From: Mytilus edulis | Taxonomy: Eukaryota | Assembly: GCF_963676685.1 (NCBI RefSeq) | Contig: NC_092348.1 | Span: forward strand, 95,728,001-95,792,000 | Direction: 5' to 3' | Length of the DNA stretch: 64,000 nt | In this document: in pieces, positions 1 through 64,000 of the stretch | Layout: every line of letters begins with the position of its first letter | Position numbering within the stretch: position 1 is the stretch's first letter | Program-made: the position numbers and the translations under genes | The notes under the pieces: model-generated | Told to the model about the DNA's origin: nothing | What the model saw: only the letters and a program-made list of their open reading frames with translations | The model's database searches: none

Positions 1-1316
1 TTTTTTTTGGCAATAAGTCAAACCTTACATTTCTTTATACATTATTTACAAGTAGTGTAAGGGAGGTAAATCTGAACATACCAAACATTGTATGTTAACT
101 GTTTTAAATTGCCTCCCTTACACTGTCTATAAATTGTCTTAATTGTCCATTGATCAGAAAACCCTAGTTTTCCCCTTTTTTTGCCCCCAATTCCAAAACA
201 TTTAGAGCCATAAACCCCCCCCCAAGTCATTACTAACCATTCCTTAATGGTATGGGAACTTGTGGTATAATTTCAGAGAGATTCATCCACTTTAACACAA
301 CTTATTGTTTGAAAACTACAATATAAAAAAGAAGATGTGGTATGATTGCCAATGAGACAACTATCCACAAAAGACCAAAATGACACAGACATTTACAACT
401 ACAGGTCATCGTACGGCCTTCAACAATGAGCAAAGCCCATACCGCATAGTGAGCTATAAAAGGCCCCGATAAGACAATGTAAAACAATTCAAACGAGAAA
501 ACTAACGGCCTTATTTATGTAAAAAAATGAACGAAAAAAAAAAAATATGCAACACATAAACAAACAACAACCACTGAATTACAGGCTCCTGACTTGAGAC
601 AGGCACATACATAAATAATGTGGCGGGGTTAAACATGTTAGTGGGATCCCAACCCTCCCCCTAACCTGAGACAGTGGTATAACAGTACAACATAAAAACG
701 AACTATAAAAATCAGTTGAAAAAGGCTTAACTCAACAGATGGACAAAAATACAAGTGAAATATGCTTGTTTTGGGCCCCCTTTTTGGCCCCTAATTCCTA
801 AACAATTAGAACCATCACCCCCAAAATCAATCCCAACCTTCCTTTAATGGTATTGAACCTTCTGGTAAAAATTTATAGAGATCCATTCATTTAATGTCAA
901 GTTATTGTCCGGAAAACCTAGTTTTCCTCCTTTTGTGCCCCTATTTTCGCCTTTTTTAGTCCCTAAATACAAAACATTTTGAGCAATAACCCCCCAAAGT
1001 CATTACTTATCATCCCTTCATGATATGGAAACTTGTGGTATAATTTCAGAGAGATTCATACACTTAAACACAAGTTATTGTTTGAAAACTACAAAAATGC
1101 TTATTTTGGGCCCCCTTTTTTGCCCCTAATTTGGGACCATAACCCCAAAAGTCAATCCCAACCATTCTATAGTGGTATTAAACCTTCTTTTAAAAATCTA
1201 TAGAGATCCATTCACTAAATCTAAAGTTATTGTCCGGAAACTAAATGTGTCTTCGGACGACGACGATGACATGATACCATTATATGACGCAAAGAAATTT
1301 TTGCGGTCATGTAAAA
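1..1316 (+). mobile_element. Non-autonomous Helentron/HINE-like element with internal tandem units, interrupted by a SINE-like insertion
   Basis: Repeated units (cccccaaagtca...ggtataatttcagagagattcat...ttattg) and a 3' palindrome gacgcaaagaaatttttgcggtc followed by an A tract. Confidence 0.5.
322..757 (+). mobile_element. Abundant dispersed SINE-like repeat (agaagatgtggtatgattgccaatgagacaac family)
   Basis: Related copies at about 5025-5178(-), 10775-10955(-), 25740-26000(-), 39025-39120(+), 43705-44100(+), 56483-56575(+), 59850-60130(+), 61595-61770(+). This copy splits a host repeat unit (gaaaactacaa | aaatatgcttgttttggg). Confidence 0.7.
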
Positions 1317-4300
1317 ACTCTAGTAAGATACCCTGGTTTTAATTTGTAACACTAGAGACATGTCTCCTCTACGAAATAATCATCTGAGTTGCTCTGGAAT
1401 CCATTAATAAAAACCAAATCGTATAGCATGATCAAAATATTTCTGTCAATTCATAAATTTTAAAAACTTTAAATATCAGGGGAGATAACTCAGATAATTT
1501 TTTTAAAGAATATCCTGTCAATTTACCTATTTCATTATGTAGCAAGAAAAGCCAATGAATTAATCCCTTTTTTTCTTTATTTCTTTTCATTTTCTTAAGC
1601 ATGTTCTGAACTGCTGAGCTCTTTTGTGCACTCTTAATCTAATTTTTGTCTAAAACTGTTTTAATTAAAATACCACCACCAACCAAATTAATCAAAAGAT
1701 ACTATAAAACGCCTGGATTTATGTGCTTAATTTGAAAAACTTAATCATCAAACTACTCAATTATACAGAATTTAATACAAAACCTTGTGAAAGTAAACTA
1801 AAAGAGCATGAACTAAAGTTTTCTATGGATGAAATCAAAAGCAAATATTTTATCAGTTCTACTACATTTGAATCTTCAAAGCAGATAAGAGTTGTCTGTT
1901 TAAGCTGTTTAAGTGAATAGGTACACTTTTTTGAAAACAGGATAACGTTATTTTAGAAAGACAGAAATGTTAACACGTTTTCTAATCATATTGTTACAAT
2001 TTTTAGTTAAACCAGTTTTCCAGTTTCTCTTCATTCTAGAAAATTTGATTTTGATTTGCACTGAATAATAGAATTATAACAACTTTTTAGATTATAGAAA
2101 AAAAAGTTTTGGAAGGGATGAAATATGGAGACACACATTCCATTCAGTTGGGGAAAATAATAATCTGCCATGGAAGCCAAACAAGAAAAACACATGGATA
2201 TATCTCACAGTAACAAGTACAACTTTAGTACAATAATCTTATACTTCTTATACTTCTTATACATTTCTGAATTATTCTACTATACAATAAGAATGCATGT
2301 AAGATAGGGGCAAAAGATACCAGAGGGACAGTCAAACTCAGAGATCAAAAATAAACTGACAACACCATGGCTTAAAATAAAAGGACAAACAGACAAACAA
2401 TAGTACACAAGACACAAAATAGAAAACTAAAGACGGCAGGGCAACACGAACCCCACCAGAAACCAGGGGTGATCTAAGGTGCTCCGAAAGTACTAACTAA
2501 GAATCGTTTGATGACATAGTGACAACAACATGATAGAAAAGAACTCACACACATAAACAGTTAGTATATACATGTATCATGAAGCAAACAAAACTTATAG
2601 TTCATATTGTAACCCCTGCAGTTACAACCTAATGATTCAGCTTTTTTGTGAAATAAAATTGGTTTTATTTGAATTAGGATGGTTTTAATAAAGTTTCAAA
2701 TTACACTTAAAAGTGCAATATAAATGAAAATAAACAATGATTTAATTGAGAGAAATTTAGGGTGTATAATGTTACTTTGTAGAAAACATCATAAAGCAGA
2801 CAAAGAATATCATGGGTCATCAACGTCTGATTAAATCAAAAAACCGCCTGGGAAAAATCAGAAAATTTAACTACTTAATTTTGATTGATGCATGTAGTAG
2901 TATAACAACTACTATAACTGTATATCATGAACTTAAATACTCTTTAACATGAGTTAGAGATTCAGAGTCTAAGAGGGGCAACCCTCTCTCAGGACAAATT
3001 GCACTTAAAACTTTTTAAAATACTTAAAAAAACTACAAACAAAATGCAAAATAAATCTCTGTATTTTGATAAAACTCAATCACTTCATTTTATGAAACAA
3101 CTGTTTCCCTCGTGCTAGCGTGAACAAGTCTTTTAAACCTCTGAACCAACAAATTTAGTGATTTTTTTTTAATCCAGTTAAAATTGCAGAATGAGTGCCA
3201 ACTAAATAGGAAAAAGGATTTATACAGAATTTGGCATACAATGCAGCTGAAGAAAACATTTTTTTGTTTGATAATCAACAATCTTTTAAATAAAAAAAAA
3301 ACATAACTGAATCTGAAAATTCTTAAAGATATTTTTTTTTTCTTTAAAAAAATGACATAATATTAAATACCTCAGTTTTTAAATATGAGTGCATATACAT
3401 CCACATGAAATTTTATACTTGAAATTGACTTGACTTGAATGAACAATGTTAATAGAATTAATAAGAAATAACTATATACATGTATCATAAGTAATTTTAA
3501 ATTTAGACTCAATGAAGTACCTGGACAATTCAATATTCAACAAAAGTCACGAATTCTTGTAATCCTCAATATTTGTGAAGAGCTTCCTAATGACTTAACA
3601 TTCCAATATTAATTTCACAGGCAATTCTAATTTCAACTTTTCAACTTCTTTAATACCATGTTGACTTTGCATGGCTATTTAGTATAATATCATATTGGAG
3701 TAATATCTGTCCAATATATGTTGGACTAAGGCAGAGGGACAATATTTCTTACGGACAGGAATTTCAACAAAATTGTTCCAAATATTTTATCAATAAAACA
3801 CAAGGGCAAGGACTACCACAACTGATGATTTAAACTGGAATTCTATGTAAATCAGGGGTTCACTTTTTATCAATACTACAAATTATCAATATAAAAAAAA
3901 AAATGTTTTCACAAATGAATATTTTTGTCCAATAAAGAGTTCAAAACTTTCACTTACCATGCAAAATATTCAAACTAAGTTTTAAATCCTTCTCAACACA
4001 GATTCCTTATCCTACTGCTGATAACACATTCCATAAAACACTCAATTCACCCAGGACAAAACTTCAAAAATATGTCACATAATTTCTCATAAAATCAATA
4101 CTTCTGACAACTCCTGCTTAAATTTTCTTTTTAATCATCAATAGATTTATATTTAAAAGATCCAACAAGTGTTAGTAATTCCTTAAAATATAAATATTTT
4201 TCTTATCATTAACCAATAATCACAATAAATATTCCTGACAATCAGTGGTCAAGTAACCAGTCAATTACAATACAGTGAATACACATCCCTGACAATGTGG

Positions 4301-6374
4301 TCAAGTACTATTAATTACTGTTAATTAGCATGTGTTGATAAGAAAGGTTTATCATACATCTGTTCTGTCAGAGAGAGGTACTGTATGTCTAATTACTTTT
4401 ATCAAAATGAGGCTGGGATAGAGAGGATTTAATCTACCTGATTGTGTCAGTGAAGAAAGGATTATTACACCTTTAATCAAATTGGGGCTGGAACGGAGTG
4501 TTTCTCTTAAAGAAAGATACATCCAGTATGGTTATTATTCATCTTTTATCATATTGAGGTTTCATTGGAGATAACACTTAGTTGAGGTTCTCTAAACAAA
4601 GATACATGTATGCAGTATGCTTATTCATATATATCTAATGGACTTTCATCAAATTGAGTCTAAGGTTGATATGTAACTATCTATCTTTAGGGAGGAACAG
4701 AATATCTATTCAACTGTGTAGGCTTGTTATCATTATAAAGCCGCCTTTTTATTTGTATTGCTGAGAGCTGCACGCCTTATTACACATAGTATCTCATAAT
4801 CAGCAGACTATTTTTTCAGATGAGTATTTCGTAGAGTGGGTATTATGTAACATCATAAAAAAGTTAGTCCTGAAAGGTTATGTCTCTTGAAAAGTTAACA
4901 ATTAAGTTGACCTTCAGGACATAGGGTCAAGGTCATGTACAATGGTATCCTTCTTTGTACCACAACACCAACAAGATTTTAGAGAAAATCATACTTTTAT
5001 CTCATTACGACAAAAAAATTTTGGGCCCTTTATAGCTTGCTGTTTGGTACGAGCCTTGGCTCCGTGTTGAAGACCGTACTTTGACATATAATGGTTTACT
5101 TTTATAAATTGTGACTTAAATGAAGACATTGGAGAGTTGTCTCATTGGCACTCATACCACATCTTCCTATATCTATATACATTAACCTTAGATGAGGTTT
5201 TTCATAGGGCACTTTAGTATTTGGCTATTCTTTGGTGTCACAGATCACATGGATACCAACCAAGTGTCACAGATCACATGGAAACCAAGTGAACCACATA
5301 TTAGGTTGTTCCCCAAATTACAATTTTTTTTTAACAGTTTATATGCAGACTTCAGCAAAACCAAGAAATCAAATGTTTATATCCATGAAAATGTTATTCT
5401 TCATTTATCCACAAAAGTTGGTACTCATCAACACTAGACATCATTGAGATGGGACCCATCTCTGTGGGCCTACTGTTATAACATGAGGCATACATTTGTA
5501 TTTTTACCCTGTCAACTGAAACCACAGATTTTGACCTTGACATTTGACCTAGGAAGTTGTTATAGATGCACAGACAGATGGACTGCCAGACAGACTGATT
5601 ACTATAGGGCAACAGCCATTTGAAGGGGTCCTAATAAGTGAATCCACAGAAAATATTTTCCCTTCTATAAAGATAAAAGTGAATTGGACCAAAAATCTCC
5701 AACAATAATATTGATATTTACAGTTATATTACCCTTTTATTTAACCAAACATTCACATAGACTATAAATTAATTTACATACTATGATAAAGCCTCTTCCC
5801 AGGTGTTTACTTTGATGTCTTATAATATCTAATTAAAGATTACCTGGAGTGTTATATAAGTAAAACTTCAAAAGATTTGTATAAAACATGGAGATAGGTT
5901 GGGTCAGGTGTTGTGGGAATTGTGAAGAATGTCTGGAACAGTATGAAGAGAGGTGAAGTAGTCCGACGGGAATAAAATGTCTGCCAGTGTCTGAATATCA
6001 AGATATAATAACATTAATATTGTACTAGTAGTGAAATAACTACCTCTCATATTTACTTATAGGTCTAATGGGAATCTGATTGAATTTTATTGATATACAT
6101 AAGATCTGATCTATATTGTAATATTTTGATACAGATATATGAAAGTGACATTAAAAATCAATCTCAATGAAAAATAAAGGAAATCTTCTTATATAAATCT
6201 GGTTGCCCTTAAGGATGTTTGCTTCTCGGTTTTTATATAACAAGCTTTTTTAAAGTCAGTTATACATTTTGATAGTATATGAATAAAGGCAACTAAAAAA
6301 GCAGAGAAAATTAAGGGTGCTTATTTACCAGAAATAAGCCATTAAAAATTTGGTGGGTAATGATTCTCTCCCTG

Positions 6375-7065
6375 ACAAAATTGCCTTTTACTCAGACTGC
6401 ACACAGGTAGAGGTGCCACGTTCTCAGTCTGAACACAGGCAACATTGCTTTTTGCTCAGTCTGAACAGAGGCACAGTTGCCATCTACTCAGCCTGAACAC
6501 TGGCAAAGTTGCCATCTACTCAGTCTGCAAACAGGCAAAGTTGCCATCTACTCAGTCTGAACCCAGGCAAAGTTGCCATCTACTTATTCTGAACACAGGC
6601 AAAGTTGCTATCTACTCATTCTAATCACAGGCAAAGTTGCCATCTACTCATTCTGAACACAGACAAGTTGCTATCTACTAATTCCTATCACAGGCAAAGT
6701 TGCTATCTACTCATTCTAATCACAGGCAAAGTTGCCATCTACTCATTCTGAACACAGACAAGTTGCTATCTACTAATTCCTATCACATGCAAAGTTGCTA
6801 TCTACTCATTCTAATCACAGGCAAAGTTGCCATCTACTCATTCTGAACACAGACAAGTTGCTATCTACTAATTCCTATCACAGGCAAAGTTGCTATCTAC
6901 TCATTCTAATCACAGGCAATGTTGCTATCTACTCATTCTAATCACAGGCAATGTTGCTATCTACTCAGTCTAAACACTGGCAAAGTTGCCATTTACTTAG
7001 TTTGAACACTGGAGTATAACTCTTTTATGGAACCTGAACACAAGCAAAGTTGCTATCCACTCAGT
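6375..7065. repeat. About 32-bp minisatellite with a 95-bp (3-unit) higher-order repeat
   Basis: Unit caggcaaagttgccatctactcattctgaaca, about 20 copies. A trimer recurs three times in about 6595-6880. Confidence 0.9.
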
Positions 7066-7238
7066 CAAAATTTTGATCAAATGAAAATAGCATCTACCTT
7101 TAGAAGAATAAAATACATTTAAATATATTTTAAAACCTCCCCATCTTCTAACAAACTATTTCAAAGCTCACAACTTTAAAAGGTTCTGTGAGCTACTGTT
7201 TATATCTTTTAAATTAGATCTAGTGATTATTAACTCAC

Positions 7239-7351
7239 CAGACAAGAGGCAGTTAGTCTCATAGCTTCACTCATGTGGAACAAGTTTCCTTTTAATTCTG
7301 CAAAATTGTTCATCCATGACCAATTCATATCTAATTGATTCATTATACTAT
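7239..7351 (-). other. Putative exon of an unidentified minus-strand gene (DSIMNQLDMNWSWMNNFAELKGNLFHMSEAMRLTASCL)
   Basis: Strong acceptor TTTTTCAG, donor CTG|GTGAGT and one open frame. No recognisable homology. Confidence 0.4.
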
Positions 7352-7805
7352 CTGAAAAATAATATAAAATTGAATGAATGGGAAGATTTTTATAAATGTA
7401 ATAAAAATATCTACAGATGGTTTATCTGTACAGAATTCTTGGTTATTACGAAACATGTGAAGAAACTCAGTGAATCATAAACCAGCACTAATAGAGTCTC
7501 ATTAGATAAATTGAAGTGCATGCTCATTTTATGTATAAACTACTAGAAAATATAAAACATTTGTTTTTTAAATTTCAATTTTAAATCAAAATTTATGTAA
7601 TTTTTTCAGGGGAAAAGGGCAACTGTTTGTAGAGATGTATAATTCTTGTTCAGTTATTCAGAAAAAGTTTATCGGCAACAGCCAATGTTTATAAAGTTAT
7701 CCAATCAAATATGAGGCAATAAAACAAAATCATTCTAATTGAATTTTTGGGCTGATTTTTTATTAGTTTGCCAGAGGTATGATACAGTTTTAAAAAGTCT
7801 ACTGT

Positions 7806-10800
7806 TGTAACGGTTTATTTCTTCCTGTGATATTTTATCCTGAGGATAATTTGTCACAGTAATGTTTTTCCAGACATGGTATTTCACAGGTAGATTTTTT
7901 CCAGAAGAGTGAAAATCTATCTGTGTTATGCAGATAGTATGTACCGGTATATATTTGCCGTACCACATTTCACAGAACCTTGTGAAATAGAGTCCCATTA
8001 ACTACTATGAAAGTTACTCGCAATCAATACCTGACAATAATTATAAAAAGTTTCACAAAGGTAGAACATATTTGCATAATTTATCAAAGGGAGGTAATTA
8101 TGAACAATTTATATTTTAAAGATATTAATATAATATAATCCTGAATGTATTTCATAGTGAAATTTTTCCTTGAATCTTATTTTTTACATATTCATTTATA
8201 TAAAAAGATAACTTAAAACATGATTTAATAAGACAGATAACATTTCACAGATAAATACTATCCAGCTGTTAAAATTGCTTTTGTTCCAATATATTGTTAT
8301 GCTATGATTTATCTGATTTCCATATAATCAACAACTACATCTTTGTCCTCAGACAAAACTATTAATATAGTTAAAAACATTTTCATAATCAAATGCTTCC
8401 ATTACTGACATTACTGTTAACAGTTGTAATGCAACTATATTTCTACCTTCACTTTTTAATTTATATTTGTACTGACAGTCCGACTGTCCGATATGCGGTT
8501 TAAATAGAACAAAAGAATTCGACCTCTTGTGTTTAGAAGGTAGAAAAGTGTAATGAACTTTGTATACGGTTGTCAAGATGTCACAAAAGTTACTTTCCGT
8601 AAAGTCATTATAAATATTTGCATTCACGTTGTTTAATTTTCATATTGTACAATTGTTCACAATGCAACTTGCAAACAATCGTTTTTAAAACGACCATAAG
8701 TCAAGCTGTTACGTCATTTAGAGGGTCTCCTTATAAACTGCTACTTTTTTTTGCCCGACATTGAAAAAATCTAGGAAAAATTACAAAAATTAAGAAATGA
8801 ATTGTCAATCGTTTAAGACCATTCCCAAAGTGGCACACCTAAATTTGACATTTTGACGCAACTTCAAAGTTGGATGTTATATGACGGGGTTTTGTTAATT
8901 AATTTGTGCATCAACACACCCGTCCTATATATGTAACATCACATGACTTTTAAGTGATTAAAACTATTTTTTTTAAATAATATTTGCATGCTTGACATGA
9001 TTTTTTTCTAAACAATTACAATTACACCGACAGTCATAATTTCTGTATTATTAAAAAAGGTTTGTTAAACATTTTGTTACACCTTAGTTATACAGTAACC
9101 CATATTGGTTGACCATTGTAAAGTTGAGTTTTTGGGGTAGCATAGATTTATATCGTTGTATTCCTTTTTTTTATGTTAACCAATTGTCGTTCGGAATTAT
9201 TTTTTCTACATAATTTATTGATCTTGCAATTCTTGTAATTTAGTTTGCGTCTTATTTCTTGAGTGTCATATTTTGGCTATGTTTGTGTTCGATCATACAG
9301 TATAATAAGTCGGTAGTTGCCAGCGAATGGATGTTTTTTTTTATTTCTTTGCATCTTAAATTGGGATTGCACTGAGTTATTTCATGATTTCTTTTGTGCT
9401 ATATTTTCGATACATTTTTAGTCTATCTTATAGCATCTTAAAATTGTCCGACGACATAATGTGATACTTATTTTGTTCGCCAATATTATTCATACGATTC
9501 ATACGATTTGAATTTACTATTAAATATCTTATTTTTTTCTTAATAGTTAACTTTACCTTCAGTCAAAAATTTGCAAGACGTTAAGTCTTTACTTATTTTA
9601 CAGTTTTACATTAAACTCAATTTTATTATAGTTTATCACATAAAGACTCGATTGTATTATAGTAATTTTCTTGAATAACTGTGTTAGTTGTATGTTAGTT
9701 CTTCACAACTCAGAAATAGATTCAAGGATATCAAAGTTCCATTATATCAAGGAGGTTAAATGATGATTCTAAAAAACAACGAAAATTAAGCATATATATG
9801 ATCTTTTAATTGTTCTTGAACAGGGCTCCAGTTTAAAAAAACAAGAGTTCAGATGATCAAGTTCTTTGAAGAAGGAGAAAGGGGAAACCAATGGCACTGC
9901 TATATCATCTCGGAAATTATATACATTATTACCATCATTATTGCAAGGTTATAAAGGATGCATTTACATCTCTTCTGTTATGGATACGTTTGACATATTC
10001 TGTATATGAAAAAAAAAACAAGTTCCTTTTGTGGCATAACTTTATTCATATAGATTATTTCTCCTACATATCTTTATATATTGCTTTCTTTAGTTCAAAT
10101 TGGAATCTCAGATAAGCATCTGGTACTTTAAAACCTCTCCTCTCTGTTCCATGCTTCTGGTCGACATGTGTACTTCAGAATAATTCCTGACTGTCAGATG
10201 TATAGCAGAACTTTCACATAACTTCTTGATAAAACTGCTGTCTTACTTTTCGACACTGCAAACAAAAAATCGAACAGACTATTAAAGAGGGGGTTGCAAA
10301 CACATGTTCTTCGTACAAACGGATCGGAACTAAAAGCTCTTTCCCGGATCTGGCACTGGATTTATACATCAGATGCGTCACAAAATATAAACATGCTATC
10401 AAATATACTAGAATATGAAATAAAGAAAAATATAAATCGAAAATGTTGAATTATCATTTATGTCTACGAAACCACAAGATTCTACTTAATTGGTCATGTT
10501 TTCAAATCATATCAAATGTTTTCATTGGTCTTCACTTGTTAGAAAAATGTACTTCACTTGTTAGAAAAATGTACTGAAGTTATTGTTAGCTAAATTATCA
10601 ATGTTAGGTTATTGCATATTCTTCAGAGCTGTATCTTGAACTAATGAATTGAAAAAGAGGGGATGGGTATACGTACTAAACATGTGTCTGTATTTTCATC
10701 ATATCTAACAAACATGTGAGAAAAATGAGTTTTAGAATACGAAATATCTCTCTCATTCTGTAAACAGATATTAGTTTTCTCATTTTAATTGTTTTACATT

Positions 10801-12467
10801 GTCTTATCGGGGCTTTTTATAGATGACTATGCAGTATTGGCTTTGCTCATTGTTGAAGGCTGTACGGTGACCTATAGTTGTTAATGTATGTGTCATTTTG
10901 GTCTCTTGTGGACAGTGGTCAAATTGGCAATCATACCACAACTTCTTTTTATATTGTAGGATTGTTAAGGTATTTTTGATGTTTTTAAAAGCCCCCCCCT
11001 TTTTTTTTTGTAATATACACCACAAAAAAAAACATTTAGTTAGGATAAAGAACTAATAAACGTTAGTCCAATAATGTAAGGCTTCAGAGTTTCATATCAT
11101 TTACATATAACATTTTTATCGGATTTATTTTTACTATCAATGTTGAACCATTAATTTTTATCGGATTTTTTTTCACTACCAATGTTGAACCGTTCAACAT
11201 TGAAAGTAAACAAAAATTCGATAAAAAATGTTGAATGTAAAAGATATGAACCTCCGGTCTTATATTGAAAGACAATATATAAGACTTCTGAGGTTCATAT
11301 CATTTACATTCAACGGTTTTATCGGATTTTTTTTTACTATGAACCATTCAACATCTATAGTAAAAAAAAAATCCGATATAAAAACGTTGAATATAAGTGA
11401 TATGAACCTCCGAAGTCTTATGTAATAGCACTACGGTAAATAGAATAATTGAAATTCAGTTAATTGAGTGTGGGAGGCTATTTTAATCCACTTTATGAGT
11501 GTGTATTATATAATTTTACAATGTAACAAACCTATCAAACACACCGTGAAAAATAACATTATCTCGCCCCTGGATATGCTTAACAACAAGACACAAAAAT
11601 CTGCTACCTTTTTTTTGCCCTATATCACATAATTATGAAAACACATTACATAGATAGAGAATACTGTCCTTGTGTACACGTTTGAATGTGTAGGTGGCAC
11701 ACTCAGAACGATCGTCTCTAGATTTTTTTTTTTAATTTGTCCTGGCCTTTTCGGGTTCAAGTAGCAACACGTTTCTTTTCTTCCCAGCTTTTCCTGATTA
11801 TGAATTAATCCAAAACATGCATTTATCCCAATGCAACAACTATTAAACAACTCACCTATACCAATGGTGATCGACTAATTCCTAGCAGATTCCTTTAATC
11901 GTACCTTTCTTGACGACACCCCTCGTTGTAGCGTCTACCATTCGAGGTAGCGAAATTACATGATTTAACAGGAGAGCGAAATAAACAAGGGGAGCAATTT
12001 TATCGAACCGCATTCCGGACTGCTGAGATCTGAAAACAACTCACTTTTACATGTATGTCACATACCTTATTTAATTATGATATTATTTCACAATTACAAT
12101 CTTTGAAATTACTTCTGGTTTTCTTTCTTATGTTTCATGATAATTTTCTTTTTAAAAGAATGATATTTACTTGAATATTTCAGGAAATGTTTTCAATGAT
12201 AATTTGTGAAATAATTTCCTATCATAATACATTTTTTTTAACAATTTAGCTTTAATTCAAATACACTATTATTATTTCATAGTATTTGTAAAGGATAAGT
12301 TTTTTTCTAATAACTATTCAATAAGTTAAAACTACCCAGATAGAATTTCACGGCAAAGAAAAAAATTTCCCAGGGAAATATTTTCCCCCGGATAAAAAAA
12401 TAACAACAACTATCATGACATTTTTTCCTCTGGATCAAATTTCACCTGGATATAATTTTGCTTTACA
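7806..12467. mobile_element. Decayed DNA transposon with about 120-bp imperfect TIRs and TGTAA...TTACA ends (Ginger-like)
   Basis: 7806-7920 resembles the reverse complement of 12340-12467 (tcctgtgatattttatcctgaggataatttgtca versus tccaggtgaaatttgatccagaggaaaaaatgtca). Flanks CTGT/CTTT. The interior has broken coding-like stretches. Confidence 0.45.
11077..11420. repeat. Two tandem hairpin (fold-back) units
   Basis: taag(g/a)cttc..ag(t/g)ttcatatcatttaca ... gatatgaacctccg(aa)gtctta occurs twice (11077-11262 and 11280-11420). Confidence 0.7.
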
Positions 12468-13258
12468 CTTTCTCCTCAATTTGTGTCATTTTTGTCTTTC
12501 TTGTTATGGTTTTTAATAAAGTTACTCTTGATAAAATAATAAAGATATTAAATATATCACAAGAATTCCTCTTGACATCTTAATTTTAAAAGTAGCCTTC
12601 AATTGGAGCTTAATATTTTGTGCAGGTATACTATCAATTTCTATATAGTTACAGTACTATTTATGACCATCTATATAGAACAGAGTCAACAGGAAGTCAC
12701 TAAAGACAAATAGACACCTAACTATGTTGTAATACTGACACCTAGTCACCTTAGGCCACACCAAGAAATTCTGACCTCAGTCAAAGATCATGAGGTAGCA
12801 ATCTCAGACTTCTTGTTTGGCTCCTGCAATCACAAACCTCAAGAGTATGATTATCGTACTCACTGAGAAATCAACCAATCAAAACACTGGATTTGGTGAC
12901 AAAAGCACAAATTTGTACCCTTGAGTACTCAGTAAAGTTTCATGACATTGTTGCAGAGTTTCCAAATAATCATTTATATAGCTCTATGTTTAAAACTTCA
13001 CAAGTTTATCACACAATGTTGGTGCTTTCTATTAAAACTGCTACTGAAAATAGACTGAAAATAGACTTAGTTTATACCATCTGTGTATACAGAATGAGAT
13101 GAACATCTGCAAAGTTTATACAAACATTAAAGACGTTTGAAGATTGAGGGTTGAAGAACTGTAGGAATATAGGTATCATCTATTACAGTTACCATTTTCT
13201 CTGCTTTAAATTTTCATACTATAGGCGGTTATTAGTTACAATTTCTACAATATGTCAA

Positions 13259-13570
13259 ACATGAATAATTTAATTTTGGATGTAACGCATCTTCTGATTG
13301 GCCGACGTTATTTTGTTATCAGCCCATAGACATAATTCAGTCATGTGACCTTGACGTCATCAACGTTTTTTCATGGTTTTCTAATGCTTAAAATGGAATT
13401 TAGAATTAAATTAGAAGAAATGACTGTAATATTTTTTCTGTCTATTCGAAATAACATAAAAAAATGTGGTGCACACTGAATAACGCGTGTAGCGGGTTAT
13501 TTTACAGTGTGCACCAAATTTTTTATGTTATTTCTTATAGAGAGAAAAAATATTACAGTCAATCCTTAAA
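13259..13570. mobile_element. Small non-autonomous element with a long internal palindrome
   Basis: Inverted arms of about 60 bp, gactgtaatattttttct...tggtgcacactg / cagtgtgcacca...agaaaaaatattacagtc (13420-13560). Confidence 0.6.
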
Positions 13571-16495
13571 TAAACGGTAGCTTTCTTATAAGCTGAGGAC
13601 CACCTCCAGGTGTGGGATTTTCTCGAAGACCCATTGGTGGCCTTTGGCTGTTATCTGCTCTTTGGTCAGGTTGTTGTCTCTTTCACTTTGACATATTCCC
13701 TAATTCCATTTTCAATTTTATTTTTGTTTTTTTATACAATTATGGAACAGAGGCGATTTTTTTTTAGACTAAGTGGGAGGGAGCAAAAGACACTTTGTGA
13801 CCTTGACATTAAAGTAGAACCTTTATCTTTGGTCAAACACGTTATCTGAAGATTTAATTGGTTTGGCAGAGCTTCACTTGAATTAGTGATATTATTTTGA
13901 CTACCTAGATGTCTATCAGTTAAATCGTGAGTTAACCTTTTTCACTTTATCTAATTTAAGTAATTTGACATGTTTATTTGTAGAGAATTACAACATGTTT
14001 ATCTTATTATAACATCACTAGTATTGTTTACATCTGACATTTCAAACATCGTAGAATTTGTGAAAAATAAACTTTCACTTCATTCCGTAAGTAATTTCAG
14101 AAGTAATTTCGGGAAACAAATGATACAAAAAAAGGCTGTAAAAATTAATTTCTCACAGAACCACTTTCAAATATTTGTCTCCCTTTTTTTTCACTGCAAC
14201 CCAATGAACATAGATAAAATTATCCAATGATTTTAACAAATTGAGGTACTAATTTTTATTATATATAAGATATTCTAGAAAGTTTGAATCTGCAAGAGGA
14301 TTTGATAACACAAAGCAGATACCCATTTTCCCCCTTCCAACCTGGATATCTATCCACCCAACATTAACTATACCACAAGTGTTCCACCTTCCAACCTGGA
14401 CATCTATCCACCCAACATTAACTATACCAGAAGTAAAATTGGTATACAACCTGTCCAACAGGAATAGTATCTTTAGCTTTTTGAATGAAAACAAATTTTG
14501 ATAAAAAACATTTCAAACCCATGTACATTTCATGTATTATTATAACAGTAATGATAAAACAACCAAAGCAACAAAATCTTCATTGACTTCATTCAAATTT
14601 GCTACAAGATGGTGTATACAAAGACACAGGTGGATGGATTTAGGGGGGGGGCAGGGGCCAGGCTTCCCATTTTCTGGGAAAAAATGATTGATTATGGAAT
14701 CATTGAAGCATGACCAGAGCTGGCCCCCTCTTTGGCAGTCAGTGGGCCCCCACCTTTAGAATTATTGGATCTGCCACTGAAGGATGTCAATATAATTAGA
14801 TTATTGTTGAGGGTCGGGTACTTTTTATGCCATTTCTATTACCACTATTGACTCATATTCTTTCATAGGACAGTTAATGTTGGAAATAAAAATAATGATT
14901 ATCAATTGATGAACTATTTTTGCACTAAATTGGCAGGTTAACTCACACCAATAAACTCAATTTTTTGTACACAAACTGTTGAGTTCAGCTTGTAAGGAAG
15001 GAAAAGACTCCTTATCAAATTATTGTTCACTTATAATTTCTTCTACCATCTTCAGATTGGCATGTGTTGTGGTTCTATCTGCTTATATTATTACAAGGTG
15101 TTGGGTAAATTAAAATATAATTACTTGATTCTGATTATTGGTACTATGTAAATAAACAAACTGTTCTTATCAAAACTTTAAAGCATGTGTGCGTTTTCCT
15201 TCATGCAACCAGCTGATAACAAAATACATGTATCTAGAGATGGTCCACAGGGGAAAAACTATTGATTGGGTATTAAAGGGTAGCACCTAAGAAGTAAAAA
15301 TCGTGTGATGGTCTCATGGGGTAACTTATTAAGTCAATGTGTTCAAAGGCTGTTTATTGATTTCTGAACCAAGAGGATCTTTAGCGGTTTGTAAAAAAAA
15401 AATTAAAAGATAAAACCTCCTCTGATTGTTGATAACTAATTATTTAGTGAGGGTGTTCAGTAGTACCCTTATTTTAAATCTAAATTGATAGACAGACAGA
15501 TAGACAGCTGGAGTGCAAACCTAGGGTCCAATTCGACTAATAATTACCTATTTTGAACTTCTTTGTATCTGTATTACAATAGAGTTATCCATACCATCTT
15601 ATGACATGTCCTTATTGTCAACAATCCACACCAGTACACTAGTCTAGAGTTTCACCAACCAGATTGACAGCTTTCAGTTACTCAACACCATCAGCATGAT
15701 CAGCAATCAGTTTGAAGTATCCACAGAACCAGGAAACAGTCCAGTAATAGTACCAGCAATTGCCATCAAGTAATCTGGACTTTTTCATGTATCTTGTAAA
15801 TTTTGTGTGTGGCTGCTGTTTGCCCATGTATGTTTTTATTGTACATTTGGCTTAGTTACCCCTGAAGTTTAATAATTTCCCTGCAATCATCTTTATGAAA
15901 ATATCTAAAAATTCAGATTGTTTCATTAATTTAATTTTTCATGCATTAAAAAAAGGTGTGGTATTTCTGAGAGTCTGTTTTCAAATGCAGTTGTTTCCCT
16001 GATCTACCCAGATAATGTTGTACTAGTAATCAGATACTATCTTATTTTCTAGTTTTCATATTAATTTTTTTCTTGGCACCAAAGTCTGTCTGTAAACAGA
16101 AATGTGTGTGATTTGTAATAAAAAGCTGCACAAGCCCAAAATATCTAAATTTTCAAAATATATTATGAATCTCAATTAATCATTTTTTATTTTAATCAAT
16201 GTATAGTTGTAATCATCTTCCCATATTCACAACCGACAAAATGAATTATCATGAAATGGCAATGATATCATTACTATGAAATCTGAGTGATGTTTTTCAC
16301 ATTGAATGTTTATTTTGTTTTCTTATAAATAAATATACTAACTTATCATTTCCTTTGTGAATATTTATTGTTTGTCTGTTAGGGTTATTTGAAATTTCGT
16401 TTGGTAACTATTCGTTTCTTCTAATTTCAGTAAAAAAAAATACCACAAGACATCTATAGTAAAACTTTTATTAATAAATTAAATAGATATATAAA

Positions 16496-19400
16496 TCACA
16501 GCTTGGATCCTTTACTTGAGAAAAATCCCATTATAGCATTCATACATTCATCCGACTGCCACCGTTCCATTAGTATAACACATTCGTGCTTGTTCACTTG
16601 ATATAATTTGTCTTTCTCCAGTTCTCTCGACACTAATTTGCATTTTTGTAAACTCTGAAATCAAAAAGTAAATGCTACTTTTATAACTGCTTACACAATT
16701 TTATTTAATCTATCTTTTTATGTTTATATAATTATGAGTAATGGTGGGTTCATGGTTTAAAAAGCCAATTTATTTCATCTAACAAGAATAATGATTAAAG
16801 TAGAAATGTTTATGAACACAAATAAGTAAACATAGTTAAATAAAAAATCAATAATTCTAGGAGCCTAGATTATTCTTTGATGGCCTTTATGTGTAATTCA
16901 GTCAATAAAATTAGCCAATTTTTATAATATTTTCAATTAGACAAAAATTCTTATAATTTTATGAGCATGTGAAGTGTTTACTAAAATACAGAAATTTGAA
17001 CCCTTATTTTATGTCATAACTTACTATTATTTATTCAGATTACAGAAATACCAATTAGGCATAGAAAATTACAAAATAAATCTAAAATGTGTCTCCATGG
17101 ACACAGATCATGATGCTCCTGCATTGCATACACCATTTTAAAGGGACACAACTCAAGAATGATAAAAGTGAGGCTACCCAAATTTGTACTTGAACTGAGT
17201 TTTGTGGTAATAAGTATTGTGTAAAAATTTCATAATGTTTGGTTGGGGCAAACTTATGTTACAGAACGGAAACTAAACATTTTGCAATTTTTCAAGTTAT
17301 AATGAGGCATAACTCGATAATGGTTAAAGTGACACTTCCCCAATTCAGCTTTATCTGCGTTTTGTGGTAATAAGTATTGTGCATAAGTTTTGTAAAATTT
17401 GGTTGAGGCAACTTAAGTCAGAGAACGGTTACTAAAAATTTTGCACCTATATCCTTTTATAAAGGGGCACAACTCGAGAATGGTTAAAGTGACCCCACCA
17501 AAATTCAAACTTGATCTGAGTTTTGTGGTAATAAGCATTGTGTATAAGTTTCATAACATTTGGTCGAGGCCAACTTAAGTTCGAGAGCCTCTAAAAATTT
17601 GTAATTTTTCCATTTATTAAGGGCATTACTCTAGAAAGGATTGAGTGATGCCACCGAATTCAAACTTGATCTGTAATTTGTGATAATAAATATTGTGCAT
17701 AAGTATCAACATTTGGTTGAGGCCAACTTAAGTTAGAGAATGAAAACTAAACATTTTGCATTTATTTCCATGTATAAAGGGGCATAACTCTAGAACGGTT
17801 AAAGTGACACCACCAAACTTCAAACTTGATCTGTATTTTGTGGTTATAAGCATTGTGTATAAGTTTCAGAACATTTGGGAGAGGCAAACTGAAGTTAGAG
17901 AAGAGAGGGAAACCCAAAAATGCAGCAATTTTCCATTATAAAGGGGCATAACTCTACAACGGTTATAGTGACACCACCAATTTTTAAATTTGATCTGTGT
18001 TTTGTGGTTATAAGTATTTTGTATAAGTTTCATAACATTTGGTAGAAGCTAACTCAAGTTAGAGAACAGAAACCGATTTTGGGATGTACCAACGTACGTA
18101 CATATGTATAGTCCGACAAGGGTAAAACTTAATGGCCCCTCTGCTATGGTGGGGGCACAAAAATGAAAAATGCTGGAAATCATATTTGCGACCTTCATAA
18201 CATGTAAGTATGACCATTGTGAGGATTTTTTTTATTTCAAAAACTGAACATTGATCAATGATCCATTATATGAAGTCAAGCTCTGATGAAATCTGCCAGA
18301 CAACACCTTGTAGTTATTCAAAAGGTGATCTACTGCTTCTAGTACTGAAGAAGCAAACCAAATCACAAAAGGTTAACCCTGACCATTTAACCTTGAAATG
18401 AAGTCAAGATCAGGTGACCTTCATCAGATGCACATATTGACCATGCAGGGATCCTATCAACCACACACAGTTATCCTTTTACTCTTAACAAGTGAGAAAT
18501 TAATGTGACAAAAAAACTATACATGTTTTTTAAGCAGTCTCTCATATGTTGTTTAGTTGTTTAGACATTTACATATGCTTCAAAACATCGATTTATTAAA
18601 TGTCATTTTTCATAAACTGTTGACACAGAGATATGTTTGAATGTCCACATAATATTCAGAACTAGAGGCTCTTAAGAAACTGTGTCGCTCACCTTGGTCT
18701 ATGTGCATATTAAACAAAGGACACAGATGGATTCATGACAAAATTGTGTTTTGGTGATGGTGATGTGTTTGTAGATCTTACTTTACTGAACATTCTTGCT
18801 TCTTACAATTATCTCAATTTATAATGAACCTGGCCCATTAGTTACAGAGGAAAATATTTTATTAAAATTTACAAAAATTTACAAAATTTACACAATTATT
18901 AAAAATTGACTATAAAGAGCAATAACTCCTTAAGGGGTCAACTGACCTTTTTGGTCATTTGACTTATTTGTGGATGTTACTTTGCTGAACATTATTGCTG
19001 TTTACAGTTTATATCTATCTATAATAATATTCAAGATAATAACCAAAAACAGCAAAATTTCCTTAAAAATTTCCAATTCAGAGGCAGCAACCCAACAACC
19101 AGTTGTCCGATTCATCTGAAAATTTCAGGGCAGATAGATCTTTACCTGATAAACAATTTTACCCCATCTCAGATTTGCCCTTAATGCTTTGGTTTCAGAG
19201 TTATAAGCCAAAATCTACATTTTACCCCTATGTTCTATTTTTAGCTGGGTCACGCCACATATTTTTTAAACAAGATACCCCAATGATGATTGTGGCCAAG
19301 TTTGGTTTAATTTGGCCCAGTAGTTTCAGAGGAGAAGATTTTTGTAAAAGCTAACCCTGGACGACAATGACGACGCCGGAGGACGCCGGACCCAAAGTGA

Positions 19401-22400
19401 TGAGAAAAGCTCACTTGGCCCAAGGGCCAAGTGAGCTAAAAAACAATCTGATGAACAACAACATTGCTCATCAATTCAAAGTCACTGGACCTTTTGGGCA
19501 GGGCCTAGAAGTGGTCGACAAATTGATATCTTCTGATAGTAATGCAACTTTATAAAAATATCACAATTGGATCCTATTAAACCAACTGAATCAGAAAATT
19601 TAACATTGAAAATTGCTTATTAATTCAAAGTCACTGGACCATGCCTAAGGGAGCAGGGTCTCAAAATAGTCATTAAACTGATATGTATTGATAGTTATGC
19701 AATTTCCCATCAAATAAGTATGATCTATCACAAGTAGTTCCTACCAAAATAACTCAAGCAGAAAACTTAACTCTTAATGATGCCACTGCTGTCTGCAAAA
19801 AGCTATTTCTATGTTTCGCTTTCCGCGACATTCATTCCAGGCTGGACAACTAAAAGGGGCATAACTCAAGAATGATAAAAGTGACGCTACCAAAATTCAA
19901 ACTTAATATGTGTTTTGTGGTAATAAGCATTCTGTGTAGATTTTATACCATTTGGTAATAAGCATTCTGTGTAGATTTTATACCATTTGGTAATAAGCAT
20001 TCTGTGTAGATTTTATACCATTTGGTAATAAGCATTCTGTGTAGATTTTATACCATTTGGTAATAAGCATTCTGTGTAGATTTTATACCATTTGGTAATA
20101 AGCATTCTGTGTAGATTTTATACCATTTGGTAATAAGCATTCTGTGTAGATTTTATACCATTTAGTTGTGGCAAACTGAAGAAATAGAATCCCACGGAAA
20201 CAAAAGATTCCTCAATTATTCAAATTGTAAAGGGGCATAACTCTAAAACAGTGAATGTGATGCTACAAAAATTCAAACTTGATCTTCGTTTTGTGGTAAT
20301 AAGCATTGCATATATATATGAGTTTCTTCATTTGGGTGAGGAAAACAAAAATAAGAGAACAAATACCAATTTTGATGTACTGATGGAAGTACAGACAGAC
20401 AAAGGTAAACTTTAAAGCTCCCTTCACTACGGTGGGAGCATGAAAATAAGGGTTCCCTATCTTTTTACAAAAAACTTATACTCTAGGTCAGTAACTTGGA
20501 GCTTTAAAGGACACTAACAAATGATTCAATTAGTAAACAAGTAATTTCAGATGTGGAATTGCAAAGAGGATTCAGTTGAGTTTCAAAACACCTTACTCAA
20601 CATCAGAAATTAAATATATTTTCAAGGATTTTTTTTTCAAATTTCAAGGGCAATTTTAGACTTGGAATAACTGAAATAATAATTCTAGTCTTTTTTCAAA
20701 TTTTCAAAGTAGGGTATGAATATTGCCAACTATTTGTCCATATATAACTTACTATTTTGGGCAGCTTTGCATATTGCTGTACTCTTGCTTCTGTTTCTCT
20801 CTGGAATACATCATTAGGGAAGACTTCACTCACAAGATTTCTATCACACGCCTCCTGAGCAGTAATCTTCTTGTTAAACAATAACATTTCACTAGCCTGA
20901 AAATAAAAGAGTGTTTCTTACTGACATTCCTTTATCTAAAATTAATATACAAGTATAATAAACTATAGGTATAGAAAACATTTTCAAAATATAATTCTTT
21001 TGAAAAAAGAGCCATATTGGACTTCATCAGATCAAATAAACAAAATATAAAAAAACTTCTGACAAAAACTTTTCTTGTTTTGCTTGATTTCGTTATATTT
21101 TATTCTTGATAATAAAAATCAAATACAATTTCCCTTTCCTCTGACAGTTAAACATCTTATTAACGAAATAGAAGTCAACAGATGGTAAAAAATGTATCTT
21201 TCATAAGTCAACTTTCCTGTGTTTTGTCTGTATATTTTGTCTAAAATTTGTGTGTTTATGCTATTTAGTATTTTACATGTTAACTATCATTTTGTGTTTG
21301 TATACTGTCAGTGTGAGAAAAAAATCAACAGTGAATAATATAAAATTGTTTTCTGTGTTATATTAGAATTGAATAGAATATGAATTTTATCTTAACCAAG
21401 GTCAAGTTTTTCTTAATCAATGTTACTTCCTGTCAAATCAGTTTTAATCTACCAAAAACATGGTACTCGTTTTCTTTACAGATTTAACTAAATAGTTTAA
21501 TTTTCTGTAGCTTCATTTATAAAACATTTATTGATTATCTCCCTTTATGAAACAAGGATGTAAAATTTGAATCTATAATACATTTCATTTTTGTGTAAAA
21601 CAACAAAAGATTAAATTGCTATTACATGGCAGAATGTATAAGTTGATGGGCAATGAAACTGCAAATGATTTAACAGTATAACATGAACCGATTTAACAGT
21701 TAGAACATGCCAACAGGAAGCCTGATTACAAGTTTTGAAAATATTTGATTTGTAGATCCTTAGAAAATTGTGACCAAAATTTCACATTTTTTGGAATAAG
21801 GAATTAAATTTATATACACATATTTACCTTAGCTGTTCCCATTAACTTTGGGAATACATAGGATGAGCAGCCCTCTGGTGATTGTCCTAGCTGTGAGAAT
21901 GGAGTGTGAAATGTGGCCTAAAATTATATACAAAACCAGTTGTACATTCTTGCTCGGAAAGTTTTTGTTTCAATTAGATCTGAGTTTGCGTCTTTGTTGT
22001 TTAGCCTGAAGTTATCTTAAATAAGATTTGATTCTGTTTGATTTAAAATAAACAGAATACATGGATGATACATATTAAACTAGAGAAAGCTAGAAAAAAC
22101 TTACATGTCAGCAAGTGCCAGACAAAGAGACTGATGCATATAAAGCAAATGCTCATAAATAGTCAATTTTGACACCAGAAATTGATCCAGGATGTGTTTT
22201 CCATTAATATTGTATATCTTTTGTTAAAATCCAAGCACTAGGACTAGTATTTTGAAAGGTATCGTTTGTAAATGGTGGGCAACCAATAATTATGACACAG
22301 AGAACCTTTTACATTAAATATGATTATTACAATTTATCATTTTTCAAGAAATACTAAGTTTTTAACACAATTTTGACTAGAGTACACAATTTGAAATGCA

Positions 22401-25400
22401 TATGAATATCAGTTTTTGTTAAAATCCTATTGAAAGAAGATTTTCTTTCTCAGAATTTATGATTTTTTTTAATAAAAAACAAAGCTTTTCCAAAACTTAA
22501 ATAGATTGTTTCACCTCAATATAGTATGACATTAATATATTATGCACAACATTTAGAGTAAAATTTCCTACCTATACATTTGTAGTTTTTGCATTTACGA
22601 AAATGTTTGGTAAGGGACAGTTAACTATAGTGCTCCCGTTCCCAGATGCAGGGTCCTTATAACTATCTAATAATCAATAATCCCCCCTCCGTTACAATGG
22701 GGGCATAAAAAAGGTAGGAAATTGTAAAATTTAACTTATAAATTATTTAGTGTGATCAATAAAATAAATCTTCCCACACTATACTTTCAATGGCAAAGGG
22801 GAATGTGTTAAAGAGACCATAACCGGAACAAAGAGTAGAAAACAGCCAAAGGCCACCTATGGGTAAAGCATGGTTTAGTCCTACCTTATCTGAAGCATAC
22901 ACAACATCAAAAAGTCCCAAGACAGTAACAGAAACACCCACTGCTGGTCCATTGATTAGTCCAATTAATGGCTTAGGGAAGTCTATAAAAGCATTCACAA
23001 ATTTCCTGGAAAAATAACATACATATCACTTAGAAACAGTGTAACATAACTTAGGAATTAAAAAGGGTAGTGGTTTTCATTTAACTAGACGAAAAGATGC
23101 TCTACAATATTAAACAATATACTTTGTTACCATTTTTTTCTAATTTTAAAATTAAACAAATCATTAGTCATATTTTAAATAAATTATAAAGTCTTCATAC
23201 AAACCTATAGAAAAATTTGTCATTCATTGAACATTTAAATTCATGGTTCACCTGTACCTATGAAATCCACAAAAATTGGTATCCAACAAAAAATGATGAA
23301 TTCACACTACTTTTACATTTTTGAATGAATTTCTTACTACATCTGTACAAGGAATGATATTCCATTTTAGTTAATCAAGCTGCCATTTTCTCAAATCGAA
23401 ACCTACTCTAATATGTCGCCTCCTTGTTTCGCCATAGCTCCAATGCCATCTGATGGGATGTTCATGAAGTTACTTAAATCATTGCCACTACAATAATAAT
23501 CGCCGGCACCTACAACATAAAATACACAATGTTTAAACATGTGGTTTATCAAAATATATTAAACTGGTAGAAAACTCTTTTAAATGCATAATAAATAAGA
23601 AAAAAATAATTCTACCTCTGCATTAAGTGTGATGCGATATTTCCCCTCTCCAGACAGTTACAATTTCGTGGCTTGCCAAGCTTTTTAAATATTTGAAATT
23701 GAACTGATGAGAGTGGAGAAATTTTGTATTGTACAATAATTCATGATAGAATCAGTTTCTCCAATCGAATGATTTTTATATGATATTTAGGCAAACTTAT
23801 TCACTGATCAGCAAAAAGATGTGTTGTTTATATGTGCATCATAAGGCATGGTCATCTTTTTCATGGCCTCCAAATAGAATTTTCAGTGAACAGCAAGAAA
23901 ATTTTATATCATTATTAAATATTACCAAATAAGAATGGAGTTCAAACGAAACATACTTTGATTAGAAATATTACAACTGTTAATATATATACATTTTGTA
24001 TTACTAGTCACTTACAGTTGATCCTGATCCAGTCTGACTGAATATAGAATTACTGTAGACAAAAAGAAAAATATTTATACCTGTCAAAACAGCTAATGTA
24101 CAGTTTTTATCGTTTGCTGCTTCGGACAAAGCAAGGCCTACTTCTTCATACATCTGTTAATATAATCAATGTTTGTTAATGTCATGATTTAAAAAAAATA
24201 GTTTCTTGTGTAAGGCTGTTACCTTATAACATATGGTGCCACAGAATTTGTTTCTATTGAAATATCTCTTAAAATTTATGTTATTCTTCCATTATCCTGT
24301 GTTGTAGTTAAGGATGTTAATATAAGCTTTAAATGGGAATGTCTAAATGACATGAATCAGTCTCATCAGTTATAAAATATCATTTGCCCTGAGTAATGGT
24401 AGCTATTCCTCTAAGGCTGAAAGAGCTGATCCATAATAATACTGGAAGGCATCACCATGGCACCATTTCATCAGTATATTGTCCTAACAGACCATGTTAC
24501 TGAAGAGTAATAGGTGATAATTGAAGGAATGAATGAATGGATGAATTAGTGTTGTTCCATTTACAGTACTGATGACCATGGCAGACTGAGTCTCTAGATA
24601 AGACTAATGGTGGTTCAAACTGAATTTGGTATCAGAGAAAGTCTTACAAAAAGTTTTGTGGTTAACAAATGAAATGTAAACAAAAAGTGGTTGAAATAGA
24701 TAAAGATCACATGAAGTTTTTTTTATATCAACTAAGAAAGGATTAAATGTATGCTTTATTGTTTATGTTCAGACAATTTTGTCACTGCTTTAATGGAGTG
24801 CTACTTAAGTTAAGTTAAACTTAACCTTATAATTGATGGCATTTTTCTTTGCTGGTCTGTTCAGTGTAATTTTAAAGATACCATCATTCAATGTAACAGC
24901 GACAGTTTCATACTTTCCAGCTGATTCTGTAGAAGACACTGATGCTTGAGATGGACTATCTTCACCTGCCAAGCTATGTACTAAATCTATATAGGCCTTC
25001 TGTGCTTCATCCTGTGTAACATTATAGTATCATTAAATTTTATTGTAATAGCATTATTCTGGAAATGAATGAATCAATTAACTATTTTTAATTTTGGTTT
25101 TCCAACTTTTTTGATTCATGCAATACTGATGAGTCTTATGAAAAGAAACAGATGTCCAACATTCTAAATCAAAAGCCATCTTGGATGAACATTTATATCA
25201 TTAAAGACTTCCATTAAAAATATTAAACAGCTGGGTCAATGTTCGCAATTGTTTCTCCATAGGCGATAATGGTAACGTTTTCTACTGTTGCTCAGTCCAT
25301 ATCGTTAACTTGTGTATGATGGCTCGTTTCAAAGCCGAGACATTTTCACATATGTGGTTAAATTTTAAGGGTAAGAAGTGAAATTACTTTTATCGTAAAT

Positions 25401-28400
25401 TATCAAACCCTGAGAATCCTTTTGTGATGCGGCTCCTCATGGAAAAACATCTCTTTTTAAACACAATAGGTTCTTTGAAAATTTAATACTTTGAACACAT
25501 TTAAAAGCTCCATAGTTTTAACACATTTATTCTATGTTCCCCTACTTTCTAAATCAACACAAATAGTTAAGCTCAATCACTTGTTTATCATAGAAACGTG
25601 TCAAATATCACTACACAGAGATTTTTTGTTTACACACAACTTTTGAGTTCCTCATTTTGAGGTGCATTAGGGATATTGACCTAGCTATTTTCTCTCCGAC
25701 AATAATACCAGTATCATTGCCTTTCGAACGTTTATAACTACCATAGTGATTGTCGTTTGTTGCTGTATTACATATTTGTTTTTCGTTTATTTTTGTATAC
25801 ATTAATTAGGCCGTTAATTTTCTGGTTTAAATTGTTTTGCATTTGTGATTTCTGGGCCTTTTATAGCTGACTATGAGATATGGGCTTTGCTCATTGTTGA
25901 ATGCAAAACAGTGACATATAGCTGTTCATTTCTGTGTCATTTGGTCTCTTCTGGACAGTTGTCTCATCCACTATCATACCACATCTTCTTTTTATATATA
26001 CAGCTGATTTTTTCACTTCAATCTTACCTGTGTCATATCACTCAGATTGTTCCATGCATCCCATTTAGCTTTACCAACAAAATCCATCATGCCTGGTTTT
26101 TTAACATTACACTTTCCTATTGTTGCCTTATAGAAAAAGAAAAAAAGAAATAATTTTAATTGATGTACATGTATTACTATAAAAGGATGTGTAATAGATT
26201 AAAACACTTGACATTAAAAAACTGCTAAAATAGATAAATATATTTATTTATGGAAGTACACAGCCCTCTACTTGAGTTATATAAATTCTGACAAAGTTAG
26301 TTGACAAACGTGTTTCTTTTCTGTATACCATTACCAAGTTTTAAATGAAGTTTACAAGTTCAGTTTAACAAGCTTTACAGTAGACACAACAAACTTATAC
26401 AGTGGGTTTTTTATTTCATTTTTCTTGTACTGGGTTGTGATAAGATATGACATATGACAACAACTGTTGGATGAGATGAGGTTCCTGACTTGGTAGTCAG
26501 TGTTTCCATATTGACTTGATTTATAACAGATATGTACTTCAGCTATAAATTTCTCCATTGATAATGTTTCATTTGCATGTGTGTATCATCTTGTCCACCC
26601 AAAAACCACTTATCATCATGAATGTTAATTGGAACAAATATGCTAAGCAATTGAGAACATGAATTCAAATTTAGTTAACCCTTTTTTACTAGGTTGACTG
26701 TTTCTTACATTTGGATTGAGACAAAGTTGAACTTACATGGGTTAGGCTAACTTACATGGGTTAGGCTAACTTACATGATGGGTTAGGCAAACTTACATGG
26801 GTGAGGCTAACTTACATGGGTGAGGCTAACTTACATGGGTTAGGCTAACTTACATGGTTTAGGCTAACTTACATGGGTGAGGCCAACTTACATGGGTGAG
26901 GCCAACATACATGGGTGAGGCTAACTTACATGGGTGAGGCTAACTTACATGGGTGAGGCTAACTTACATGGATTAGGCTAACTTACATGGGTTAGGCCAA
27001 CTTACATGGGTGAGGCTAACTTACATGGGTGAGGCTAACTTATATGGGTGAGGCTAACTTACATGGGTTAGGCTAACTTACATGGGTTAGGCTAACTAAC
27101 ATGAGTTAGGCTAACTTACATGGGTTAGGCTAGAACTTACATGGGTTAGGCTAAAACTTACATGGGTTAGGCTAACTTACATAGGTGAGGCTAACTTACA
27201 TGGATGAGGCTAACTTACATGGGTTAGGCTAACTTACATGGGTTAGGCTAACTTACATGGGTTAGGCTAACTTACATGGGTTAAGCTAACTTACAAGGGT
27301 GAGGCTTACTTACATGGGTGAGGTTAACTTACATGGGTTAGGCTATTCTTTTTAGGTCCTTTTTAGTCATACCGATAAATTTTAAAGCAAACATTTATTA
27401 GAACATGTCAATATCACTGCATGTCGACCAACAGGCTCTGATGCTATGATCATTAGCTTAGTATTCAGTGCTTCACATATGATTTATAACTTACCTTATC
27501 TAAAACAGTTGAATAATTAACAAAATTTTAAGAAACAGAGGTTCAAACTTCCTCATGCAAAGTTAACCTTACCTGGATTTGCTTAATCTTTTTAGGTCCT
27601 TTTCCGTCATATAACTCATCGAGTAAAGTAATTGTACATCCTTGGCTTTAACAAATTTTTGGTTTACGCATTATTAATGTCAGAATGAATATAATAACAA
27701 GAATGTGTTCATAGTACATGGAAGCTCCACTCATACTATCATTTCCTATGTGGATCGTGAAATTGAGGTCAAAACACTAATTTGGCATTTAAATTAGAAA
27801 GATCATATCATAGGGAACATGTGTACCGGTACTAAGTTTCAAGTTGATAGGACTTCAACTTTATCAAAAACTACTTTGACCAAAAACTTTAACTTAAAGC
27901 AGGGCAGATAGACAAAACCAACGGACCAACAAACAAACAGACGCATAGACTGAAAAATAAATAATGCCCCTAAGTGATGCATAAAAAGTACTTTGGACGC
28001 AAAAAATTTATGAAGCGTTATTTTCATTTTTAAGAGGACACCAATGTCCCATTAAGACAAATTGAAGAAAGATTTATGCTGCCTGGATGTAGATCTGCCT
28101 ATGAATTAATTATTTTACCTCTCTCCCTTGTTCACTTACCTGTTTAAATAAAGCATAAATTGTTAGTTTGACATCATTGCCAGGTTCATTCTGGAGAGTG
28201 TTCAATTGAACTTTTGCTTTCTCAAACTCTGCATCCATAGCCCCTAGGACTGGCCTTGATCTATGAAATCCTCTTGTTGGCATAAAATGTACACTACAAG
28301 AAAATGGTTTAATTTAAGAATCAATATTTTATCTGTTGTTTTCTATAACATCTACCATTAAAATGTAAATTTCAAAATATATATAATCGACAAAAAGTCA

Positions 28401-31400
28401 TGTGATACAGTTTAGATTAAATTTTGAGTTTTCTGCTTTTCTCTGAGGCTTAAATTAAAATATTGTTTGTTTGCAGTTTACTGACCGACCCTTGAAAATC
28501 CTCCCGACTGTGAAAATTTTATTGCTTTAAATTTGAAGAAATTTTTTTTAATACTTCTATTGACGCGATCCGGAACTTTGTGTCCTTTCCGGAAATGATT
28601 TAAAGTCTGGGTCAATTACGCATTTCAAGTTCGGTTTTTCTTAGCTTCCCGTCAAGCGTTCATGTGACCATTTAATGATAAAGCACATGGAAATTGTTTA
28701 CAGGTATCCATGAAGTCACGGAGGAGTACTTTTAATAGGCTGTCGTCTCGTGTCAATTTTAAGACAAATAACAAACAAAAAAGTTTATTAGTAAACTGTT
28801 TATAACAGGCTATTATTTAAACTTGGAATTATTTTTAATTATGGAATTTGCTTAATTTCTTCTGTTTAAAATTATAATAAATTTCATGTGTATTTGGCAT
28901 TATAATCTTTTGAGCGGTTGATAACACTTTCCATACAATGTATTTTGGTTAGATTGTGTTGTGCACGGCACAGTACATTCTATTGAAAATATAATATTTT
29001 CTTTGTAATAGAAAGTGTTGTGCGCAGCACAGAAGATTTCAGTATAGAATAAACATGGAATTTATTAAAAAATTCAATAACAAGAAATCAAGCAAATTCC
29101 ATAATTAAAAATAATTCCAAGTTCAAATAATAGCCTGTTTTATACAGATTCAGGCACATGTAATGATGTGTGATGATATCATTGACGATGATGCAGCGGA
29201 TATTCATAACTGACACGATAACCATTATGTTTCGAACAAATCAAGTACAGAATCTGTGGAGCCTGACTTTATGGAACCAATTTCAGTGGTTAAATAAATC
29301 GACAGCAGCTTGAAGTATGGCATATTTTCTACAAATCGTTGTGAAGACGACAAAGATGAAACCACTCCTCCGTGACTTAAATCTTCATGGATATCTGTAA
29401 ATACGCCTGTACGGAGGAAGGGCTCATTTGAAATGTTAATGGATATAGATCATGCCAAATCAATAAGAAGCAACCCTAACTTCACAAAGATGTAGAGAAA
29501 ATGAATGGTTAGCTTGAAAAATAAATATACTCTCTCTATATTAAATCTATCTTTGATTGCAATGAGTATGCTCCTTTAGGATAAGGGGGGCTGCCCCACT
29601 CATTGCAATTATTCTCTTTCTTACAATATTAAATATACCCAAACTGTGTGGCCTGTGTGAATTCAATTAAAACATGTCCTTAGGAGCTATGCTGCCAATT
29701 TTTTTTATGCATTAAAAACATTTCAGTACAGACCATTTACTTTTAATGGGGTGCTATGGATTTCACCCCAAACTTTAGATTTCTTTGGTTTTCATTAAAG
29801 CCTGGCAAAAATATAACCTTATCACATATAATTAAATATTGTTAGAAATATGATAACAGTCGAATGTCTTCATACTTTTTTTTCAAGTTGCCTTTTTTTC
29901 AATTGAGGAAGGTACAATGGTTAATTTTTTTTTATTAAAAATACACTCTTTAATACATTGTCTTATAAATCTTTAATATCTACATTTTTCTGATGAAAAT
30001 ACTCTACTCATGAAAACATTCTAGTCAAGAAGCATATACACATGTCTGAATATATTTCTTTAAAACAGTTCTAGTCATAATGACATTCCTTGTTTATAAG
30101 TGTTCCAGTATTTAATAATTATACCATATTTTATGTCATAAATTGGATAATGACACTATGTTAAAGTTTCAGTTTTGGTTAAAAAGTTTTTTTATCTGAA
30201 AATGCCTGTTCATTTGATGTTGGTTTTCAGCATGTCCAGTGTTTGTTGTTTTAAAATGTTTTTTTTTTTCTTCACAAGAAACTTGGTTTAGTGTAACTGC
30301 TTGTTTAAACTGTATTTTGGCTGATAAAATAAAATATTTTTCCTACCTACCGACCCTTCAGTCTGAAGGTACAGTCGGAAAACTGCAAACAAACATATTT
30401 TTAAGGTTGGCCTGACTTTAATACAACTGAGCACTTAGCAATATAAGTTTTGAAGTTGCAATTTATTTTACTTAATCATGATTATGTTCATTAAATAGTA
30501 TTAATTAGGCAATCAAGGAACCTTTCGTGAGCAATCTCACATTGTCACTAGGCAACAAAATATCACCAGATTTATAAAATCACATTGACTCATAACTCAT
30601 ACAAAAGTCAACTAATCAATATTTTTTTTAATATGGAAATGTATATCATTTTGTCCTCAATAACTACAAAGTTTGTTGTGGTTTGTGACAAACTATTGCA
30701 GTTTTAAATACAGGACAAAATTACAAATATCTTTTTAAAATTTTAATTCATTTATACATTGTATATGTCATGTATGTTAGAGTTTAGTATCAGGTCTATT
30801 TTCATTAGTACAATTTTGTTCAGGGGCTAGCTGAAGCTGAAAGTTCCTGTCTCAATAGACAACTTTCAAGTTTGTTGCATTTCAAATAAAGTTTGGTTTT
30901 AGTTAACATCGTTTATGCATTCACTTCCTTTCCATACGCGAGCTCCATGTCAAGCTACAATGTAGTTGTTCAATAAATATGACGCTAACTTGCAGAATGC
31001 ACATTTTTTTTGGAAATTAAATATGTATAATTGATCATGAGCTTTGCTGTCATTAGGGAATTGTGATTAAATTCCTACAGAACAAACATTATTTCTAGTT
31101 TATTCTGCATAATGACAATTTGAAGAAGCTTAATTGATAATAAGATAAACTTCAACAGTGCAGGGATACTCTATCTGGTAAATGAAGTCATAAACAGATA
31201 AAAGCTTGCATTGTTGACGATATTTACCGGTTAAGGAAAGACCCAAGAATCTGCAACGATAATGCAATTGAACTATTGACATTGACCATACAACTATCAC
31301 TTTTCCATTGTGGCGTCAGACCATTTGTATTTTGACGTCACGACTCAACATTTTTTGGGAACCTTTGTGATGTCCATTAATGAGGGACAAGAAGCATATA

Positions 31401-32416
31401 TACTGACAAGAGGTTATCTCAGTACATAGAACCTCCAGTTATGGTAAAAGATCCTTTAGATTTGAGGCAGCACAAGTATGGAACTCACTTCCTAATGAGG
31501 CTCGACTCATGACTTCTTTTGACCAGTTTAGGAATTATATAAATTCCTGGTGTGGGGGTCAAAAATGTTACTGCAGTTCATGTCGTTTCCACCCAGTGCT
31601 GTCTCAAAGCTGAAATTTCTTTCTTTCTTTTTATAATGGCCTTTTGCTCTGCTTTTTATGCATTTTTATGCATTTTTTTTTTTTTTAATATATCTGCCAT
31701 TAAATGCTAGTGCTTATATTTATTTATTTATTGTTTTCATGCTTTTAGTCTGTTATATTTTATGATCCCAAGTGATTTGCTGATTCCCCCGTTTCAATGC
31801 ACATAGAGGCGCTTGCCACATGAACTTTGACTCTGGAGACTCACAAATCAAATAGAGTTGCTTTCATTATATTGCATGTTTTTTTAGTTTTATTTGGTAG
31901 TATTTGCATGATGCTGCATGTTTTTTATGTGATAGTCGGTTAAAGAGCTCACCAGAGCTCATGTTTTCTCTGTTATTGTGTATATATATGCCGACTCTAA
32001 ATAAAATTTACTTACTTACTTACTTACTTACTTACATGTACCTCACTATACTTCAAGTACTTGTCACTGTCAGTATTAACTTTATACCAATCAGGTTCAA
32101 AATATAAATCAATAATCAGTTTGCAAGTCAAAAATTTATATTTCCTTTGTCGTTATATGAAGATAAATCGGTGTTATAACATAAGGTCTTAACCTTCCTT
32201 TATACCTGGTGAGAAAGTGGACTTTGATCAGAAACTGAGAAAGAGTAAACTTTTTCAATAGTAACATGTAGTTGAAAAGGGTTATGAAACTTAAGATTAT
32301 AATTCTTATAAAAATAATTGTGATGTACTCATAAAAGTCTTATCATTTCCTCATTAAACTAACTTCTTGAAGGTGAAAATATGATTTTGAAAAGTCCTCC
32401 TTATGGAGGCAGCCAT
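16496..32416 (-). CDS. ECI2: Enoyl-CoA delta isomerase 2 (ACBP + crotonase domains), 10 exons, 393 aa
   Basis: GT-AG exons, all phase-consistent: 32364-32416, 28140-28293, 26028-26126, 24826-25011, 24081-24153, 23407-23509, 22885-23005, 21828-21917, 20753-20896, 16496-16654 (1182 nt). ACBP motifs [12 protein letters not shown] and GKAKWDAW. Crotonase motifs [41 protein letters not shown]-terminal SKL. AATAAA about 25 nt after the stop. Confidence 0.95.
17085..18162 (+). mobile_element. Helentron/HINE-like element with about 6 internal tandem units of about 160 bp
   Basis: Repeated aaggggcataactc...aaacttgatctg..ttttgtggtaataagcattgtgtataagtttc. 3' hairpin gcccctctgctatggtgggggc plus A tract. 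Related copies at 19855-20447 and, reversed, about 33280-33568. Confidence 0.65.
18661..19443 (+). mobile_element. Non-autonomous Helentron-type element
   Basis: Starts actagaggctc...gtcgctcacc and ends with a perfect hairpin agctcacttggcccaagggccaagtgagct followed by A tract. Confidence 0.7.
19919..20163. repeat. 35-bp minisatellite, 7 identical copies, inside a Helentron-like unit
   Basis: Unit ggtaataagcattctgtgtagattttataccattt. Confidence 0.95.
26730..27344. repeat. 19-bp minisatellite, about 32 copies, in ECI2 intron 2
   Basis: Unit aacttacatgggt(t/g)aggct. Confidence 0.95.
28447..30412. mobile_element. Non-autonomous DNA transposon, PIF/Harbinger-like
   Basis: Imperfect TIRs of about 40 bp (ggcttaaattaaaatattgtttgtttgcagtttac / aaaactgcaaacaaacatatttttaaggttggcc) with a 3-bp TGA duplication at 28444-28446 and 30413-30415. 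Confidence 0.7.
31428..32036 (+). mobile_element. 5'-truncated LINE (CR1/L2-group-like): ORF2 C-terminus, 3' UTR and (TTAC)n tail
   Basis: 31428-31613 translates [26 protein letters not shown]...CYCSSCR...*, a typical LINE ORF2 end. AATAAA followed by (ttac)n at about 32000-32036. Confidence 0.75.
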
Positions 32417-32453
32417 TTTCAAACAACCGCGCCACCTATCGACCATAATCCCA
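32417..32453. promoter_or_regulatory. 37-bp spacer between the divergent ECI2 and CDYL start codons; core of a putative bidirectional promoter
   Basis: CAT at 32414-32416 and ATG at 32454-32456 each splice in frame to a downstream exon. Start contexts are GAAAATGGCTGCC (minus) and CCAATGGCGG (plus), resembling YY1/TISU-type motifs. Confidence 0.75.
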
Positions 32454-35400
32454 ATGGCGGAAAACGAAGTTTACGAGGTAAAAAAAAACCTGAGATCTTT
32501 ATAAACAACCAATTTTGGAACGCATATGACAAGTTAAGGAGATAGATATGTTTTCTACATGATCAATTTAAAGCAAGACTAGTAAATCTGCATAAAGATT
32601 TTTTTTCTTTTTATGTTTCAGCTGTCAGTTTTGAAAAAGGTTCATCCAATTACCTAAAATAAACCGGTAGCTACACCAGTCTTATGTAACATTATTTACT
32701 TAGAGATAAAGTTTTGTATGAATATTAGAAGAAAAAATAAGGCTTTAAAAAATTTTGTTTTTAGAACTTCTAATTATCCTGTAACTTCTTCATATTTTAG
32801 TCTAATAATTATCTTTTATGAACAAGTTGCTAATTATTTTTTATATCAAATAAATTTGTAAGTTAACAGAATATCCCTTATTCTGTTATTTGATAGTTGT
32901 GTCATTATATGAATTTTGTCATGAAATGACCTTAGATCCGTCTCTGAAGAATTGTCATTTAAAATGTATCGATACCTTATTAAAAAAAAGAAATGGTATG
33001 AATGGTATGGAAAATTTTGCGGGAATATTTTTATTTTATTAGTGAATAATTTTTATCAATAAAATTTTGAAATTTATGTTCTATTTAACCTTTGAAATTT
33101 CTTTATAAAAGTACATCATTTATGTACATGTAAATCAATAAAAGAGCTTCAACGCATAAACTCACATGTTTTCATTTATTCTTCAAATGTATTGTTATAA
33201 TTTTTAACCTTCTATGAAATAACTGAATTTTTTCCTGATAAATATCATGTATTTGATGGTTCTGCGATCCCAAATATTTTTATGCTCCTGGCTGCTGTAG
33301 CAGAGGGGGTGCATTCAGTTTTACCCTTGTCCCTCCGTTGGTTTCTGTACTCTAACTTCTAACTCTTGTACATTAGCCACAACCAACTGTTATGAAATTT
33401 GATTGCTGATTAATATTTCAAAAAAAAGATCAAGTTGTTTTTTTAGGGGGTGTCACTTTTATTGTTCTAGAGTGGTTCTAAAGTTCCTCTTTACACATAG
33501 AAAATTTGTTGATTTTTTTTCGTTTATGATATCTGACGTTAGTTTGCCTCAACCAAATGCTATGAAACCGGTACCTCGAATGACCGAATAACACTGTTAA
33601 TATGCGAATAACACTTTTGTGACGGAATAACACTTGAAATATTAATATTAGCACATATTTGTGACTTTTAAACATTGATTATTAAATAATAATATATTAT
33701 CGATGTATTTTATAACTAAAAATTGATTTACAGAAAGCAGATAAGTTCATCAAGATCTTTTTAAATTTAGTATGTGCATCCAACATGGTGACCACGGAAA
33801 TCAAAATGGCCGCCATGTTGGAAACCTTCAATTTCTGGGTTATGTATGTTAAAATGTTCTATGTTCCGATATATGCGTGAGATGTCTGTCATTGGACATT
33901 ATCCAAATATCATCATCCTATGCATGTATTGTTACAAGACGGGGGTGTTATAAAAGTAACGGTATTTTTACAAAGTTAACACACTGGTTACTATATTCTG
34001 GGTAAATTCTACTATAGAGCTGTCAACTCTGGTGTCGAGTTACAAACTAAGTTATACTGGTAGCGTAGCTGGCAAAATGGTCAAAGCACTGGTCTAAATA
34101 AGGTAGCTCAGCCTCAGAAACTTATTAACATTGACTTACTTACTTCATGTACAACAGATAACAACATCAAATTAAGCTTTACAATTTATTATATACAAAA
34201 CATTCAATACTATAACAAGCATAAACCACATAAAAACCCACCAGAGCACTTAATAAAATATACAGAGACCCCCCTTTTTGGTAAGTTATTCGTTTGTCAA
34301 CAACGTAGTAAAAACGTATTTGGTTTGCTCTGGTAATTTCTTTGGTATCAGGAGTGACTGCCCTGGTAGCGGCCTGCAGGCCATCTGAAGACTGTTGTGC
34401 ACTCGCTTTTATACATCTGTCCCACCAACGTCTCGTGCCCCTATGGAGAAATTACGTTATGCTAATTGGATGCTGATCTCAGGTCATTAGGTCAATGACG
34501 TCAATAAAAAATAGTGATGCAAATGGCGCCGATCGAAACGTTGACACTCTGTCGAGTCAGGAAATGGACAAACGGAACTTATCTAAGCTTACTCTAAGCA
34601 TGTATGGGCCCCGGTTACAATATTCATGACTGCCTTACACTAATAAGATAACAAGGTACAAATGTAATAAAGGGGTAAAGTGTGAAATAAGGGAAACCAG
34701 AAGGTGGGAACAGTTGTTCAGTCAGGGGACCCCCATGGTCGAACAGTGAAGACGAACTCTATATTATTATTCCCAGAGACCTTACTAACAATATTTACAT
34801 CCAATTACAATATATAAGTCTTCACAATGTTCATCAAATGTCTGTATACGAGTTGGCTAACAGTAAACGAAGAACGTGAAAATACTCTTTTGTTCCGACG
34901 TTGGAAAGTTCCAGGCGGAAAGAACTAGCTAGCCGAAAAGTTCCGGAGGAACTTATTAACTAGTTACTTTGTTCAAAGTGACAAGTTGAAAAGTTCCAAC
35001 GTAACATATCAACTAGTTAGAAAGTTCCTATTTCCCAAATTAGTCAAAACCGGAACTAACAAACTAGCCCAAAAGTTCCAACGGAACTTATCAACCCGTC
35101 ACAAAGTTCCATTTGGAGAATTGATGCAAAGTAAAAGCACAACATATTATATTAGAACCTTTCAAAGGGGAACCAAGATACTGATTACAAAAGTCAAAAG
35201 GAACTAGTCACAAAGTTCCTCTTTGACAAATTAGTCAAAACCGGAACTAACAAACTAGCCCAAAAGTTCCTCCTCATTTGGATACTTTTAAAAATATCAA
35301 TTTCAGATTAATGTATAACAATAAATTAGAACTTTTTCCGTTATTAAGGCAACATTCTGACCGAATAAACTAGTTTTTCTGTTCCACCAGAACTATTCAA

Positions 35401-38400
35401 CTAGCTACATTGTTCCGGGACTTTTCAACTAGCTACTTTTTTCAGGAACTTTTTGACTGCACTCGGAATAAAACAACTAGTTGGAAAGTTCCATCGTAAC
35501 AAAATAACTAGTTGAAAAGTTCCGCCAGAACAAAGTAACTGACGGAACATAGCGGCTGTTACATGTTTACTGAGTATATATGTATAGCCCGAAAGAGTCG
35601 TATGTACAAACCTACAGCTTACTCCCTACACTGTAACAGTATCATACTTTACTTACACAAAACTATGATTTTTCCAAGAAAATTGACAATAATAATTGCA
35701 GTAACTTGACTATATCATGTTTATTATATATTCAATTTTCTAATTTTAGCTCTGGTATTAATTAAATTGTTTTAAATCGGAAAATACATTTAGGGCTAAA
35801 TATAAATTATTGATTTTTTAGGTGGAAAACATATTGGAACAGAGAGAGGTTGATGGACAACTGCAGTTTTTTGTCAAGTGGAAGAATTTCAATGAAGACT
35901 GGAATACCTGGGAACCAGTAGACAATTTGTTGGATTGTTTTAACTTAATCCTTGAATTTCAGGAAAAGCAACATGATACTGTTACTACCAAAACAAATGT
36001 TGAAAAGTCAAAACTGGCTAGAAAAGAGGCATTAAAGATTGTGAAGAAAGCCAAGAGATTGAACTCTGGTAGTGATAATATTAAGAAAGCTTTACTGAAG
36101 CATGCAGCTATTGTTAAAAATGAGGATGTTAGCCTTAACCTATCAGTGGACACAAGCGTGCTTACTTCTACCCCATTTAAGAAGTCACCTAAATCACCTA
36201 AGTCACCTAAATCACCTAAGTCACCAAAATCACCAACACAATCACCAAAATGTTCACCTAAACCCAGAAAGTTGGAAGAAGGGGTATCAACACCTATTAC
36301 TACAACTAAAAGGACTCCAAAGAAACCTTCCAAACTTGAAGAGTATTTTGATCCATCAAAAATGTTTATTAAAAGTTCTAGTAAAATATTGTCAAATGGT
36401 GTTCAGAGTTCAAAGGTTAACTCTCCAAGTGTTTTAAGAACTTTACTTACCACTAGCCTCCCTGTTCCTACGAAACAAAGTAAAATTAACAGTCCTTGTA
36501 TGCATGCTAGTGTAAAACTGAAGAAATGCACAGTGAGTTCAGTGACATTAAACAGTAGCAAAACCACAGATGCATTGCAAAGTGACAAAGAAAGTGACCA
36601 AATAACTCAGAATAAATCTGATAACTCTCAGAGTAGTACAAAAATAAAAAGAAAATACACAAAAAGATCAGATCAGGAATTACTGGGAGGAAATAAAAAG
36701 AAAACCTCTAAAGTTGGAAACAAAACTAAAAGTACAAGTTTGAAGAATAATCTTAAGAAATCGCTAGGAGGTAAAACTTTAAAAACATCAGATAAAAACT
36801 TTAAAATGAAGAAAACAGGGAATTTGTTGGTAGTTAAAATGAGACCAGCTATCAAAAAGGAAAAGAAAAGTGAATTAAGTGCTTCAAGTCAGAGCGAGTG
36901 TTCTGAAGCTGAAACAAAAGATATAACTTTACAAGATATGAATAACAGTGCTGCACAGGAAAAAGTCCACACAGAGATTCAGGCTTCTCAAGGAGAGAAG
37001 AAAATTGTGAAGAAAAAAATTATATCATTGAAAGTAAAGAAAGAAAAGTTAAACAAAGAAGGCAAAAAGAAAGAGAAAAAAATCAAAACAAAAGATCAGG
37101 CAGATGGGAAAAAAATAAAGAAACAAAATATGAATGAAGGGAAAAAAGTGAAAGTGAAAAAGAAAAACAAAGAAGATGGGAAGAAAGAAATAAAAGTAAA
37201 AGGAGTAAAGAGGAAGTTGGAAGATTGTATTGAAATCATAGACACTGAGTCTGATGATGATGTTCAAGTCAAATTTTCTTTATCTCCAAAATCTAAGAAA
37301 GCTAAAACTGACAATTCACCAAAAAGACCAGAAAATGAGAAAAAGATGGAGAGTCCTAGCAAGATAATAAAAGAAATGGGTAAAAAGACTCTGCAGGTGA
37401 AAGTTCGTCCAATGGAAACGACATCATCCAATATAAAGAAGATGAGATTAATTGATGCAGTAAAACCTCACCCTGGAGTCTCAAAATCAGGTACATGTAC
37501 AGTAAAACCTCACTCTGGTGTCTCAAAAATCAGGTACAGTAAAACCTCGCCATAGTCTCAAAATTAGGCACAATTATAAAAACTCCCTGAAGTCTCAAAA
37601 TCAGGTACAGTAAAACCTCACCCTAGAGTCTCATAATCAGGCACAGTGAAAACTCTCCCTGGAGTCTCAAAATCAGGTACAGTAAAACCTCACCCTGGAG
37701 TCTTAAAATTAGGTTCAGCAAAACCTCACTCTGGAGTCTCAAAATCAGGTACAGTAAAACCTCACCCTGAGGTCTTAAAATCAGGTACAGTAAAACCTCA
37801 CCCTGGAGTCTCAAAATCAGGCACAGTAAAACCTCATCCTGGAGTCTCAAAATCAGGTATACAACCTTTTTGTATCAAGTTGATACATACAGCTGACATA
37901 TAGATTCTGTTAAAATAAGTAAAAGATGTTTCGACAATGTTTTTCCTTATAATTAGATGTACATATCTTAGAGTCATGATAGAACTTATTAGGAGAGTCA
38001 TTTGAATGGCTTTAATATCCATGATCCTGATGATGAAACATTTCAAATTTTTATCATATTGATAACACAACTAAGGCTCATACATTTAGAGCATTCTAAA
38101 GGAATATAAAAAAAAATACAAAAAGATTTATGCTGCTTTCTTATATCTGATGCTGAATTGCACCAAGCTGTTGGAAATATTGTCATGATATTTACATCAT
38201 AGTCTAGCATTTTGTTTTTCTGTACTTTCTAAATAATTTTGTTATGCTTGCAGATATTAGCTGATCTTTAGGATTTTTGTTTTCTTTTTCTTAATATATT
38301 TTAAACTTTATTATTTTATATTTACAGCAATTGTTCGACCAGTATCACCAACTCCTGTGTTCACATCAGTCAAGCCTATAATGTCTACTACACATGCTCG

Positions 38401-41400
38401 ACCCATGGTTGCCATGGATGCACTTTGTGCAGATGTACCTGCAGGGTATCACTATGTACCCGCTATGATTCCTATCAGTCCTTCATCAATGTCATACAAA
38501 ATGTTACTTGATAGTCTCCCTTTCCAGTTTCACACGAAGAAGTCCAGCAAGAAACGAGAAGAAGAAATGGTGCGTGAAGATGATGTGGAACGGAGAATGA
38601 GTGTTAGACAAAGTGAATGTGCCTACCGATATAAAGAGATTGTTGTGAAGAAGTGTAACCGATATACACAGATCTGGTTAAATACACATTCAAAGTTAAA
38701 AAATTGTCTTAATCCTCAGGTAAATATATTTCTTTAAATTGGTATAAGAGGAGTTTGGTGGTAGATGAAGATATTTTTTATTCTTAATAGCTCTCATCAT
38801 TTCTTTCCACATACTAAATCTTTTTCTTACGGAATAGAATTTGTTAATTTTTCCCGCATTTCTGAATAAATGTCAATGTATTACATCATAATGTTGTATT
38901 AGTTATGTATTGTTGCTTTTATTTAATACCATCAATAATACATAATTTTTCATCTGTATTATATTGATGTAGACTTTGAAATTGACCGCATATGTTGCCA
39001 GCAATCTAATACGCATATGTTATATAAAAATAAGGAGATGGGATATGGTTTCCAATGAGATAACTACCCACCAAAGTTCAAATGAAGGTGATGTGAGCAG
39101 TTGTAGGCAGTCATACAGCCTTTATGTATGAATGTCTTGTTCTATGTTTTAGGTAATACAAGAAGTAGTGTCAGCTTTGAACTCAGCGAAGTATGACGAT
39201 AGTAATCTAGTCATGTTCAGTGGTCTAGGGAATGTGTTCTGCAGTGGTATCGATCTCACTTACTTGATCTCAAATTCAATGGATAGGAAAATGGCAGCAA
39301 GAAAAATGGTGGATGCTCTCAGGTAAACATAATCATAGCCACATATGAATAAAAAGGATGTGCCTCACCCTGTATTATTTGTCTCTGTTTATTGTCCTTT
39401 CACTTTACTAATTTACTTGAACGTTTAATCAAACTAAATATAAACTCATCTCTACAAACTGAGCAATTGGTAAAATATTTCATTTCATTGATTAAGTGAA
39501 AGGTAATCATTATGAAGTAGATGCAGTGAAATAAAAGGTATTCTTAATCTTAGCACATAATTTCGAAGTTTGTCTGAAGATTGTGCAGAGTTATGGTCCT
39601 TGGACTTAACTGAAGTCACTTAAATAATCAGTTTTTAACTATTCTTTCGTCATGCTTGAAGATATTGACTTGATATTTGATATATAGTTGACACCATGAC
39701 AAGTTGTAGATCAAGTTAAAATTTTGTTCCAAAACAGTGAATTTTTAACCAGTAGGGACTATGTATTGCCATGCAATACTCACAGTATGCTTGTTACTAA
39801 AATGTATTAGTTATTTGCCTAAAATTTTCTTTTAGGGATTTTATGAAAGCTCTCATCACATTTCCCAAACCTTTGATAGCTGTAGTGACGGGATCTGCTA
39901 TAGGTCTTGGGATGACCATGCTCCCGCTATGTGACATAGTCTACGCCAGCGATAAAGCTTCATTCCATTTACCATACTCGCAGCTGTCACAAACACCAGA
40001 AGGATGTGCGTCATTTCTCTTACCTACCACAGTTGGAATGGCCATGGTTAGTATTGTTTACAGTTACATACAAGAAGATACTTTATAAAAACTGAATGTT
40101 GTTACAGAAAAAATTTAACTAATAATTGGTGTTTATCAGTATTCACTGATGTTCCAATAAAATATGTACCATACTGAGAGGAGGCACTTTTAAATTGTTG
40201 CAATAATCGCTCAATCACAATTTCAAAATTTTTATTTTCTTCTGTTTGTGTTTTTTTATGAACTGCATCTTTAGAAAATATGCATGATTGATGTGTATCA
40301 AAAGTGTTTAAATTTGACGTTCTTGATATCTTGAATGTAATGCTAAAATATTCCCATTATTATAGGCTAATGAATTACTGATTGGAGGACGGAAGATCAC
40401 AGCTATTGAGGCGTGTCAACTTGGTCTGGTATCACAGGTGTTCTGGCCTACCAGTATCATGCAAGAAGTCATACCTAGAATAGAAAACATGGCCCTACAG
40501 TCAGGCAAGGTAAACAAAATATGTGCTTCTTTAGGGAGGGTCAACTGTGTAGGTGAAAACACTGTTTTTACACATGATAAGCTGAATAACAACTCATATA
40601 TAAATTTTAAAAAAATACTATGGAAAATTGCTCAAGTATGCCACCAATTTGAACTATTTTGGAATATTATAGGAAAATCAAATATAAAGTTTTTGAATTG
40701 AAAAAATACTGAAAAATGGAAATTTTTATTTTCCAGTTGCATACATTTATCTAAGCTTTTAGAATATAATAAAACCCAATTTAAGTTAAAAGAAATAGTA
40801 TTGTTTTGCTGTACATAACTACCACTTTTCTAAAAAAAAAAAAAAAGTATTTATTTTTATTGAAAAATCTTAATTTTTCATTTGTCACAATAAACAACCA
40901 TGGTTTTGAGAGTTATTTCCCCTTCCAAACATACTTCTTTAGATCAGAAAAATAATTCCTGTCTCATTTCATTGTATCAGTGTAGAAAAAGAAGAAGATT
41001 GAACATGTTATGCAATATTGACAAATCTGATGTATAAGAAAGAAATAAATGTTTGTCTTTTCAAAACAAATCAACGAGTTAAAAATCATCAATTACATTT
41101 TAAAAACACTAACCATAGAAAAAGCCACTTCAGAGCATCATTCTGGTGGCAGACTCTGTACTAAGGAGAAATCTCAATCTTTAGTACTTGATGTAATTGA
41201 TGATTTTTAAATCGTTGATTTATAGCAGATCATTGATATGGACTTATAATACAATCTTTCTTTTCAGGCTTTAGAGACAACCAAACTATTGATTCGAAGT
41301 CACCAGAGAACAAAAATAGAACTAACCAATGAATCGGAGTGTAATCTGTTATTGGAGAGATGGCCATCAACAGAATGTCAGAAGGCAATAGAGAATTATC

Positions 41401-41429
41401 TTAACAATGATAACAACTTCTGTATATGA
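32454..41429 (+). CDS. CDYL: Chromodomain Y-like protein (chromodomain, long Lys/Ser-rich linker, crotonase-like domain), 7 exons, 923 aa
   Basis: Exons 32454-32477 (MAENEVYE), 35822-37490, 38328-38719, 39153-39322, 39836-40046, 40366-40509, 41268-41429 (2772 nt), all phase-consistent. Chromodomain YEVENI...FFVKWKNF...NTWEP. CDY-family segment VRQSECAYRYKEIVVKK. Crotonase motifs FCSGIDL, FPKPLIAVV, QTPEGC. Confidence 0.9.
33570..35562. mobile_element. Transposon fragment in CDYL intron 1 with subterminal aactagt..aaaagttcc arrays, ending TGTTACA
   Basis: Higher GC than the flanks. Many direct and inverted aaagttcc/ggaacttt motifs in 34895-35550. Only one terminus is recognisable. Confidence 0.4.
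37459..37860 (+). repeat. 36-bp tandem repeat (about 11 copies) across the CDYL exon 2 / intron 2 junction
   Basis: Unit gtaaaacctcaccctggagtctcaaaatcaggtaca (VKPHPGVSKSGT). Confidence 0.92.
41068..41221. mobile_element. MITE-like inverted repeat in the last CDYL intron
   Basis: aaatcaacgagttaaaaatcatcaattacat ... atgtaattgatgatttttaaatcgttgattt. Confidence 0.65.
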
Positions 41430-43704
41430 AGATTCTTGTGTTTAGTATCATATTCAATTGTACATGTATTAAGAAGTTGTGTAACAATTTACAGAAAAGG
41501 GGAGGCCATCATCATATTGATTATATTGATGGATTATGTCCCTTCTCTTAGGAATTCAATCTGACAAAAGCTATGGAATAGCTGTCTACGATAAAAGTCC
41601 TTGTCTCATCTTTACTGCTTTCACTGCATAATGAAGTTACCATGCATTTGTCTAACATGTTCCTATAACTTCTGGAAGTTTGAGTTGACTTTTATTGTAA
41701 ATAAGAACAATGCAATGAACAATTAAGTTCTGTATTTGTACATATCATTTAACACCCTTTTTTTATCAAACAGGTTCAAATGAACTTTTCTGTATATACA
41801 TGTTTTTTTTAATTCTTATTCCAGAAAAACAAATTCCTGATCAAATTTTCTTCAATCATTTAAAGTTATTTCAATAATTATTTTCCTTCTATAATGTAAG
41901 AATTGTTCAGAAATATCTAGTCTGAAGTGAATGGCTGAAATGCTTTGATGAAGAATAAAAGCAGAGTTGTGTTTATTATAATGAGTTTTTTTGGGTTTGT
42001 GTATAGAATATAAATGATGTTTACAGTCATGAAATATTTCTTTTTATATATGAAATTGTGTTCATTACATGAACCTATAAGTTCATACAGAAGCTCATTT
42101 GTTGACCTACATTTGCATTTATAAGAATTGTTGACTTTCATATAGAATTTAAAAAAAAACTAATCTAACTCTTAAAAGATAAACCAGCTAAGATTGGAAT
42201 TGATAACAATTTAAGGCCCATGATGAATAAAGCACTACATTCCCACTAAATATTTTTCTGAAATTTCCTTTGACCTCTTAATGATTGAAATGAGATGTTT
42301 GATATATGGCAATGAGGCGGCAACACAACAATATAATGCAGCAAAAATCATATAAAGGACATATCTGTTTCTGTAAAGGAAATAAATATTTCACTGTTGA
42401 AAATATGAGATGATAAATTAAATACCTTAAAACCAAGATGTCGTAGGATTGTTTTAGCTTTATATGTTGATCATAAAATCATTTTTGTAATATTTTTGTC
42501 TCACACTTAAAAAGTAATAGACCTCCAATTCAGTATTGTATAGATAAGTGTAAATTTGTTATATTCCCCAATAATAGGGTATGGTATTTCTTTTGTCCTA
42601 TTTTTTCACACTGCCAAAATTGAATTTAAGTTATTGTTAAAAATGAAATTTGTTGTAATTAATTAACATTATTTGTTATTCTGCACTATGAATAGAAAAA
42701 GTGTTTGTAAATATAGAATGTCAAAAAAGGTAGTGATTTAAATAGGTTGACTTTAAACTGCCATTGTTTAGTATAGTAATAGTTCCTATAATTACACTAG
42801 TTACTTGTACTACACTGTGTCAGTGTATTCAGTTTTTTTAAATTTGTTTAAGTAAACTAGTCATTCTGGGCATTTTGTTTTATTTTTAATCATGTTTTGC
42901 AAACTTTCCTTTATTAGTTATCAGAGAGTTTTTCACAGCAAATTCTACACACCAAAGCACTGAACTTTTCAGGTTTCTTAAATACAAACTACCACCACCA
43001 GAAGTGTTCTTAAATTTTCCAGAATCTTGCAATAATTGCAGGTGTAAAATGAATAAAATAACTGTATGAATGAGTAGGAACAGGGTACCACAACAAAAGA
43101 TGAGATTCATGTCATTATGTGTATACTTTCATTCAAGTCATAATAAACAAAATCAGAAATTTATGCATCAGATTTTAAAATTTATTTGTCAATATTATTT
43201 TGATTTAAAGTTTAGTTATAAGACAAACAGTACCGATTCATTTTTATAGATTTTTTTCTTTGATTTGATACAATTATTAGAAATTTGTGTTTACTGTAGA
43301 CATTTTAATTTTTATTGAGATTGCCCCCACATATTTTTCAGATGTATGACATACCGGTACATTCAGTGTTGTCATCTGTAAAATAAAATGTCCTTGTTTG
43401 GTGCACTGATATCTAACTTGTTGAATAAAATGATTCTTCCGTTCTGGCTTATTATATAAGGAAAAGACTGTAGCCTATGTCATAGTAGACACATTAGCAC
43501 ATCTGACATTATTTTCCGATTCTCAGTTTATTTTTAAGATTCCTCCATAAGTGTTCATTGTAAGTATTTCACTTGTCAGTCATCTTTATTTATTGTCATA
43601 ATGTGTAGTTTTAGTTATTTATGGATCTGTGTATTGTATTTTTTCCTTATTTAATCTGTAATAAAATGGAAAACATAACTCAGTTGGTTAACTACTGTCA
43701 ATAG

Positions 43705-44100
43705 ATATAAGAAGATGTGGTATAAGTGCCAATGAGACAGCTCTCCATCCAAGCCACAATTTGTTAAAGTAAACCATTATAGGTCAAAGTTCGGTCTTTA
43801 ACACAGAGCATTTGCTCACACCAAACAGCAAGCTATAAAGGACCAAAAATGACTAATTTAAAACCATTCAAACAGGAAAACCAACGGTATAATCTATATA
43901 AAAAAACAAGAAACACTTATGAACCACATCAAAAACCACTTTCAATGAATATCAGGTTCCTGACTTAGGACATGTGCAAACAAATGCAGCTTGTTTGAAT
44001 GTTTTAATAGGTACCAACCTTCACCCTCACCTGAAACAAAAGTGTAACAGCACCACATAAAAAGACACACTATAAAATATCAATTGAAATAGCTCAATCA
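43705..44100 (+). mobile_element. SINE-like repeat copy related to 322-757
   Basis: aagaagatgtggtataagtgccaatgagacag...caggttcctgacttaggaca... aligns by eye with 322-757. Confidence 0.65.
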
Positions 44101-44695
44101 AAAGACATATAAACATAAATAATTGAACTTACACTGAACCGAATCTTATATTCTCTAAACTTGTATGACTGTCTGATATGCCAAATAATGTTTTTGTTCT
44201 GTCCAAAGGCTTTCACATGGTGTTTAAGCAGATGTCTGGTATGAATTATCCTCATTTATTATTTTAGAGACCTTCTTGCTAAATAGATATGTATATATGT
44301 ATGTTGGATGAAAGAATATGACATGTTTAACACAGCTGCCTCAGTATCTGTGAATTAACAGAGATATTTAAAGGGAATTAGCATGCAGTTGTTAATATAA
44401 ATTGCATATTAAGGACAATATTCAATATGAAGATTCCTTAACTTGTATGAAACCAACATTCTAAGCTTGGTTTTTTATGAGATAGGTCACAGTTCAAAGA
44501 AAGAAGTCACTGTATTCAGTTATTTTTTTCTGATTTTAAGCTCATGAGAAAGATGTTTCTTGTAAAAGTCACATTTATAACAGAAGAATAGATCCAACAA
44601 TTGTTGCATTGCTCCATTCTGAACCTTAAAATCTTTAATTGGTGTAAAAGAAAATAGTAGTATTGTCTTCTAGATTTCAACTAAATATTCGTAAT

Positions 44696-46535
44696 AATCC
44701 GACCGATGATTCATTGTGATGATCCGACCATTGTTTCATTGTGATGATCCGACCATTGTTTTACTGTGATGATCTGACCATTGTTTCATTGTGATGATCC
44801 GACCATTTTTTCATTGTGATGATCCGACCATTGTTTCACTGTGATGATCCGACCATTGTCTCATTGTAATGATCCGATCATTGTTTCATTTTGATGATCC
44901 ATCCATTGGTTCATTGTGATGAGCCGATCATGGTTTCATTGTGATGACCCGACCATTGTTTCATTATGACGATATAACCATTATTTCATTGTGATGATCC
45001 GACCATTGTTTCATTGTGATGATCCAATCATTGTTTCATTGTGATGATCCGATCATTGTTTCATTGTTATGATCAGATCATTGTTTCATTTTGATAATCC
45101 ATCTATTGTTTCATTGTGATGATCCATCCATTGTTTCATTGTGATGATCCATCCATTGTTTCATTGTAATGATCCAATCATTGTTTCATTGTGATGATCC
45201 GACCATTGTTTCATTGTGACGATCTAATCATTTTATTATTGTGGTGATCTGACTATTGTTTCATTGTGACAATCTAACCATTGTGTCATTGTGATGATCC
45301 GACTATTGTTTCTTTGTGGTGATCCGATCATTGTCTCGTTGTGATGATTCGACCACTGTTTCATTGTGATGATCCGATCATTGTTTCATTGTTATGATCA
45401 GATCATTGTTTCATTTTGATAATCCATCTATTGTTTCATTGTGATGATCCATCCATTGTTTCATTGTGATGATCCATCTATTGTTTCATTGTGATGATCC
45501 ATCCATTGTTTCATTGTAATGATCCTTGTAATGATCCGATCATTGTTTCATTGTGATGATCCGACCATTGTTTCATTGTGATGATCCAATCATTGTTTCA
45601 TTGTGATGATCCGATCATTGTTTCATTGTTATGATCAGATCATTGTTTCATTTTGATAATCCATCTATTGTTTCATTGTGATGATCCATCCATTGTTTCA
45701 TTGTGATTATCCGTCCATTGTTTCATTGTGATGATCCGATCATTGTCTCGTTGTGATGATTCGACCATTGTTTCATTGTGATGATCCGATCATTGTTTCA
45801 TTGTTATGATCAGATCATTGTTTCATTTTGATAATCCATCTATTGTTTCATTGTGATGATCCATCCATTGTTTCATTGTGATGATTCGATCATATTCATT
45901 GTGATGATTCGATCATATTCATTGTGATGATTCGGTCATATTCATTGTGATGATCCGATCATTGTTTCATTGTGATGATCCGACCATTGTTTCATTGTGA
46001 TGATCCGACCATTGTTTCACTGTGATGATCCGACCATTGTTTCATTGTGATGATCCGACCATTGTCTCATTGTGATTATTCTACCATTGTCTCATTGTGA
46101 TGATCCGACCATTGTCTCATTGTGATTATTCTACCATTGTCTCATTGTGATGATCCGACCATTGTCTCATTGTAATGATCCGATCATTGTATATTGTGAT
46201 GATCCATCTATTGTTTCATTCTAACCATTGTTTCATTATGATGATCCAACCATTGTTTCATTGTGACAATCTAACCATTGTTCATTGTGACGATCTAATC
46301 ATTTTATAATTGTGATGATCTGACCACTGTTTCATTGTGACAATATAACCATTGTTTCATTGTGTTGATTCAACCATTGTTTCAATGTGATGATCCGACC
46401 ATTGTCTCATTGTGACGATCTAACCATTGTTTCATTTTGACGATCTAACCATTGTTTCATTTTGACGATCTAACCATTGTTTCATTATGATGATTCAACC
46501 ATTGTTTCATTTTGATGATCTTACCACTGTCCCAT
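44696..46535. repeat. 25-bp satellite, about 70 copies
   Basis: Unit ccattgtttcattgtgatgatccga, with recurring variant blocks. Confidence 0.95.
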
Positions 46536-47036
46536 TGCGAAATAAAATGACTTTTTAAAGTTCAACAGGTCAGAGGACCAAGACTACAGCATAGACTGTG
46601 GACTTGTATAATCGTACAGCAACTTTAATCGTCTGTTTGATATATTGCCGTTTTCATTACATTGATGCAAATTAGCCGAACAGTTATATTGTACAGCTTC
46701 ATGTGTGTTGTTTGAGGACTTTTGGTCATCATTATTTATGTGTTACTTGTATGATTTCATATCTATATGTTTTGGTATTCAGGGAATTATGTGTTGAAAG
46801 CAGGTGTTTAATCTTTTCTCATTGTTTTAGATTCGGTTTGATTTAAATAATTACAGCTAAGATCTCTGTTTAGTGGAATTCTTGCATATAAGAGTATCTC
46901 GCTCTAAAATCATTTGGAAAGACAAGTCCGAACTTATAAAAAACTTTTATTGATGTAAAGTGAATATTTGAATTTTTGGTCCTCTATGCTCTCCAACTTC
47001 GTACTTTATTTGTTTTTTTACATTTTTTTATTAGAG

Positions 47037-47078
47037 CGTCAGTGATGAGTATTTTGTAGACGAAACGCGCGTCTGGCG
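47037..47078 (+). ncRNA. Degenerate minimal type-I hammerhead ribozyme within a short dispersed repeat (retrozyme or Penelope-like fragment, about 46975-47115)
   Basis: CGTCA-GTGATGA-GTAT-TTTGT-AGAC-GAAA-CGCGCG-TC-TGGCG. Stem I CGUCA/UGGCG, palindromic stem III, GUC site. The core has G for C3 and stem II has one mismatch. Confidence 0.6.
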
Positions 47079-47597
47079 AAAAAAAAAAAATCCTGGTATC
47101 TATGATGAGTTTATTTGGTATTGTATTCCAGATTAAAACTATTTCATTTTAGTTCCTGGTATCCATATATATATGAAGACAATTTCATTATTTTTGAGTT
47201 TTGTTAACCCTTTCATGTTAATAATACATGACACTTAATATTTTTACTGTAAATGCAATGCATTTGGATTTATCTCGAAGTTAAATCCATGTTTTTAAAC
47301 GACACATACAATGTAAAACAATGCCTTTATTTTTGTTTACTGTCCGTGAAAGTTTTCTTTTGACTTGGAATAATTTAAACACATTGACATACAGAAATAT
47401 ATCATCATTTTAATTACCCCAATTCAAGGTAAGTGTTATTGGCACTACATGCACTAAGCTATAGAAAACGTTTGGTTTGCTAAATCAAGTTTCGTTTTGG
47501 TGCTTGTTAGTCATATTCTGTTTGGATGTTTAATTTTGTTCCGATATTTGTTCTGACATGATATTGGTTAGTAAAAGAAACGAGTATTTTATAGTTA

Positions 47598-48180
47598 TAT
47601 CAGTAGAAGACACGTGTATTATTTAGGACAGATGTCAGTAGAAGACATATGTTTTATTCTGAACTGAAGTAGTATAATTTAGTGATAATGTTAGTAAAAG
47701 ACACATGCATGATAGTGATGAGGTGATTAGCAGAGACTATTATAACATAGTGCCGAGGTCAGTATTTAACACATACATGTATTGAAAATGCTAATGTCAG
47801 TATAATATTAAGGCACGTGTACTATGAAGTGCTGCTAAAGACATGTAATACATATTGCTGCAGTCAGTAAAAGACGCATGTATTACATAGTGTTGAGGTC
47901 AGTAGAAAACACATGTATTACATAGTGCTGAGGTCAGCAGAAAACAGATGTTTTACTTAGTGTTGATGTCAGTAGAAGACACGTGTTTTATATAGTGCTG
48001 AGGTCAATAGAAAATGGTAATACTGTTAGTAGAATGTGTTTTATTTTACATAGTGTTGTAATCAGTAGAAGATACTTGTAACTACCTAGTCCTGAGATCA
48101 GTAAAAATAACCTGTATTTGATAGTGATTTATTCAATACAATACACCGTTACTACATATTGCGAGGTCAGTGGAAGACAT
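47598..48180. repeat. Degenerate tandem repeat of about 35 bp
   Basis: Recurrent gaggtcagtagaagacacatgtattacatagtg variants. Confidence 0.7.
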
Positions 48181-48333
48181 GTCTACTAGTATAATAATTA
48201 CATGTTCTGTAAAGTATTAATTTAGAATCGGTAAGATACTATTGAGATGTTTTGTAAAGCATGCACTGAATTAATATAATATAAAAAAGAAGATGTGCAT
48301 GGTGGTTTTGACAATTTTTATGCCTTTTTCAGC

Positions 48334-51300
48334 ATGGGAAACTGTGCAAAAGCATGTGGGAAACGTACGTATACATTATACATATACGAATGCTAACGGT
48401 TTTAAGTTGATATTTTGGTTCGAGAGTCATTTTTCTAATAATAATCACCTTGAGTCAAAGCTTTAATGATAATTGAACATATGAGGAACTCTTTTTATAA
48501 AATATATGTTGGTTTTAAAGAATTCACACTGTTTTAATCTTTCATTTACTAATTGAACGATGTAAGATAAAAAGGACTTTTTTTCATTTAATTAATATTC
48601 TAGACGGGATATGCCTAAAGAAACGTCCGAAAATAAAACGTACAATGCCAAGGATTGGGACACTGAGGCCAGTTGTACAACCATCGAATGACCGACGGGT
48701 CGGTTGGAGAGAAAATCTAGTTGATGAAGATGACCGATTAGAATCAAAACTTCGACAAGGAACCCAACAGGTAATAAATTAATGTAATAGTGCGATAATA
48801 TTTCCAAAATCCGTATAGCAAAACATAAATATAAGCAAGATTCTCATTCGCCATGCATTAGCAGGCATTGCATGTATAAACCTAAAATTTTCACATTATA
48901 TCTTCAGTAATGTCTCGTTTGCATTTTCATTTGAACTCTAATTTTAGTTAAATACAGACGAAGAACTCCCACCAAGGGATATTGTGGACAACCGAAGAAA
49001 GAAGAAGAAAAAACGAAGAAAGAAAGGTAAATTGGTACTCAGAACTCAATGAACAATAAAAATTAATATTATTATTAAGTTGTTTATGGTAAATATCCGA
49101 TTTAATTTAAACAGTTAACTGTTTAAAGAACCATATGAAGACAATAATGAATTAAGACCAATAGATAAATACTTGTATATTGAATAAAATCAAATAAACC
49201 AAATCCAGGCATATGCTTTTTTGAGTCTGCATTATTGAGATAATTTCACTCCTTGCTCTGAATTTCGTAGTTACAGTAGGTTTTATATCGTTTTTCTCAC
49301 ATCTTCTTTTGAATAATAATCCAATTACTTTATTTACAGACCAAGTTTCAGATGAAAATCGACCATTAGAAATAGAGTCATCACAGGTATGTATATGCAC
49401 TCCCTTTTTATTATGGTATTTCAGTATAGTTGATGCAATGTCCTGCGGGAAACTAAATATTAAGATTTCTGTATGATGTATACTTGAAAATTGTGTCTTA
49501 TATGATATTTCGACTTAAAGTTTTATGTATTAGTGATGATTTTTGTTGAATTATAATATCTGCTAAAGATAATGCTGAACGAAAAATTTTGATAAAACTT
49601 TGCAGATTTTGAATTTGTGTAAAATTGTGAATTGAAGAACACTCTCAACCCAAATGTAAATATTCCTCGCGCCTTAGCCTCGGTTAATATTAATAAACTC
49701 TCGGGCCAAAATCCTTGTTTCAACTGACCAAAATCAATATTGAATTTAAATACTTAAAACAAATAGGTGAAAACTAAAACTACAACCATTTTCCCAACAA
49801 AGTTTTAATTCAGCAACCGTTTTCGGTTAAAAAATCTACACATTTGATGTCCGCCATGCACATATGGTATATAAATAAAATTCGTTTATATTATTAGGAT
49901 TATAATGATTGTGACAATAGACAGAACCAGAAACCAAGAATCGGTAAGTGATGATATTGGAAAATAACTGCCACTCTATCAAACTAGGCCTAGAGAGGAA
50001 TTTAAGGACATAAGGTTGTCCTCTATTGAACACACTGAATCGTACCGTATATATATGTGTGCTTTACTAAATAGTCTAAGATTGCATTGCATTTTATTCT
50101 GAAATGCTTTTATATCAAGGTTTAACTACATATAAAAAAAACTGTCAACGAATGTTAAGATAAGATGAATCCTGTCAGAGTGAGACGAACACATTACAAA
50201 AATTCTAGACAACTTAGTATATATACACTTGACCATCGGATTAGCCCGCTTTTGTCTAGCATTCTTTTACATTCGTCGCAGACAATAACTACCACACTGA
50301 GAGGACCTTCAATGATGTGCAAATATGGCTCAGTGAAATATATGTTGAAAATGATAGGTCGTGAAAGGTTTTAATCACGGTTCCGCATGTTTGAAAAGTA
50401 CCGTTATTTCAACATTGTTTTTGTATAAAAAAATGTTAGAAAAAAAATCAGTTGATTTTCTTGAATGTATTATATCTCCTTTAATCGGCTACAGATTACA
50501 GTTATCTTAAGGATGCAAACGATTCTACAACAAAAAAGCAGATCAAATAATTATTATCAGGGATATTGTTTAATTTTGTATGTTATATTCATTTAATCGA
50601 CTTATGGTCAAAACTTTTAATATATTTTAGATATTTTAGGGAAAAGACATTCAGTTTCACCTCATTACAATAAAGATAAAACCGTGACAAACTTGTTATT
50701 TCAACCAGTGGGATCAGACGTAAGTAATTTTCTCATTGGTTCCCAAAACGTTTAATAGCACAACATACTTAATGAAGAGAGAACTTGAAAGTTAAGGACT
50801 CCGAGGTTAAAGTGTGATCTACCCTTGAAAGTTAATGACTCCGAGGTTAAAGTCTGATCTACCAGATTAAAAATGGTTTAATAGCATGTATACTGTACAT
50901 CTTTAGGCATACATGTGTATAGTAGAATTTTCTAGGAAATATGTTTGAAGCATTTTATACTTCTAGATTGATGATCAGAATGTCCATCATCGGAAAAGGA
51001 AGAGAAAAAAGAAACACCAACAGAAGGAGAAAGCTGGTAATTTCAATTGTAAAATTTCTTAGTTTTTTTTGGTGCTATAATATCTAATTTTTCAATCTAA
51101 ATGGTTCAAAACATTATACCTAATTATTGCTTCTAATTTCTGTCATTTAGGCTAATATGGATATACAAATGTGCAGACACGAGCAGTTAAACGTATGGTG
51201 TAACATCCAACGCCTTCGAGCCTGCATGTTATGAGAGTACCACACTATCTTGTCGTTGAAACCCCATACAGCATCTCTTTGAGGGTGGTCTATCCCAAGG

Positions 51301-51753
51301 TTAACTTTAATTATGTCCATATTAAACATTTTTTTTTCAAGTCGCAGTCCGAATGTCTCACCCGGCTTCCCATTCGACCCACATTAAAGCTCCTATTAAA
51401 TTAATTTATTGTTTACTTCTTCTCGTCTCGAATATGCATGAAATGTTTTACATTGGACATTATGCAAACAATGAACACCTTCAAGTTTGTGGAAGTATAG
51501 ATCTCTACACTAACGACATGTCAGTTTGCGTCTGTATTCGACTTTTCGTCGACAATTTTTTTATAAGTTCAGTCTGAATATATTCAGATTATTTTTGTAC
51601 AGAATTATCTAAACCTAACATAATTCAATTCTTATACATTAAAAGCATTTCTTCTATTTAGGAGAAGAAAATCATGTAATGGTAACTATGAAGCCGACTG
51701 GTCAGTTCCTGACAGACGATACCGTTATTGGAGACCCAGACCATGAAAACTAA
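48334..51753 (+). CDS. Uncharacterised 206-aa basic, probably disordered protein encoded by 8 small exons
   Basis: Exons 48334-48364, 48604-48770, 48948-49026, 49340-49386, 49898-49943, 50631-50719, 50967-51036, 51662-51753 (621 nt). All are GT-AG, and exit phases 1,0,1,0,1,0,1 give one open frame MGNCAKACGKHGICLKKRPK...RRVGWRENLVD...RRKKKKKRRKK...RKRKRKKK...DPDHEN*. AATAAA near 51836 and 51849. An acceptor lies just before the ATG and a candidate UTR-exon donor AAG|GTAAGT is at 47428/47429. Confidence 0.75.
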
Positions 51754-53314
51754 ATACCTCAACACGTACGGAAGGATATAGATATTGCAATATTTTGTTA
51801 GCTCTGTGTTTGTTACTGTATTGCCTTTGCCAGGAAATAAAATTATATAAATAAAACATAGTGTTGGTATTCTATAATTGTGGGGTGAAGACCTTGAAAA
51901 GGCAAAAACACACATCAATATTAATCAATGATTGCATAAAAGACAGAACTTAAGATGCCAAGGGGTGAATAAGATAAAAAAAAAAAAAAAAAAAAAAACT
52001 TCATTTGTAACCGGCAAGGAATTGCATATTTAAACATACAATTCCTTGCTGTAACCATAGATGTTATGTTAATCACCATTTATTAAATGAGGTCAACGTC
52101 AGATGAACCTTTTCTGATGGACAGGATCCCATACAGTAATTCTATTGCTCATAAAATGAAATTGTTTTGAGGTCATATACCATGAGAAATAATCTCCATG
52201 GATATGAGATGTGCCAAAGTTTATACAACTGCATACCAAATATCATTGATCTACTACGAGTGACTCTCCTTAAAGTGCCTAATCACAACTTTTCAAATCA
52301 AAGTCAAATGAATGCACTATGACTGAAGGACAAGACCAAAATAATCTCCATGGTAATAAGATGTGCCAATGCTTATTCAACTCCATGCCAAATATCTTTG
52401 ATTTACCATTAGTGGTTCATGTTTAACTGAACTAATCACAAACTTTAACAAATTGTTGATGACACCTTAACACTAATCTGCAGTTTGGTATTTCATACAA
52501 CCAACTGACCATTGACCACTTTATAAGTGCTTGTTTAGAATAAGCAAAGGTGGAAATTAAAAAATAGAAAAACTGATATCAGCCAGACCACTGTTATTTT
52601 TTTTTAAACATATTTGTATGGTCTTTTGATAGATAAATACTTTTAACTACATGTATAAGAACTTAGTTTCCAACTCTTCCCCTTTTTTTTCTGTCATCAA
52701 GTTACTTTTGCTTGATTAAATACAATGTTTAAGTTTATTTAGCTTGTATCTCATAAAGGCCAGTGTGAAATTTAAACATGTATCATTTTGTCTTTTTTTT
52801 AAATATCATCATTAAATATCCTAGCTCACAAATATGAATAATGTGAAAACAACAAAGAGAGAAATCAACATCTGGTGACTTATAGACATGCACATAATCA
52901 ACAGCCTTATCTTAGAGGATGTTTAACTACAAAATGTGTATGCAAAGAAGCTAAAATGAGTTCAATATTTCATTTGTAAAATTGCAGTTTAAGCAGAATA
53001 TATAACCATCATACTTCTTCCCTTCTAAATCTAAATAATTCTGGATTCTGCTGAAAATTTGTGAAAAGATAATACAAATTTCAATTTTTGAATTTGACCA
53101 ACTGACCGTTAAATCTATAATGTAATCAACAATGAAAAAATTTATGTATGTCAAGTTGAAGATTTCAGATAAGATGGATGTTTTAACATGATTTACAATA
53201 AATATTAAATACATTTTAAATGCATATTGTATTACAGCGATACATTCTGTACACCATTGTATCTATGATGCACATAAATAAATAAAAATTCATAGATAGA
53301 AATAAGATCCATTG

Positions 53315-55567
53315 TCAGCCTATCGTTACACATGTCTCTTCCTGAACATGAATTTCCTCATTTAGTGATATATCTTGCTGAATAGCTAATTGTTCTATTT
53401 CCATTTCTGTACCGCTGTCTGTTGTAATGATTTCCCGTGGCGTCGTATCCACTCTATTTATCTGCGACTGATCTCGTGACATTTCGTTCTCTATAATCTG
53501 TAATTCCTCTGATGGTTCCATCTTTACAGGTGTACGTTCAACAGTTCCCCGATCCTTAGCAATAGCAGGATTGTCATGAGTTTGCATGTGTGTATCAAGT
53601 ATTGTCTTGCGACTGAATCCTAGTCCACAGAGGTCACATCTAAATGCTTTTAGTCCTGTATGTGTCCGCTTGTGTGTGACTAGGTTGACTTTTTGGCAGA
53701 AAGTTTTATCACAGAAATCACATTTATACGGACGTTCACCAGTGTGTATTCTAATGTGTCGGTACAAATCAGAGATTTTATTGAACTTCCTGTTACATGT
53801 ATCACATACAATTTCTCCAGTATGTACTTTCATATGAGCATTTAACCTAGCAGTATTGTTGAATCCTTTAAAGCAAACTCCACATTTGTATGGAGATTCG
53901 TCCTTGACGTGGATTTTCATGTGTCGACGTAGATTACCGCTCTCATTAAAGCCCCTAGTACAGATCGGACATTTGAAAGGTTTTTCCCCAGTATGTATTC
54001 TACAATGCATCCTGACTTCATATTTATGTGTAAAACCTTTACCACAATATCCACACTTATATTCTTTGTCATTTGTATGAGATTTTAAATGACGATGACA
54101 GTTACTTTTACTGTTATATTCTTTACCACACACATTGCACTTGTAAACAAACTTTGACTTTGTTCCTTCCTGTATTTCTGTCTCAGCTTCAACTTCCATA
54201 TGCATTTTGGCTGGAATGTCATTATCGGTGTAGACCTCGGACAGATCGGCTTGTGGAGGTTCAGGTTCCGGTTCTGGCTCCGGTAACATAGATTCATCAG
54301 CCTCCGTTGGTACATCAATAATATCTAGTTCTATAATAGAAGCTTCCTCACTTGACAGTATTAGTCCAGGTATGGCTTTATGATTTTTACGCTTCATATT
54401 GTCAGGCAGATTTTCAAAGACAGCAATTTGAGCTAATTCTGAATGAGTCCTTAAATGGGATGCCAAACTAGCTTTCTGGAAAATTTTACCACAATGTCCA
54501 CACATATAAACCTTTTCAGTAGCATGAGTTTTGATATGATTTTGCCAGTTAGGTTTATTTTTGTACAACTTCCCACATATATTACATTTATAGAAGACCA
54601 TTTGCGAACTTGCTCCAGCATTAAGTATAACAGTGCTCTGGTTTTGTGTTTTTATATTGTTTTGAATGATGGTTGTTCCATTTGGAAGTTGACGATTTTT
54701 AACAGTTCCACCTAAAATATCTCTCTTTGTAACCTGAGTAGCTACATCAAATAAACCCTGGCGTGAAAATTTTGGATAACATGTGATTTGAGTGGCCACA
54801 TCACGGTACCTGGTCTCCTTGACTACGGACACAACAGAAGGTTGCTCCTCCTCGGTAACAATAAACTTCTCGTCACTCTCAGTGGTTTGGTCTTCTTCTT
54901 CCTTTGCAGCCTCTTCATCAACCACGTATAATTGGACTGTCCCATCAGGTAAAACCTCGGATCGTACGTTCTGTAGATTTTGATACTGTATTGGCATACC
55001 TTCTATTATTATCTCTTGGTTATCTTCTTGTGAAATATCATCAACAGTTTGTACCCCAGAATTCATAAAACTTTGATCAGTTATACTCTGTATTTCAGGA
55101 ATTTGAACCAGAACAGACTGTTCTCCTGCACTTAAGCTTGAATTATCTTGAACAGAATACATATGTTCATTTTCACCATAAACAATATGCATTTCTTCAC
55201 TACCATTTTCGGACTGAATGATCTCCCCTTTAATATGAGTGTCATAATTTTCATCTGTCTTTTTTTCCTGACTATTTTTGCCTTGATCAGTAAATGTATT
55301 AGCAATATGTAATAAATGTGGCTCCCCTTCCTGAGCATTGATGAAGGTGTTAGCTATCTGCAGCATCTGTTCCCCTGCCTGGACCTCGTCTATACCATAA
55401 TCAGCAAACTGTGACTGGTCCCCTTGTCCTGTGATTTCCATCACCATTTGGCCATCCTGGGTAAAGATGTTGACCGTTCCCTGTTGAGATTCTAATGTAC
55501 TGGTATCCTCCTCCCCACCTTCCCGTAATATGTACATGGGCTGACCATCACTGTGGTCTGTCATCAT
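53315..55567 (-). CDS. C2H2 zinc-finger protein (2+7 fingers, acidic N-terminus), single coding exon, 750 aa
   Basis: Long ORF with nine CxxC...HxxxH fingers and TGEKP/TGERP linkers. Splice acceptor TTTCAG at 55574-55579 just upstream of the ATG. Confidence 0.93.
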   Translation of the reverse strand: MMTDHSDGQPMYILREGGEEDTSTLESQQGTVNIFTQDGQMVMEITGQGDQSQFADYGIDEVQAGEQMLQIANTFINAQEGEPHLLHIANTFTDQGKNSQEKKTDENYDTHIKGEIIQSENGSEEMHIVYGENEHMYSVQDNSSLSAGEQSVLVQIPEIQSITDQSFMNSGVQTVDDISQEDNQEIIIEGMPIQYQNLQNVRSEVLPDGTVQLYVVDEEAAKEEEDQTTESDEKFIVTEEEQPSVVSVVKETRYRDVATQITCYPKFSRQGLFDVATQVTKRDILGGTVKNRQLPNGTTIIQNNIKTQNQSTVILNAGASSQMVFYKCNICGKLYKNKPNWQNHIKTHATEKVYMCGHCGKIFQKASLASHLRTHSELAQIAVFENLPDNMKRKNHKAIPGLILSSEEASIIELDIIDVPTEADESMLPEPEPEPEPPQADLSEVYTDNDIPAKMHMEVEAETEIQEGTKSKFVYKCNVCGKEYNSKSNCHRHLKSHTNDKEYKCGYCGKGFTHKYEVRMHCRIHTGEKPFKCPICTRGFNESGNLRRHMKIHVKDESPYKCGVCFKGFNNTARLNAHMKVHTGEIVCDTCNRKFNKISDLYRHIRIHTGERPYKCDFCDKTFCQKVNLVTHKRTHTGLKAFRCDLCGLGFSRKTILDTHMQTHDNPAIAKDRGTVERTPVKMEPSEELQIIENEMSRDQSQINRVDTTPREIITTDSGTEMEIEQLAIQQDISLNEEIHVQEETCVTIG

Positions 55568-57437
55568 GGATCTCTGAAATCATAAACCAATTGATAAATA
55601 ATAAGACATAATTGATCATGTAAAGTTCTAACAACAAAAAACAATATCCTATCAGGCTGGATCTGTTGACCTTGGAATAGTGCTTACAGAGTACATATAA
55701 ATTTTATTATATAGAAGGATCTAGGGAGGGGGTGTTGTGGAAAAAAAGTTGTTTGATTATATATGTACATGTAGGGAATCACTGAAGCATGACTGGAATG
55801 GGGCACCTTGTGAAAATTCAAGTTTCTAAAATCCCATGATATCTGTTTCTTATTCAAATTTGTTGGATTTAGTTTTTCTTGTACAGTTACAAATATTTTT
55901 AATTTAATCAATGTTTAACTATATATTCCTGTGATATTTCTGAATGTGACATACACTTAGAACATAGATTAATTAGTCTGTTGGTTTTCAATGTGAATTG
56001 TTTACATTTTTGTTTTCTGGATTTTAATTGCTTGCTACGTACATGTATGTGGTATGGGTGTTTTTCATTGTTGAAGGTAGTTAAGTACAGTGACAAATAG
56101 TTGCTAACTTTACAAAGTCATTTGGTTTCTGGTTTATAGTTGTCTCAGGGACAAATAGGATCTGTTTGTGGTACATGTAGGGTGAGCAGCTGAGATATTG
56201 AATACCCCTTCCTATTCATATATTTTGAGTAATGTACATAATTAACCTATTATATTATATTTTGACAAATAATAGCTACAAGTATCATGCTAATGCCATT
56301 TCATGGAAAGATAAGTAGATTTGACAAATATCTGATGTATTAATGTCTGTAGTTTAAATCTATCTATTTTTTTACAAGTTTCAGATATTTATATGATTCA
56401 ATCAACAACCTTGTCCATATAAAATCATGTCATATATTTCATGCCTTTATCATCAGTCAGAGCTCAGGCTTTAATTAATAACAATATAAAAAGAAAATGT
56501 GGTATGATTGCCAATGTAGAGACAACTCTCCACAAGAGACCAAATGACACAGAAATTATCAGCTATAGGTCACCTATTATTGTCTCCGGCTTGTATTTTG
56601 ACAAAAGTGTTTACATTTTTGGACTTGTCTAAGTTTTTAAATGACAGACTGGCTCATTAAACAGGATGAAACATAGTATGTGGTTTTGTGGTCACCTATG
56701 ACAATACACTCTTCTCTGAAAATTGTCAAGGACCTGTGCATTGTTTGCAACTTAATGATCTGATTAAATAAAGAATAGTTTGAAACTTTTTCCTTACATC
56801 GAAGTTTAAGTTTTACTAATTTGATCAGAAAGGAAATGGAAAAAGTCTGTTTTTACACTCATAATTTATATTTATGATTGGCTTTCTTTAATGACTGTAT
56901 CTTACTCTTAGCATTGATCATGACATGATCGTCATAGAAAGGGACATAAGATACCAGAGGGAGAGTCAAACTCATAGATTGAAAATAAACTGACAACGCC
57001 ATCACTGGGCATCAGGTATGGCTAAAAATAAAAAGACAAATATTGATATAATAGAGTATTGAAGTTAAACAAGATTTCGACCCAAAGAAGCCATTTATAT
57101 GAACATCTGGAAATATTGAGGTTAAGCAATTATAACTTGCATAACGCTTTATATGTTTGAATGATTTTATTGTGTTGAAAAGAGAATTGTCTCATATTAT
57201 ACTTCTGCACGTGCAAAAAAAACAAAGTGAAAGTAGCTTCTTCGAGTGCAAGCGCACACTGTACCCAAGTAATCAATCTGATGCTTGAATGCCAACAATT
57301 TCAATGGCTGTAAAGCTTCCGTTTGATAATCTTTCAGAGGTTTGAACTGATAGTCAATTTCCAAGGTCACAACAATAGCACGTGGACAGAATTGTTTTCT
57401 GGCTTACGACAGAAGTCATTTGATTTAGGGAACATAC

Positions 57438-57883
57438 CTATATTCAACTAAAGTATAAATTTATGTATGCGTTTGAAGATGTCTGCCACTAATCTTCCTA
57501 TACCGCGTTCTTGAAAGAGACCCGCCCTCTGTTGGACAGTCAACTATAAGGGAGATAACTTCAGCGACACTTAAGGCACAATATGGGTTGCAATAATGAT
57601 TCATCAATAAAAAAAATTAAGAAATATGTTTTTTTTTTATTTAGAATATTTTAGAAAATATTTATTCAAAGTAAAAAAGTCTTGTATTGGTTATATGCTT
57701 ATTTCGTGGTAGAAATGACATGAGAAAACCCTTGAAGGACCCCAAAATAGCAGACGCTATCCGTAAAGATTGTGAATGTGTTGCAATCTACTTAGATTTA
57801 ACTCCCTTTTACTGTCAACGTACTGCGGGAGACGCCATTCTATTCAGTCTTGCACATTAGATAGAGTATTGTGAATTAGAGTT
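57438..57883. promoter_or_regulatory. Putative bidirectional promoter and non-coding first exons of the two zinc-finger genes
   Basis: CpG-richer patch with outward-facing donors: AG|GTATGT on minus (exon end 57438) and TT|GTAAGT on plus (exon end 57883). Both coding exons are preceded by acceptors, so upstream UTR exons are required. Confidence 0.45.
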
Positions 57884-58542
57884 GTAAGTTTCATACTTTT
57901 TCACCAATTATTTGCTAATATTACTCGTGAGTTCCAAGTTGGACAATATTTTTCAAACCTAGAAAAGTCTTTCAGTCAGAAGCTTGGCAGTCATGAGGCT
58001 CTACAGTTATGCAAGCATCATCTCGACATTTAGGGTAGAATAAACGTTTTGTTTGTAGCTTTCTCAGCGGATTTCTACTTTCGATTTGCCAAACGTTGCA
58101 CTTTGTTACTTTTTGAGTAACAATGGATCATTTTTGTCAATTTATGCAGTCTTGAAAAAAAACCTCTATTAAAGTGTAAAATTTTATGACATCTTTAGTC
58201 AAGGACAAGGGAAATATTTTTCCATGTCAGAAAAAGATATAAACAATAGTCAATAAACGTGCAGCAACCTAGCTGCGGAACTTAAGAGCTACGGTTCTTC
58301 AGCTAGCAGCAACCTAGTCCAAATAATTATGACCTCTTGAAACCAGAAAGGCTAGTTTATTTTTTGTTTTAACACTTAATGTAAGCTGTAAAATCAACAA
58401 AATAAAATAGTCTTTCAAAATGTCATAATTATTTGGATTAGTCACATAATAATGATAATAGGGGTACCATGATTTTCTGAGGACAAGAACAAATTAATAT
58501 CTCGAGGACAAATACACCTTATCGCTATTTGTCCGCCATTTA

Positions 58543-58880
58543 GGAGATAACTGTATTGTATTTTAAGCTCTGACGGCATCAATTGGGGATTTGATAGTTG
58601 CAAAGTAAGTTTACTGGCGACGCGTCAGCAGAGACAGTTAACAGGTATTTGCGACCATCAAATCCCAAATTGATGCCGTCGGAGCTTAAAATACAATATT
58701 GTTATCTCCATTCTAATGAAACTGACAGAAAACAACGTTAAAACATGTATTTGACATCTGTCATATGCTGTCGGAGCTTGCGCGTACGTCCCATAGCATC
58801 AATTGTCAATTGATGACATGTAAGAAAGTGATGTTATCCAATCAAAATGAACGTTACAAACGTTGTTGCATTAGAATGCT
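58543..58880. mobile_element. Small non-autonomous element with a long palindrome
   Basis: ggagataac..tattgtattttaagctc.gacggcatcaatt / aattgatgccgtcggagcttaaaatacaata..gttatctcc (58543-58709). Confidence 0.6.
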
Positions 58881-60273
58881 GGATATCACACAGGTTCCCG
58901 TAAAATTTTAACGTCATAAAACAAAATATCTGATGCCACAATGGAAAAGTGATTGTTGTATGACTCCAAAGTTCAAGTGGCCGGGTCAGACGGGATTAGA
59001 GATAAGGTGTATTGATTTGTCTCAAAAACATGATTTTCCATAGTGTTCATCGCTTAAACTTGCAAATTATAGATCTGAGACGTGTTAGTTTTAAATACTC
59101 AAGAAAAATACAAGTTATCTTCAAGAAATTGATTGGTACATGTATGCACATTTTTAAAGTTTTCTACCTTATGAATACATATAAAGACATCTGCCATATT
59201 GTTTTCAACAAGTGATATGTTTATAACTTACAAGACATGCTTAGCGATTTCCTGAAGATAAATTGCACTTTCATTGAGTAAACATGACATATCTTAAAAT
59301 TATATACTTTAATATTATTTTAAGTAGTATAACACCATGTTTTTGGGACAAATCAGTTTGTCCTTTGGATATAAATTTGTTCTTGTAGTCTTGGGAAATC
59401 GTGGTACTGTAATAATGAGAGTAAAAATTTTATTAGTTTGAACTCCAAACAATAGGATTGTTACTAAATTAAAAAAAAAAACGCAAACAAACAAACAGAC
59501 GTCACAAACATATAAATGAGAAAAGGACTGACAACCATAATATATCTAGCAGTCGCATAATTAGAAATTGATATACTTCACAAAGACATACTTGATATCA
59601 ACTGGACTTATGTAATTTGATATAATATTAAACGAGCATGTGGCAAGTTTACTTTTTACTGGTTAAAATAAATAATAAGAGTAAATATCAAGAGCACAGG
59701 AATTAGAAATTCTATTATAAAAATTCTGTAAATTATAAAAGTTGATTATCAGTAAACTCTATGAGAAGATCTACTGATAGTTGACTTTATTACTACAGTA
59801 TTTTATTGATGGATTTTCTGACTTCAAATGGTGAAGATATAAGCAATAAAAGGTCACTGTATGGTCTTCAACGATGAGAAAAACCTATACTATAGTGTAA
59901 CATCATTTATGTACCAAACAAAACATGAAAATCTAATATGATATATAATACAGCAACAATTTACAAAAATACATTTATGACCCAACAACTGACTTGGATC
60001 AAGACAAAGAATATGGTAGGGTTAAACATGTTTTTGAGGATTCAACCCTCCTCTAACCTAGGACATTAGTGTAACAGCACACAACATAAGAACAAACATG
60101 ACAAAATGGAAAAATCAGTTGCTCAACTCAATAGATCAATACAAAGCACAATAAAAACCTACACACATATAAAGTTTTCATCATTTTCAGTTTTATTATG
60201 CTATTGTTGCTTTGTATATTACATTTTCCCCCTTTCATTTCAGTGTAAATAGAGTTGAGTGTATAGATTCAGA

Positions 60274-62631
60274 ATGAATCAAGAAATCTTAATTGATGGG
60301 GTACCAGTCCAGATACCAGCAGGGAACTATAAAACAGAATATTTACCAGATGGAACTGTACAGATTGTTGTGTACTCCAACACTACTGTTGATACCGGAG
60401 CAGAGGGAGAGTTCAAATGGAAGGGACATTTTTGTCGTACTATAGGTATCCAAAACACAACTGTACCACACCATAACAGTTATGACTTTGCTGACAGTGG
60501 TGTTCAGACTGATTTTCCAGTAGAAGATGAGGAAGAAACTAAAGTTACGGAAGATACTAACTTGGAAGTGGAAGATGAACAAGTAGAAGAAATGATTCGT
60601 GATGAAGAAAACCAAGAAAATTTTGGAAAAGGAAAGAGAAAACGAGGACGTCCACCAACTACATTAAAACCTGTAAAACCCAGAAAGTCATTTTCCAATG
60701 CCAGTGTTATACAAAATATTCAGGATGACGAGACTGAGAAAAGTGATCAGACTGTTCATAAATGTGGATTGTGTGGCATTACTTATAAACGTAGGGCTAA
60801 CTGGCAGAATCATCTCAAAACTCATGCCAAAGAGAAAATTTATATGTGTGGTTATTGTGGAAATTTGTTTCAGAAGGTCAACTTTCTACAACATCTGAAG
60901 ACTCACAAAGATGAGCAAGATGAAGCTAACATGAGACCTATAGTAGAGACTAATCCACGTAGACCTGATCGACCATCACCACCACCGCCACCACCACCAC
61001 GGACACCAACTCAACAAACTCAACAACCAACACACACGGCCCAACCCCCACAACAAACCATTCAAGAAACAGAATCATCTGACGGAGAAAAACAGTTCAT
61101 GGTCAAAAGTCATCAAGTGACACTACCGAATCAACAAGTAGCGACATTGATAGATCTTGGTAATCTAATGGATGTCTCGGTGAACGAAGATGGTACAATT
61201 GATGGGGTCGAGACTCCTAAGACAATTACTGCAGATCCACTGGATGAGTCTGGTATAATGAATAATGACCCAGATTATAACCCCAGTGATGGAATAGATG
61301 ATACCAAGTATATATATAAGTGTAATGTGTGTGGCAAGGAGTACAACAGTAAGAGTAACTGCCATCGCCATTTGAAGACACATACCCATGCCAAAGTTTA
61401 CAAGTGTAACGATTGTGACAAGACATACATGCATCGTTATGAACTTAAGATGCACAGGCGTATTCATACTGGTAAACATTTACATTACATATATTTATTC
61501 AAACTTGCCACTTTTTTCACATAGAAAAAATAAATAAATGAATGAATCTTTAGAAACAAAATTTGACAAGAAATGATCTACATTAAAAACAAACTTGTGG
61601 TATAATTGCCAATGAGACAACTCTCCACAGTAGACCAAATGACACAGAAAGAATCAACTATAGGTCACCTTAAGGCTTCAACAATGAGAAAATTTCATAC
61701 CACATAGTCAGCCATAAAAGGATCTGAAATGGCAAAAGTAAAACAACTAAAAACAAGAAAACTAACATGTATTTGGATATCATGTATGTTATAACTATTC
61801 AGCTATTAAGTACAAAATGTATTAAAATCACTATTTGCTAAGGTGGAGTTCATTCACAGTTGTAGTTTTCTAAGTGTTTAGAAAAAAATGTTTTTATTCT
61901 TAACTAGAAGTATTACTGTTCTTTTTACATTGTACATGTACATACTGATATAATTTCTATACATTTAAGGTGAGAAACCCTACAAGTGTCCCATCTGTAC
62001 GAGAGCTTTCAATGAGAGTGGTAATCTAAGACGGCACATGAAGATCCATGCCGGTGATGACACACCATATAAATGTGGCGTCTGTTTCAAAGGATTTAGT
62101 GATATGTATCGTCTTCATGTCCATCTGAAAGTTCACAGTGGTAAAATTGTATGTGATACGTGTGGTAAATCATTCACTAAGATATCAGACTTGTATCGAC
62201 ACATACGAATCCATACTGGGGATAAACCATACAAATGTGATGTATGTAAGAAGGCGTTCGCTCAGAAGGTAAACTTACAGACACATTATCGCACACATAC
62301 AGGGAAAACCCCTTATCGTTGTGATATTTGTAATTTTGGTTTTAGTCGTAAACAAATATTAGACAATCACATGAGAGGCCATGAGGAGGAGGAGTTAGAA
62401 GATCTAAAAAAACAACAGGAAGAAAACATGGAAAAAGAAAGTTCAAACATTGACCAGGATGTTGAAATTCATGTACAGAATGTGATGGATGCTGCGGCTG
62501 AAAATGAGGAAGGGTTAATAGAGGTACCTGAAGACGCACAGGAAGTAGAGACAGGACTGTCACAGGAAGAACTCGCCCAACTGGTGGCTGCATCTGTAGT
62601 AGAACATGTAGAAGTAGAACCAACAGCATAA
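60274..62631 (+). CDS. C2H2 zinc-finger protein (AT-hook-like motif, 2+7 fingers), 2 coding exons, 619 aa; paralog of the 53315-55567 gene
   Basis: Exons 60274-61471 and 61970-62631 joined by a phase-1 intron in HTG|EKP. KRKRGRPP motif. Fingers are near-identical to the neighbour (CNVCGKEYNSKSNCHRHLK, FNESGNLRRHMKIH, KISDLYRHIRIH). Acceptor at 60242-60243. Confidence 0.92.
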
Positions 62632-63614
62632 TTTAAATACAAGAATAGAACTGTCAAAGAATAATATTCTTCATTATATACATGAACATACAAAACACAA
62701 ATATCAAATTTGTATTCAGTAGAGAAATGTAATTCATTTTAAAAATCTGAACAAAAATTTTAATAAATTTGTATTTTGCTGGAATTTAAAGGAAACTACA
62801 AATATATTTTTGTAAATATTGCTGTCATGCAGCTCTGTACATGCGTAGGCGTGATAATGAATTTTCGAAAAAATGTTAATGAAAAATCCTGGTCATGTGT
62901 AATGAGATTATTAACTTAATTTAAGAGTCTATTATACATGTTATACATGTATGTATGAGGAAAAAAATATATGTTACAAAACAAAAAGAAAAAAACAATA
63001 GCAACAGCTGTCTTCAAATTCAGAAATTAATTGTTTTTTTTTATTGTATTGATGAAAAAAGACTAAAAATAGGGGGAATAATTAAATGTATGTATTATTT
63101 AATTCTGTAAGTAACAATTTTCTGAAAAAAGTGAGGTTTTTATAATGTCAAAAGATTGCTGTTCCATCTTATCCTAATTTGCTAGTTTATACAATCAACT
63201 CCATTTAAAATAAATGAAAGTTTGTATGATGTACAAATGTATCATACTTTAAATACATTAACCTTGAATATTGTATCAAACATCATTTTCATCTGCACTG
63301 TATTGAAACAAGCAAAAAGTCCAGCAGTTTGATTAACTTTTAAGCAATGTTTAGCATTTTGTAATTTATTATAGTTGTTAATTGTTTAAATGCTATTGCA
63401 CTATTTATATCTATCATGCTCTTTTTGTTTTCTTATATCTTTAATACATAATGAACATTCATAATACTTTATGTGTTTCTTTATTTTGCCAGTTTACTGA
63501 CCATCAGCTTTTTACAACATTTAGATATTATCTCTGGTGAGGGACTTGTATAATTTTGTAGATGTGCTTTTACCTTTTTATCCTTCAACTTTTTTGTGAG
63601 ATAAGTATAAGATA

Positions 63615-64000
63615 AGGAGATGTGATATATATATACAATGAGACAAAAATCCACCAGGAGATGTGATATATACGCCAATGAGACAACAATCCACCAGGAG
63701 ATGTGATATATACGCCAATGAGACAACAATCCACCAGGAGATGTGATATATACGCCAATGAGACAACAATCCACCAGGAGATGTGATATATACGCCAATG
63801 AGACAACAATCCACCAGGAGATGTGATATATATGCCAGAGACAACAATCCACCAGGAGATGTGATATATACGCCAATGAGACAACAATCCACCAGGAGAT
63901 GTGATATATACGCCAATGAGACAACAATCCACCAGGAGATGTGATATATACGCCAATGAGACAACAATCCACCAGGAGATGTGATATAAACGCCAATGAG
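63615..64000. repeat. 40-bp minisatellite, at least 9 copies, running off the window end
   Basis: Unit aggagatgtgatatatacgccaatgagacaacaatccacc. Confidence 0.95.

What the first reader, a model, noticed from the sequence alone, without database searches (positions are those of the whole stretch)
16496..41429. CDYL appears to sit beside its parent gene: four of four crotonase introns shared with ECI2
Seen: introns fall at aligned positions and phases. NAINYK|MYEE versus NCLNPQ|VIQE (phase 0). [15 protein letters not shown] versus ALR/DFMKALITFPKP (phase 2). MGTAK|ASEML versus VGMAM|ANELL (phase 0). LPKI|SLQK versus QSGK|ALET (phase 0). Exon sizes also match: 144 versus 144 nt, and 121+90 versus 211 nt. 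ECI2 has two additional introns. Inference: CDYL arose by inverted DNA-level duplication of ECI2 with ACBP replaced by a chromodomain. From memory, human ECI2 and CDYL are also divergent neighbours on 6p25. If so the linkage would predate the protostome-deuterostome split, and CDYL, mostly studied in vertebrates, would be pan-bilaterian.
Basis: partly seen in the sequence, partly recalled or inferred. Interest (0 to 1): 0.85.

Follow-up and report, generated by a model that had tools for sequence, protein, structure and literature searches.

The report
CDYL and ECI2: ancient neighbouring paralogs
In this mussel genome the chromatin-reader gene CDYL sits head to head with the fatty-acid enzyme gene ECI2 and shares all four introns of its enzyme-like domain with it; this shows that CDYL arose as a DNA-level copy of an ECI2-type gene, a relationship already published, though the preserved neighbourhood seems not to have been described.

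Summary
ECI2 (minus strand) and a 923-aa CDYL (plus strand) are real, expressed, divergent genes. All four introns in the CDYL crotonase region fall at the same alignment column and phase as ECI2 introns. Exon sizes match as stated: 144 vs 144 nt, and 211 vs 121+90 nt. RNA junctions confirm every CDYL splice site. The ECI2 model is 100% identical to a Mytilus edulis RefSeq protein.

Both genes extend beyond the given coordinates. Their first coding exons meet at 32,446/32,454, so the start codons lie 7 bp apart.

The mussel CDYL domain groups with vertebrate CDYL, not with mollusc ECI2 (support 100/99; AU p 5.6e-34). An independent fusion is therefore rejected. Four other crotonase genes in this genome lack the intron site that could be tested in all of them.

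Adjacency also holds in vertebrates:
- pig and human gene order is PRPF4B-ECI2-CDYL-RPP40;
- one frog has consecutive locus tags;
- the two genes share a contig in 22 of 25 vertebrate species (almost all tetrapods).

The novelty is modest. PECI/CDYL paralogy dated to early animals (2009), fly HIPP1 as the CDYL homolog with shared splice junctions (2018), and RefSeq mollusc CDYL entries already exist. The conserved head-to-head linkage appears unreported.

The parts
32364..32446 (-). ECI2 coding exon 1. Presequence-like: [27 protein letters not shown], with a second in-frame Met at 32416. Donor AA|GTTAGT.
   Evidence: tblastn of P0418 (M. edulis ECI2 isoform X1) and direct reading
28140..28293 (-). 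ECI2 coding exon 2: end of the presequence and first half of the ACBP domain.
   Evidence: Pfam ACBP 2.5e-06; acceptor read; identical to P0418
26028..26126 (-). ECI2 coding exon 3: second part of the ACBP domain.
24826..25011 (-). ECI2 coding exon 4: linker and start of the crotonase domain. Ends NAINYK|gt, phase 0 (shared intron a).
24081..24153 (-). ECI2 coding exon 5, 73 nt. Followed by an ECI2-only intron, phase 1.
23407..23509 (-). ECI2 coding exon 6, 103 nt. Ends ILE/, phase 2 (shared intron b).
22885..23005 (-). ECI2 coding exon 7, 121 nt. Followed by an ECI2-only intron, phase 0.
21828..21917 (-). ECI2 coding exon 8, 90 nt. Carries the SPEGCSS motif. Ends MGTAK|, phase 0 (shared intron c).
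20753..20896 (-). ECI2 coding exon 9, 144 nt. Ends LPKI|, phase 0 (shared intron d).
16496..16654 (-). ECI2 last coding exon. Ends ...GSKL plus stop, a peroxisomal PTS1-type tripeptide.
32447..32453 (.). Seven bases between the two divergent start codons. The 5' ends of the two mRNAs must overlap here.
   Evidence: The CDYL RNA contig carries 41 letters upstream of the 35820 junction, so it reaches about 32435.
32454..32477 (+). CDYL coding exon 1 (MAENEVYE). Holds the first aromatic-cage Tyr of the chromodomain.
   Evidence: Loose ends of 81 raw reads and two contigs before 35820 match here
35822..37490 (+). CDYL exon 2: rest of the chromodomain and a long Lys/Ser/Pro-rich linker.
   Evidence: Pfam Chromo 2.7e-12; junction 37490>38328 seen in RNA
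38328..38719 (+). CDYL exon 3: linker and start of the crotonase domain (AYRYKEIVVKK...). Ends NCLNPQ|, phase 0 (shared intron a).
39153..39322 (+). CDYL exon 4, 170 nt. Ends ALR/, phase 2 (shared intron b).
39836..40046 (+). CDYL exon 5, 211 nt. Carries LPLCD and TPEGCAS. Ends VGMAM|, phase 0 (shared intron c).
40366..40509 (+). CDYL exon 6, 144 nt. Carries the GLVSQVFWP motif. Ends QSGK|, phase 0 (shared intron d).
41268..41429 (+). CDYL last coding exon with stop codon.

Best explanation
The window, probably Mytilus edulis or a sibling species, carries two divergently transcribed paralogs.

ECI2 encodes a presequence, an ACBP domain, a crotonase-fold delta3,delta2-enoyl-CoA isomerase domain and a C-terminal SKL. 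This is the usual animal enzyme of unsaturated fatty-acid beta-oxidation, with a layout expected for mitochondrial and peroxisomal targeting.

CDYL encodes an N-terminal HP1-like chromodomain with an intact Tyr/Trp/Phe cage, a linker of about 600 aa of low complexity, and a C-terminal crotonase-fold domain. It is the orthologue of vertebrate CDYL/CDYL2 and of fly HIPP1. By inference it is a nuclear methyl-lysine reader whose crotonase domain binds or hydrates short acyl-CoA and oligomerises.

The CDYL crotonase domain descends from an ECI2-type gene by an ancient DNA-level duplication, at or before the base of Bilateria. The duplication kept the parental introns. The two copies have stayed neighbours in the mussel (start codons 7 bp apart) and in vertebrates (hundreds of kb apart).

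Shown here: the gene models, the shared introns, the orthology, and adjacency in the mussel and in vertebrates. Inferred: that the copy was inverted at birth, how the chromodomain replaced ACBP, and the biochemical activities.
For: Gene models. All borders are GT..AG. Every CDYL junction inside the stretch laid is seen in RNA contigs and in stranded raw reads. The ECI2 model is 100% identical to RefSeq P0418.

Shared introns. Four of four fall in the same alignment column and phase. Exon sizes are 144=144 and 211=121+90.

Conservation of the 211-nt exon. Single-exon ORF fragments from other animals start and end at the same two residues. Of 24 CDYL-type fragments with at least 10 unaligned residues upstream, 14 start at CDYL aa 752. 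The same exon is undivided in several ECI2-type fragments. By best hit these fragments resemble vertebrate CDYL and CDYL2, arthropod, mollusc and cnidarian-like ECI2 genes.

Specificity. Exons of four other crotonase genes in this genome run straight across site c, and one also across site b.

Orthology. The CDYL/ECI2 split has 100/99 support and AU p 5.6e-34. Exon 6 scores 46.6 bits to human CDYL against 25.6 to human ECI2, and shares GLVSQVFWP. The LPLCD motif is shared with human CDYL. The N-terminal MA..YEVE chromodomain start is shared from molluscs to mouse.

Single copies. Only this CDYL and this ECI2 match CDYL exon 5 in the 1.37-Gb genome.

Linkage elsewhere. Pig coordinates, human gene order, consecutive frog locus tags and a shared contig in 22 of 25 vertebrate species, almost all tetrapods, and a shared chromosome in Pinctada and Saccostrea.

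Literature. PECI/CDYL is listed as a paralog pair that duplicated before the divergence of animals (PMC3091328). Fly Hipp1 and mouse Cdyl share three splice junctions (PMC6385973).
Against: - Direct adjacency is shown in only two deep lineages, a bivalve and vertebrates. The other two bivalves show only a shared chromosome.
- Orientation in vertebrates was not checked with tools.
- The tree has no named non-animal outgroup, and the CDYL stem is long (0.5). Neither the direction (ECI2 to CDYL) nor the date of the duplication is therefore shown by the tree alone.
- Cnidarian ECI2 groups with bilaterian ECI2 and not with CDYL. The split may thus predate Bilateria, but no cnidarian CDYL was identified.
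- The most conserved exon of mussel CDYL scores higher to human ECI2 (75 bits) than to human CDYL (67 bits). I take this to reflect slow ECI2 evolution, not kinship.
- The mussel chromodomain is closer to HP1 (54.7 bits) than to human CDYL chromodomains (about 30 bits).
- The taxa of the single-exon fragments are inferred from best hits only.
Confidence: 0.85

Rival explanations
1. Independent, mollusc-lineage fusion. A local recent copy of the mussel's own ECI2 acquired a chromodomain, so the gene only mimics vertebrate CDYL.
For: The genes are adjacent. The central exon is slightly closer to human ECI2 than to human CDYL. The catalytic-type Glu of ECI2 is retained. The chromodomain is HP1-like.
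Against: The two window domains are only 39% identical. The tree puts mussel CDYL with vertebrate CDYL at 100/99. A mollusc CDYL plus mollusc ECI2 clade is rejected: delta lnL 230.6, AU p 5.6e-34. CDYL-only motifs are shared with human CDYL.
Confidence: 0.01
2. RNA-mediated (retroposed) origin of the CDYL crotonase domain, with introns gained later.
For: CDY on the human Y chromosome arose from CDYL by retroposition (established knowledge), so the family has used this route.
Against: Four of four introns lie at parental positions and phases. This is not expected from later independent gains: naive chance is 3e-9, and four other crotonase paralogs lack site c.
Confidence: 0.01
3. The duplication is real, but the present adjacency is secondary or coincidental. 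The copies were dispersed and came to lie side by side independently in bivalves and in vertebrates.
For: Only two deep lineages show direct adjacency. The distances differ greatly: 7 bp between start codons here, about 0.4 Mb in pig. No echinoderm, amphioxus or arthropod data were obtained.
Against: Immediate neighbourhood of the same two paralogs in two phyla is very unlikely by chance. Tandem or inverted birth followed by retention is the simpler history. In pig and human nothing is listed between them.
Confidence: 0.1
4. The shared introns are ancient introns of the whole crotonase superfamily and say nothing specific about an ECI2-CDYL relationship.
For: A Pfam scan of the genome hints that one paralog (C2:89.86 Mb) has an exon starting near profile position 81, close to site b.
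Against: In a profile-anchored comparison the four fetched paralogs have exons running across site c, and one across site b. ECI2 and CDYL are each other's closest structures and sequences.
Confidence: 0.03

Closest known systems
Vertebrate CDYL / CDYL2 (and primate CDY)
   Same: N-terminal chromodomain starting MA..YEVE. C-terminal crotonase fold. Motifs AYRY(K/R)(E/D)IVV, LPLCD and GLVSQVFWP. Same clade in the tree.
   Different: The mussel protein is 923 aa against about 540-600 aa, because of a long low-complexity linker. It keeps Glu in the (S/T)PEGC motif where human CDYL has Asp. Its chromodomain scores higher to HP1 than to human CDYL. Its gene lies 7 bp from ECI2, not hundreds of kb.
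[quoted passage not shown]
   Same: Protostome member of the CDYL clade. Arthropod HIPP1-like proteins fall in the same clade. The paper used shared splice junctions to argue homology: Hipp1 and Cdyl share three.
   Different: HIPP1 and the arthropod proteins found here lack a recognisable chromodomain. The mussel gene keeps an intact one.
ECI2 / PECI (peroxisomal and mitochondrial delta3,delta2-enoyl-CoA isomerase with an ACBP domain)
   Same: The window's ECI2 has ACBP plus crotonase plus SKL. It is up to 63% identical to vertebrate ECI2 (sturgeon) and nests among bivalve ECI2.
   Different: It has two extra introns in the crotonase region. In several other animals the 211-nt exon appears undivided.
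The PECI-CDYL paralog pair of Szklarczyk and Huynen 2009 (PMC3091328, Table 2)
   Same: The same two gene families are treated as products of one duplication before the divergence of animals.
   Different: That work rests on protein trees. It does not report shared introns, physical adjacency or the head-to-head arrangement.

Membership tests
CDYL family | N-terminal chromodomain | tested here: met
   Pfam Chromo, 2.7e-12, 46.9 bits against a cut-off of 25.1
CDYL family | Aromatic cage residues for methyl-lysine binding | tested here: met
   The alignment to CBX5 shows Trp and Phe in VKWKNF. The Tyr lies in exon 1, MAENEVYE, and aligns with the Y of YEVE in other CDYLs.
CDYL family | C-terminal crotonase (ECH) fold domain on the same polypeptide | tested here: met
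   ECH_1, 4.9e-14. One transcript contig joins the chromodomain exon to all crotonase exons.
CDYL family | Groups with vertebrate CDYL rather than with ECI2 in a domain tree | tested here: met
   Split supported 100/99. The alternative is rejected at AU p 5.6e-34.
CDYL family | Binding of H3K9me3/H3K27me3, crotonyl-CoA hydratase activity and co-repressor activity | not testable with these tools
   These need peptide-binding and enzyme assays.
ECI2 (PECI) | ACBP domain fused N-terminally to a crotonase domain | tested here: met
   The half-domain exon scores ACBP 28.0 bits against a cut-off of 28.3. The identical full protein P0418 carries PF00887 plus PF00378.
ECI2 (PECI) | C-terminal PTS1 tripeptide | tested here: met
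   The protein ends GSKL.
ECI2 (PECI) | Glu of the SPEGCSS motif, taken from general knowledge as the catalytic base of this isomerase type | tested here: met
   GQSPEGCSS is identical to human ECI2 in the alignments. That this Glu is catalytic was not tested here.
ECI2 (PECI) | Clade membership with animal ECI2 | tested here: met
   Nests among bivalve ECI2 (100/95) inside a cnidarian-plus-bilaterian ECI2 clade supported 99/94.
Bidirectional (head-to-head) gene pair with a shared promoter | Divergent transcription start sites within about 1 kb | tested here: met
   The ATGs are 7 bp apart. CDYL RNA reaches about 32435, inside ECI2 coding exon 1. The ECI2 transcription start itself was not mapped.
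Bidirectional (head-to-head) gene pair with a shared promoter | Co-regulated expression of the two genes | not tested

The most novel reading that the evidence does not exclude
The head-to-head arrangement, with start codons 7 bp apart and mRNA 5' ends overlapping, is the preserved birth configuration of an inverted duplication more than 550 million years old. It still works as one bidirectional promoter. That promoter co-regulates a fatty-acid beta-oxidation isomerase and a chromatin reader with an acyl-CoA-binding fold, which would link acyl-CoA metabolism to histone acylation in invertebrates. The same linkage survives in stretched form at human 6p25.
Probability: 0.15. Interest if true: 0.6.

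Novelty: new member of a known kind. Interest (0 to 1): 0.4.

Why it matters
The finding gives gene-structure proof of how a chromatin regulator was built from a metabolic enzyme gene. CDYL's catalytic-fold domain is a DNA-level copy of an ECI2-type gene, and the two genes are still neighbours in a mussel and in mammals. That makes ECI2-CDYL a small, datable case of a paralog pair kept in linkage since before the protostome-deuterostome split. It also offers an invertebrate CDYL with an intact chromodomain and the ECI2-type Glu, useful for asking which activity (isomerase, hydratase or only CoA binding) was ancestral. It does not change what is known about the family's age or membership.

Tried and rejected
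The planned synteny and intron survey in Pecten, Saccostrea, Haliotis, Ptychodera, Patiria and Branchiostoma could therefore not be run. As proxies I used the 'longest_contig' values and locus tags printed by the search for homologous proteins, plus gene tables in two papers.
Database searches used single exons by reference. The joined translations were built only inside the closed script machine, from window.fa, for local BLAST, alignment and trees.
- Aligning all ECI2 exons as separate rows to a full-length protein misplaced most fragments. Only four well-placed fragments were kept for the profile search (A4).
- The query backbone P0101 turned out to be nematode-like, so the hit list was half nematodes.
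- Both protein-atlas runs returned only chordate CDYL clusters and did not settle whether cnidarians have CDYL. A paper search for CDYL with Nematostella found nothing.
- The flanks of the window hold C2H2 zinc-finger genes and no recognisable PRPF4B or RPP40 homolog. No extended synteny block was seen.
- The genome-wide Pfam scan was too coarse for exact intron comparison. I replaced it with a profile-anchored look at four fetched paralog loci.
- Complex prediction, structure prediction and fold search were not used, because nothing in the claim depends on them.

Full report
WHAT IS THERE

The window is AT-rich animal DNA with 29-37% GC. Its genome has 1.37 Gb, and the window is C5:95.73-95.79 Mb.

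On the minus strand lies ECI2. On the plus strand lies a chromodomain-plus-crotonase gene. Pfam finds Chromo (2.7e-12) and ECH_1 (4.9e-14) in plus-strand ORFs, and ACBP and ECH_1 in minus-strand ORFs. The central exons of both genes hit human ECI2 first among solved structures and human CDYL/CDY next.

GENE MODELS

Exon ends were found by mapping peptide ends onto DNA. All borders are GT..AG.

For CDYL, one read-laying run on 35500-41499 showed two transcript contigs (3115 and 2990 nt) and stranded raw RNA reads. They join 35822-37490, 38328-38719, 39153-39322, 39836-40046, 40366-40509 and 41268 onward, exactly at the predicted sites. Loose read ends before 35820 spell ...ATGGCGGAAAACGAAGTTTACG. 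This sequence lies at 32454-32477 followed by GT. The CDS therefore has seven exons and encodes 923 aa with no internal stop.

For ECI2, my nine-exon translation (372 aa) is 100% identical to residues 32-403 of P0418, NCBI 'enoyl-CoA delta isomerase 2-like isoform X1 [Mytilus edulis]', whose contig is 97.3 Mb long. The genome is thus M. edulis or a very close relative.

P0418 has one more 5' coding exon, at 32446-32364 on the minus strand, spliced to 28293. The two start codons, 32446 (-) and 32454 (+), are therefore 7 bp apart. The CDYL contig reaches about 32435, inside that ECI2 exon, so the two mRNAs overlap at their 5' ends.

THE OBSERVATION

The two crotonase domains align over 266 residues at 39% identity with three single-residue gaps. 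In a global alignment the four CDYL introns and six ECI2 introns were marked by column and phase. Columns 43 (phase 0), 101 (phase 2), 172 (phase 0) and 220 (phase 0) are shared. ECI2 alone has introns at column 67 (phase 1) and column 142 (phase 0).

Exon lengths are 144 vs 144, 211 vs 121+90, and 170 vs 73+103 nt. The naive probability of four exact coincidences is 3e-9.

IS THE SHARING SPECIFIC?

A Pfam scan of the whole genome lists exons of about eight other crotonase genes. I fetched four of them. I then compared their six-frame pieces with a profile built from the ECI2/CDYL domain alignment.

On that profile the ECI2/CDYL borders fall at positions 34, 91/92, 163/164 and 209/210. The paralogs' exons cover 151-182, 138-193, 142-184 and 152-205, all of which run across site c. 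One covers 77-126, which runs across site b. The tested sites are thus not general crotonase introns.

ARE THE SITES OLD?

The representative search with CDYL exon 5 returned many short 'proteins'. These are single exons read into their flanking introns. An example is ...CFR|DFVKAFIQF...GVAL|VRFSTS.

Of the CDYL-type fragments with at least 10 unaligned residues upstream, 14 of 24 start exactly at aa 752. Most of those with unaligned tails end at aa 822-824. ECI2-type fragments span aa 200-204 to 272 as one piece, without the Mytilus intron at 242.

By best hit, these fragments resemble vertebrate CDYL and CDYL2, arthropod HIPP1-like and mollusc CDYL, and vertebrate-, mollusc-, crinoid- and anemone-like ECI2. 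The taxa rest on best hits only. Sites b and c therefore look ancestral to both families, and the 121+90 split looks derived.

ORTHOLOGY

Named relatives were obtained from cluster look-ups and homolog lists.

A maximum-likelihood tree of the crotonase domain (64 rows, LG+C20+F+G4) separates two groups at 100/99:
- A CDYL side with mussel, seven other molluscs, a nemertean, echinoderms, Ptychodera, amphioxus, tunicates, hagfish to mouse, a trematode, and arthropod HIPP1-like proteins.
- An ECI2 side, in which the window's ECI2 nests among bivalves. Sea-anemone ECI2 is sister to bilaterian ECI2 (99/94).

Holding mollusc CDYL and mollusc ECI2 together costs 230.6 log-likelihood units (AU p 5.6e-34).

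Exon-by-exon PDB searches add CDYL-only signatures:
- Exon 6 scores 46.6 bits to human CDYL against 25.6 to ECI2, and shares GLVSQVFWP.
- The end of exon 3 matches only CDYL/CDY (AYRYKEIVVKK).
- LPLCD is shared with human CDYL.

All chromodomain-bearing members start MA..YEVE at residue 1, which argues for one ancestral fusion.

Two departures from human CDYL:
- The mussel keeps Glu in TPEGCAS where human CDYL has Asp.
- Its chromodomain is closer to HP1 than to human CDYL.

LINKAGE ELSEWHERE

I used four proxies:
- A pig GWAS table gives PRPF4B at 2.38-2.41 Mb, ECI2 at 2.42-2.45 Mb, CDYL at 2.85-2.97 Mb and RPP40 at 2.99-3.01 Mb on SSC7 (PMC11639466).
- A human 6p25 OMIM list runs PRPF4B, ECI2, CDYL, RPP40 (PMC7479479).
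- In Hymenochirus boettgeri the two proteins carry consecutive locus tags, GDO86_011284 (CDYL) and GDO86_011285 (ECI2).
- In 22 of 25 vertebrate species present in both hit lists (24 tetrapods and one sturgeon), the two proteins sit on a contig of identical length. The same holds in Pinctada imbricata and Saccostrea echinata.

Orientation in vertebrates was not verified.

In this genome only this CDYL and this ECI2 match CDYL exon 5.

WHAT WAS KNOWN

- Szklarczyk and Huynen 2009 list PECI/CDYL as paralogs that duplicated before the divergence of animals.
- Glenn and Geyer 2018 call HIPP1 the fly CDYL homolog. They note that Hipp1 and Cdyl share three splice junctions, and that a fly PECI-like gene shares one with Cdyl.
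- RefSeq already names mollusc, echinoderm and hemichordate proteins 'chromodomain Y-like protein 2'.
- Full-text searches for CDYL with ECI2 or PECI plus duplication, synteny or paralog found no paper describing the adjacency or the four shared introns.

The paralogy, its age and the protostome presence are therefore known. The conserved head-to-head linkage and the complete intron correspondence are, as far as I could search, additions.

VERDICT

The finding is real and correctly read. It is a well-supported case of an ancient DNA-level duplicate that has stayed beside its parent, in a new species.

Open points:
- orientation and adjacency in more phyla;
- the root and the date of the duplication;
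- whether the 7-bp head-to-head arrangement acts as a shared promoter.

Interest is moderate.

Noticed in passing
window 37458-37859: A 36-nt tandem repeat of 11 copies starts inside the end of CDYL exon 2. Each unit encodes about 12 aa (VKPHPGVSKSGT-like) and ends in CAG|GTA, the donor motif. Later copies could serve as in-frame alternative donors. RNA shows only the first copy (37490) in use.
   Followed up: partly
window 36182-36234: An 18-nt repeat encoding SPKSPK... in the CDYL linker. The transcript contig of run X2 lacks one 18-nt unit at 36182, a length polymorphism between samples or species.
   Followed up: no
window 39500-39900 (CDYL intron 4): Run X2 contigs pile up here at depth 108-170, against about 20 on the exons, with many loose ends at 39646-39797. 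This is probably an expressed repeat or transposon fragment inside the intron.
   Followed up: no
window 17133-18073, 19918-20163, 26730-27345: ECI2 introns hold a 160-nt repeat of about 6 copies, a perfect 35-nt repeat of 7 copies, and a 19-nt repeat of 32 copies. The 160-nt unit recurs as dispersed copies (ORFs such as ...[23 protein letters not shown]).
   Followed up: no
window 53315-55567 (-) and 60259-62631 (+): Two C2H2 zinc-finger genes on opposite strands, evidently paralogs of each other. They share stretches such as YKCNVCGKEYNSKSNCHRHLK. No PRPF4B-like or RPP40-like gene was seen in the window.
   Followed up: no
G000:C1:123815837-123816472 (-): A crotonase match covering Pfam ECH_1 positions 23-232 in one open frame of 237 aa with no intron (128 bits). 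All other crotonase genes of this genome are split into exons. It could be a retrogene or a foreign insert.
   Followed up: no
window 32416 vs 32446 (-): ECI2 exon 1 has two in-frame Met codons ([17 protein letters not shown]...). The stretch from the second Met looks like a classic Arg-rich presequence without acidic residues. Alternative starts may give differently targeted isoforms, as in mammalian ECI2.
   Followed up: partly

Follow-up and report, generated by a model that had tools for sequence, protein, structure and literature searches.

How two genes can begin within a few tens of nucleotides of each other on opposite strands, how they came to lie there and from where they might be transcribed are questions raised by a locus in the Mytilus edulis genome. 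In the 64,000-nt stretch of DNA analyzed here (the window), the sequence read directly places an ECI2 gene on the minus strand and a CDYL-like gene on the plus strand head to head, with abutting first coding exons. The ECI2 ATG (32416..32414) and the CDYL ATG (32454) leave a gap of 37 nt (32417-32453), and a further in-frame minus-strand ATG at 32446..32444, with an in-frame stop upstream of it at 32473-32471, brings the gap to the CDYL ATG down to only 7 nt (32447-32453). At the level of coding starts, the two genes form a bidirectional pair, diverging on opposite strands with under 1 kb between their 5' ends. The identities of both genes, their orientation, their splice phases and the 37-nt gap had been proposed in a first-pass annotation and were all borne out when exons and junctions were read directly. 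An artefact of assembly or exon prediction is highly improbable: the start region is single copy in the genome and without Ns, identical junctions are found in independent annotations of several species as well as in a probable transcript contig (P0011), and no point supporting an artefact was found.

Gene structure of ECI2 and its alternative starts

The minus-strand exons are identical to M. edulis XP_071176159.1, "enoyl-CoA delta isomerase 2-like" (P0207), including the junction between exons 1a and 2, and separate exons match the Pfam domains ACBP (4e-14) and ECH_1, the domain combination of ECI2. Exon 1a (32364..32446) carries both in-frame ATGs, 32446 (RefSeq X1) and 32416 (MAAS..), and counts 53 nt from the latter (32416-32364). 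Its phase 2 donor (AA|GTTAGT, with GTTAGT at 32363) splices in phase to exon 2 (28140..28293; acceptor tag at 28296-28294), which encodes the remaining presequence and the start of the ACBP domain and contains a Met of its own (MPTRGF..). Exons 3-6 (26126-26028, 25011-24826, 24153-24081, 23509-23407) and 7-10 (23005-22885, 21917-21828, 20896-20753, 16654-16496), spanning 16496..26126, encode the end of the ACBP domain, the crotonase domain and a C-terminal ..GSKL, with the stop codon at 16498-16496. The basic presequence (6 to 9 Lys/Arg and 0 to 1 acidic residues ahead of the ACBP domain) and the C-terminal SKL (PTS1) predict dual targeting. A representative search with exon 2 returned mostly exon-sized fragments, and ECI2 orthologs were reached through P0091.

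Four Mytilus species have annotated ECI2 models with alternative N-termini. The 403-aa X1 form starts at ATG 32446 (MVDRWR.CLKMAAS) in M. edulis, Mytilus galloprovincialis and Mytilus trossulus, the minus strand of the spacer (32446-32417) encoding MVDRWRGCLK as an N-terminal extension of ECI2. No such extension occurs outside Mytilus, and ECI2 of abalone (Haliotis, MAASIRKTF), oysters and crabs shares the MAAS start at 32416; the annotation pipeline may simply have lengthened the open reading frame to 32446, so that this start need not mean that mRNA reaches that far. An alternative coding exon 1b (32206..32267, minus strand; donor CAG|GTATAA), which joins exon 2 in phase 2 as exon 1a does, matches M. 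edulis isoform X2 (XP_071176160.1), and the Met in exon 2 is the start of 372-aa X2 models in three other Mytilus species. The first-pass annotation would have each gene open with one first coding exon; for ECI2 this stands only in part, with exon 1b and exon-2 Met starts annotated, so that another first exon may predominate over exon 1a in some tissues.

A CDYL-like gene whose first exon completes the chromodomain

On the plus strand, CDYL coding exon 1 (32454..32477; 24 nt, MAENEVYE) ends in a phase 0 donor (GAG|GTAAAA) and is in phase with exon 2 (35822..37490; acceptor ag at 35820-35821), which opens with VENILEQREV.. and encodes the chromodomain (Pfam Chromo 2.7e-12, profile positions 4-53) followed by a long Lys/Ser-rich linker. 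Exons 3-7 (38328-38719, 39153-39322, 39836-40046, 40366-40509, 41268-41429) encode a crotonase-like domain (ECH_1 4.3e-15) and end in a stop codon at 41427-41429. The searches all used single exons or retrieved proteins. The best PDB matches of the crotonase-like domain are human ECI2 (77 bits), CDYL (68) and CDY (66), with other crotonases at 56 bits or below, and the chromodomain is by sequence nearer to HP1 (55 bits) than to CDYL (about 30 bits). The M. coruscus ortholog of the gene is named CDY.

The junction between CDYL exons 1 and 2 recurs in P0011 (MAESEIYEVEEIL) and in M. coruscus CDY, with the start MAE(N/S)E(V/I)YE|VE conserved in both. P0011 is an 894-aa product encoded on a 2990-nt Logan contig, which leaves no room for introns and so probably represents an assembled transcript of a related mussel. 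No CDYL entry from RefSeq for the M. edulis group came back from a search with P0011, and a metagenome scan with P0010 gave no matches. A degenerate exon-1 DNA pattern found 77 loci in metagenomes, all of which we take to be chance matches since none encodes CDYL or ECI2 by tblastn.

Alignment to CBX5 shows that CDYL exon 1 encodes Tyr7, the first aromatic-cage residue of the chromodomain, and that the Trp and Phe of KWKNF occupy the other aligned cage positions. The mussel exon resembles in this respect the upstream exon of human CDYL1a/b/c, which likewise gives the first aromatic-cage residue, the choice of first exon deciding methyl-lysine reading (PMC2787366), and the intron after mussel exon 1 falls at the same place as one in human CDYL. 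Whereas human CDYL has a, b and c isoforms, the mussel gene yielded no alternative first exon, only an upstream in-frame ATG (32403..32405, plus strand) that would add 17 residues and has a stop 4 codons upstream.

Origin of the adjacent pair

The crotonase domains of ECI2 and CDYL have four intron positions and phases in common (NYK|MYE with NPQ|VIQ, phase 0; E with R, phase 2; AK|AS with AM|AN, phase 0; KI|SL with GK|AL, phase 0), as well as a common 144-nt exon, and their central crotonase exons are 55% identical. PECI, another name of ECI2, and CDYL are listed as animal-age paralogs (PMC3091328). In M. coruscus, CDY (CAC5412350.1) and ECI2 (CAC5412351.1) bear consecutive accessions on one 1.62-Mb contig; sequence conservation there takes in the spacer and the start regions of both genes, and the N-terminal extension of the CDY model (MRHLSTINP) equals the translation of the M. 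edulis spacer.

The orthologs of both genes also stand next to each other in human, at 6p25 (PMC7479479), and in pig, on chromosome 7 (PMC11639466). The pig genes are about 400 kb apart (PMC11639466) and CDYL has several promoters, in contrast to the mussel, where the first coding exons abut. A human divergent-transcript gene symbol, ECI2-DT, exists. The human pair is presumably also divergent in orientation. A search of the literature turned up no account of the ECI2-CDYL arrangement or of its microsynteny.

Since ECI2 and CDYL are ancient paralogs with shared introns that are adjacent in human and pig, the simplest explanation of their adjacency is an inverted tandem duplication whose product has been preserved. 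After this duplication, one copy would have retained the ACBP module and the other would have acquired a chromodomain. The evidence points to inverted duplication as a simpler cause of the adjacency than the co-regulated module of acyl-CoA metabolism and chromatin put forward in the first-pass annotation.

Bidirectional-promoter pairs in animals include the paralogs COL4A1-COL4A2 and the divergent histone genes H2A-H2B. As in other animal head-to-head pairs, the mussel genes lie on opposite strands with first exons pointing apart and separated by much less than 1 kb, and as in paralog pairs, they are ancient paralogs that have stayed adjacent across phyla. They differ from known pairs in that the two ATGs are only 7 to 37 nt apart, so that the leaders would have to overlap or be very short.

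Transcription of the pair

We regard it as fairly probable that this is an inverted-duplicate pair with one compact promoter region and 5' ends that overlap antisense, where the shared promoter and the overlap are read from the layout of the starts. Coding starts only 7 to 37 nt apart would leave ECI2 and CDYL no room for separate promoters. A single compact promoter region would serve both genes, each start site falling within or beside the first exon of the partner, and the two mRNAs would then be antisense to each other over some tens of bases at their 5' ends. The earlier proposal that the untranslated regions are either tiny or antisense-overlapping stands, and the RefSeq ECI2 start at 32446 makes the overlap more likely. 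The extent of the overlap would be limited on the CDYL side by two plus-strand AUGs ahead of its start, one out of frame (32381) and one in frame (32403), one or the other of which would come first in a transcript starting upstream of 32402.

In the same arrangement, the choice of ECI2 first exon would set the length of the targeting presequence, in forms of 403, 393, 396 or 372 aa. As CDYL exon 1 supplies the first cage tyrosine, only CDYL transcripts that begin with exon 1 would encode a complete methyl-lysine reader.

The spacer (32417..32453) contains 3 CpGs, and a CCAAT-like CCAATGG overlaps the CDYL ATG. CpG density at the site is 6 to 7 per 100 nt (top 1.3% of windows); as a sign of a CpG island this is weak, the enrichment being modest and about 20 such clusters occurring in the 64 kb. 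A candidate RNA hairpin or palindrome at 32386-32423 was set aside as evidence (z = -2.4 on the plus strand, -1.25 on the minus strand), the longer context not being significant.

The alternative reading of the narrow gap is that transcription of both genes begins within the 37-nt spacer and gives ultra-short, non-overlapping leaders ahead of ATGs 32416 and 32454 in TISU/YY1-like contexts. TISU is a 12-nt consensus (SAASATGGCGGC) that holds the start ATG, is bound by YY1 and places the ATG about 5 to 30 nt from the cap, with a median leader of 12 nt among TISU genes (PMC2518114). Both mussel starts share with TISU/YY1 genes an ATGG(C) context and scant room for a leader, but the consensus was defined in mammals and is matched at only 10 of 12 positions at 32416, 8 of 12 at 32454 and 7 of 12 at 32446. 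The resemblance to TISU/YY1 elements noted in the first-pass annotation is weak overall. It comes from the context of 32416 (GAAAATGGCTGC, at the conserved MAAS.. start of ECI2) and from the complete YY1 core ATGGCGG at the CDYL ATG, a core found at 4 places in the window where 0.97 would be expected. The AA at -3/-2 is missing from the CDYL context, AAAATGGC can equally be read as a strong start context of the ordinary kind, and the one site in the window that fits TISU perfectly belongs to a dispersed repeat of at least 74 copies. An apparent TISU enrichment in the window (9 matches against 2.9 expected) was rejected as inflated by this dispersed repeat. Two outward core promoters within less than 37 nt would moreover be unusual, and three RefSeq annotations start ECI2 at 32446. 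Taken with these points, two ultra-short leaders seem quite unlikely.

It is also unlikely that the closeness of the ATGs is a neutral relic without regulatory meaning, in which case transcription of one or both genes would begin mainly at other sites, such as an upstream non-coding exon, ECI2 exon 1b or the ECI2 starts in exon 2. The ECI2 N-termini annotated in the four Mytilus species are in keeping with such a relic, as is a possible acceptor upstream of the CDYL ATG (tcctcctt..cag|CC at 32412/32413), and the separation of the mammalian pair by hundreds of kilobases means that tight linkage is not required. However, X1 with exon 1a is listed first among the isoforms in three species, the P0011 product begins at the same Met as the mussel CDYL, no acceptor is visible on the minus strand upstream of ECI2 exon 1a, and the conservation in M. 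coruscus extends over the spacer as well as both start regions.

Building on the antisense-overlapping pair with one compact promoter region, we tentatively suggest a broader scenario, possible though rather doubtful, in which the inverted duplication that created CDYL would have given ancestral bilaterians this head-to-head pair, still promoter-fused in mussels and still neighboring in mammals. The antisense 5' overlap might then couple the ECI2 targeting isoform to the complete-chromodomain CDYL or make the two mutually exclusive.

Implications of the ECI2-CDYL locus

CDYL links short-chain acyl-CoA chemistry to chromatin, and its crotonase domain shares an ancestor with the isomerase domain of ECI2; metabolic-chromatin co-regulation of the two genes is a hypothesis. 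As a divergent paralog pair, ECI2-CDYL is a tidy rather than an exceptional example. The abutting paralogs offer a concrete picture of the origin of CDYL by inverted duplication followed by exchange of the N-terminal module, and the locus, at less than 100 bp, is a compact natural test case of how one stretch of DNA accommodates a pair of core promoters together with a pair of translation starts. If the adjacency is general in invertebrates, it would explain the persisting linkage of ECI2 and CDYL in mammals.

Structure and identity of the divergent gene pair

We observe that ECI2 and CDYL, two ancient paralogs, form a real divergent pair that is very compact, with the plus-strand core region reading ..ATGGAGGCAGCCATTTTCAAACAACCGCGCCACCTATCGACCATAATCCCAATGGCGGAAAACGAAGTTTACGAGGTAAAA.. 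directly in the window. On the minus strand, the ECI2 ATG at 32416 opens 17 residues plus two bases up to donor GTTAGT at 32363 and continues in exon 2 (28293-28140; acceptor tag at 28296-28294), with further coding exons at 26126-26028, 25011-24826, 24153-24081, 23509-23407, 23005-22885, 21917-21828, 20896-20753 and 16654-16496. On the plus strand, the CDYL ATG at 32454 encodes MAENEVYE up to donor GTAAAA at 32478, and exon 2 begins at 35822 (acceptor ag at 35820-35821) with the translation VENILEQREVDGQLQFFVKWKNF.., giving coding exons 32454-32477, 35822-37490, 38328-38719, 39153-39322, 39836-40046, 40366-40509 and 41268-41429. Both first junctions, read directly, have fitting phases, as the first-pass annotation had stated, and its distance of 37 nt between the two ATGs (32417-32453) holds for these starts. 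The promoter region is single-copy in the genome. Both genes are already annotated as gene models, and the literature searched contained no description of ECI2-CDYL as a compact divergent paralog pair.

Pfam searches, each run on a single exon, returned ACBP (4e-14 and 3.8e-06) and ECH_1 for ECI2, and Chromo (2.7e-12, profile positions 4-53 of 53) and ECH_1 (4.3e-15) for CDYL. The minus-gene exons are identical to XP_071176159.1 (P0207), enoyl-CoA delta isomerase 2-like isoform X1 of Mytilus edulis, which shares its basic presequence and C-terminal ..GSKL with mammalian ECI2. CDYL exon 2 shows 85% identity to a Mytilus coruscus CDY protein (P0001); this model, probably mis-merged, joins CDYL to exons of a downstream gene matching 50633-51750 and skips two crotonase exons. 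Furthermore, CDYL is colinear with an 894-aa chromodomain and crotonase protein (P0011) from a 2990-nt Logan contig; since this length leaves no space for introns, the contig probably represents an assembled transcript from a related mussel. Among the proteins searched, none was a RefSeq CDYL from the M. edulis group, and two metagenome scans gave no match to the locus.

Alternative starts of ECI2

Coding exon 1a of ECI2 (32446/32416-32364) has two candidate starts. In M. edulis, M. galloprovincialis and M. trossulus, the X1 models are 403 aa long and begin MVDRWR(G/V/I)CLK-MAASI.., corresponding to an in-frame minus-strand ATG at 32446..32444 in a strong context (A at -3, G at +4), with an in-frame stop upstream at 32473-32471. 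From this start only 7 nt (32447-32453) separate ECI2 from the CDYL ATG, so the gap between coding starts may be smaller than the 37 nt first annotated. No further minus-strand ATG was found between 32446 and 32525, so transcription of ECI2 from any site in 32447-32524 would give 32446 as the first AUG. The 393-aa models of M. edulis (CAG2232764.1) and M. coruscus (CAC5412351.1) begin at MAAS, and similar N-termini occur far beyond Mytilus, in abalone (MAASIRKTF), oysters (MAASL..) and crabs (MASIRC..). Given this recurrence outside the genus, 32416 is the conserved start, whereas the extension of 10 residues is genus-specific; the annotation pipeline may also have produced it by lengthening the ORF.

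In addition, the N-terminus of M. edulis isoform X2 (XP_071176160.1, P0237) maps to an alternative first coding exon, 1b (32267-32206, minus strand; donor CAG/GTATAA), which joins exon 2 in the same phase as exon 1a, and in M. galloprovincialis, M. californianus and M. trossulus the X2 models, 372 aa long, begin at the exon-2 Met (MPTRGF..). The ECI2 forms vary in the presequence alone, with 47, 37, 40 or 16 residues ahead of the ACBP domain. Since mammalian ECI2 is dually targeted, the choice of form would plausibly affect how the protein is divided between mitochondria and peroxisomes. Separately, M. trossulus has two ECI2 loci on one chromosome (XP_063438977-80 and XP_063438989-90), with eight accession numbers between them, which suggests a local duplication of an ECI2, or possibly ECI2-CDYL, unit or a haplotype duplicate.

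The first exon and linker of CDYL

The Chromo profile match begins at position 4, within exon 2, and in an alignment with CBX5 the EVYE of exon 1 occupies the first-strand position, including the cage tyrosine. In a CDYL variant without the upstream residues, the first residue of the aromatic cage is missing and H3K9me3 is not bound (PMC2787366). A complete reader domain therefore requires the 24-nt exon lying beside ECI2. Upstream of the CDYL ATG, the plus strand carries an in-frame ATG at 32403 and an out-of-frame ATG at 32381; 32454 would most simply be the first AUG if CDYL transcription began between 32404 and 32453.

A minisatellite (36 nt x 11; 37458-37859) begins within the 3' end of CDYL exon 2. 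Each unit carries the donor context AAATCAG/GTACAG and encodes SGTVKPHPGVSK in frame, so that splicing at alternative donors could conceivably add units of 12 residues. A 9/18-nt linker repeat (36182-36234) encodes SPKSPKSPK.., with a copy number unlike that of M. coruscus.

A proposed shared promoter region

With 7-37 nt between the coding starts, there is no space for two separate core promoters and leaders. We infer that one compact promoter region serves both genes, with each start site within or beside the partner's first exon, in which case the two mRNAs would overlap antisense by tens of bases. Two very short, non-overlapping leaders of the TISU type, an element whose definition includes a location no further than +30 and leaders with a median of 12 nt (PMC2518114), are possible but a weaker explanation. 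The TISU/YY1 likeness proposed in the first-pass annotation is weak, with 10/12 at 32416 and 8/12 at 32454; 32446 matches at 7/12, and AAAATGGC is an ordinary strong start context. Moreover, the sole perfect match in the window (33809-33820, minus strand) sits in a MITE-like dispersed repeat in CDYL intron 1 (33700-33823), which also contains ATGGCCGCCAT and has at least 74 genome matches, on both strands.

CpG density at the starts adds little, as does a 38-nt imperfect palindrome (32386-32423; TTTGAAAA..CCTCC ATAA GGAGG..TTTTCAAA) that spans the ATGs at 32403 (plus) and 32416 (minus), with unconvincing folding z-scores of -2.4 (plus) and -1.25 (minus). TATA-like boxes in inverted orientation lie on either side of the shared region (32306-32315 and 32495-32504), at chance level in AT-rich DNA; the minus-strand box, itself a chance-level element, would put the ECI2 start site near 32470, within CDYL exon 1.

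Paralogy and origin of the adjacency

The crotonase parts of ECI2 and CDYL have four intron positions in common, with identical phases: ..NAINYK/MYEEV and ..NCLNPQ/VIQEV (phase 0), within the codon preceding KFVNAF and DFMKAL (phase 2), ..GTAK/ASEML and ..GMAM/ANELL (phase 0), and ..LPKI/SLQK and ..QSGK/ALET (phase 0). Both genes have a homologous exon of 144 nt, ECI2 has two additional introns, and the central crotonase exon is 55% identical between them. The best PDB match of the CDYL crotonase exon is human ECI2 (77 bits), followed by CDYL/CDY (66-68) and other crotonases (at most 56). PECI and CDYL are listed as paralogs whose duplication predates animal divergence (PMC3091328).

M. coruscus CDY (CAC5412350.1) and ECI2 (CAC5412351.1) have consecutive accessions on a single 1.62-Mb contig, and the extension MRHLSTINP of the CDY model is the translated spacer of the M. 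edulis window. The human genes are presumably also divergent, and a gene symbol ECI2-DT (divergent transcript) exists. The gene order at human 6p25 is PRPF4B, ECI2, CDYL, RPP40 (PMC7479479), and pig chromosome 7 carries ECI2 at 2.42-2.45 Mb and CDYL at 2.85-2.97 Mb (PMC11639466). An inverted tandem duplication whose products are still linked is the most economical reading.

ECI2-CDYL belongs to a known class, the head-to-head paralog pairs, with a shared promoter region as its inferred feature. An overlap at the 5' ends might either couple ECI2 with CDYL or cause mutual interference, and the metabolic-chromatin co-regulation of ECI2 and CDYL stands as a proposal.

Follow-up and report, generated by a model that had tools for sequence, protein, structure and literature searches.

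Mammalian CDYL has been reported as a crotonyl-CoA hydratase (reviewed in PMC13374299), and a claim of acetyltransferase activity was not reproduced (PMC6408431). Germline knockout of Cdyl left global histone crotonylation unchanged (PMC6408431), and both the enzyme status of CDYL and the reaction it might catalyse are disputed. All assayed and solved members of the family that we found are vertebrate proteins carrying an aspartate at the position considered below. In the crotonase fold, canonical hydration requires two glutamates, Glu144 and Glu164, and a backbone oxyanion hole at Ala98 and Gly141; the isomerases employ one glutamate, located at the position of either Glu164 or Gly172 (PMC13126182). 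In Drosophila, HIPP1 is described as a CDYL homolog, and its residues I732, L780 and E812, which are invariant in drosophilids, were matched to L403, L452 and D483 of CDYL (PMC6385973, 10.1101/661041, PMC6911044). Its authors infer a functional crotonase domain, the null mutants are viable and fertile (PMC6385973), and the domain provides a surface for binding to itself and to Su(Hw) (PMC6385973, PMC6911044). The accessible text of these three accounts contains neither an assay nor a contrast between Glu and Asp, nor a link to the catalytic base of ECI2. Prior discussion of the residue or of the origin of the family may be found in Wu 2009, Li 2007 and Dorus 2003.

The window analysed here, a stretch of 64,000 nucleotides of Mytilus edulis contig NC_092348.1, contains a CDYL gene of seven GT-AG exons on the plus strand (32454-41429), which encodes 923 amino acids without internal stops (Table 1). 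Splicing was followed in raw RNA runs bearing the same species label as the source genome. Five of the six introns were directly visible in reads, including those flanking exon 5 (39320>39834 and 40045>40365, both GT..AG, in 3/3 RNA-type runs). The intron between exons 2 and 3 was derived from one 3115-nt contig, in which 37 letters remain that no donor but the in-frame one at 37490 can accommodate; this single RNA-type contig covers exons 1-7, placing chromodomain and crotonase domain in one transcript. A tandem array of eleven 36-bp units (37458..37859, plus strand) takes in the last part of exon 2 together with the donor and contains six donor-like copies, the first of which is the one used in the contig; read-through would lead to a stop at 37553-37555. 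The linker also contains a 9-bp (Ser-Pro-Lys) repeat at 36182-36234, where one run shows a deletion of 18 bases that preserves the frame.

Table 1. Features of the CDYL and ECI2 genes in the window
Feature	Position	Strand	Remarks
ECI2 exons 2-10	16496..28293	-	ACBP and isomerase domains; complete protein 393 aa, ends SKL
ECI2 Glu278 codon	21873..21875	-	counterpart of CDYL Glu807
ECI2 exon 1, coding part	32364..32416	-	joint 28293>32364 CT..AC in 3/4 runs; basic, acid-free leader
Gap between start codons	32417..32453	.	37 bases; 5' ends of both transcripts here, touching or overlapping
CDYL exon 1	32454..32477	+	start codon and Tyr7, the first cage residue of the chromodomain; joint 32475>35820 GT..AG in 4/4 runs
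CDYL exon 2	35822..37490	+	remaining chromodomain (Trp28, Phe31), long Lys/Ser-Pro-rich linker; joined to exon 3 by the 3115-nt RNA-type contig
CDYL exon 3	38328..38719	+	linker ends and crotonase domain begins
CDYL exon 4	39153..39322	+	first oxyanion-hole loop: Ile728, CSGIDL at 39240-39257
CDYL exon 5	39836..40046	+	Leu776 (second oxyanion position), Thr779 and Tyr799 (where hydratases have their two Glu), Glu807
Glu807 codon GAA	39999..40001	+	ECI2-type catalytic position
CDYL exon 6	40366..40509	+	contains Ser845
CDYL exon 7	41268..41429	+	C-terminal helices, stop; without PTS1 ending

A frame or splicing artefact is excluded by the RNA joints, and a mis-assembly by a DNA contig that matches 39766-41800 with 0 differences as well as by the RNA-type contig linking the chromodomain to the crotonase exons. 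A second ECI2 copy is likewise excluded, since of 4 candidates in a search of the mussel's own genome only 3 matched, namely exon 5 and two exons of ECI2, and thus one match was of CDYL type. No read difference affects the Glu807 codon among the 40 of 72 differences listed. We have hardly any doubt that the gene is a real, expressed CDYL orthologue carrying the ancestral glutamate.

The protein combines a chromodomain (Pfam Chromo, E 2.5e-12) with a crotonase domain (Pfam ECH_1), and its cage residues Tyr7/Trp28/Phe31 compare with Y7/W29/Y32 in 10.1101/820647. The first-pass annotation had proposed a chromatin-tethered protein; the chromodomain and its cage make this plausible. By orthology only, mussel CDYL would be nuclear, bind methylated H3K9/H3K27, multimerise and act as a repressor.

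The neighbouring ECI2 gene comprises 10 exons on the minus strand, and over 393 aa its product matches an ECI2-like protein of Mytilus edulis at 100% identity. Its leader is likely a mitochondrial signal, and Pfam ACBP was matched on one exon with E 3.6e-05, below the curated cut-off. The two genes are arranged head-to-head, and both 5' exons are spliced in RNA. The 5' ends cluster near 32429-32438, with CDYL molecules at 32438 (19) and 32429 (8) and ECI2 pieces reaching 32431-32436. The database ECI2 protein starts 10 codons further up, which would reduce the gap to 7 bases, but the reads stop short of that start. Both start codons lie in contexts that we take to resemble the YY1/TISU short-leader motif. 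Further observations concern ECI2 and the remainder of the window. A database isoform (P0457) has an alternative N-terminus matching the minus-strand frame 32136-32339 within intron 1 (28294-32363), and the in-frame Met22 and Met37 could yield shorter leaderless forms ending in SKL. Two stretches of the same intron (28446-30451 and 30771-31408) collect numerous RNA reads from either strand, which show numerous differences, and are probably dispersed repeats transcribed elsewhere. Finally, two similar multi-C2H2 zinc-finger frames, likely paralogues, are also divergent (53318-55579, minus strand, and 60259-62628, plus strand).

The first-pass annotation had drawn attention to a glutamate in the CDYL motif SQTPEGCAS, and to its counterpart in the motif GQSPEGCSS of ECI2. 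Both are present, the former with its GAA codon on the plus strand and the latter with a GAG codon at 21875-21873 on the minus strand. The span 39836-40046 given for these features is exactly exon 5, but one of the segments assigned to it, CSGIDL, lies outside, in exon 4. The alignment with human ECI2, which had been suggested as a check, is ungapped across the glutamate in exon 5, and human ECI2 likewise carries Glu. The oxyanion-hole segments of mussel CDYL (CSGIDL from 39240 and GSAIGL from 39891, plus strand) align with those of ECI2 (CSGNDL at 23492 and GPAVGV at 22950, minus strand), and neither Ile728 nor Leu776 is a proline. The segments are alike, as had been pointed out; however, vertebrate CDYL is equally ECI2-like here, and since it shares the segments, their similarity was dropped as evidence for activity.

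The matched stretches of rat ECH and exon 5 are of equal length (query 9-67 and chain 126-184), and from these ranges we deduced a register in which Leu776 corresponds to Gly141, Thr779 to Glu144, Tyr799 to Glu164 and Glu807 to Gly172. The ECI2 proteins have Glu at the Gly172-type position in 36/36 cases, the two hydratase-Glu positions being occupied by Thr and Phe, which fits with the Gly172-type residue that we take to be the catalytic one in human ECI2. Both hydratase-Glu positions are non-acidic in all 184 proteins tallied, and mussel CDYL carries the single glutamate at the Gly172 position and not the pair at 144 and 164. As both hydratase glutamates are replaced, by Thr and Tyr, ECI2-type isomerase chemistry rather than hydration is predicted; at the level of sequence, the residue pattern of mussel CDYL is that of an ECI2-type isomerase, not of a hydratase. 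By our own residue count, Ser845 presumably corresponds to the CoA-binding Ser467 of the human protein.

The distribution of Glu807 was followed in two sets of proteins. The first was a tally of selected matches, from which most duplicate isoforms and unnamed invertebrate matches were dropped, whereas a small number of CDYL2-like rows without a name stayed in because of their similarity. Here, Glu was present in 32/32 molluscan, 6/6 other spiralian, 10/10 echinoderm or hemichordate and 2/2 amphioxus proteins, in one of three tunicate proteins, and in four of six from arthropods, where both Asp rows represent one thrips cluster. None of the vertebrate proteins had it: the two jawless proteins (hagfish and lamprey) and the 18 jawed-vertebrate CDYL proteins carry Asp, and the 73 CDYL2 proteins carry Ala (72) or Asp (1). 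The residues named in the first-pass annotation, Asp in human CDYL and Ala in CDYL2, agree with ungapped alignments to human CDYL (2GTR), CDY1 and CDY2, all with Asp, and with the jawed-vertebrate CDYL2 proteins, human CDYL2 itself not being among the matches. One parrot CDYL2 model (P0076) with Asp instead of Ala has an unrelated N-terminus with a dUTPase domain and looks like a chimeric gene model.

The second set resulted from a profile search without word filter, which listed 150 representatives at 50% identity, one of them without the domain; its clade labels rest on named anchors, most rows being unnamed. The vertebrate clade (n=25) comprised 17 Asp, 4 Ala, 1 Ser, 1 His and 2 gaps but no Glu, the non-vertebrate CDYL/HIPP1 proteins (n=97) 92 Glu, 4 Asp and 1 gap, and the ECI2-like outgroup (n=27) 26 Glu and 1 Asp. 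Outside vertebrates, Glu has also given way to Asp in a thrips, in a pair of Phallusia proteins and in one further protein without a name, and no non-acidic replacement was found among the 96 non-vertebrate representatives with a residue at this position. In a quick maximum-likelihood IQ-TREE run the CDYL/HIPP1 clade received an SH-aLRT value of 99 and the vertebrates 100, and in FastTree the CDYL/HIPP1 clade obtained 0.997; in both trees the mussel protein groups with CDYL, not with ECI2. Because Glu occurs in the outgroup, in protostomes and in invertebrate deuterostomes, it is ancestral, as had been proposed for the mussel protein, and conservation among invertebrate orthologs, on which that proposal depended, is borne out by the non-vertebrate representatives. 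In the simplest reading, Asp arose on the vertebrate stem and was followed by Ala in CDYL2, and a few lineages elsewhere acquired Asp independently. A mussel-specific trait is excluded by the presence of Glu in nearly all non-vertebrate CDYL relatives.

Within the non-vertebrate set (median pairwise identity 40%), Glu807 ranks as the 16th most conserved of 260 columns. Four columns are common to non-vertebrate CDYL and the ECI-like outgroup yet changed in vertebrates, and Glu807 is the only charged one. At the loop position of Lys689, a basic residue dominates in invertebrates and ECI2, whereas 90/91 jawed-vertebrate proteins have Asn. The two CDYL-clade proteins matched in amphioxus have diverged considerably from each other and both carry Glu; the two of Phallusia carry Asp, Ciona savignyi having Glu (these are among P0181, P0229, P0217 and P0271).

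Over the entire domain, mussel CDYL keeps 66 of the 103 columns conserved in animal ECI2 and differs at 37, with changes including Asn>Ile728, Arg>Thr684, Pro>Ser686, Tyr>Ile697, Phe>Tyr799 and Pro>Trp849. Counting consensus at 80%, invertebrate CDYL shares 51 of these columns with ECI2, vertebrate CDYL 56 and CDYL2 59; thus, as a whole the mussel domain is little closer to ECI2. The changes at 728, 799 and 849 are CDYL-wide and may reflect a reshaped pocket. Structure prediction, likewise suggested as a check, was covered by the AlphaFold model of a 94%-identical relative (P0002, pLDDT 92.9). This model is closest to CDY/CDYL (Z 38.5-39.3), followed by ECI2 (Z 35.8-36.8, rmsd 1.5-1.7), and mussel CDYL is accordingly predicted to adopt a crotonase fold like that of both. 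Crotonase-fold enzymes run many chemistries, and varied crotonase-fold entries were among the fold matches. The shared fold is no demonstration of function.

We consider it likely, with moderate confidence, that mussel CDYL is an ECI2-like catalyst on chromatin. The chromodomain would read methylated H3K9/H3K27 and hold the protein on methylated histones, and the backbone oxyanion hole made up by Ile728 and Leu776 would receive the thioester oxygen of a bound acyl-CoA. Glu807 could then shuttle a proton between C2 and C4, converting 3-enoyl-CoA to 2-enoyl-CoA, and this isomerisation might tune the local acyl-CoA supply for histone acylation, though we know of no nuclear supply of 3-enoyl-CoA. 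All four non-vertebrate exceptions to Glu807 are Asp and hence still acidic, which we count in favour of catalysis. Vertebrates, however, are equally strict, with Asp in 18/18 and Ala in 72/73 proteins, and conservation alone is therefore no proof of it. The viable and fertile HIPP1 nulls and the binding role of the HIPP1 domain also count against catalysis, as do the 37 departures from ECI2 and the closer fit of the model to CDY/CDYL.

Possible, if rather doubtful, is that the domain is a non-catalytic acyl-CoA binder serving as a scaffold for oligomers and co-repressors, with Glu807 kept for ligand binding or loop structure. Scaffold roles have been reported for CDYL and HIPP1 (PMC6385973, PMC6911044), vertebrates tolerate both Asp and Ala, and the 37 differences from ECI2 point in the same direction, as do the acidic columns Asp785, Glu894 and Glu699, which are equally or more conserved than Glu807. 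However, these three are also kept in vertebrates; Glu807 alone switches, it does so at the catalytic position, and in the 96 non-vertebrate representatives it is never exchanged for a non-acidic residue. It seems improbable that mussel CDYL is a crotonyl-CoA hydratase, as reported for the mammalian protein, with Glu807 as sole acid/base: the activity was reported for CDYL and proposed for HIPP1 (PMC13374299, PMC6385973, PMC6911044), and the serine matched to human Ser467 is kept, but canonical hydration needs a second glutamate (PMC13126182), neither position is acidic in any of the proteins tallied, and the Cdyl knockout did not alter global crotonylation (PMC6408431). Still less credible is that Glu807 catalyses another reaction or acts on another substrate (a branched or bulky acyl-CoA, or thioester hydrolysis), as the changes at the ECI2-invariant positions 728, 799 and 849 and the varied fold matches might suggest, because no candidate substrate is at hand and both tree and gene structure tie mussel CDYL directly to ECI2.

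With respect to the origin of the gene, all four introns in the CDYL crotonase domain match those of ECI2 in place and phase, ECI2 having two more, and the two neighbouring proteins are 39% identical (101/257). Judged by eye from database records of named matches, CDYL and ECI2 lie on one scaffold in 20 of the 21 invertebrate species with both named, namely molluscs, a brachiopod, a nemertean, two crinoids and amphioxus; only Solemya deviates, its partial ECI2 being located on a contig of 27 kb. As chromosome-scale linkage is common, a shared chromosome is weak evidence, and four short scaffolds (344 kb, 619 kb, 1.9 Mb and 2.4 Mb) provide the stronger cases. Moreover, the genes are numbered consecutively by locus tag in Sinanodonta and by accession in Lingula, and their accessions are spaced by 12 in Anneissia. 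The wider spacing in Lineus, Antedon and amphioxus (about 200-1400) and the non-adjacent tags in Tegillarca and Pinctada do not bear out adjacency in these species. ECI2 and CDYL are also listed consecutively at human 6p25 (PMC7479479), and on pig chromosome 7 a distance of 400 kb separates them in which no other gene is listed (PMC11639466). The intron match, the head-to-head layout, known from the Mytilus window alone, and the shared scaffolds therefore point to a local duplication of ECI2 as the origin of CDYL. Eighty loci from a metagenome scan for animal contigs with both genes looked mostly microbial by identity and unbroken matches and were left unused. None of the representatives was named as a non-bilaterian CDYL (20 unnamed ones were looked up, of which 14 had names), and 'bilaterian' thus stands for a minimum age. 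In the accessible literature searched, an origin of CDYL from ECI2 was not found, and none of the seven papers naming both genes treats, by title, their evolution; the pair may be listed in the microsynteny survey PMC3514665.

Tentatively, these lines can be combined into one account. By the time of the bilaterian ancestor at least, before the protostome/deuterostome split, CDYL would have been born as an inverted duplicate of ECI2 whose acyl-CoA-binding (ACBP) part was exchanged for a histone reader, the chromodomain. It would still reside beside its parent, with a shared promoter in mussels, and work as a chromatin-bound enoyl-CoA isomerase in invertebrates. Vertebrates would later have weakened or lost the base, so that their CDYL would be a weakened and their CDYL2 a dead descendant, with the hydratase activity that has been reported being a by-product.

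The mussel protein is an ancestral variant of a known family; many molluscan proteins already bear the annotation 'chromodomain Y-like', and the accessible HIPP1 accounts partly anticipate the glutamate, there only as the equivalent of Asp483 of CDYL. Its main value is that of a clean test case for the disputed enzymology and the origin of CDYL. With the glutamate of the parent enzyme and an intact chromodomain, invertebrate CDYL is a natural protein to assay, and Glu, Asp and Ala offer a ready-made natural series. If active, it would place a fatty-acid enzyme on chromatin since early animals; if inactive, the family would be an old acyl-CoA-binding scaffold. In either case, the link to ECI2 offers a concrete origin for the gene.

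Compared with the described systems, mussel CDYL is nearest to vertebrate CDYL, CDYL2 and CDY (2GTR, 2FBM, 2FW2), with which it shares the clade, the combination of chromodomain and crotonase domain, the oxyanion segments and the chromodomain cage; vertebrate CDYL/CDY also provides the best PDB sequence match (E 2e-73) as well as the best fold match to the P0002 model. It differs from them in Glu as opposed to Asp (CDYL, CDY) or Ala (CDYL2), in the basic Lys689 loop and in a much longer linker (923 aa as compared with about 500-600 in the vertebrate family). Drosophila HIPP1 has E812 at the position of CDYL D483, as mussel CDYL has Glu807, but lacks a functional chromodomain (PMC6385973), whereas the mussel protein has both parts. 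Arthropod homologs fall into the same clade, fly HIPP1 itself not being among the matches, and no chromodomain was detected in the two scanned with Pfam. With ECI2/PECI (2F6Q, 4U18) mussel CDYL has in common the single Glu at the Gly172-equivalent position and the four introns, but it carries a chromodomain instead of ACBP and departs from ECI2 at the 37 columns mentioned above. Inspection of the sequence and Pfam revealed no ACBP domain, no mitochondrial-type leader and no peroxisomal SKL ending, and mussel CDYL is therefore not an ECI2, whatever its chemistry. Finally, ECHS1/crotonase resembles it in the predicted fold and the putative backbone oxyanion hole, but has Glu144 and Glu164 where mussel CDYL has the non-acidic Thr779 and Tyr799.

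Follow-up and report, generated by a model that had tools for sequence, protein, structure and literature searches.

The question raised by this locus, which lies within a 64,000-nt stretch of Mytilus edulis DNA (the window), is whether a set of small exons encodes a real protein and, if so, whether that protein could be a lipid-anchored docking partner of PP1. Eight coding exons of 31-167 nt were found where the original prediction implied them, joined through introns that are GT-AG in 7/7 cases, and their 621 nt read in frame into 206 residues followed by a stop. The GC content of the coding exons is 0.40, versus 0.30 for the introns; the context of ATG 48334 is strong (A at -3, G at +4), and the spliced contigs from runs X1, X4 and X6 have their 3′ ends at 51835-51836. 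The count of eight holds for the coding exons but not for the gene as a whole, which has at least nine exons, the upstream 5′ exons having been missed. Nor is the gene hidden, as had been thought, since it is already annotated in four Mytilus species: the M. edulis RefSeq proteins XP_071176166/7, labelled 'uncharacterized', are identical, letter for letter, to the 206-residue translation. In other RefSeq models the start lies upstream of Gly2 (224 and 209 aa) or downstream of it (180 aa). The gene is single-copy in the M. edulis genome; a weak match on C4 (E 0.7, 23 bits) spans a basic tract and belongs to an unrelated larger gene. An Rfam scan of 40000-56000 gave no matches, and none of five identifiers searched is mentioned in the main texts covered, although supplementary tables of mussel transcriptome and proteome papers could list the gene.

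Table 1. Positions in the window of the exons of the gene and of the neighbouring genes.
Feature	Position	Strand	Content and evidence
Chromodomain and enoyl-CoA-hydratase-like gene	35822-41429	+	upstream neighbour
Exon 0a	47358..47428	+	non-coding; donor AAG/GTAAGT joined to 48333; joint in X4 and X9, piece in X4
Exon 0b	47472..47757	+	joints and pieces in X1 and X6; overlaps degenerate edge of a minisatellite
Coding exon 1	48333..48364	+	acceptor-spliced; ATG 48334; Gly2, Cys4, Cys8; RNA joints
Coding exon 2	48604..48770	+	Cys14, basic patch, RRVGW (aa 41-45), acidic stretch
Coding exon 3	48948..49026	+	first basic tract (aa 82-92)
Coding exon 4	49340..49386	+	splice frame and RNA joints
Coding exon 5	49898..49943	+	splice frame and RNA joints
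Coding exon 6	50631..50719	+	tandem 9-nt acceptor copy at start; second acceptor 50640
Coding exon 7	50967..51036	+	second basic tract (aa 162-169)
Coding exon 8 and 3′ UTR	51662..51855	+	stop 51751-51753, coding to 51753; AATAAA at 51836 and 51850
C2H2 zinc-finger gene	53315-55579	-	convergent neighbour
C2H2 zinc-finger gene	60259-62631	+	similar to, and divergent pair with, the gene at 53315-55579

Splicing across these exons was the first thing that the prediction put at risk, and single contigs from each of X1, X4, X6 and X9 hold all seven coding junctions. These runs come from four studies and make up 4/5 of the contig runs taken to be RNA by guess, the GT..AG joints being what marks their contigs as spliced transcripts. 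At least six of the seven appear among the joints listed for run X2. Raw RNA reads of X24 cross at least one junction (2 reads, 1 start), no junction appears among the matches listed for the raw RNA reads of X21, and X18, a DNA-like run with even intron coverage, contains none of the junctions. A processed retrocopy as the origin of the spliced contigs is unlikely, given the single locus and the lack of joints in X18. None of the 12 indels listed, out of 41, falls in a coding exon. We regard it as virtually certain that this is a real, transcribed gene.

Several smaller features of the region were recorded. The 9-nt tandem copy at 50622-50639 provides the acceptors 50631 and 50640, and use of the latter removes three residues, as in isoform X2 of M. 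galloprovincialis. Two neighbouring bases, 50681-50682, make residue 141 of the window Thr; it is His in every covering run and in the other proteins. Short dispersed repeats near 44.0, 47.0, 51.4 and 52.2 kb attract many unrelated reads. An opposite-strand joint at 52535/52881, in the 3′ region of the zinc-finger gene, is present in four runs and suggests a small inversion of 52535-52881 relative to the window. The upstream neighbour is presumably a CDYL-like gene.

Acceptor 48333 of the ATG exon is fed by either of two upstream exons, with opposite predicted consequences for the N-terminus. Exon 0a, whose donor scores 8/8 and whose 5′ limit is set only by a contig end, contains no ATG in the part seen; the first ATG is therefore 48334, and this leader, as seen, leaves Gly2 at the N-terminus. 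Exon 0b contains eight upstream ATGs; ATG 47705 is the in-frame one and would add 18 residues, masking Gly2 behind them; the resulting 224-residue form is identical to the M. edulis RefSeq protein XP_071176165. The context of this ATG is weak (C at -3, C at +4), the seven others surround it, and the 18 added residues look like the repeat unit of a nearby minisatellite of about 35 nt. Minisatellites occupy 46000-46520 (25 nt x 21) and 47837-48014 (35 nt x 5) upstream of the coding region. An origin of the 5′ exons in dispersed repeats was rejected, each exon having a single match. At 47723, a G-to-A allele in X18 converts an in-frame GTG of exon 0b into a further in-frame upstream ATG. An allele at 48615 is common to X4 and X9 and absent from X1 and X6, the same split as that between exons 0a and 0b, so that, on two runs against two, the choice of exon may follow strain or allele rather than tissue. 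As contigs cannot show true starts, the two exons may have separate promoters or may be a single exon with two donors.

Orthologs were identified in three further Mytilus species, LOC143077952 (M. galloprovincialis), LOC127700892 (M. californianus) and LOC134722267 (M. trossulus), all 'uncharacterized' in RefSeq. The M. trossulus model ends at 109 aa, exon 4 being read into intron 4, which points either to a mistake in annotation or assembly or to a genuine truncation. A search with exon 2 returned three clusters, every one from Mytilus, and a profile built from three sequences recovered only the three Mytilus proteins among 2400 candidates and one match among 1.84 billion representatives. Nothing came near the cut-off in Pfam (best E 0.39) or the PDB (best E 0.57), in keeping with the initial failure to recognise a family, and none of 77 pattern matches in a metagenome scan was confirmed; the whole protein and residues 1-70 gave no usable match in the ESM Atlas, a result that bears on neither novelty nor absence. 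The description of the gene as an orphan consequently stands at the level of the genus: it appears restricted to Mytilus as far as these searches reach, which is a qualified statement for a short disordered protein, a kind that can lose detectable homology and escape detection.

With orthologs this close (83-99% identity), conservation says little for any one motif. Its distribution is uneven, with 60/63 residues identical between M. edulis and M. californianus in positions 1-63 and 112/143 in the remainder (Fisher p 0.002, for a boundary chosen post hoc). The putative anchor and RVxW both fall within this most conserved part. Coding exon 2 is identical at 50/55 residues, coding exon 3 is the least conserved (16/26), and the M. 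californianus model begins at Gly2.

All the motifs first named, that is Gly2, Cys4/8/14, VxP, RRVGW and two basic tracts, are present in the protein. A Gly2 combined with a Cys within residues 3-10 occurs in 0.8% of shuffles. Lys6 fails the PROSITE-type myristoylation pattern. RNF11 is described in PMC7697665 as myristoylated on Gly2 and palmitoylated on Cys4, and the Gly2/Cys4/Lys6/x7 spacing of the mussel protein matches the RNF11 positions in Table 1 of that source. The mussel protein differs in having no RING domain or other homology, the signal alone being in common. Acylation of the N-terminus, with myristate on Gly2 and palmitate on a nearby Cys, is plausible, and we consider it probable for the 206-residue form.

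The standard PP1 RVxF consensus, [KR][KR][VI]{FIMYDP}[FW] as given in PMC12723162, fits RRVGW, as first proposed, and a fit occurs in 1.25% of shuffles. RRVGW contains the only Trp of the protein, and it is invariant in four close Mytilus species. A stricter form quoted in PMC4794898 needs one of [CHKNQRST] before the aromatic residue, and RRVGW fails such forms, Gly occupying that place. The loose (Wakula) form is found, according to the same paper, in about 25% of proteins, and it appears in 12% of shuffles of the mussel protein. An accessory hydrophobic pair is expected 6-8 residues downstream of RVxF (PMC12723162); here it is absent, with Leu49-Val50 lying only 4-5 past Trp45 and positions +6 to +8 being acidic, and no SILK motif ([GS]IL[KR]) is found in the protein. 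The motif lies in predicted disorder (pLDDT <50 at aa 43-46, from a shallow alignment). The 16 invariant residues around it do not form an unusually long run (p 0.06 over aa 1-108, 0.43 within aa 1-63). Each of the two motifs, the N-terminal Gly/Cys and RRVGW, has by itself a chance rate of about 1% in shuffles, a figure to be read with the fact that several motifs were scanned after the fact. Compared with RVxF-type PP1 regulatory subunits, the protein is likewise a predicted disordered chain carrying [KR][KR][VI]x[FW]; it differs in showing no sequence homology to them, in the Gly at x and in having no accessory motif, and docking is a prediction. That the protein binds PP1 is a real possibility, which we rate slightly below even. 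PP1-type loci lie at C6:77.66 Mb, C3:24.73 Mb and C9:29.60 Mb in the M. edulis genome, two of them near canonical PP1 and the third divergent (61-76% in matched exons), and an intronless PP1 sequence matches the exons of the mussel C6 PP1 across the catalytic domain.

Our preferred reading, held tentatively, is an acylated, membrane-tethered, disordered adaptor that would target PP1. The protein is basic (pI 9.7), with alternating basic and acidic blocks, and is predicted to be disordered (FoldIndex -0.28; pLDDT 52 and pTM 0.17, for an alignment of only 3 rows). Its two basic tracts, of 8-11 residues, exceed chance, a K/R run of 8 or more occurring in 0.1% of shuffles, and they remain basic in M. 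californianus; lipid binding and nuclear import would fit such long tracts equally.

The proposal that exons 3 and 7 are duplicates is not supported, as the protein similarity has p 0.046 when residues are free and 0.49 with K/R fixed, the DNA similarity has p 0.15, and the two exons have nothing in common beyond their basic tracts. A wider comparison of modules gave p 0.03 in M. edulis and 0.49 in M. californianus. Across 48365-51661 the intron phases strictly alternate (1,0,1,0,1,0,1), a pattern noticed post hoc that would arise by chance at about 0.003 and that could be a faint trace of an old two-exon repeat; in a test of such a repeat the DNA split ranked 2/35, and the protein gave no support.

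Among the alternatives, the best placed, while unlikely, is a shuttle between membrane and nucleus controlled by acylation, in which loss of palmitate or the 18-residue extension would free the protein, PP1 docking would be optional, and the K/R tracts would be nuclear or nucleolar signals. Precedents exist in cystin, whose unanchored form goes nuclear and whose G2A mutant accumulates in the nucleus (PMC3859662), and in a calpain of Plasmodium falciparum, whose nucleolar location is set by acylation according to PMC2746569. The shuttle would also give a use to the basic tracts, which are beyond chance and kept basic in M. californianus, and to a pair of 5′ exons that would act on Gly2 in opposite ways. 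Against this, ATG 47705 is poor in context and only one of eight, the extension it would add looks like a minisatellite unit and is missing from the M. californianus model, and the exon choice tracks an allele and may thus be a strain difference. Cystin (Cys1) is similarly small, with an N-terminal glycine anchor and two predicted nuclear signals, but no homology to it was found and the VxP of the mussel protein is at the level of chance.

MARCKS and GAP43 are acylated, unfolded, polybasic membrane tethers, and the disorder, pI, alternating charge blocks and N-terminal Gly/Cys described above would suit a protein of this kind, which would gather acidic lipids or calmodulin at the membrane and for which RRVGW would be incidental, as its failure of the strict RVxF tests might suggest. 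The effector domain of MARCKS carries aromatic residues and kinase serines. The basic tracts of the mussel protein are without either, and the first of them falls in coding exon 3, the least conserved, whereas coding exon 2, which carries RVxW, is identical at 50/55 residues; we regard a tether of this type as improbable, somewhat more so than the shuttle.

Of similar standing is the view that the motifs arose by coincidence or serve only in part, and that the gene encodes a rapidly evolving protein restricted to certain tissues, perhaps one that has diverged from an older family, with a role unrelated to lipid anchoring or PP1. Such a view would suit the failure of the Pfam, PDB and profile searches to return a family or fold, as well as the eight-exon coding structure, which suggests an old gene, and the raw reads of two RNA runs, which scarcely cover the gene and hint at restricted expression. 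It has to contend with the placement of both motifs, each rare by chance, in the best-conserved 63 N-terminal residues. A ciliary role is very doubtful, as the VxP taken for a ciliary signal occurs in its plain form in 55% of shuffles, and neither [RK]VxP nor [KR]xVxP is found.

Under the preferred adaptor reading, transcripts with exon 0a would begin translation at ATG 48334 and expose Gly2, on which myristate would be placed, followed by palmitate on Cys4/8/14. The acyl groups, together with the basic patch at aa 16-27, would keep the protein on acidic membrane, where Val43 and Trp45 would occupy the RVxF groove of PP1 and so hold the phosphatase at the membrane through RRVGW, and the long K/R tracts would bind acidic lipids or importins. 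The exon 0b leader would reduce translation through its upstream ATGs and may yield a longer, unanchored form. The protein would then function as RVxF-type PP1 regulators do, while held by an RNF11-type anchor, membership in either class being a prediction. The fullest version of this scheme, which we consider a long shot, is a PP1-targeting subunit peculiar to mussels, with the choice of 5′ exon switching its address, exon 0a giving lipid-anchored PP1 and exon 0b, in part minisatellite, blocking myristoylation and sending PP1 to the nucleus.

The predicted parts are all of known signal kinds, and both motif-based PP1 regulators and acylation-controlled shuttles are already known. The single feature that is both new and testable lies in the two 5′ exons, which would expose or mask Gly2 and make it easy to ask whether a leader derived from a repeat is able to turn off a lipid anchor. 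If the adaptor reading is right, it would give a function to an uncharacterized, genus-restricted mussel gene and would present a lineage that has assembled a PP1-targeting subunit of its own out of nothing but short motifs.
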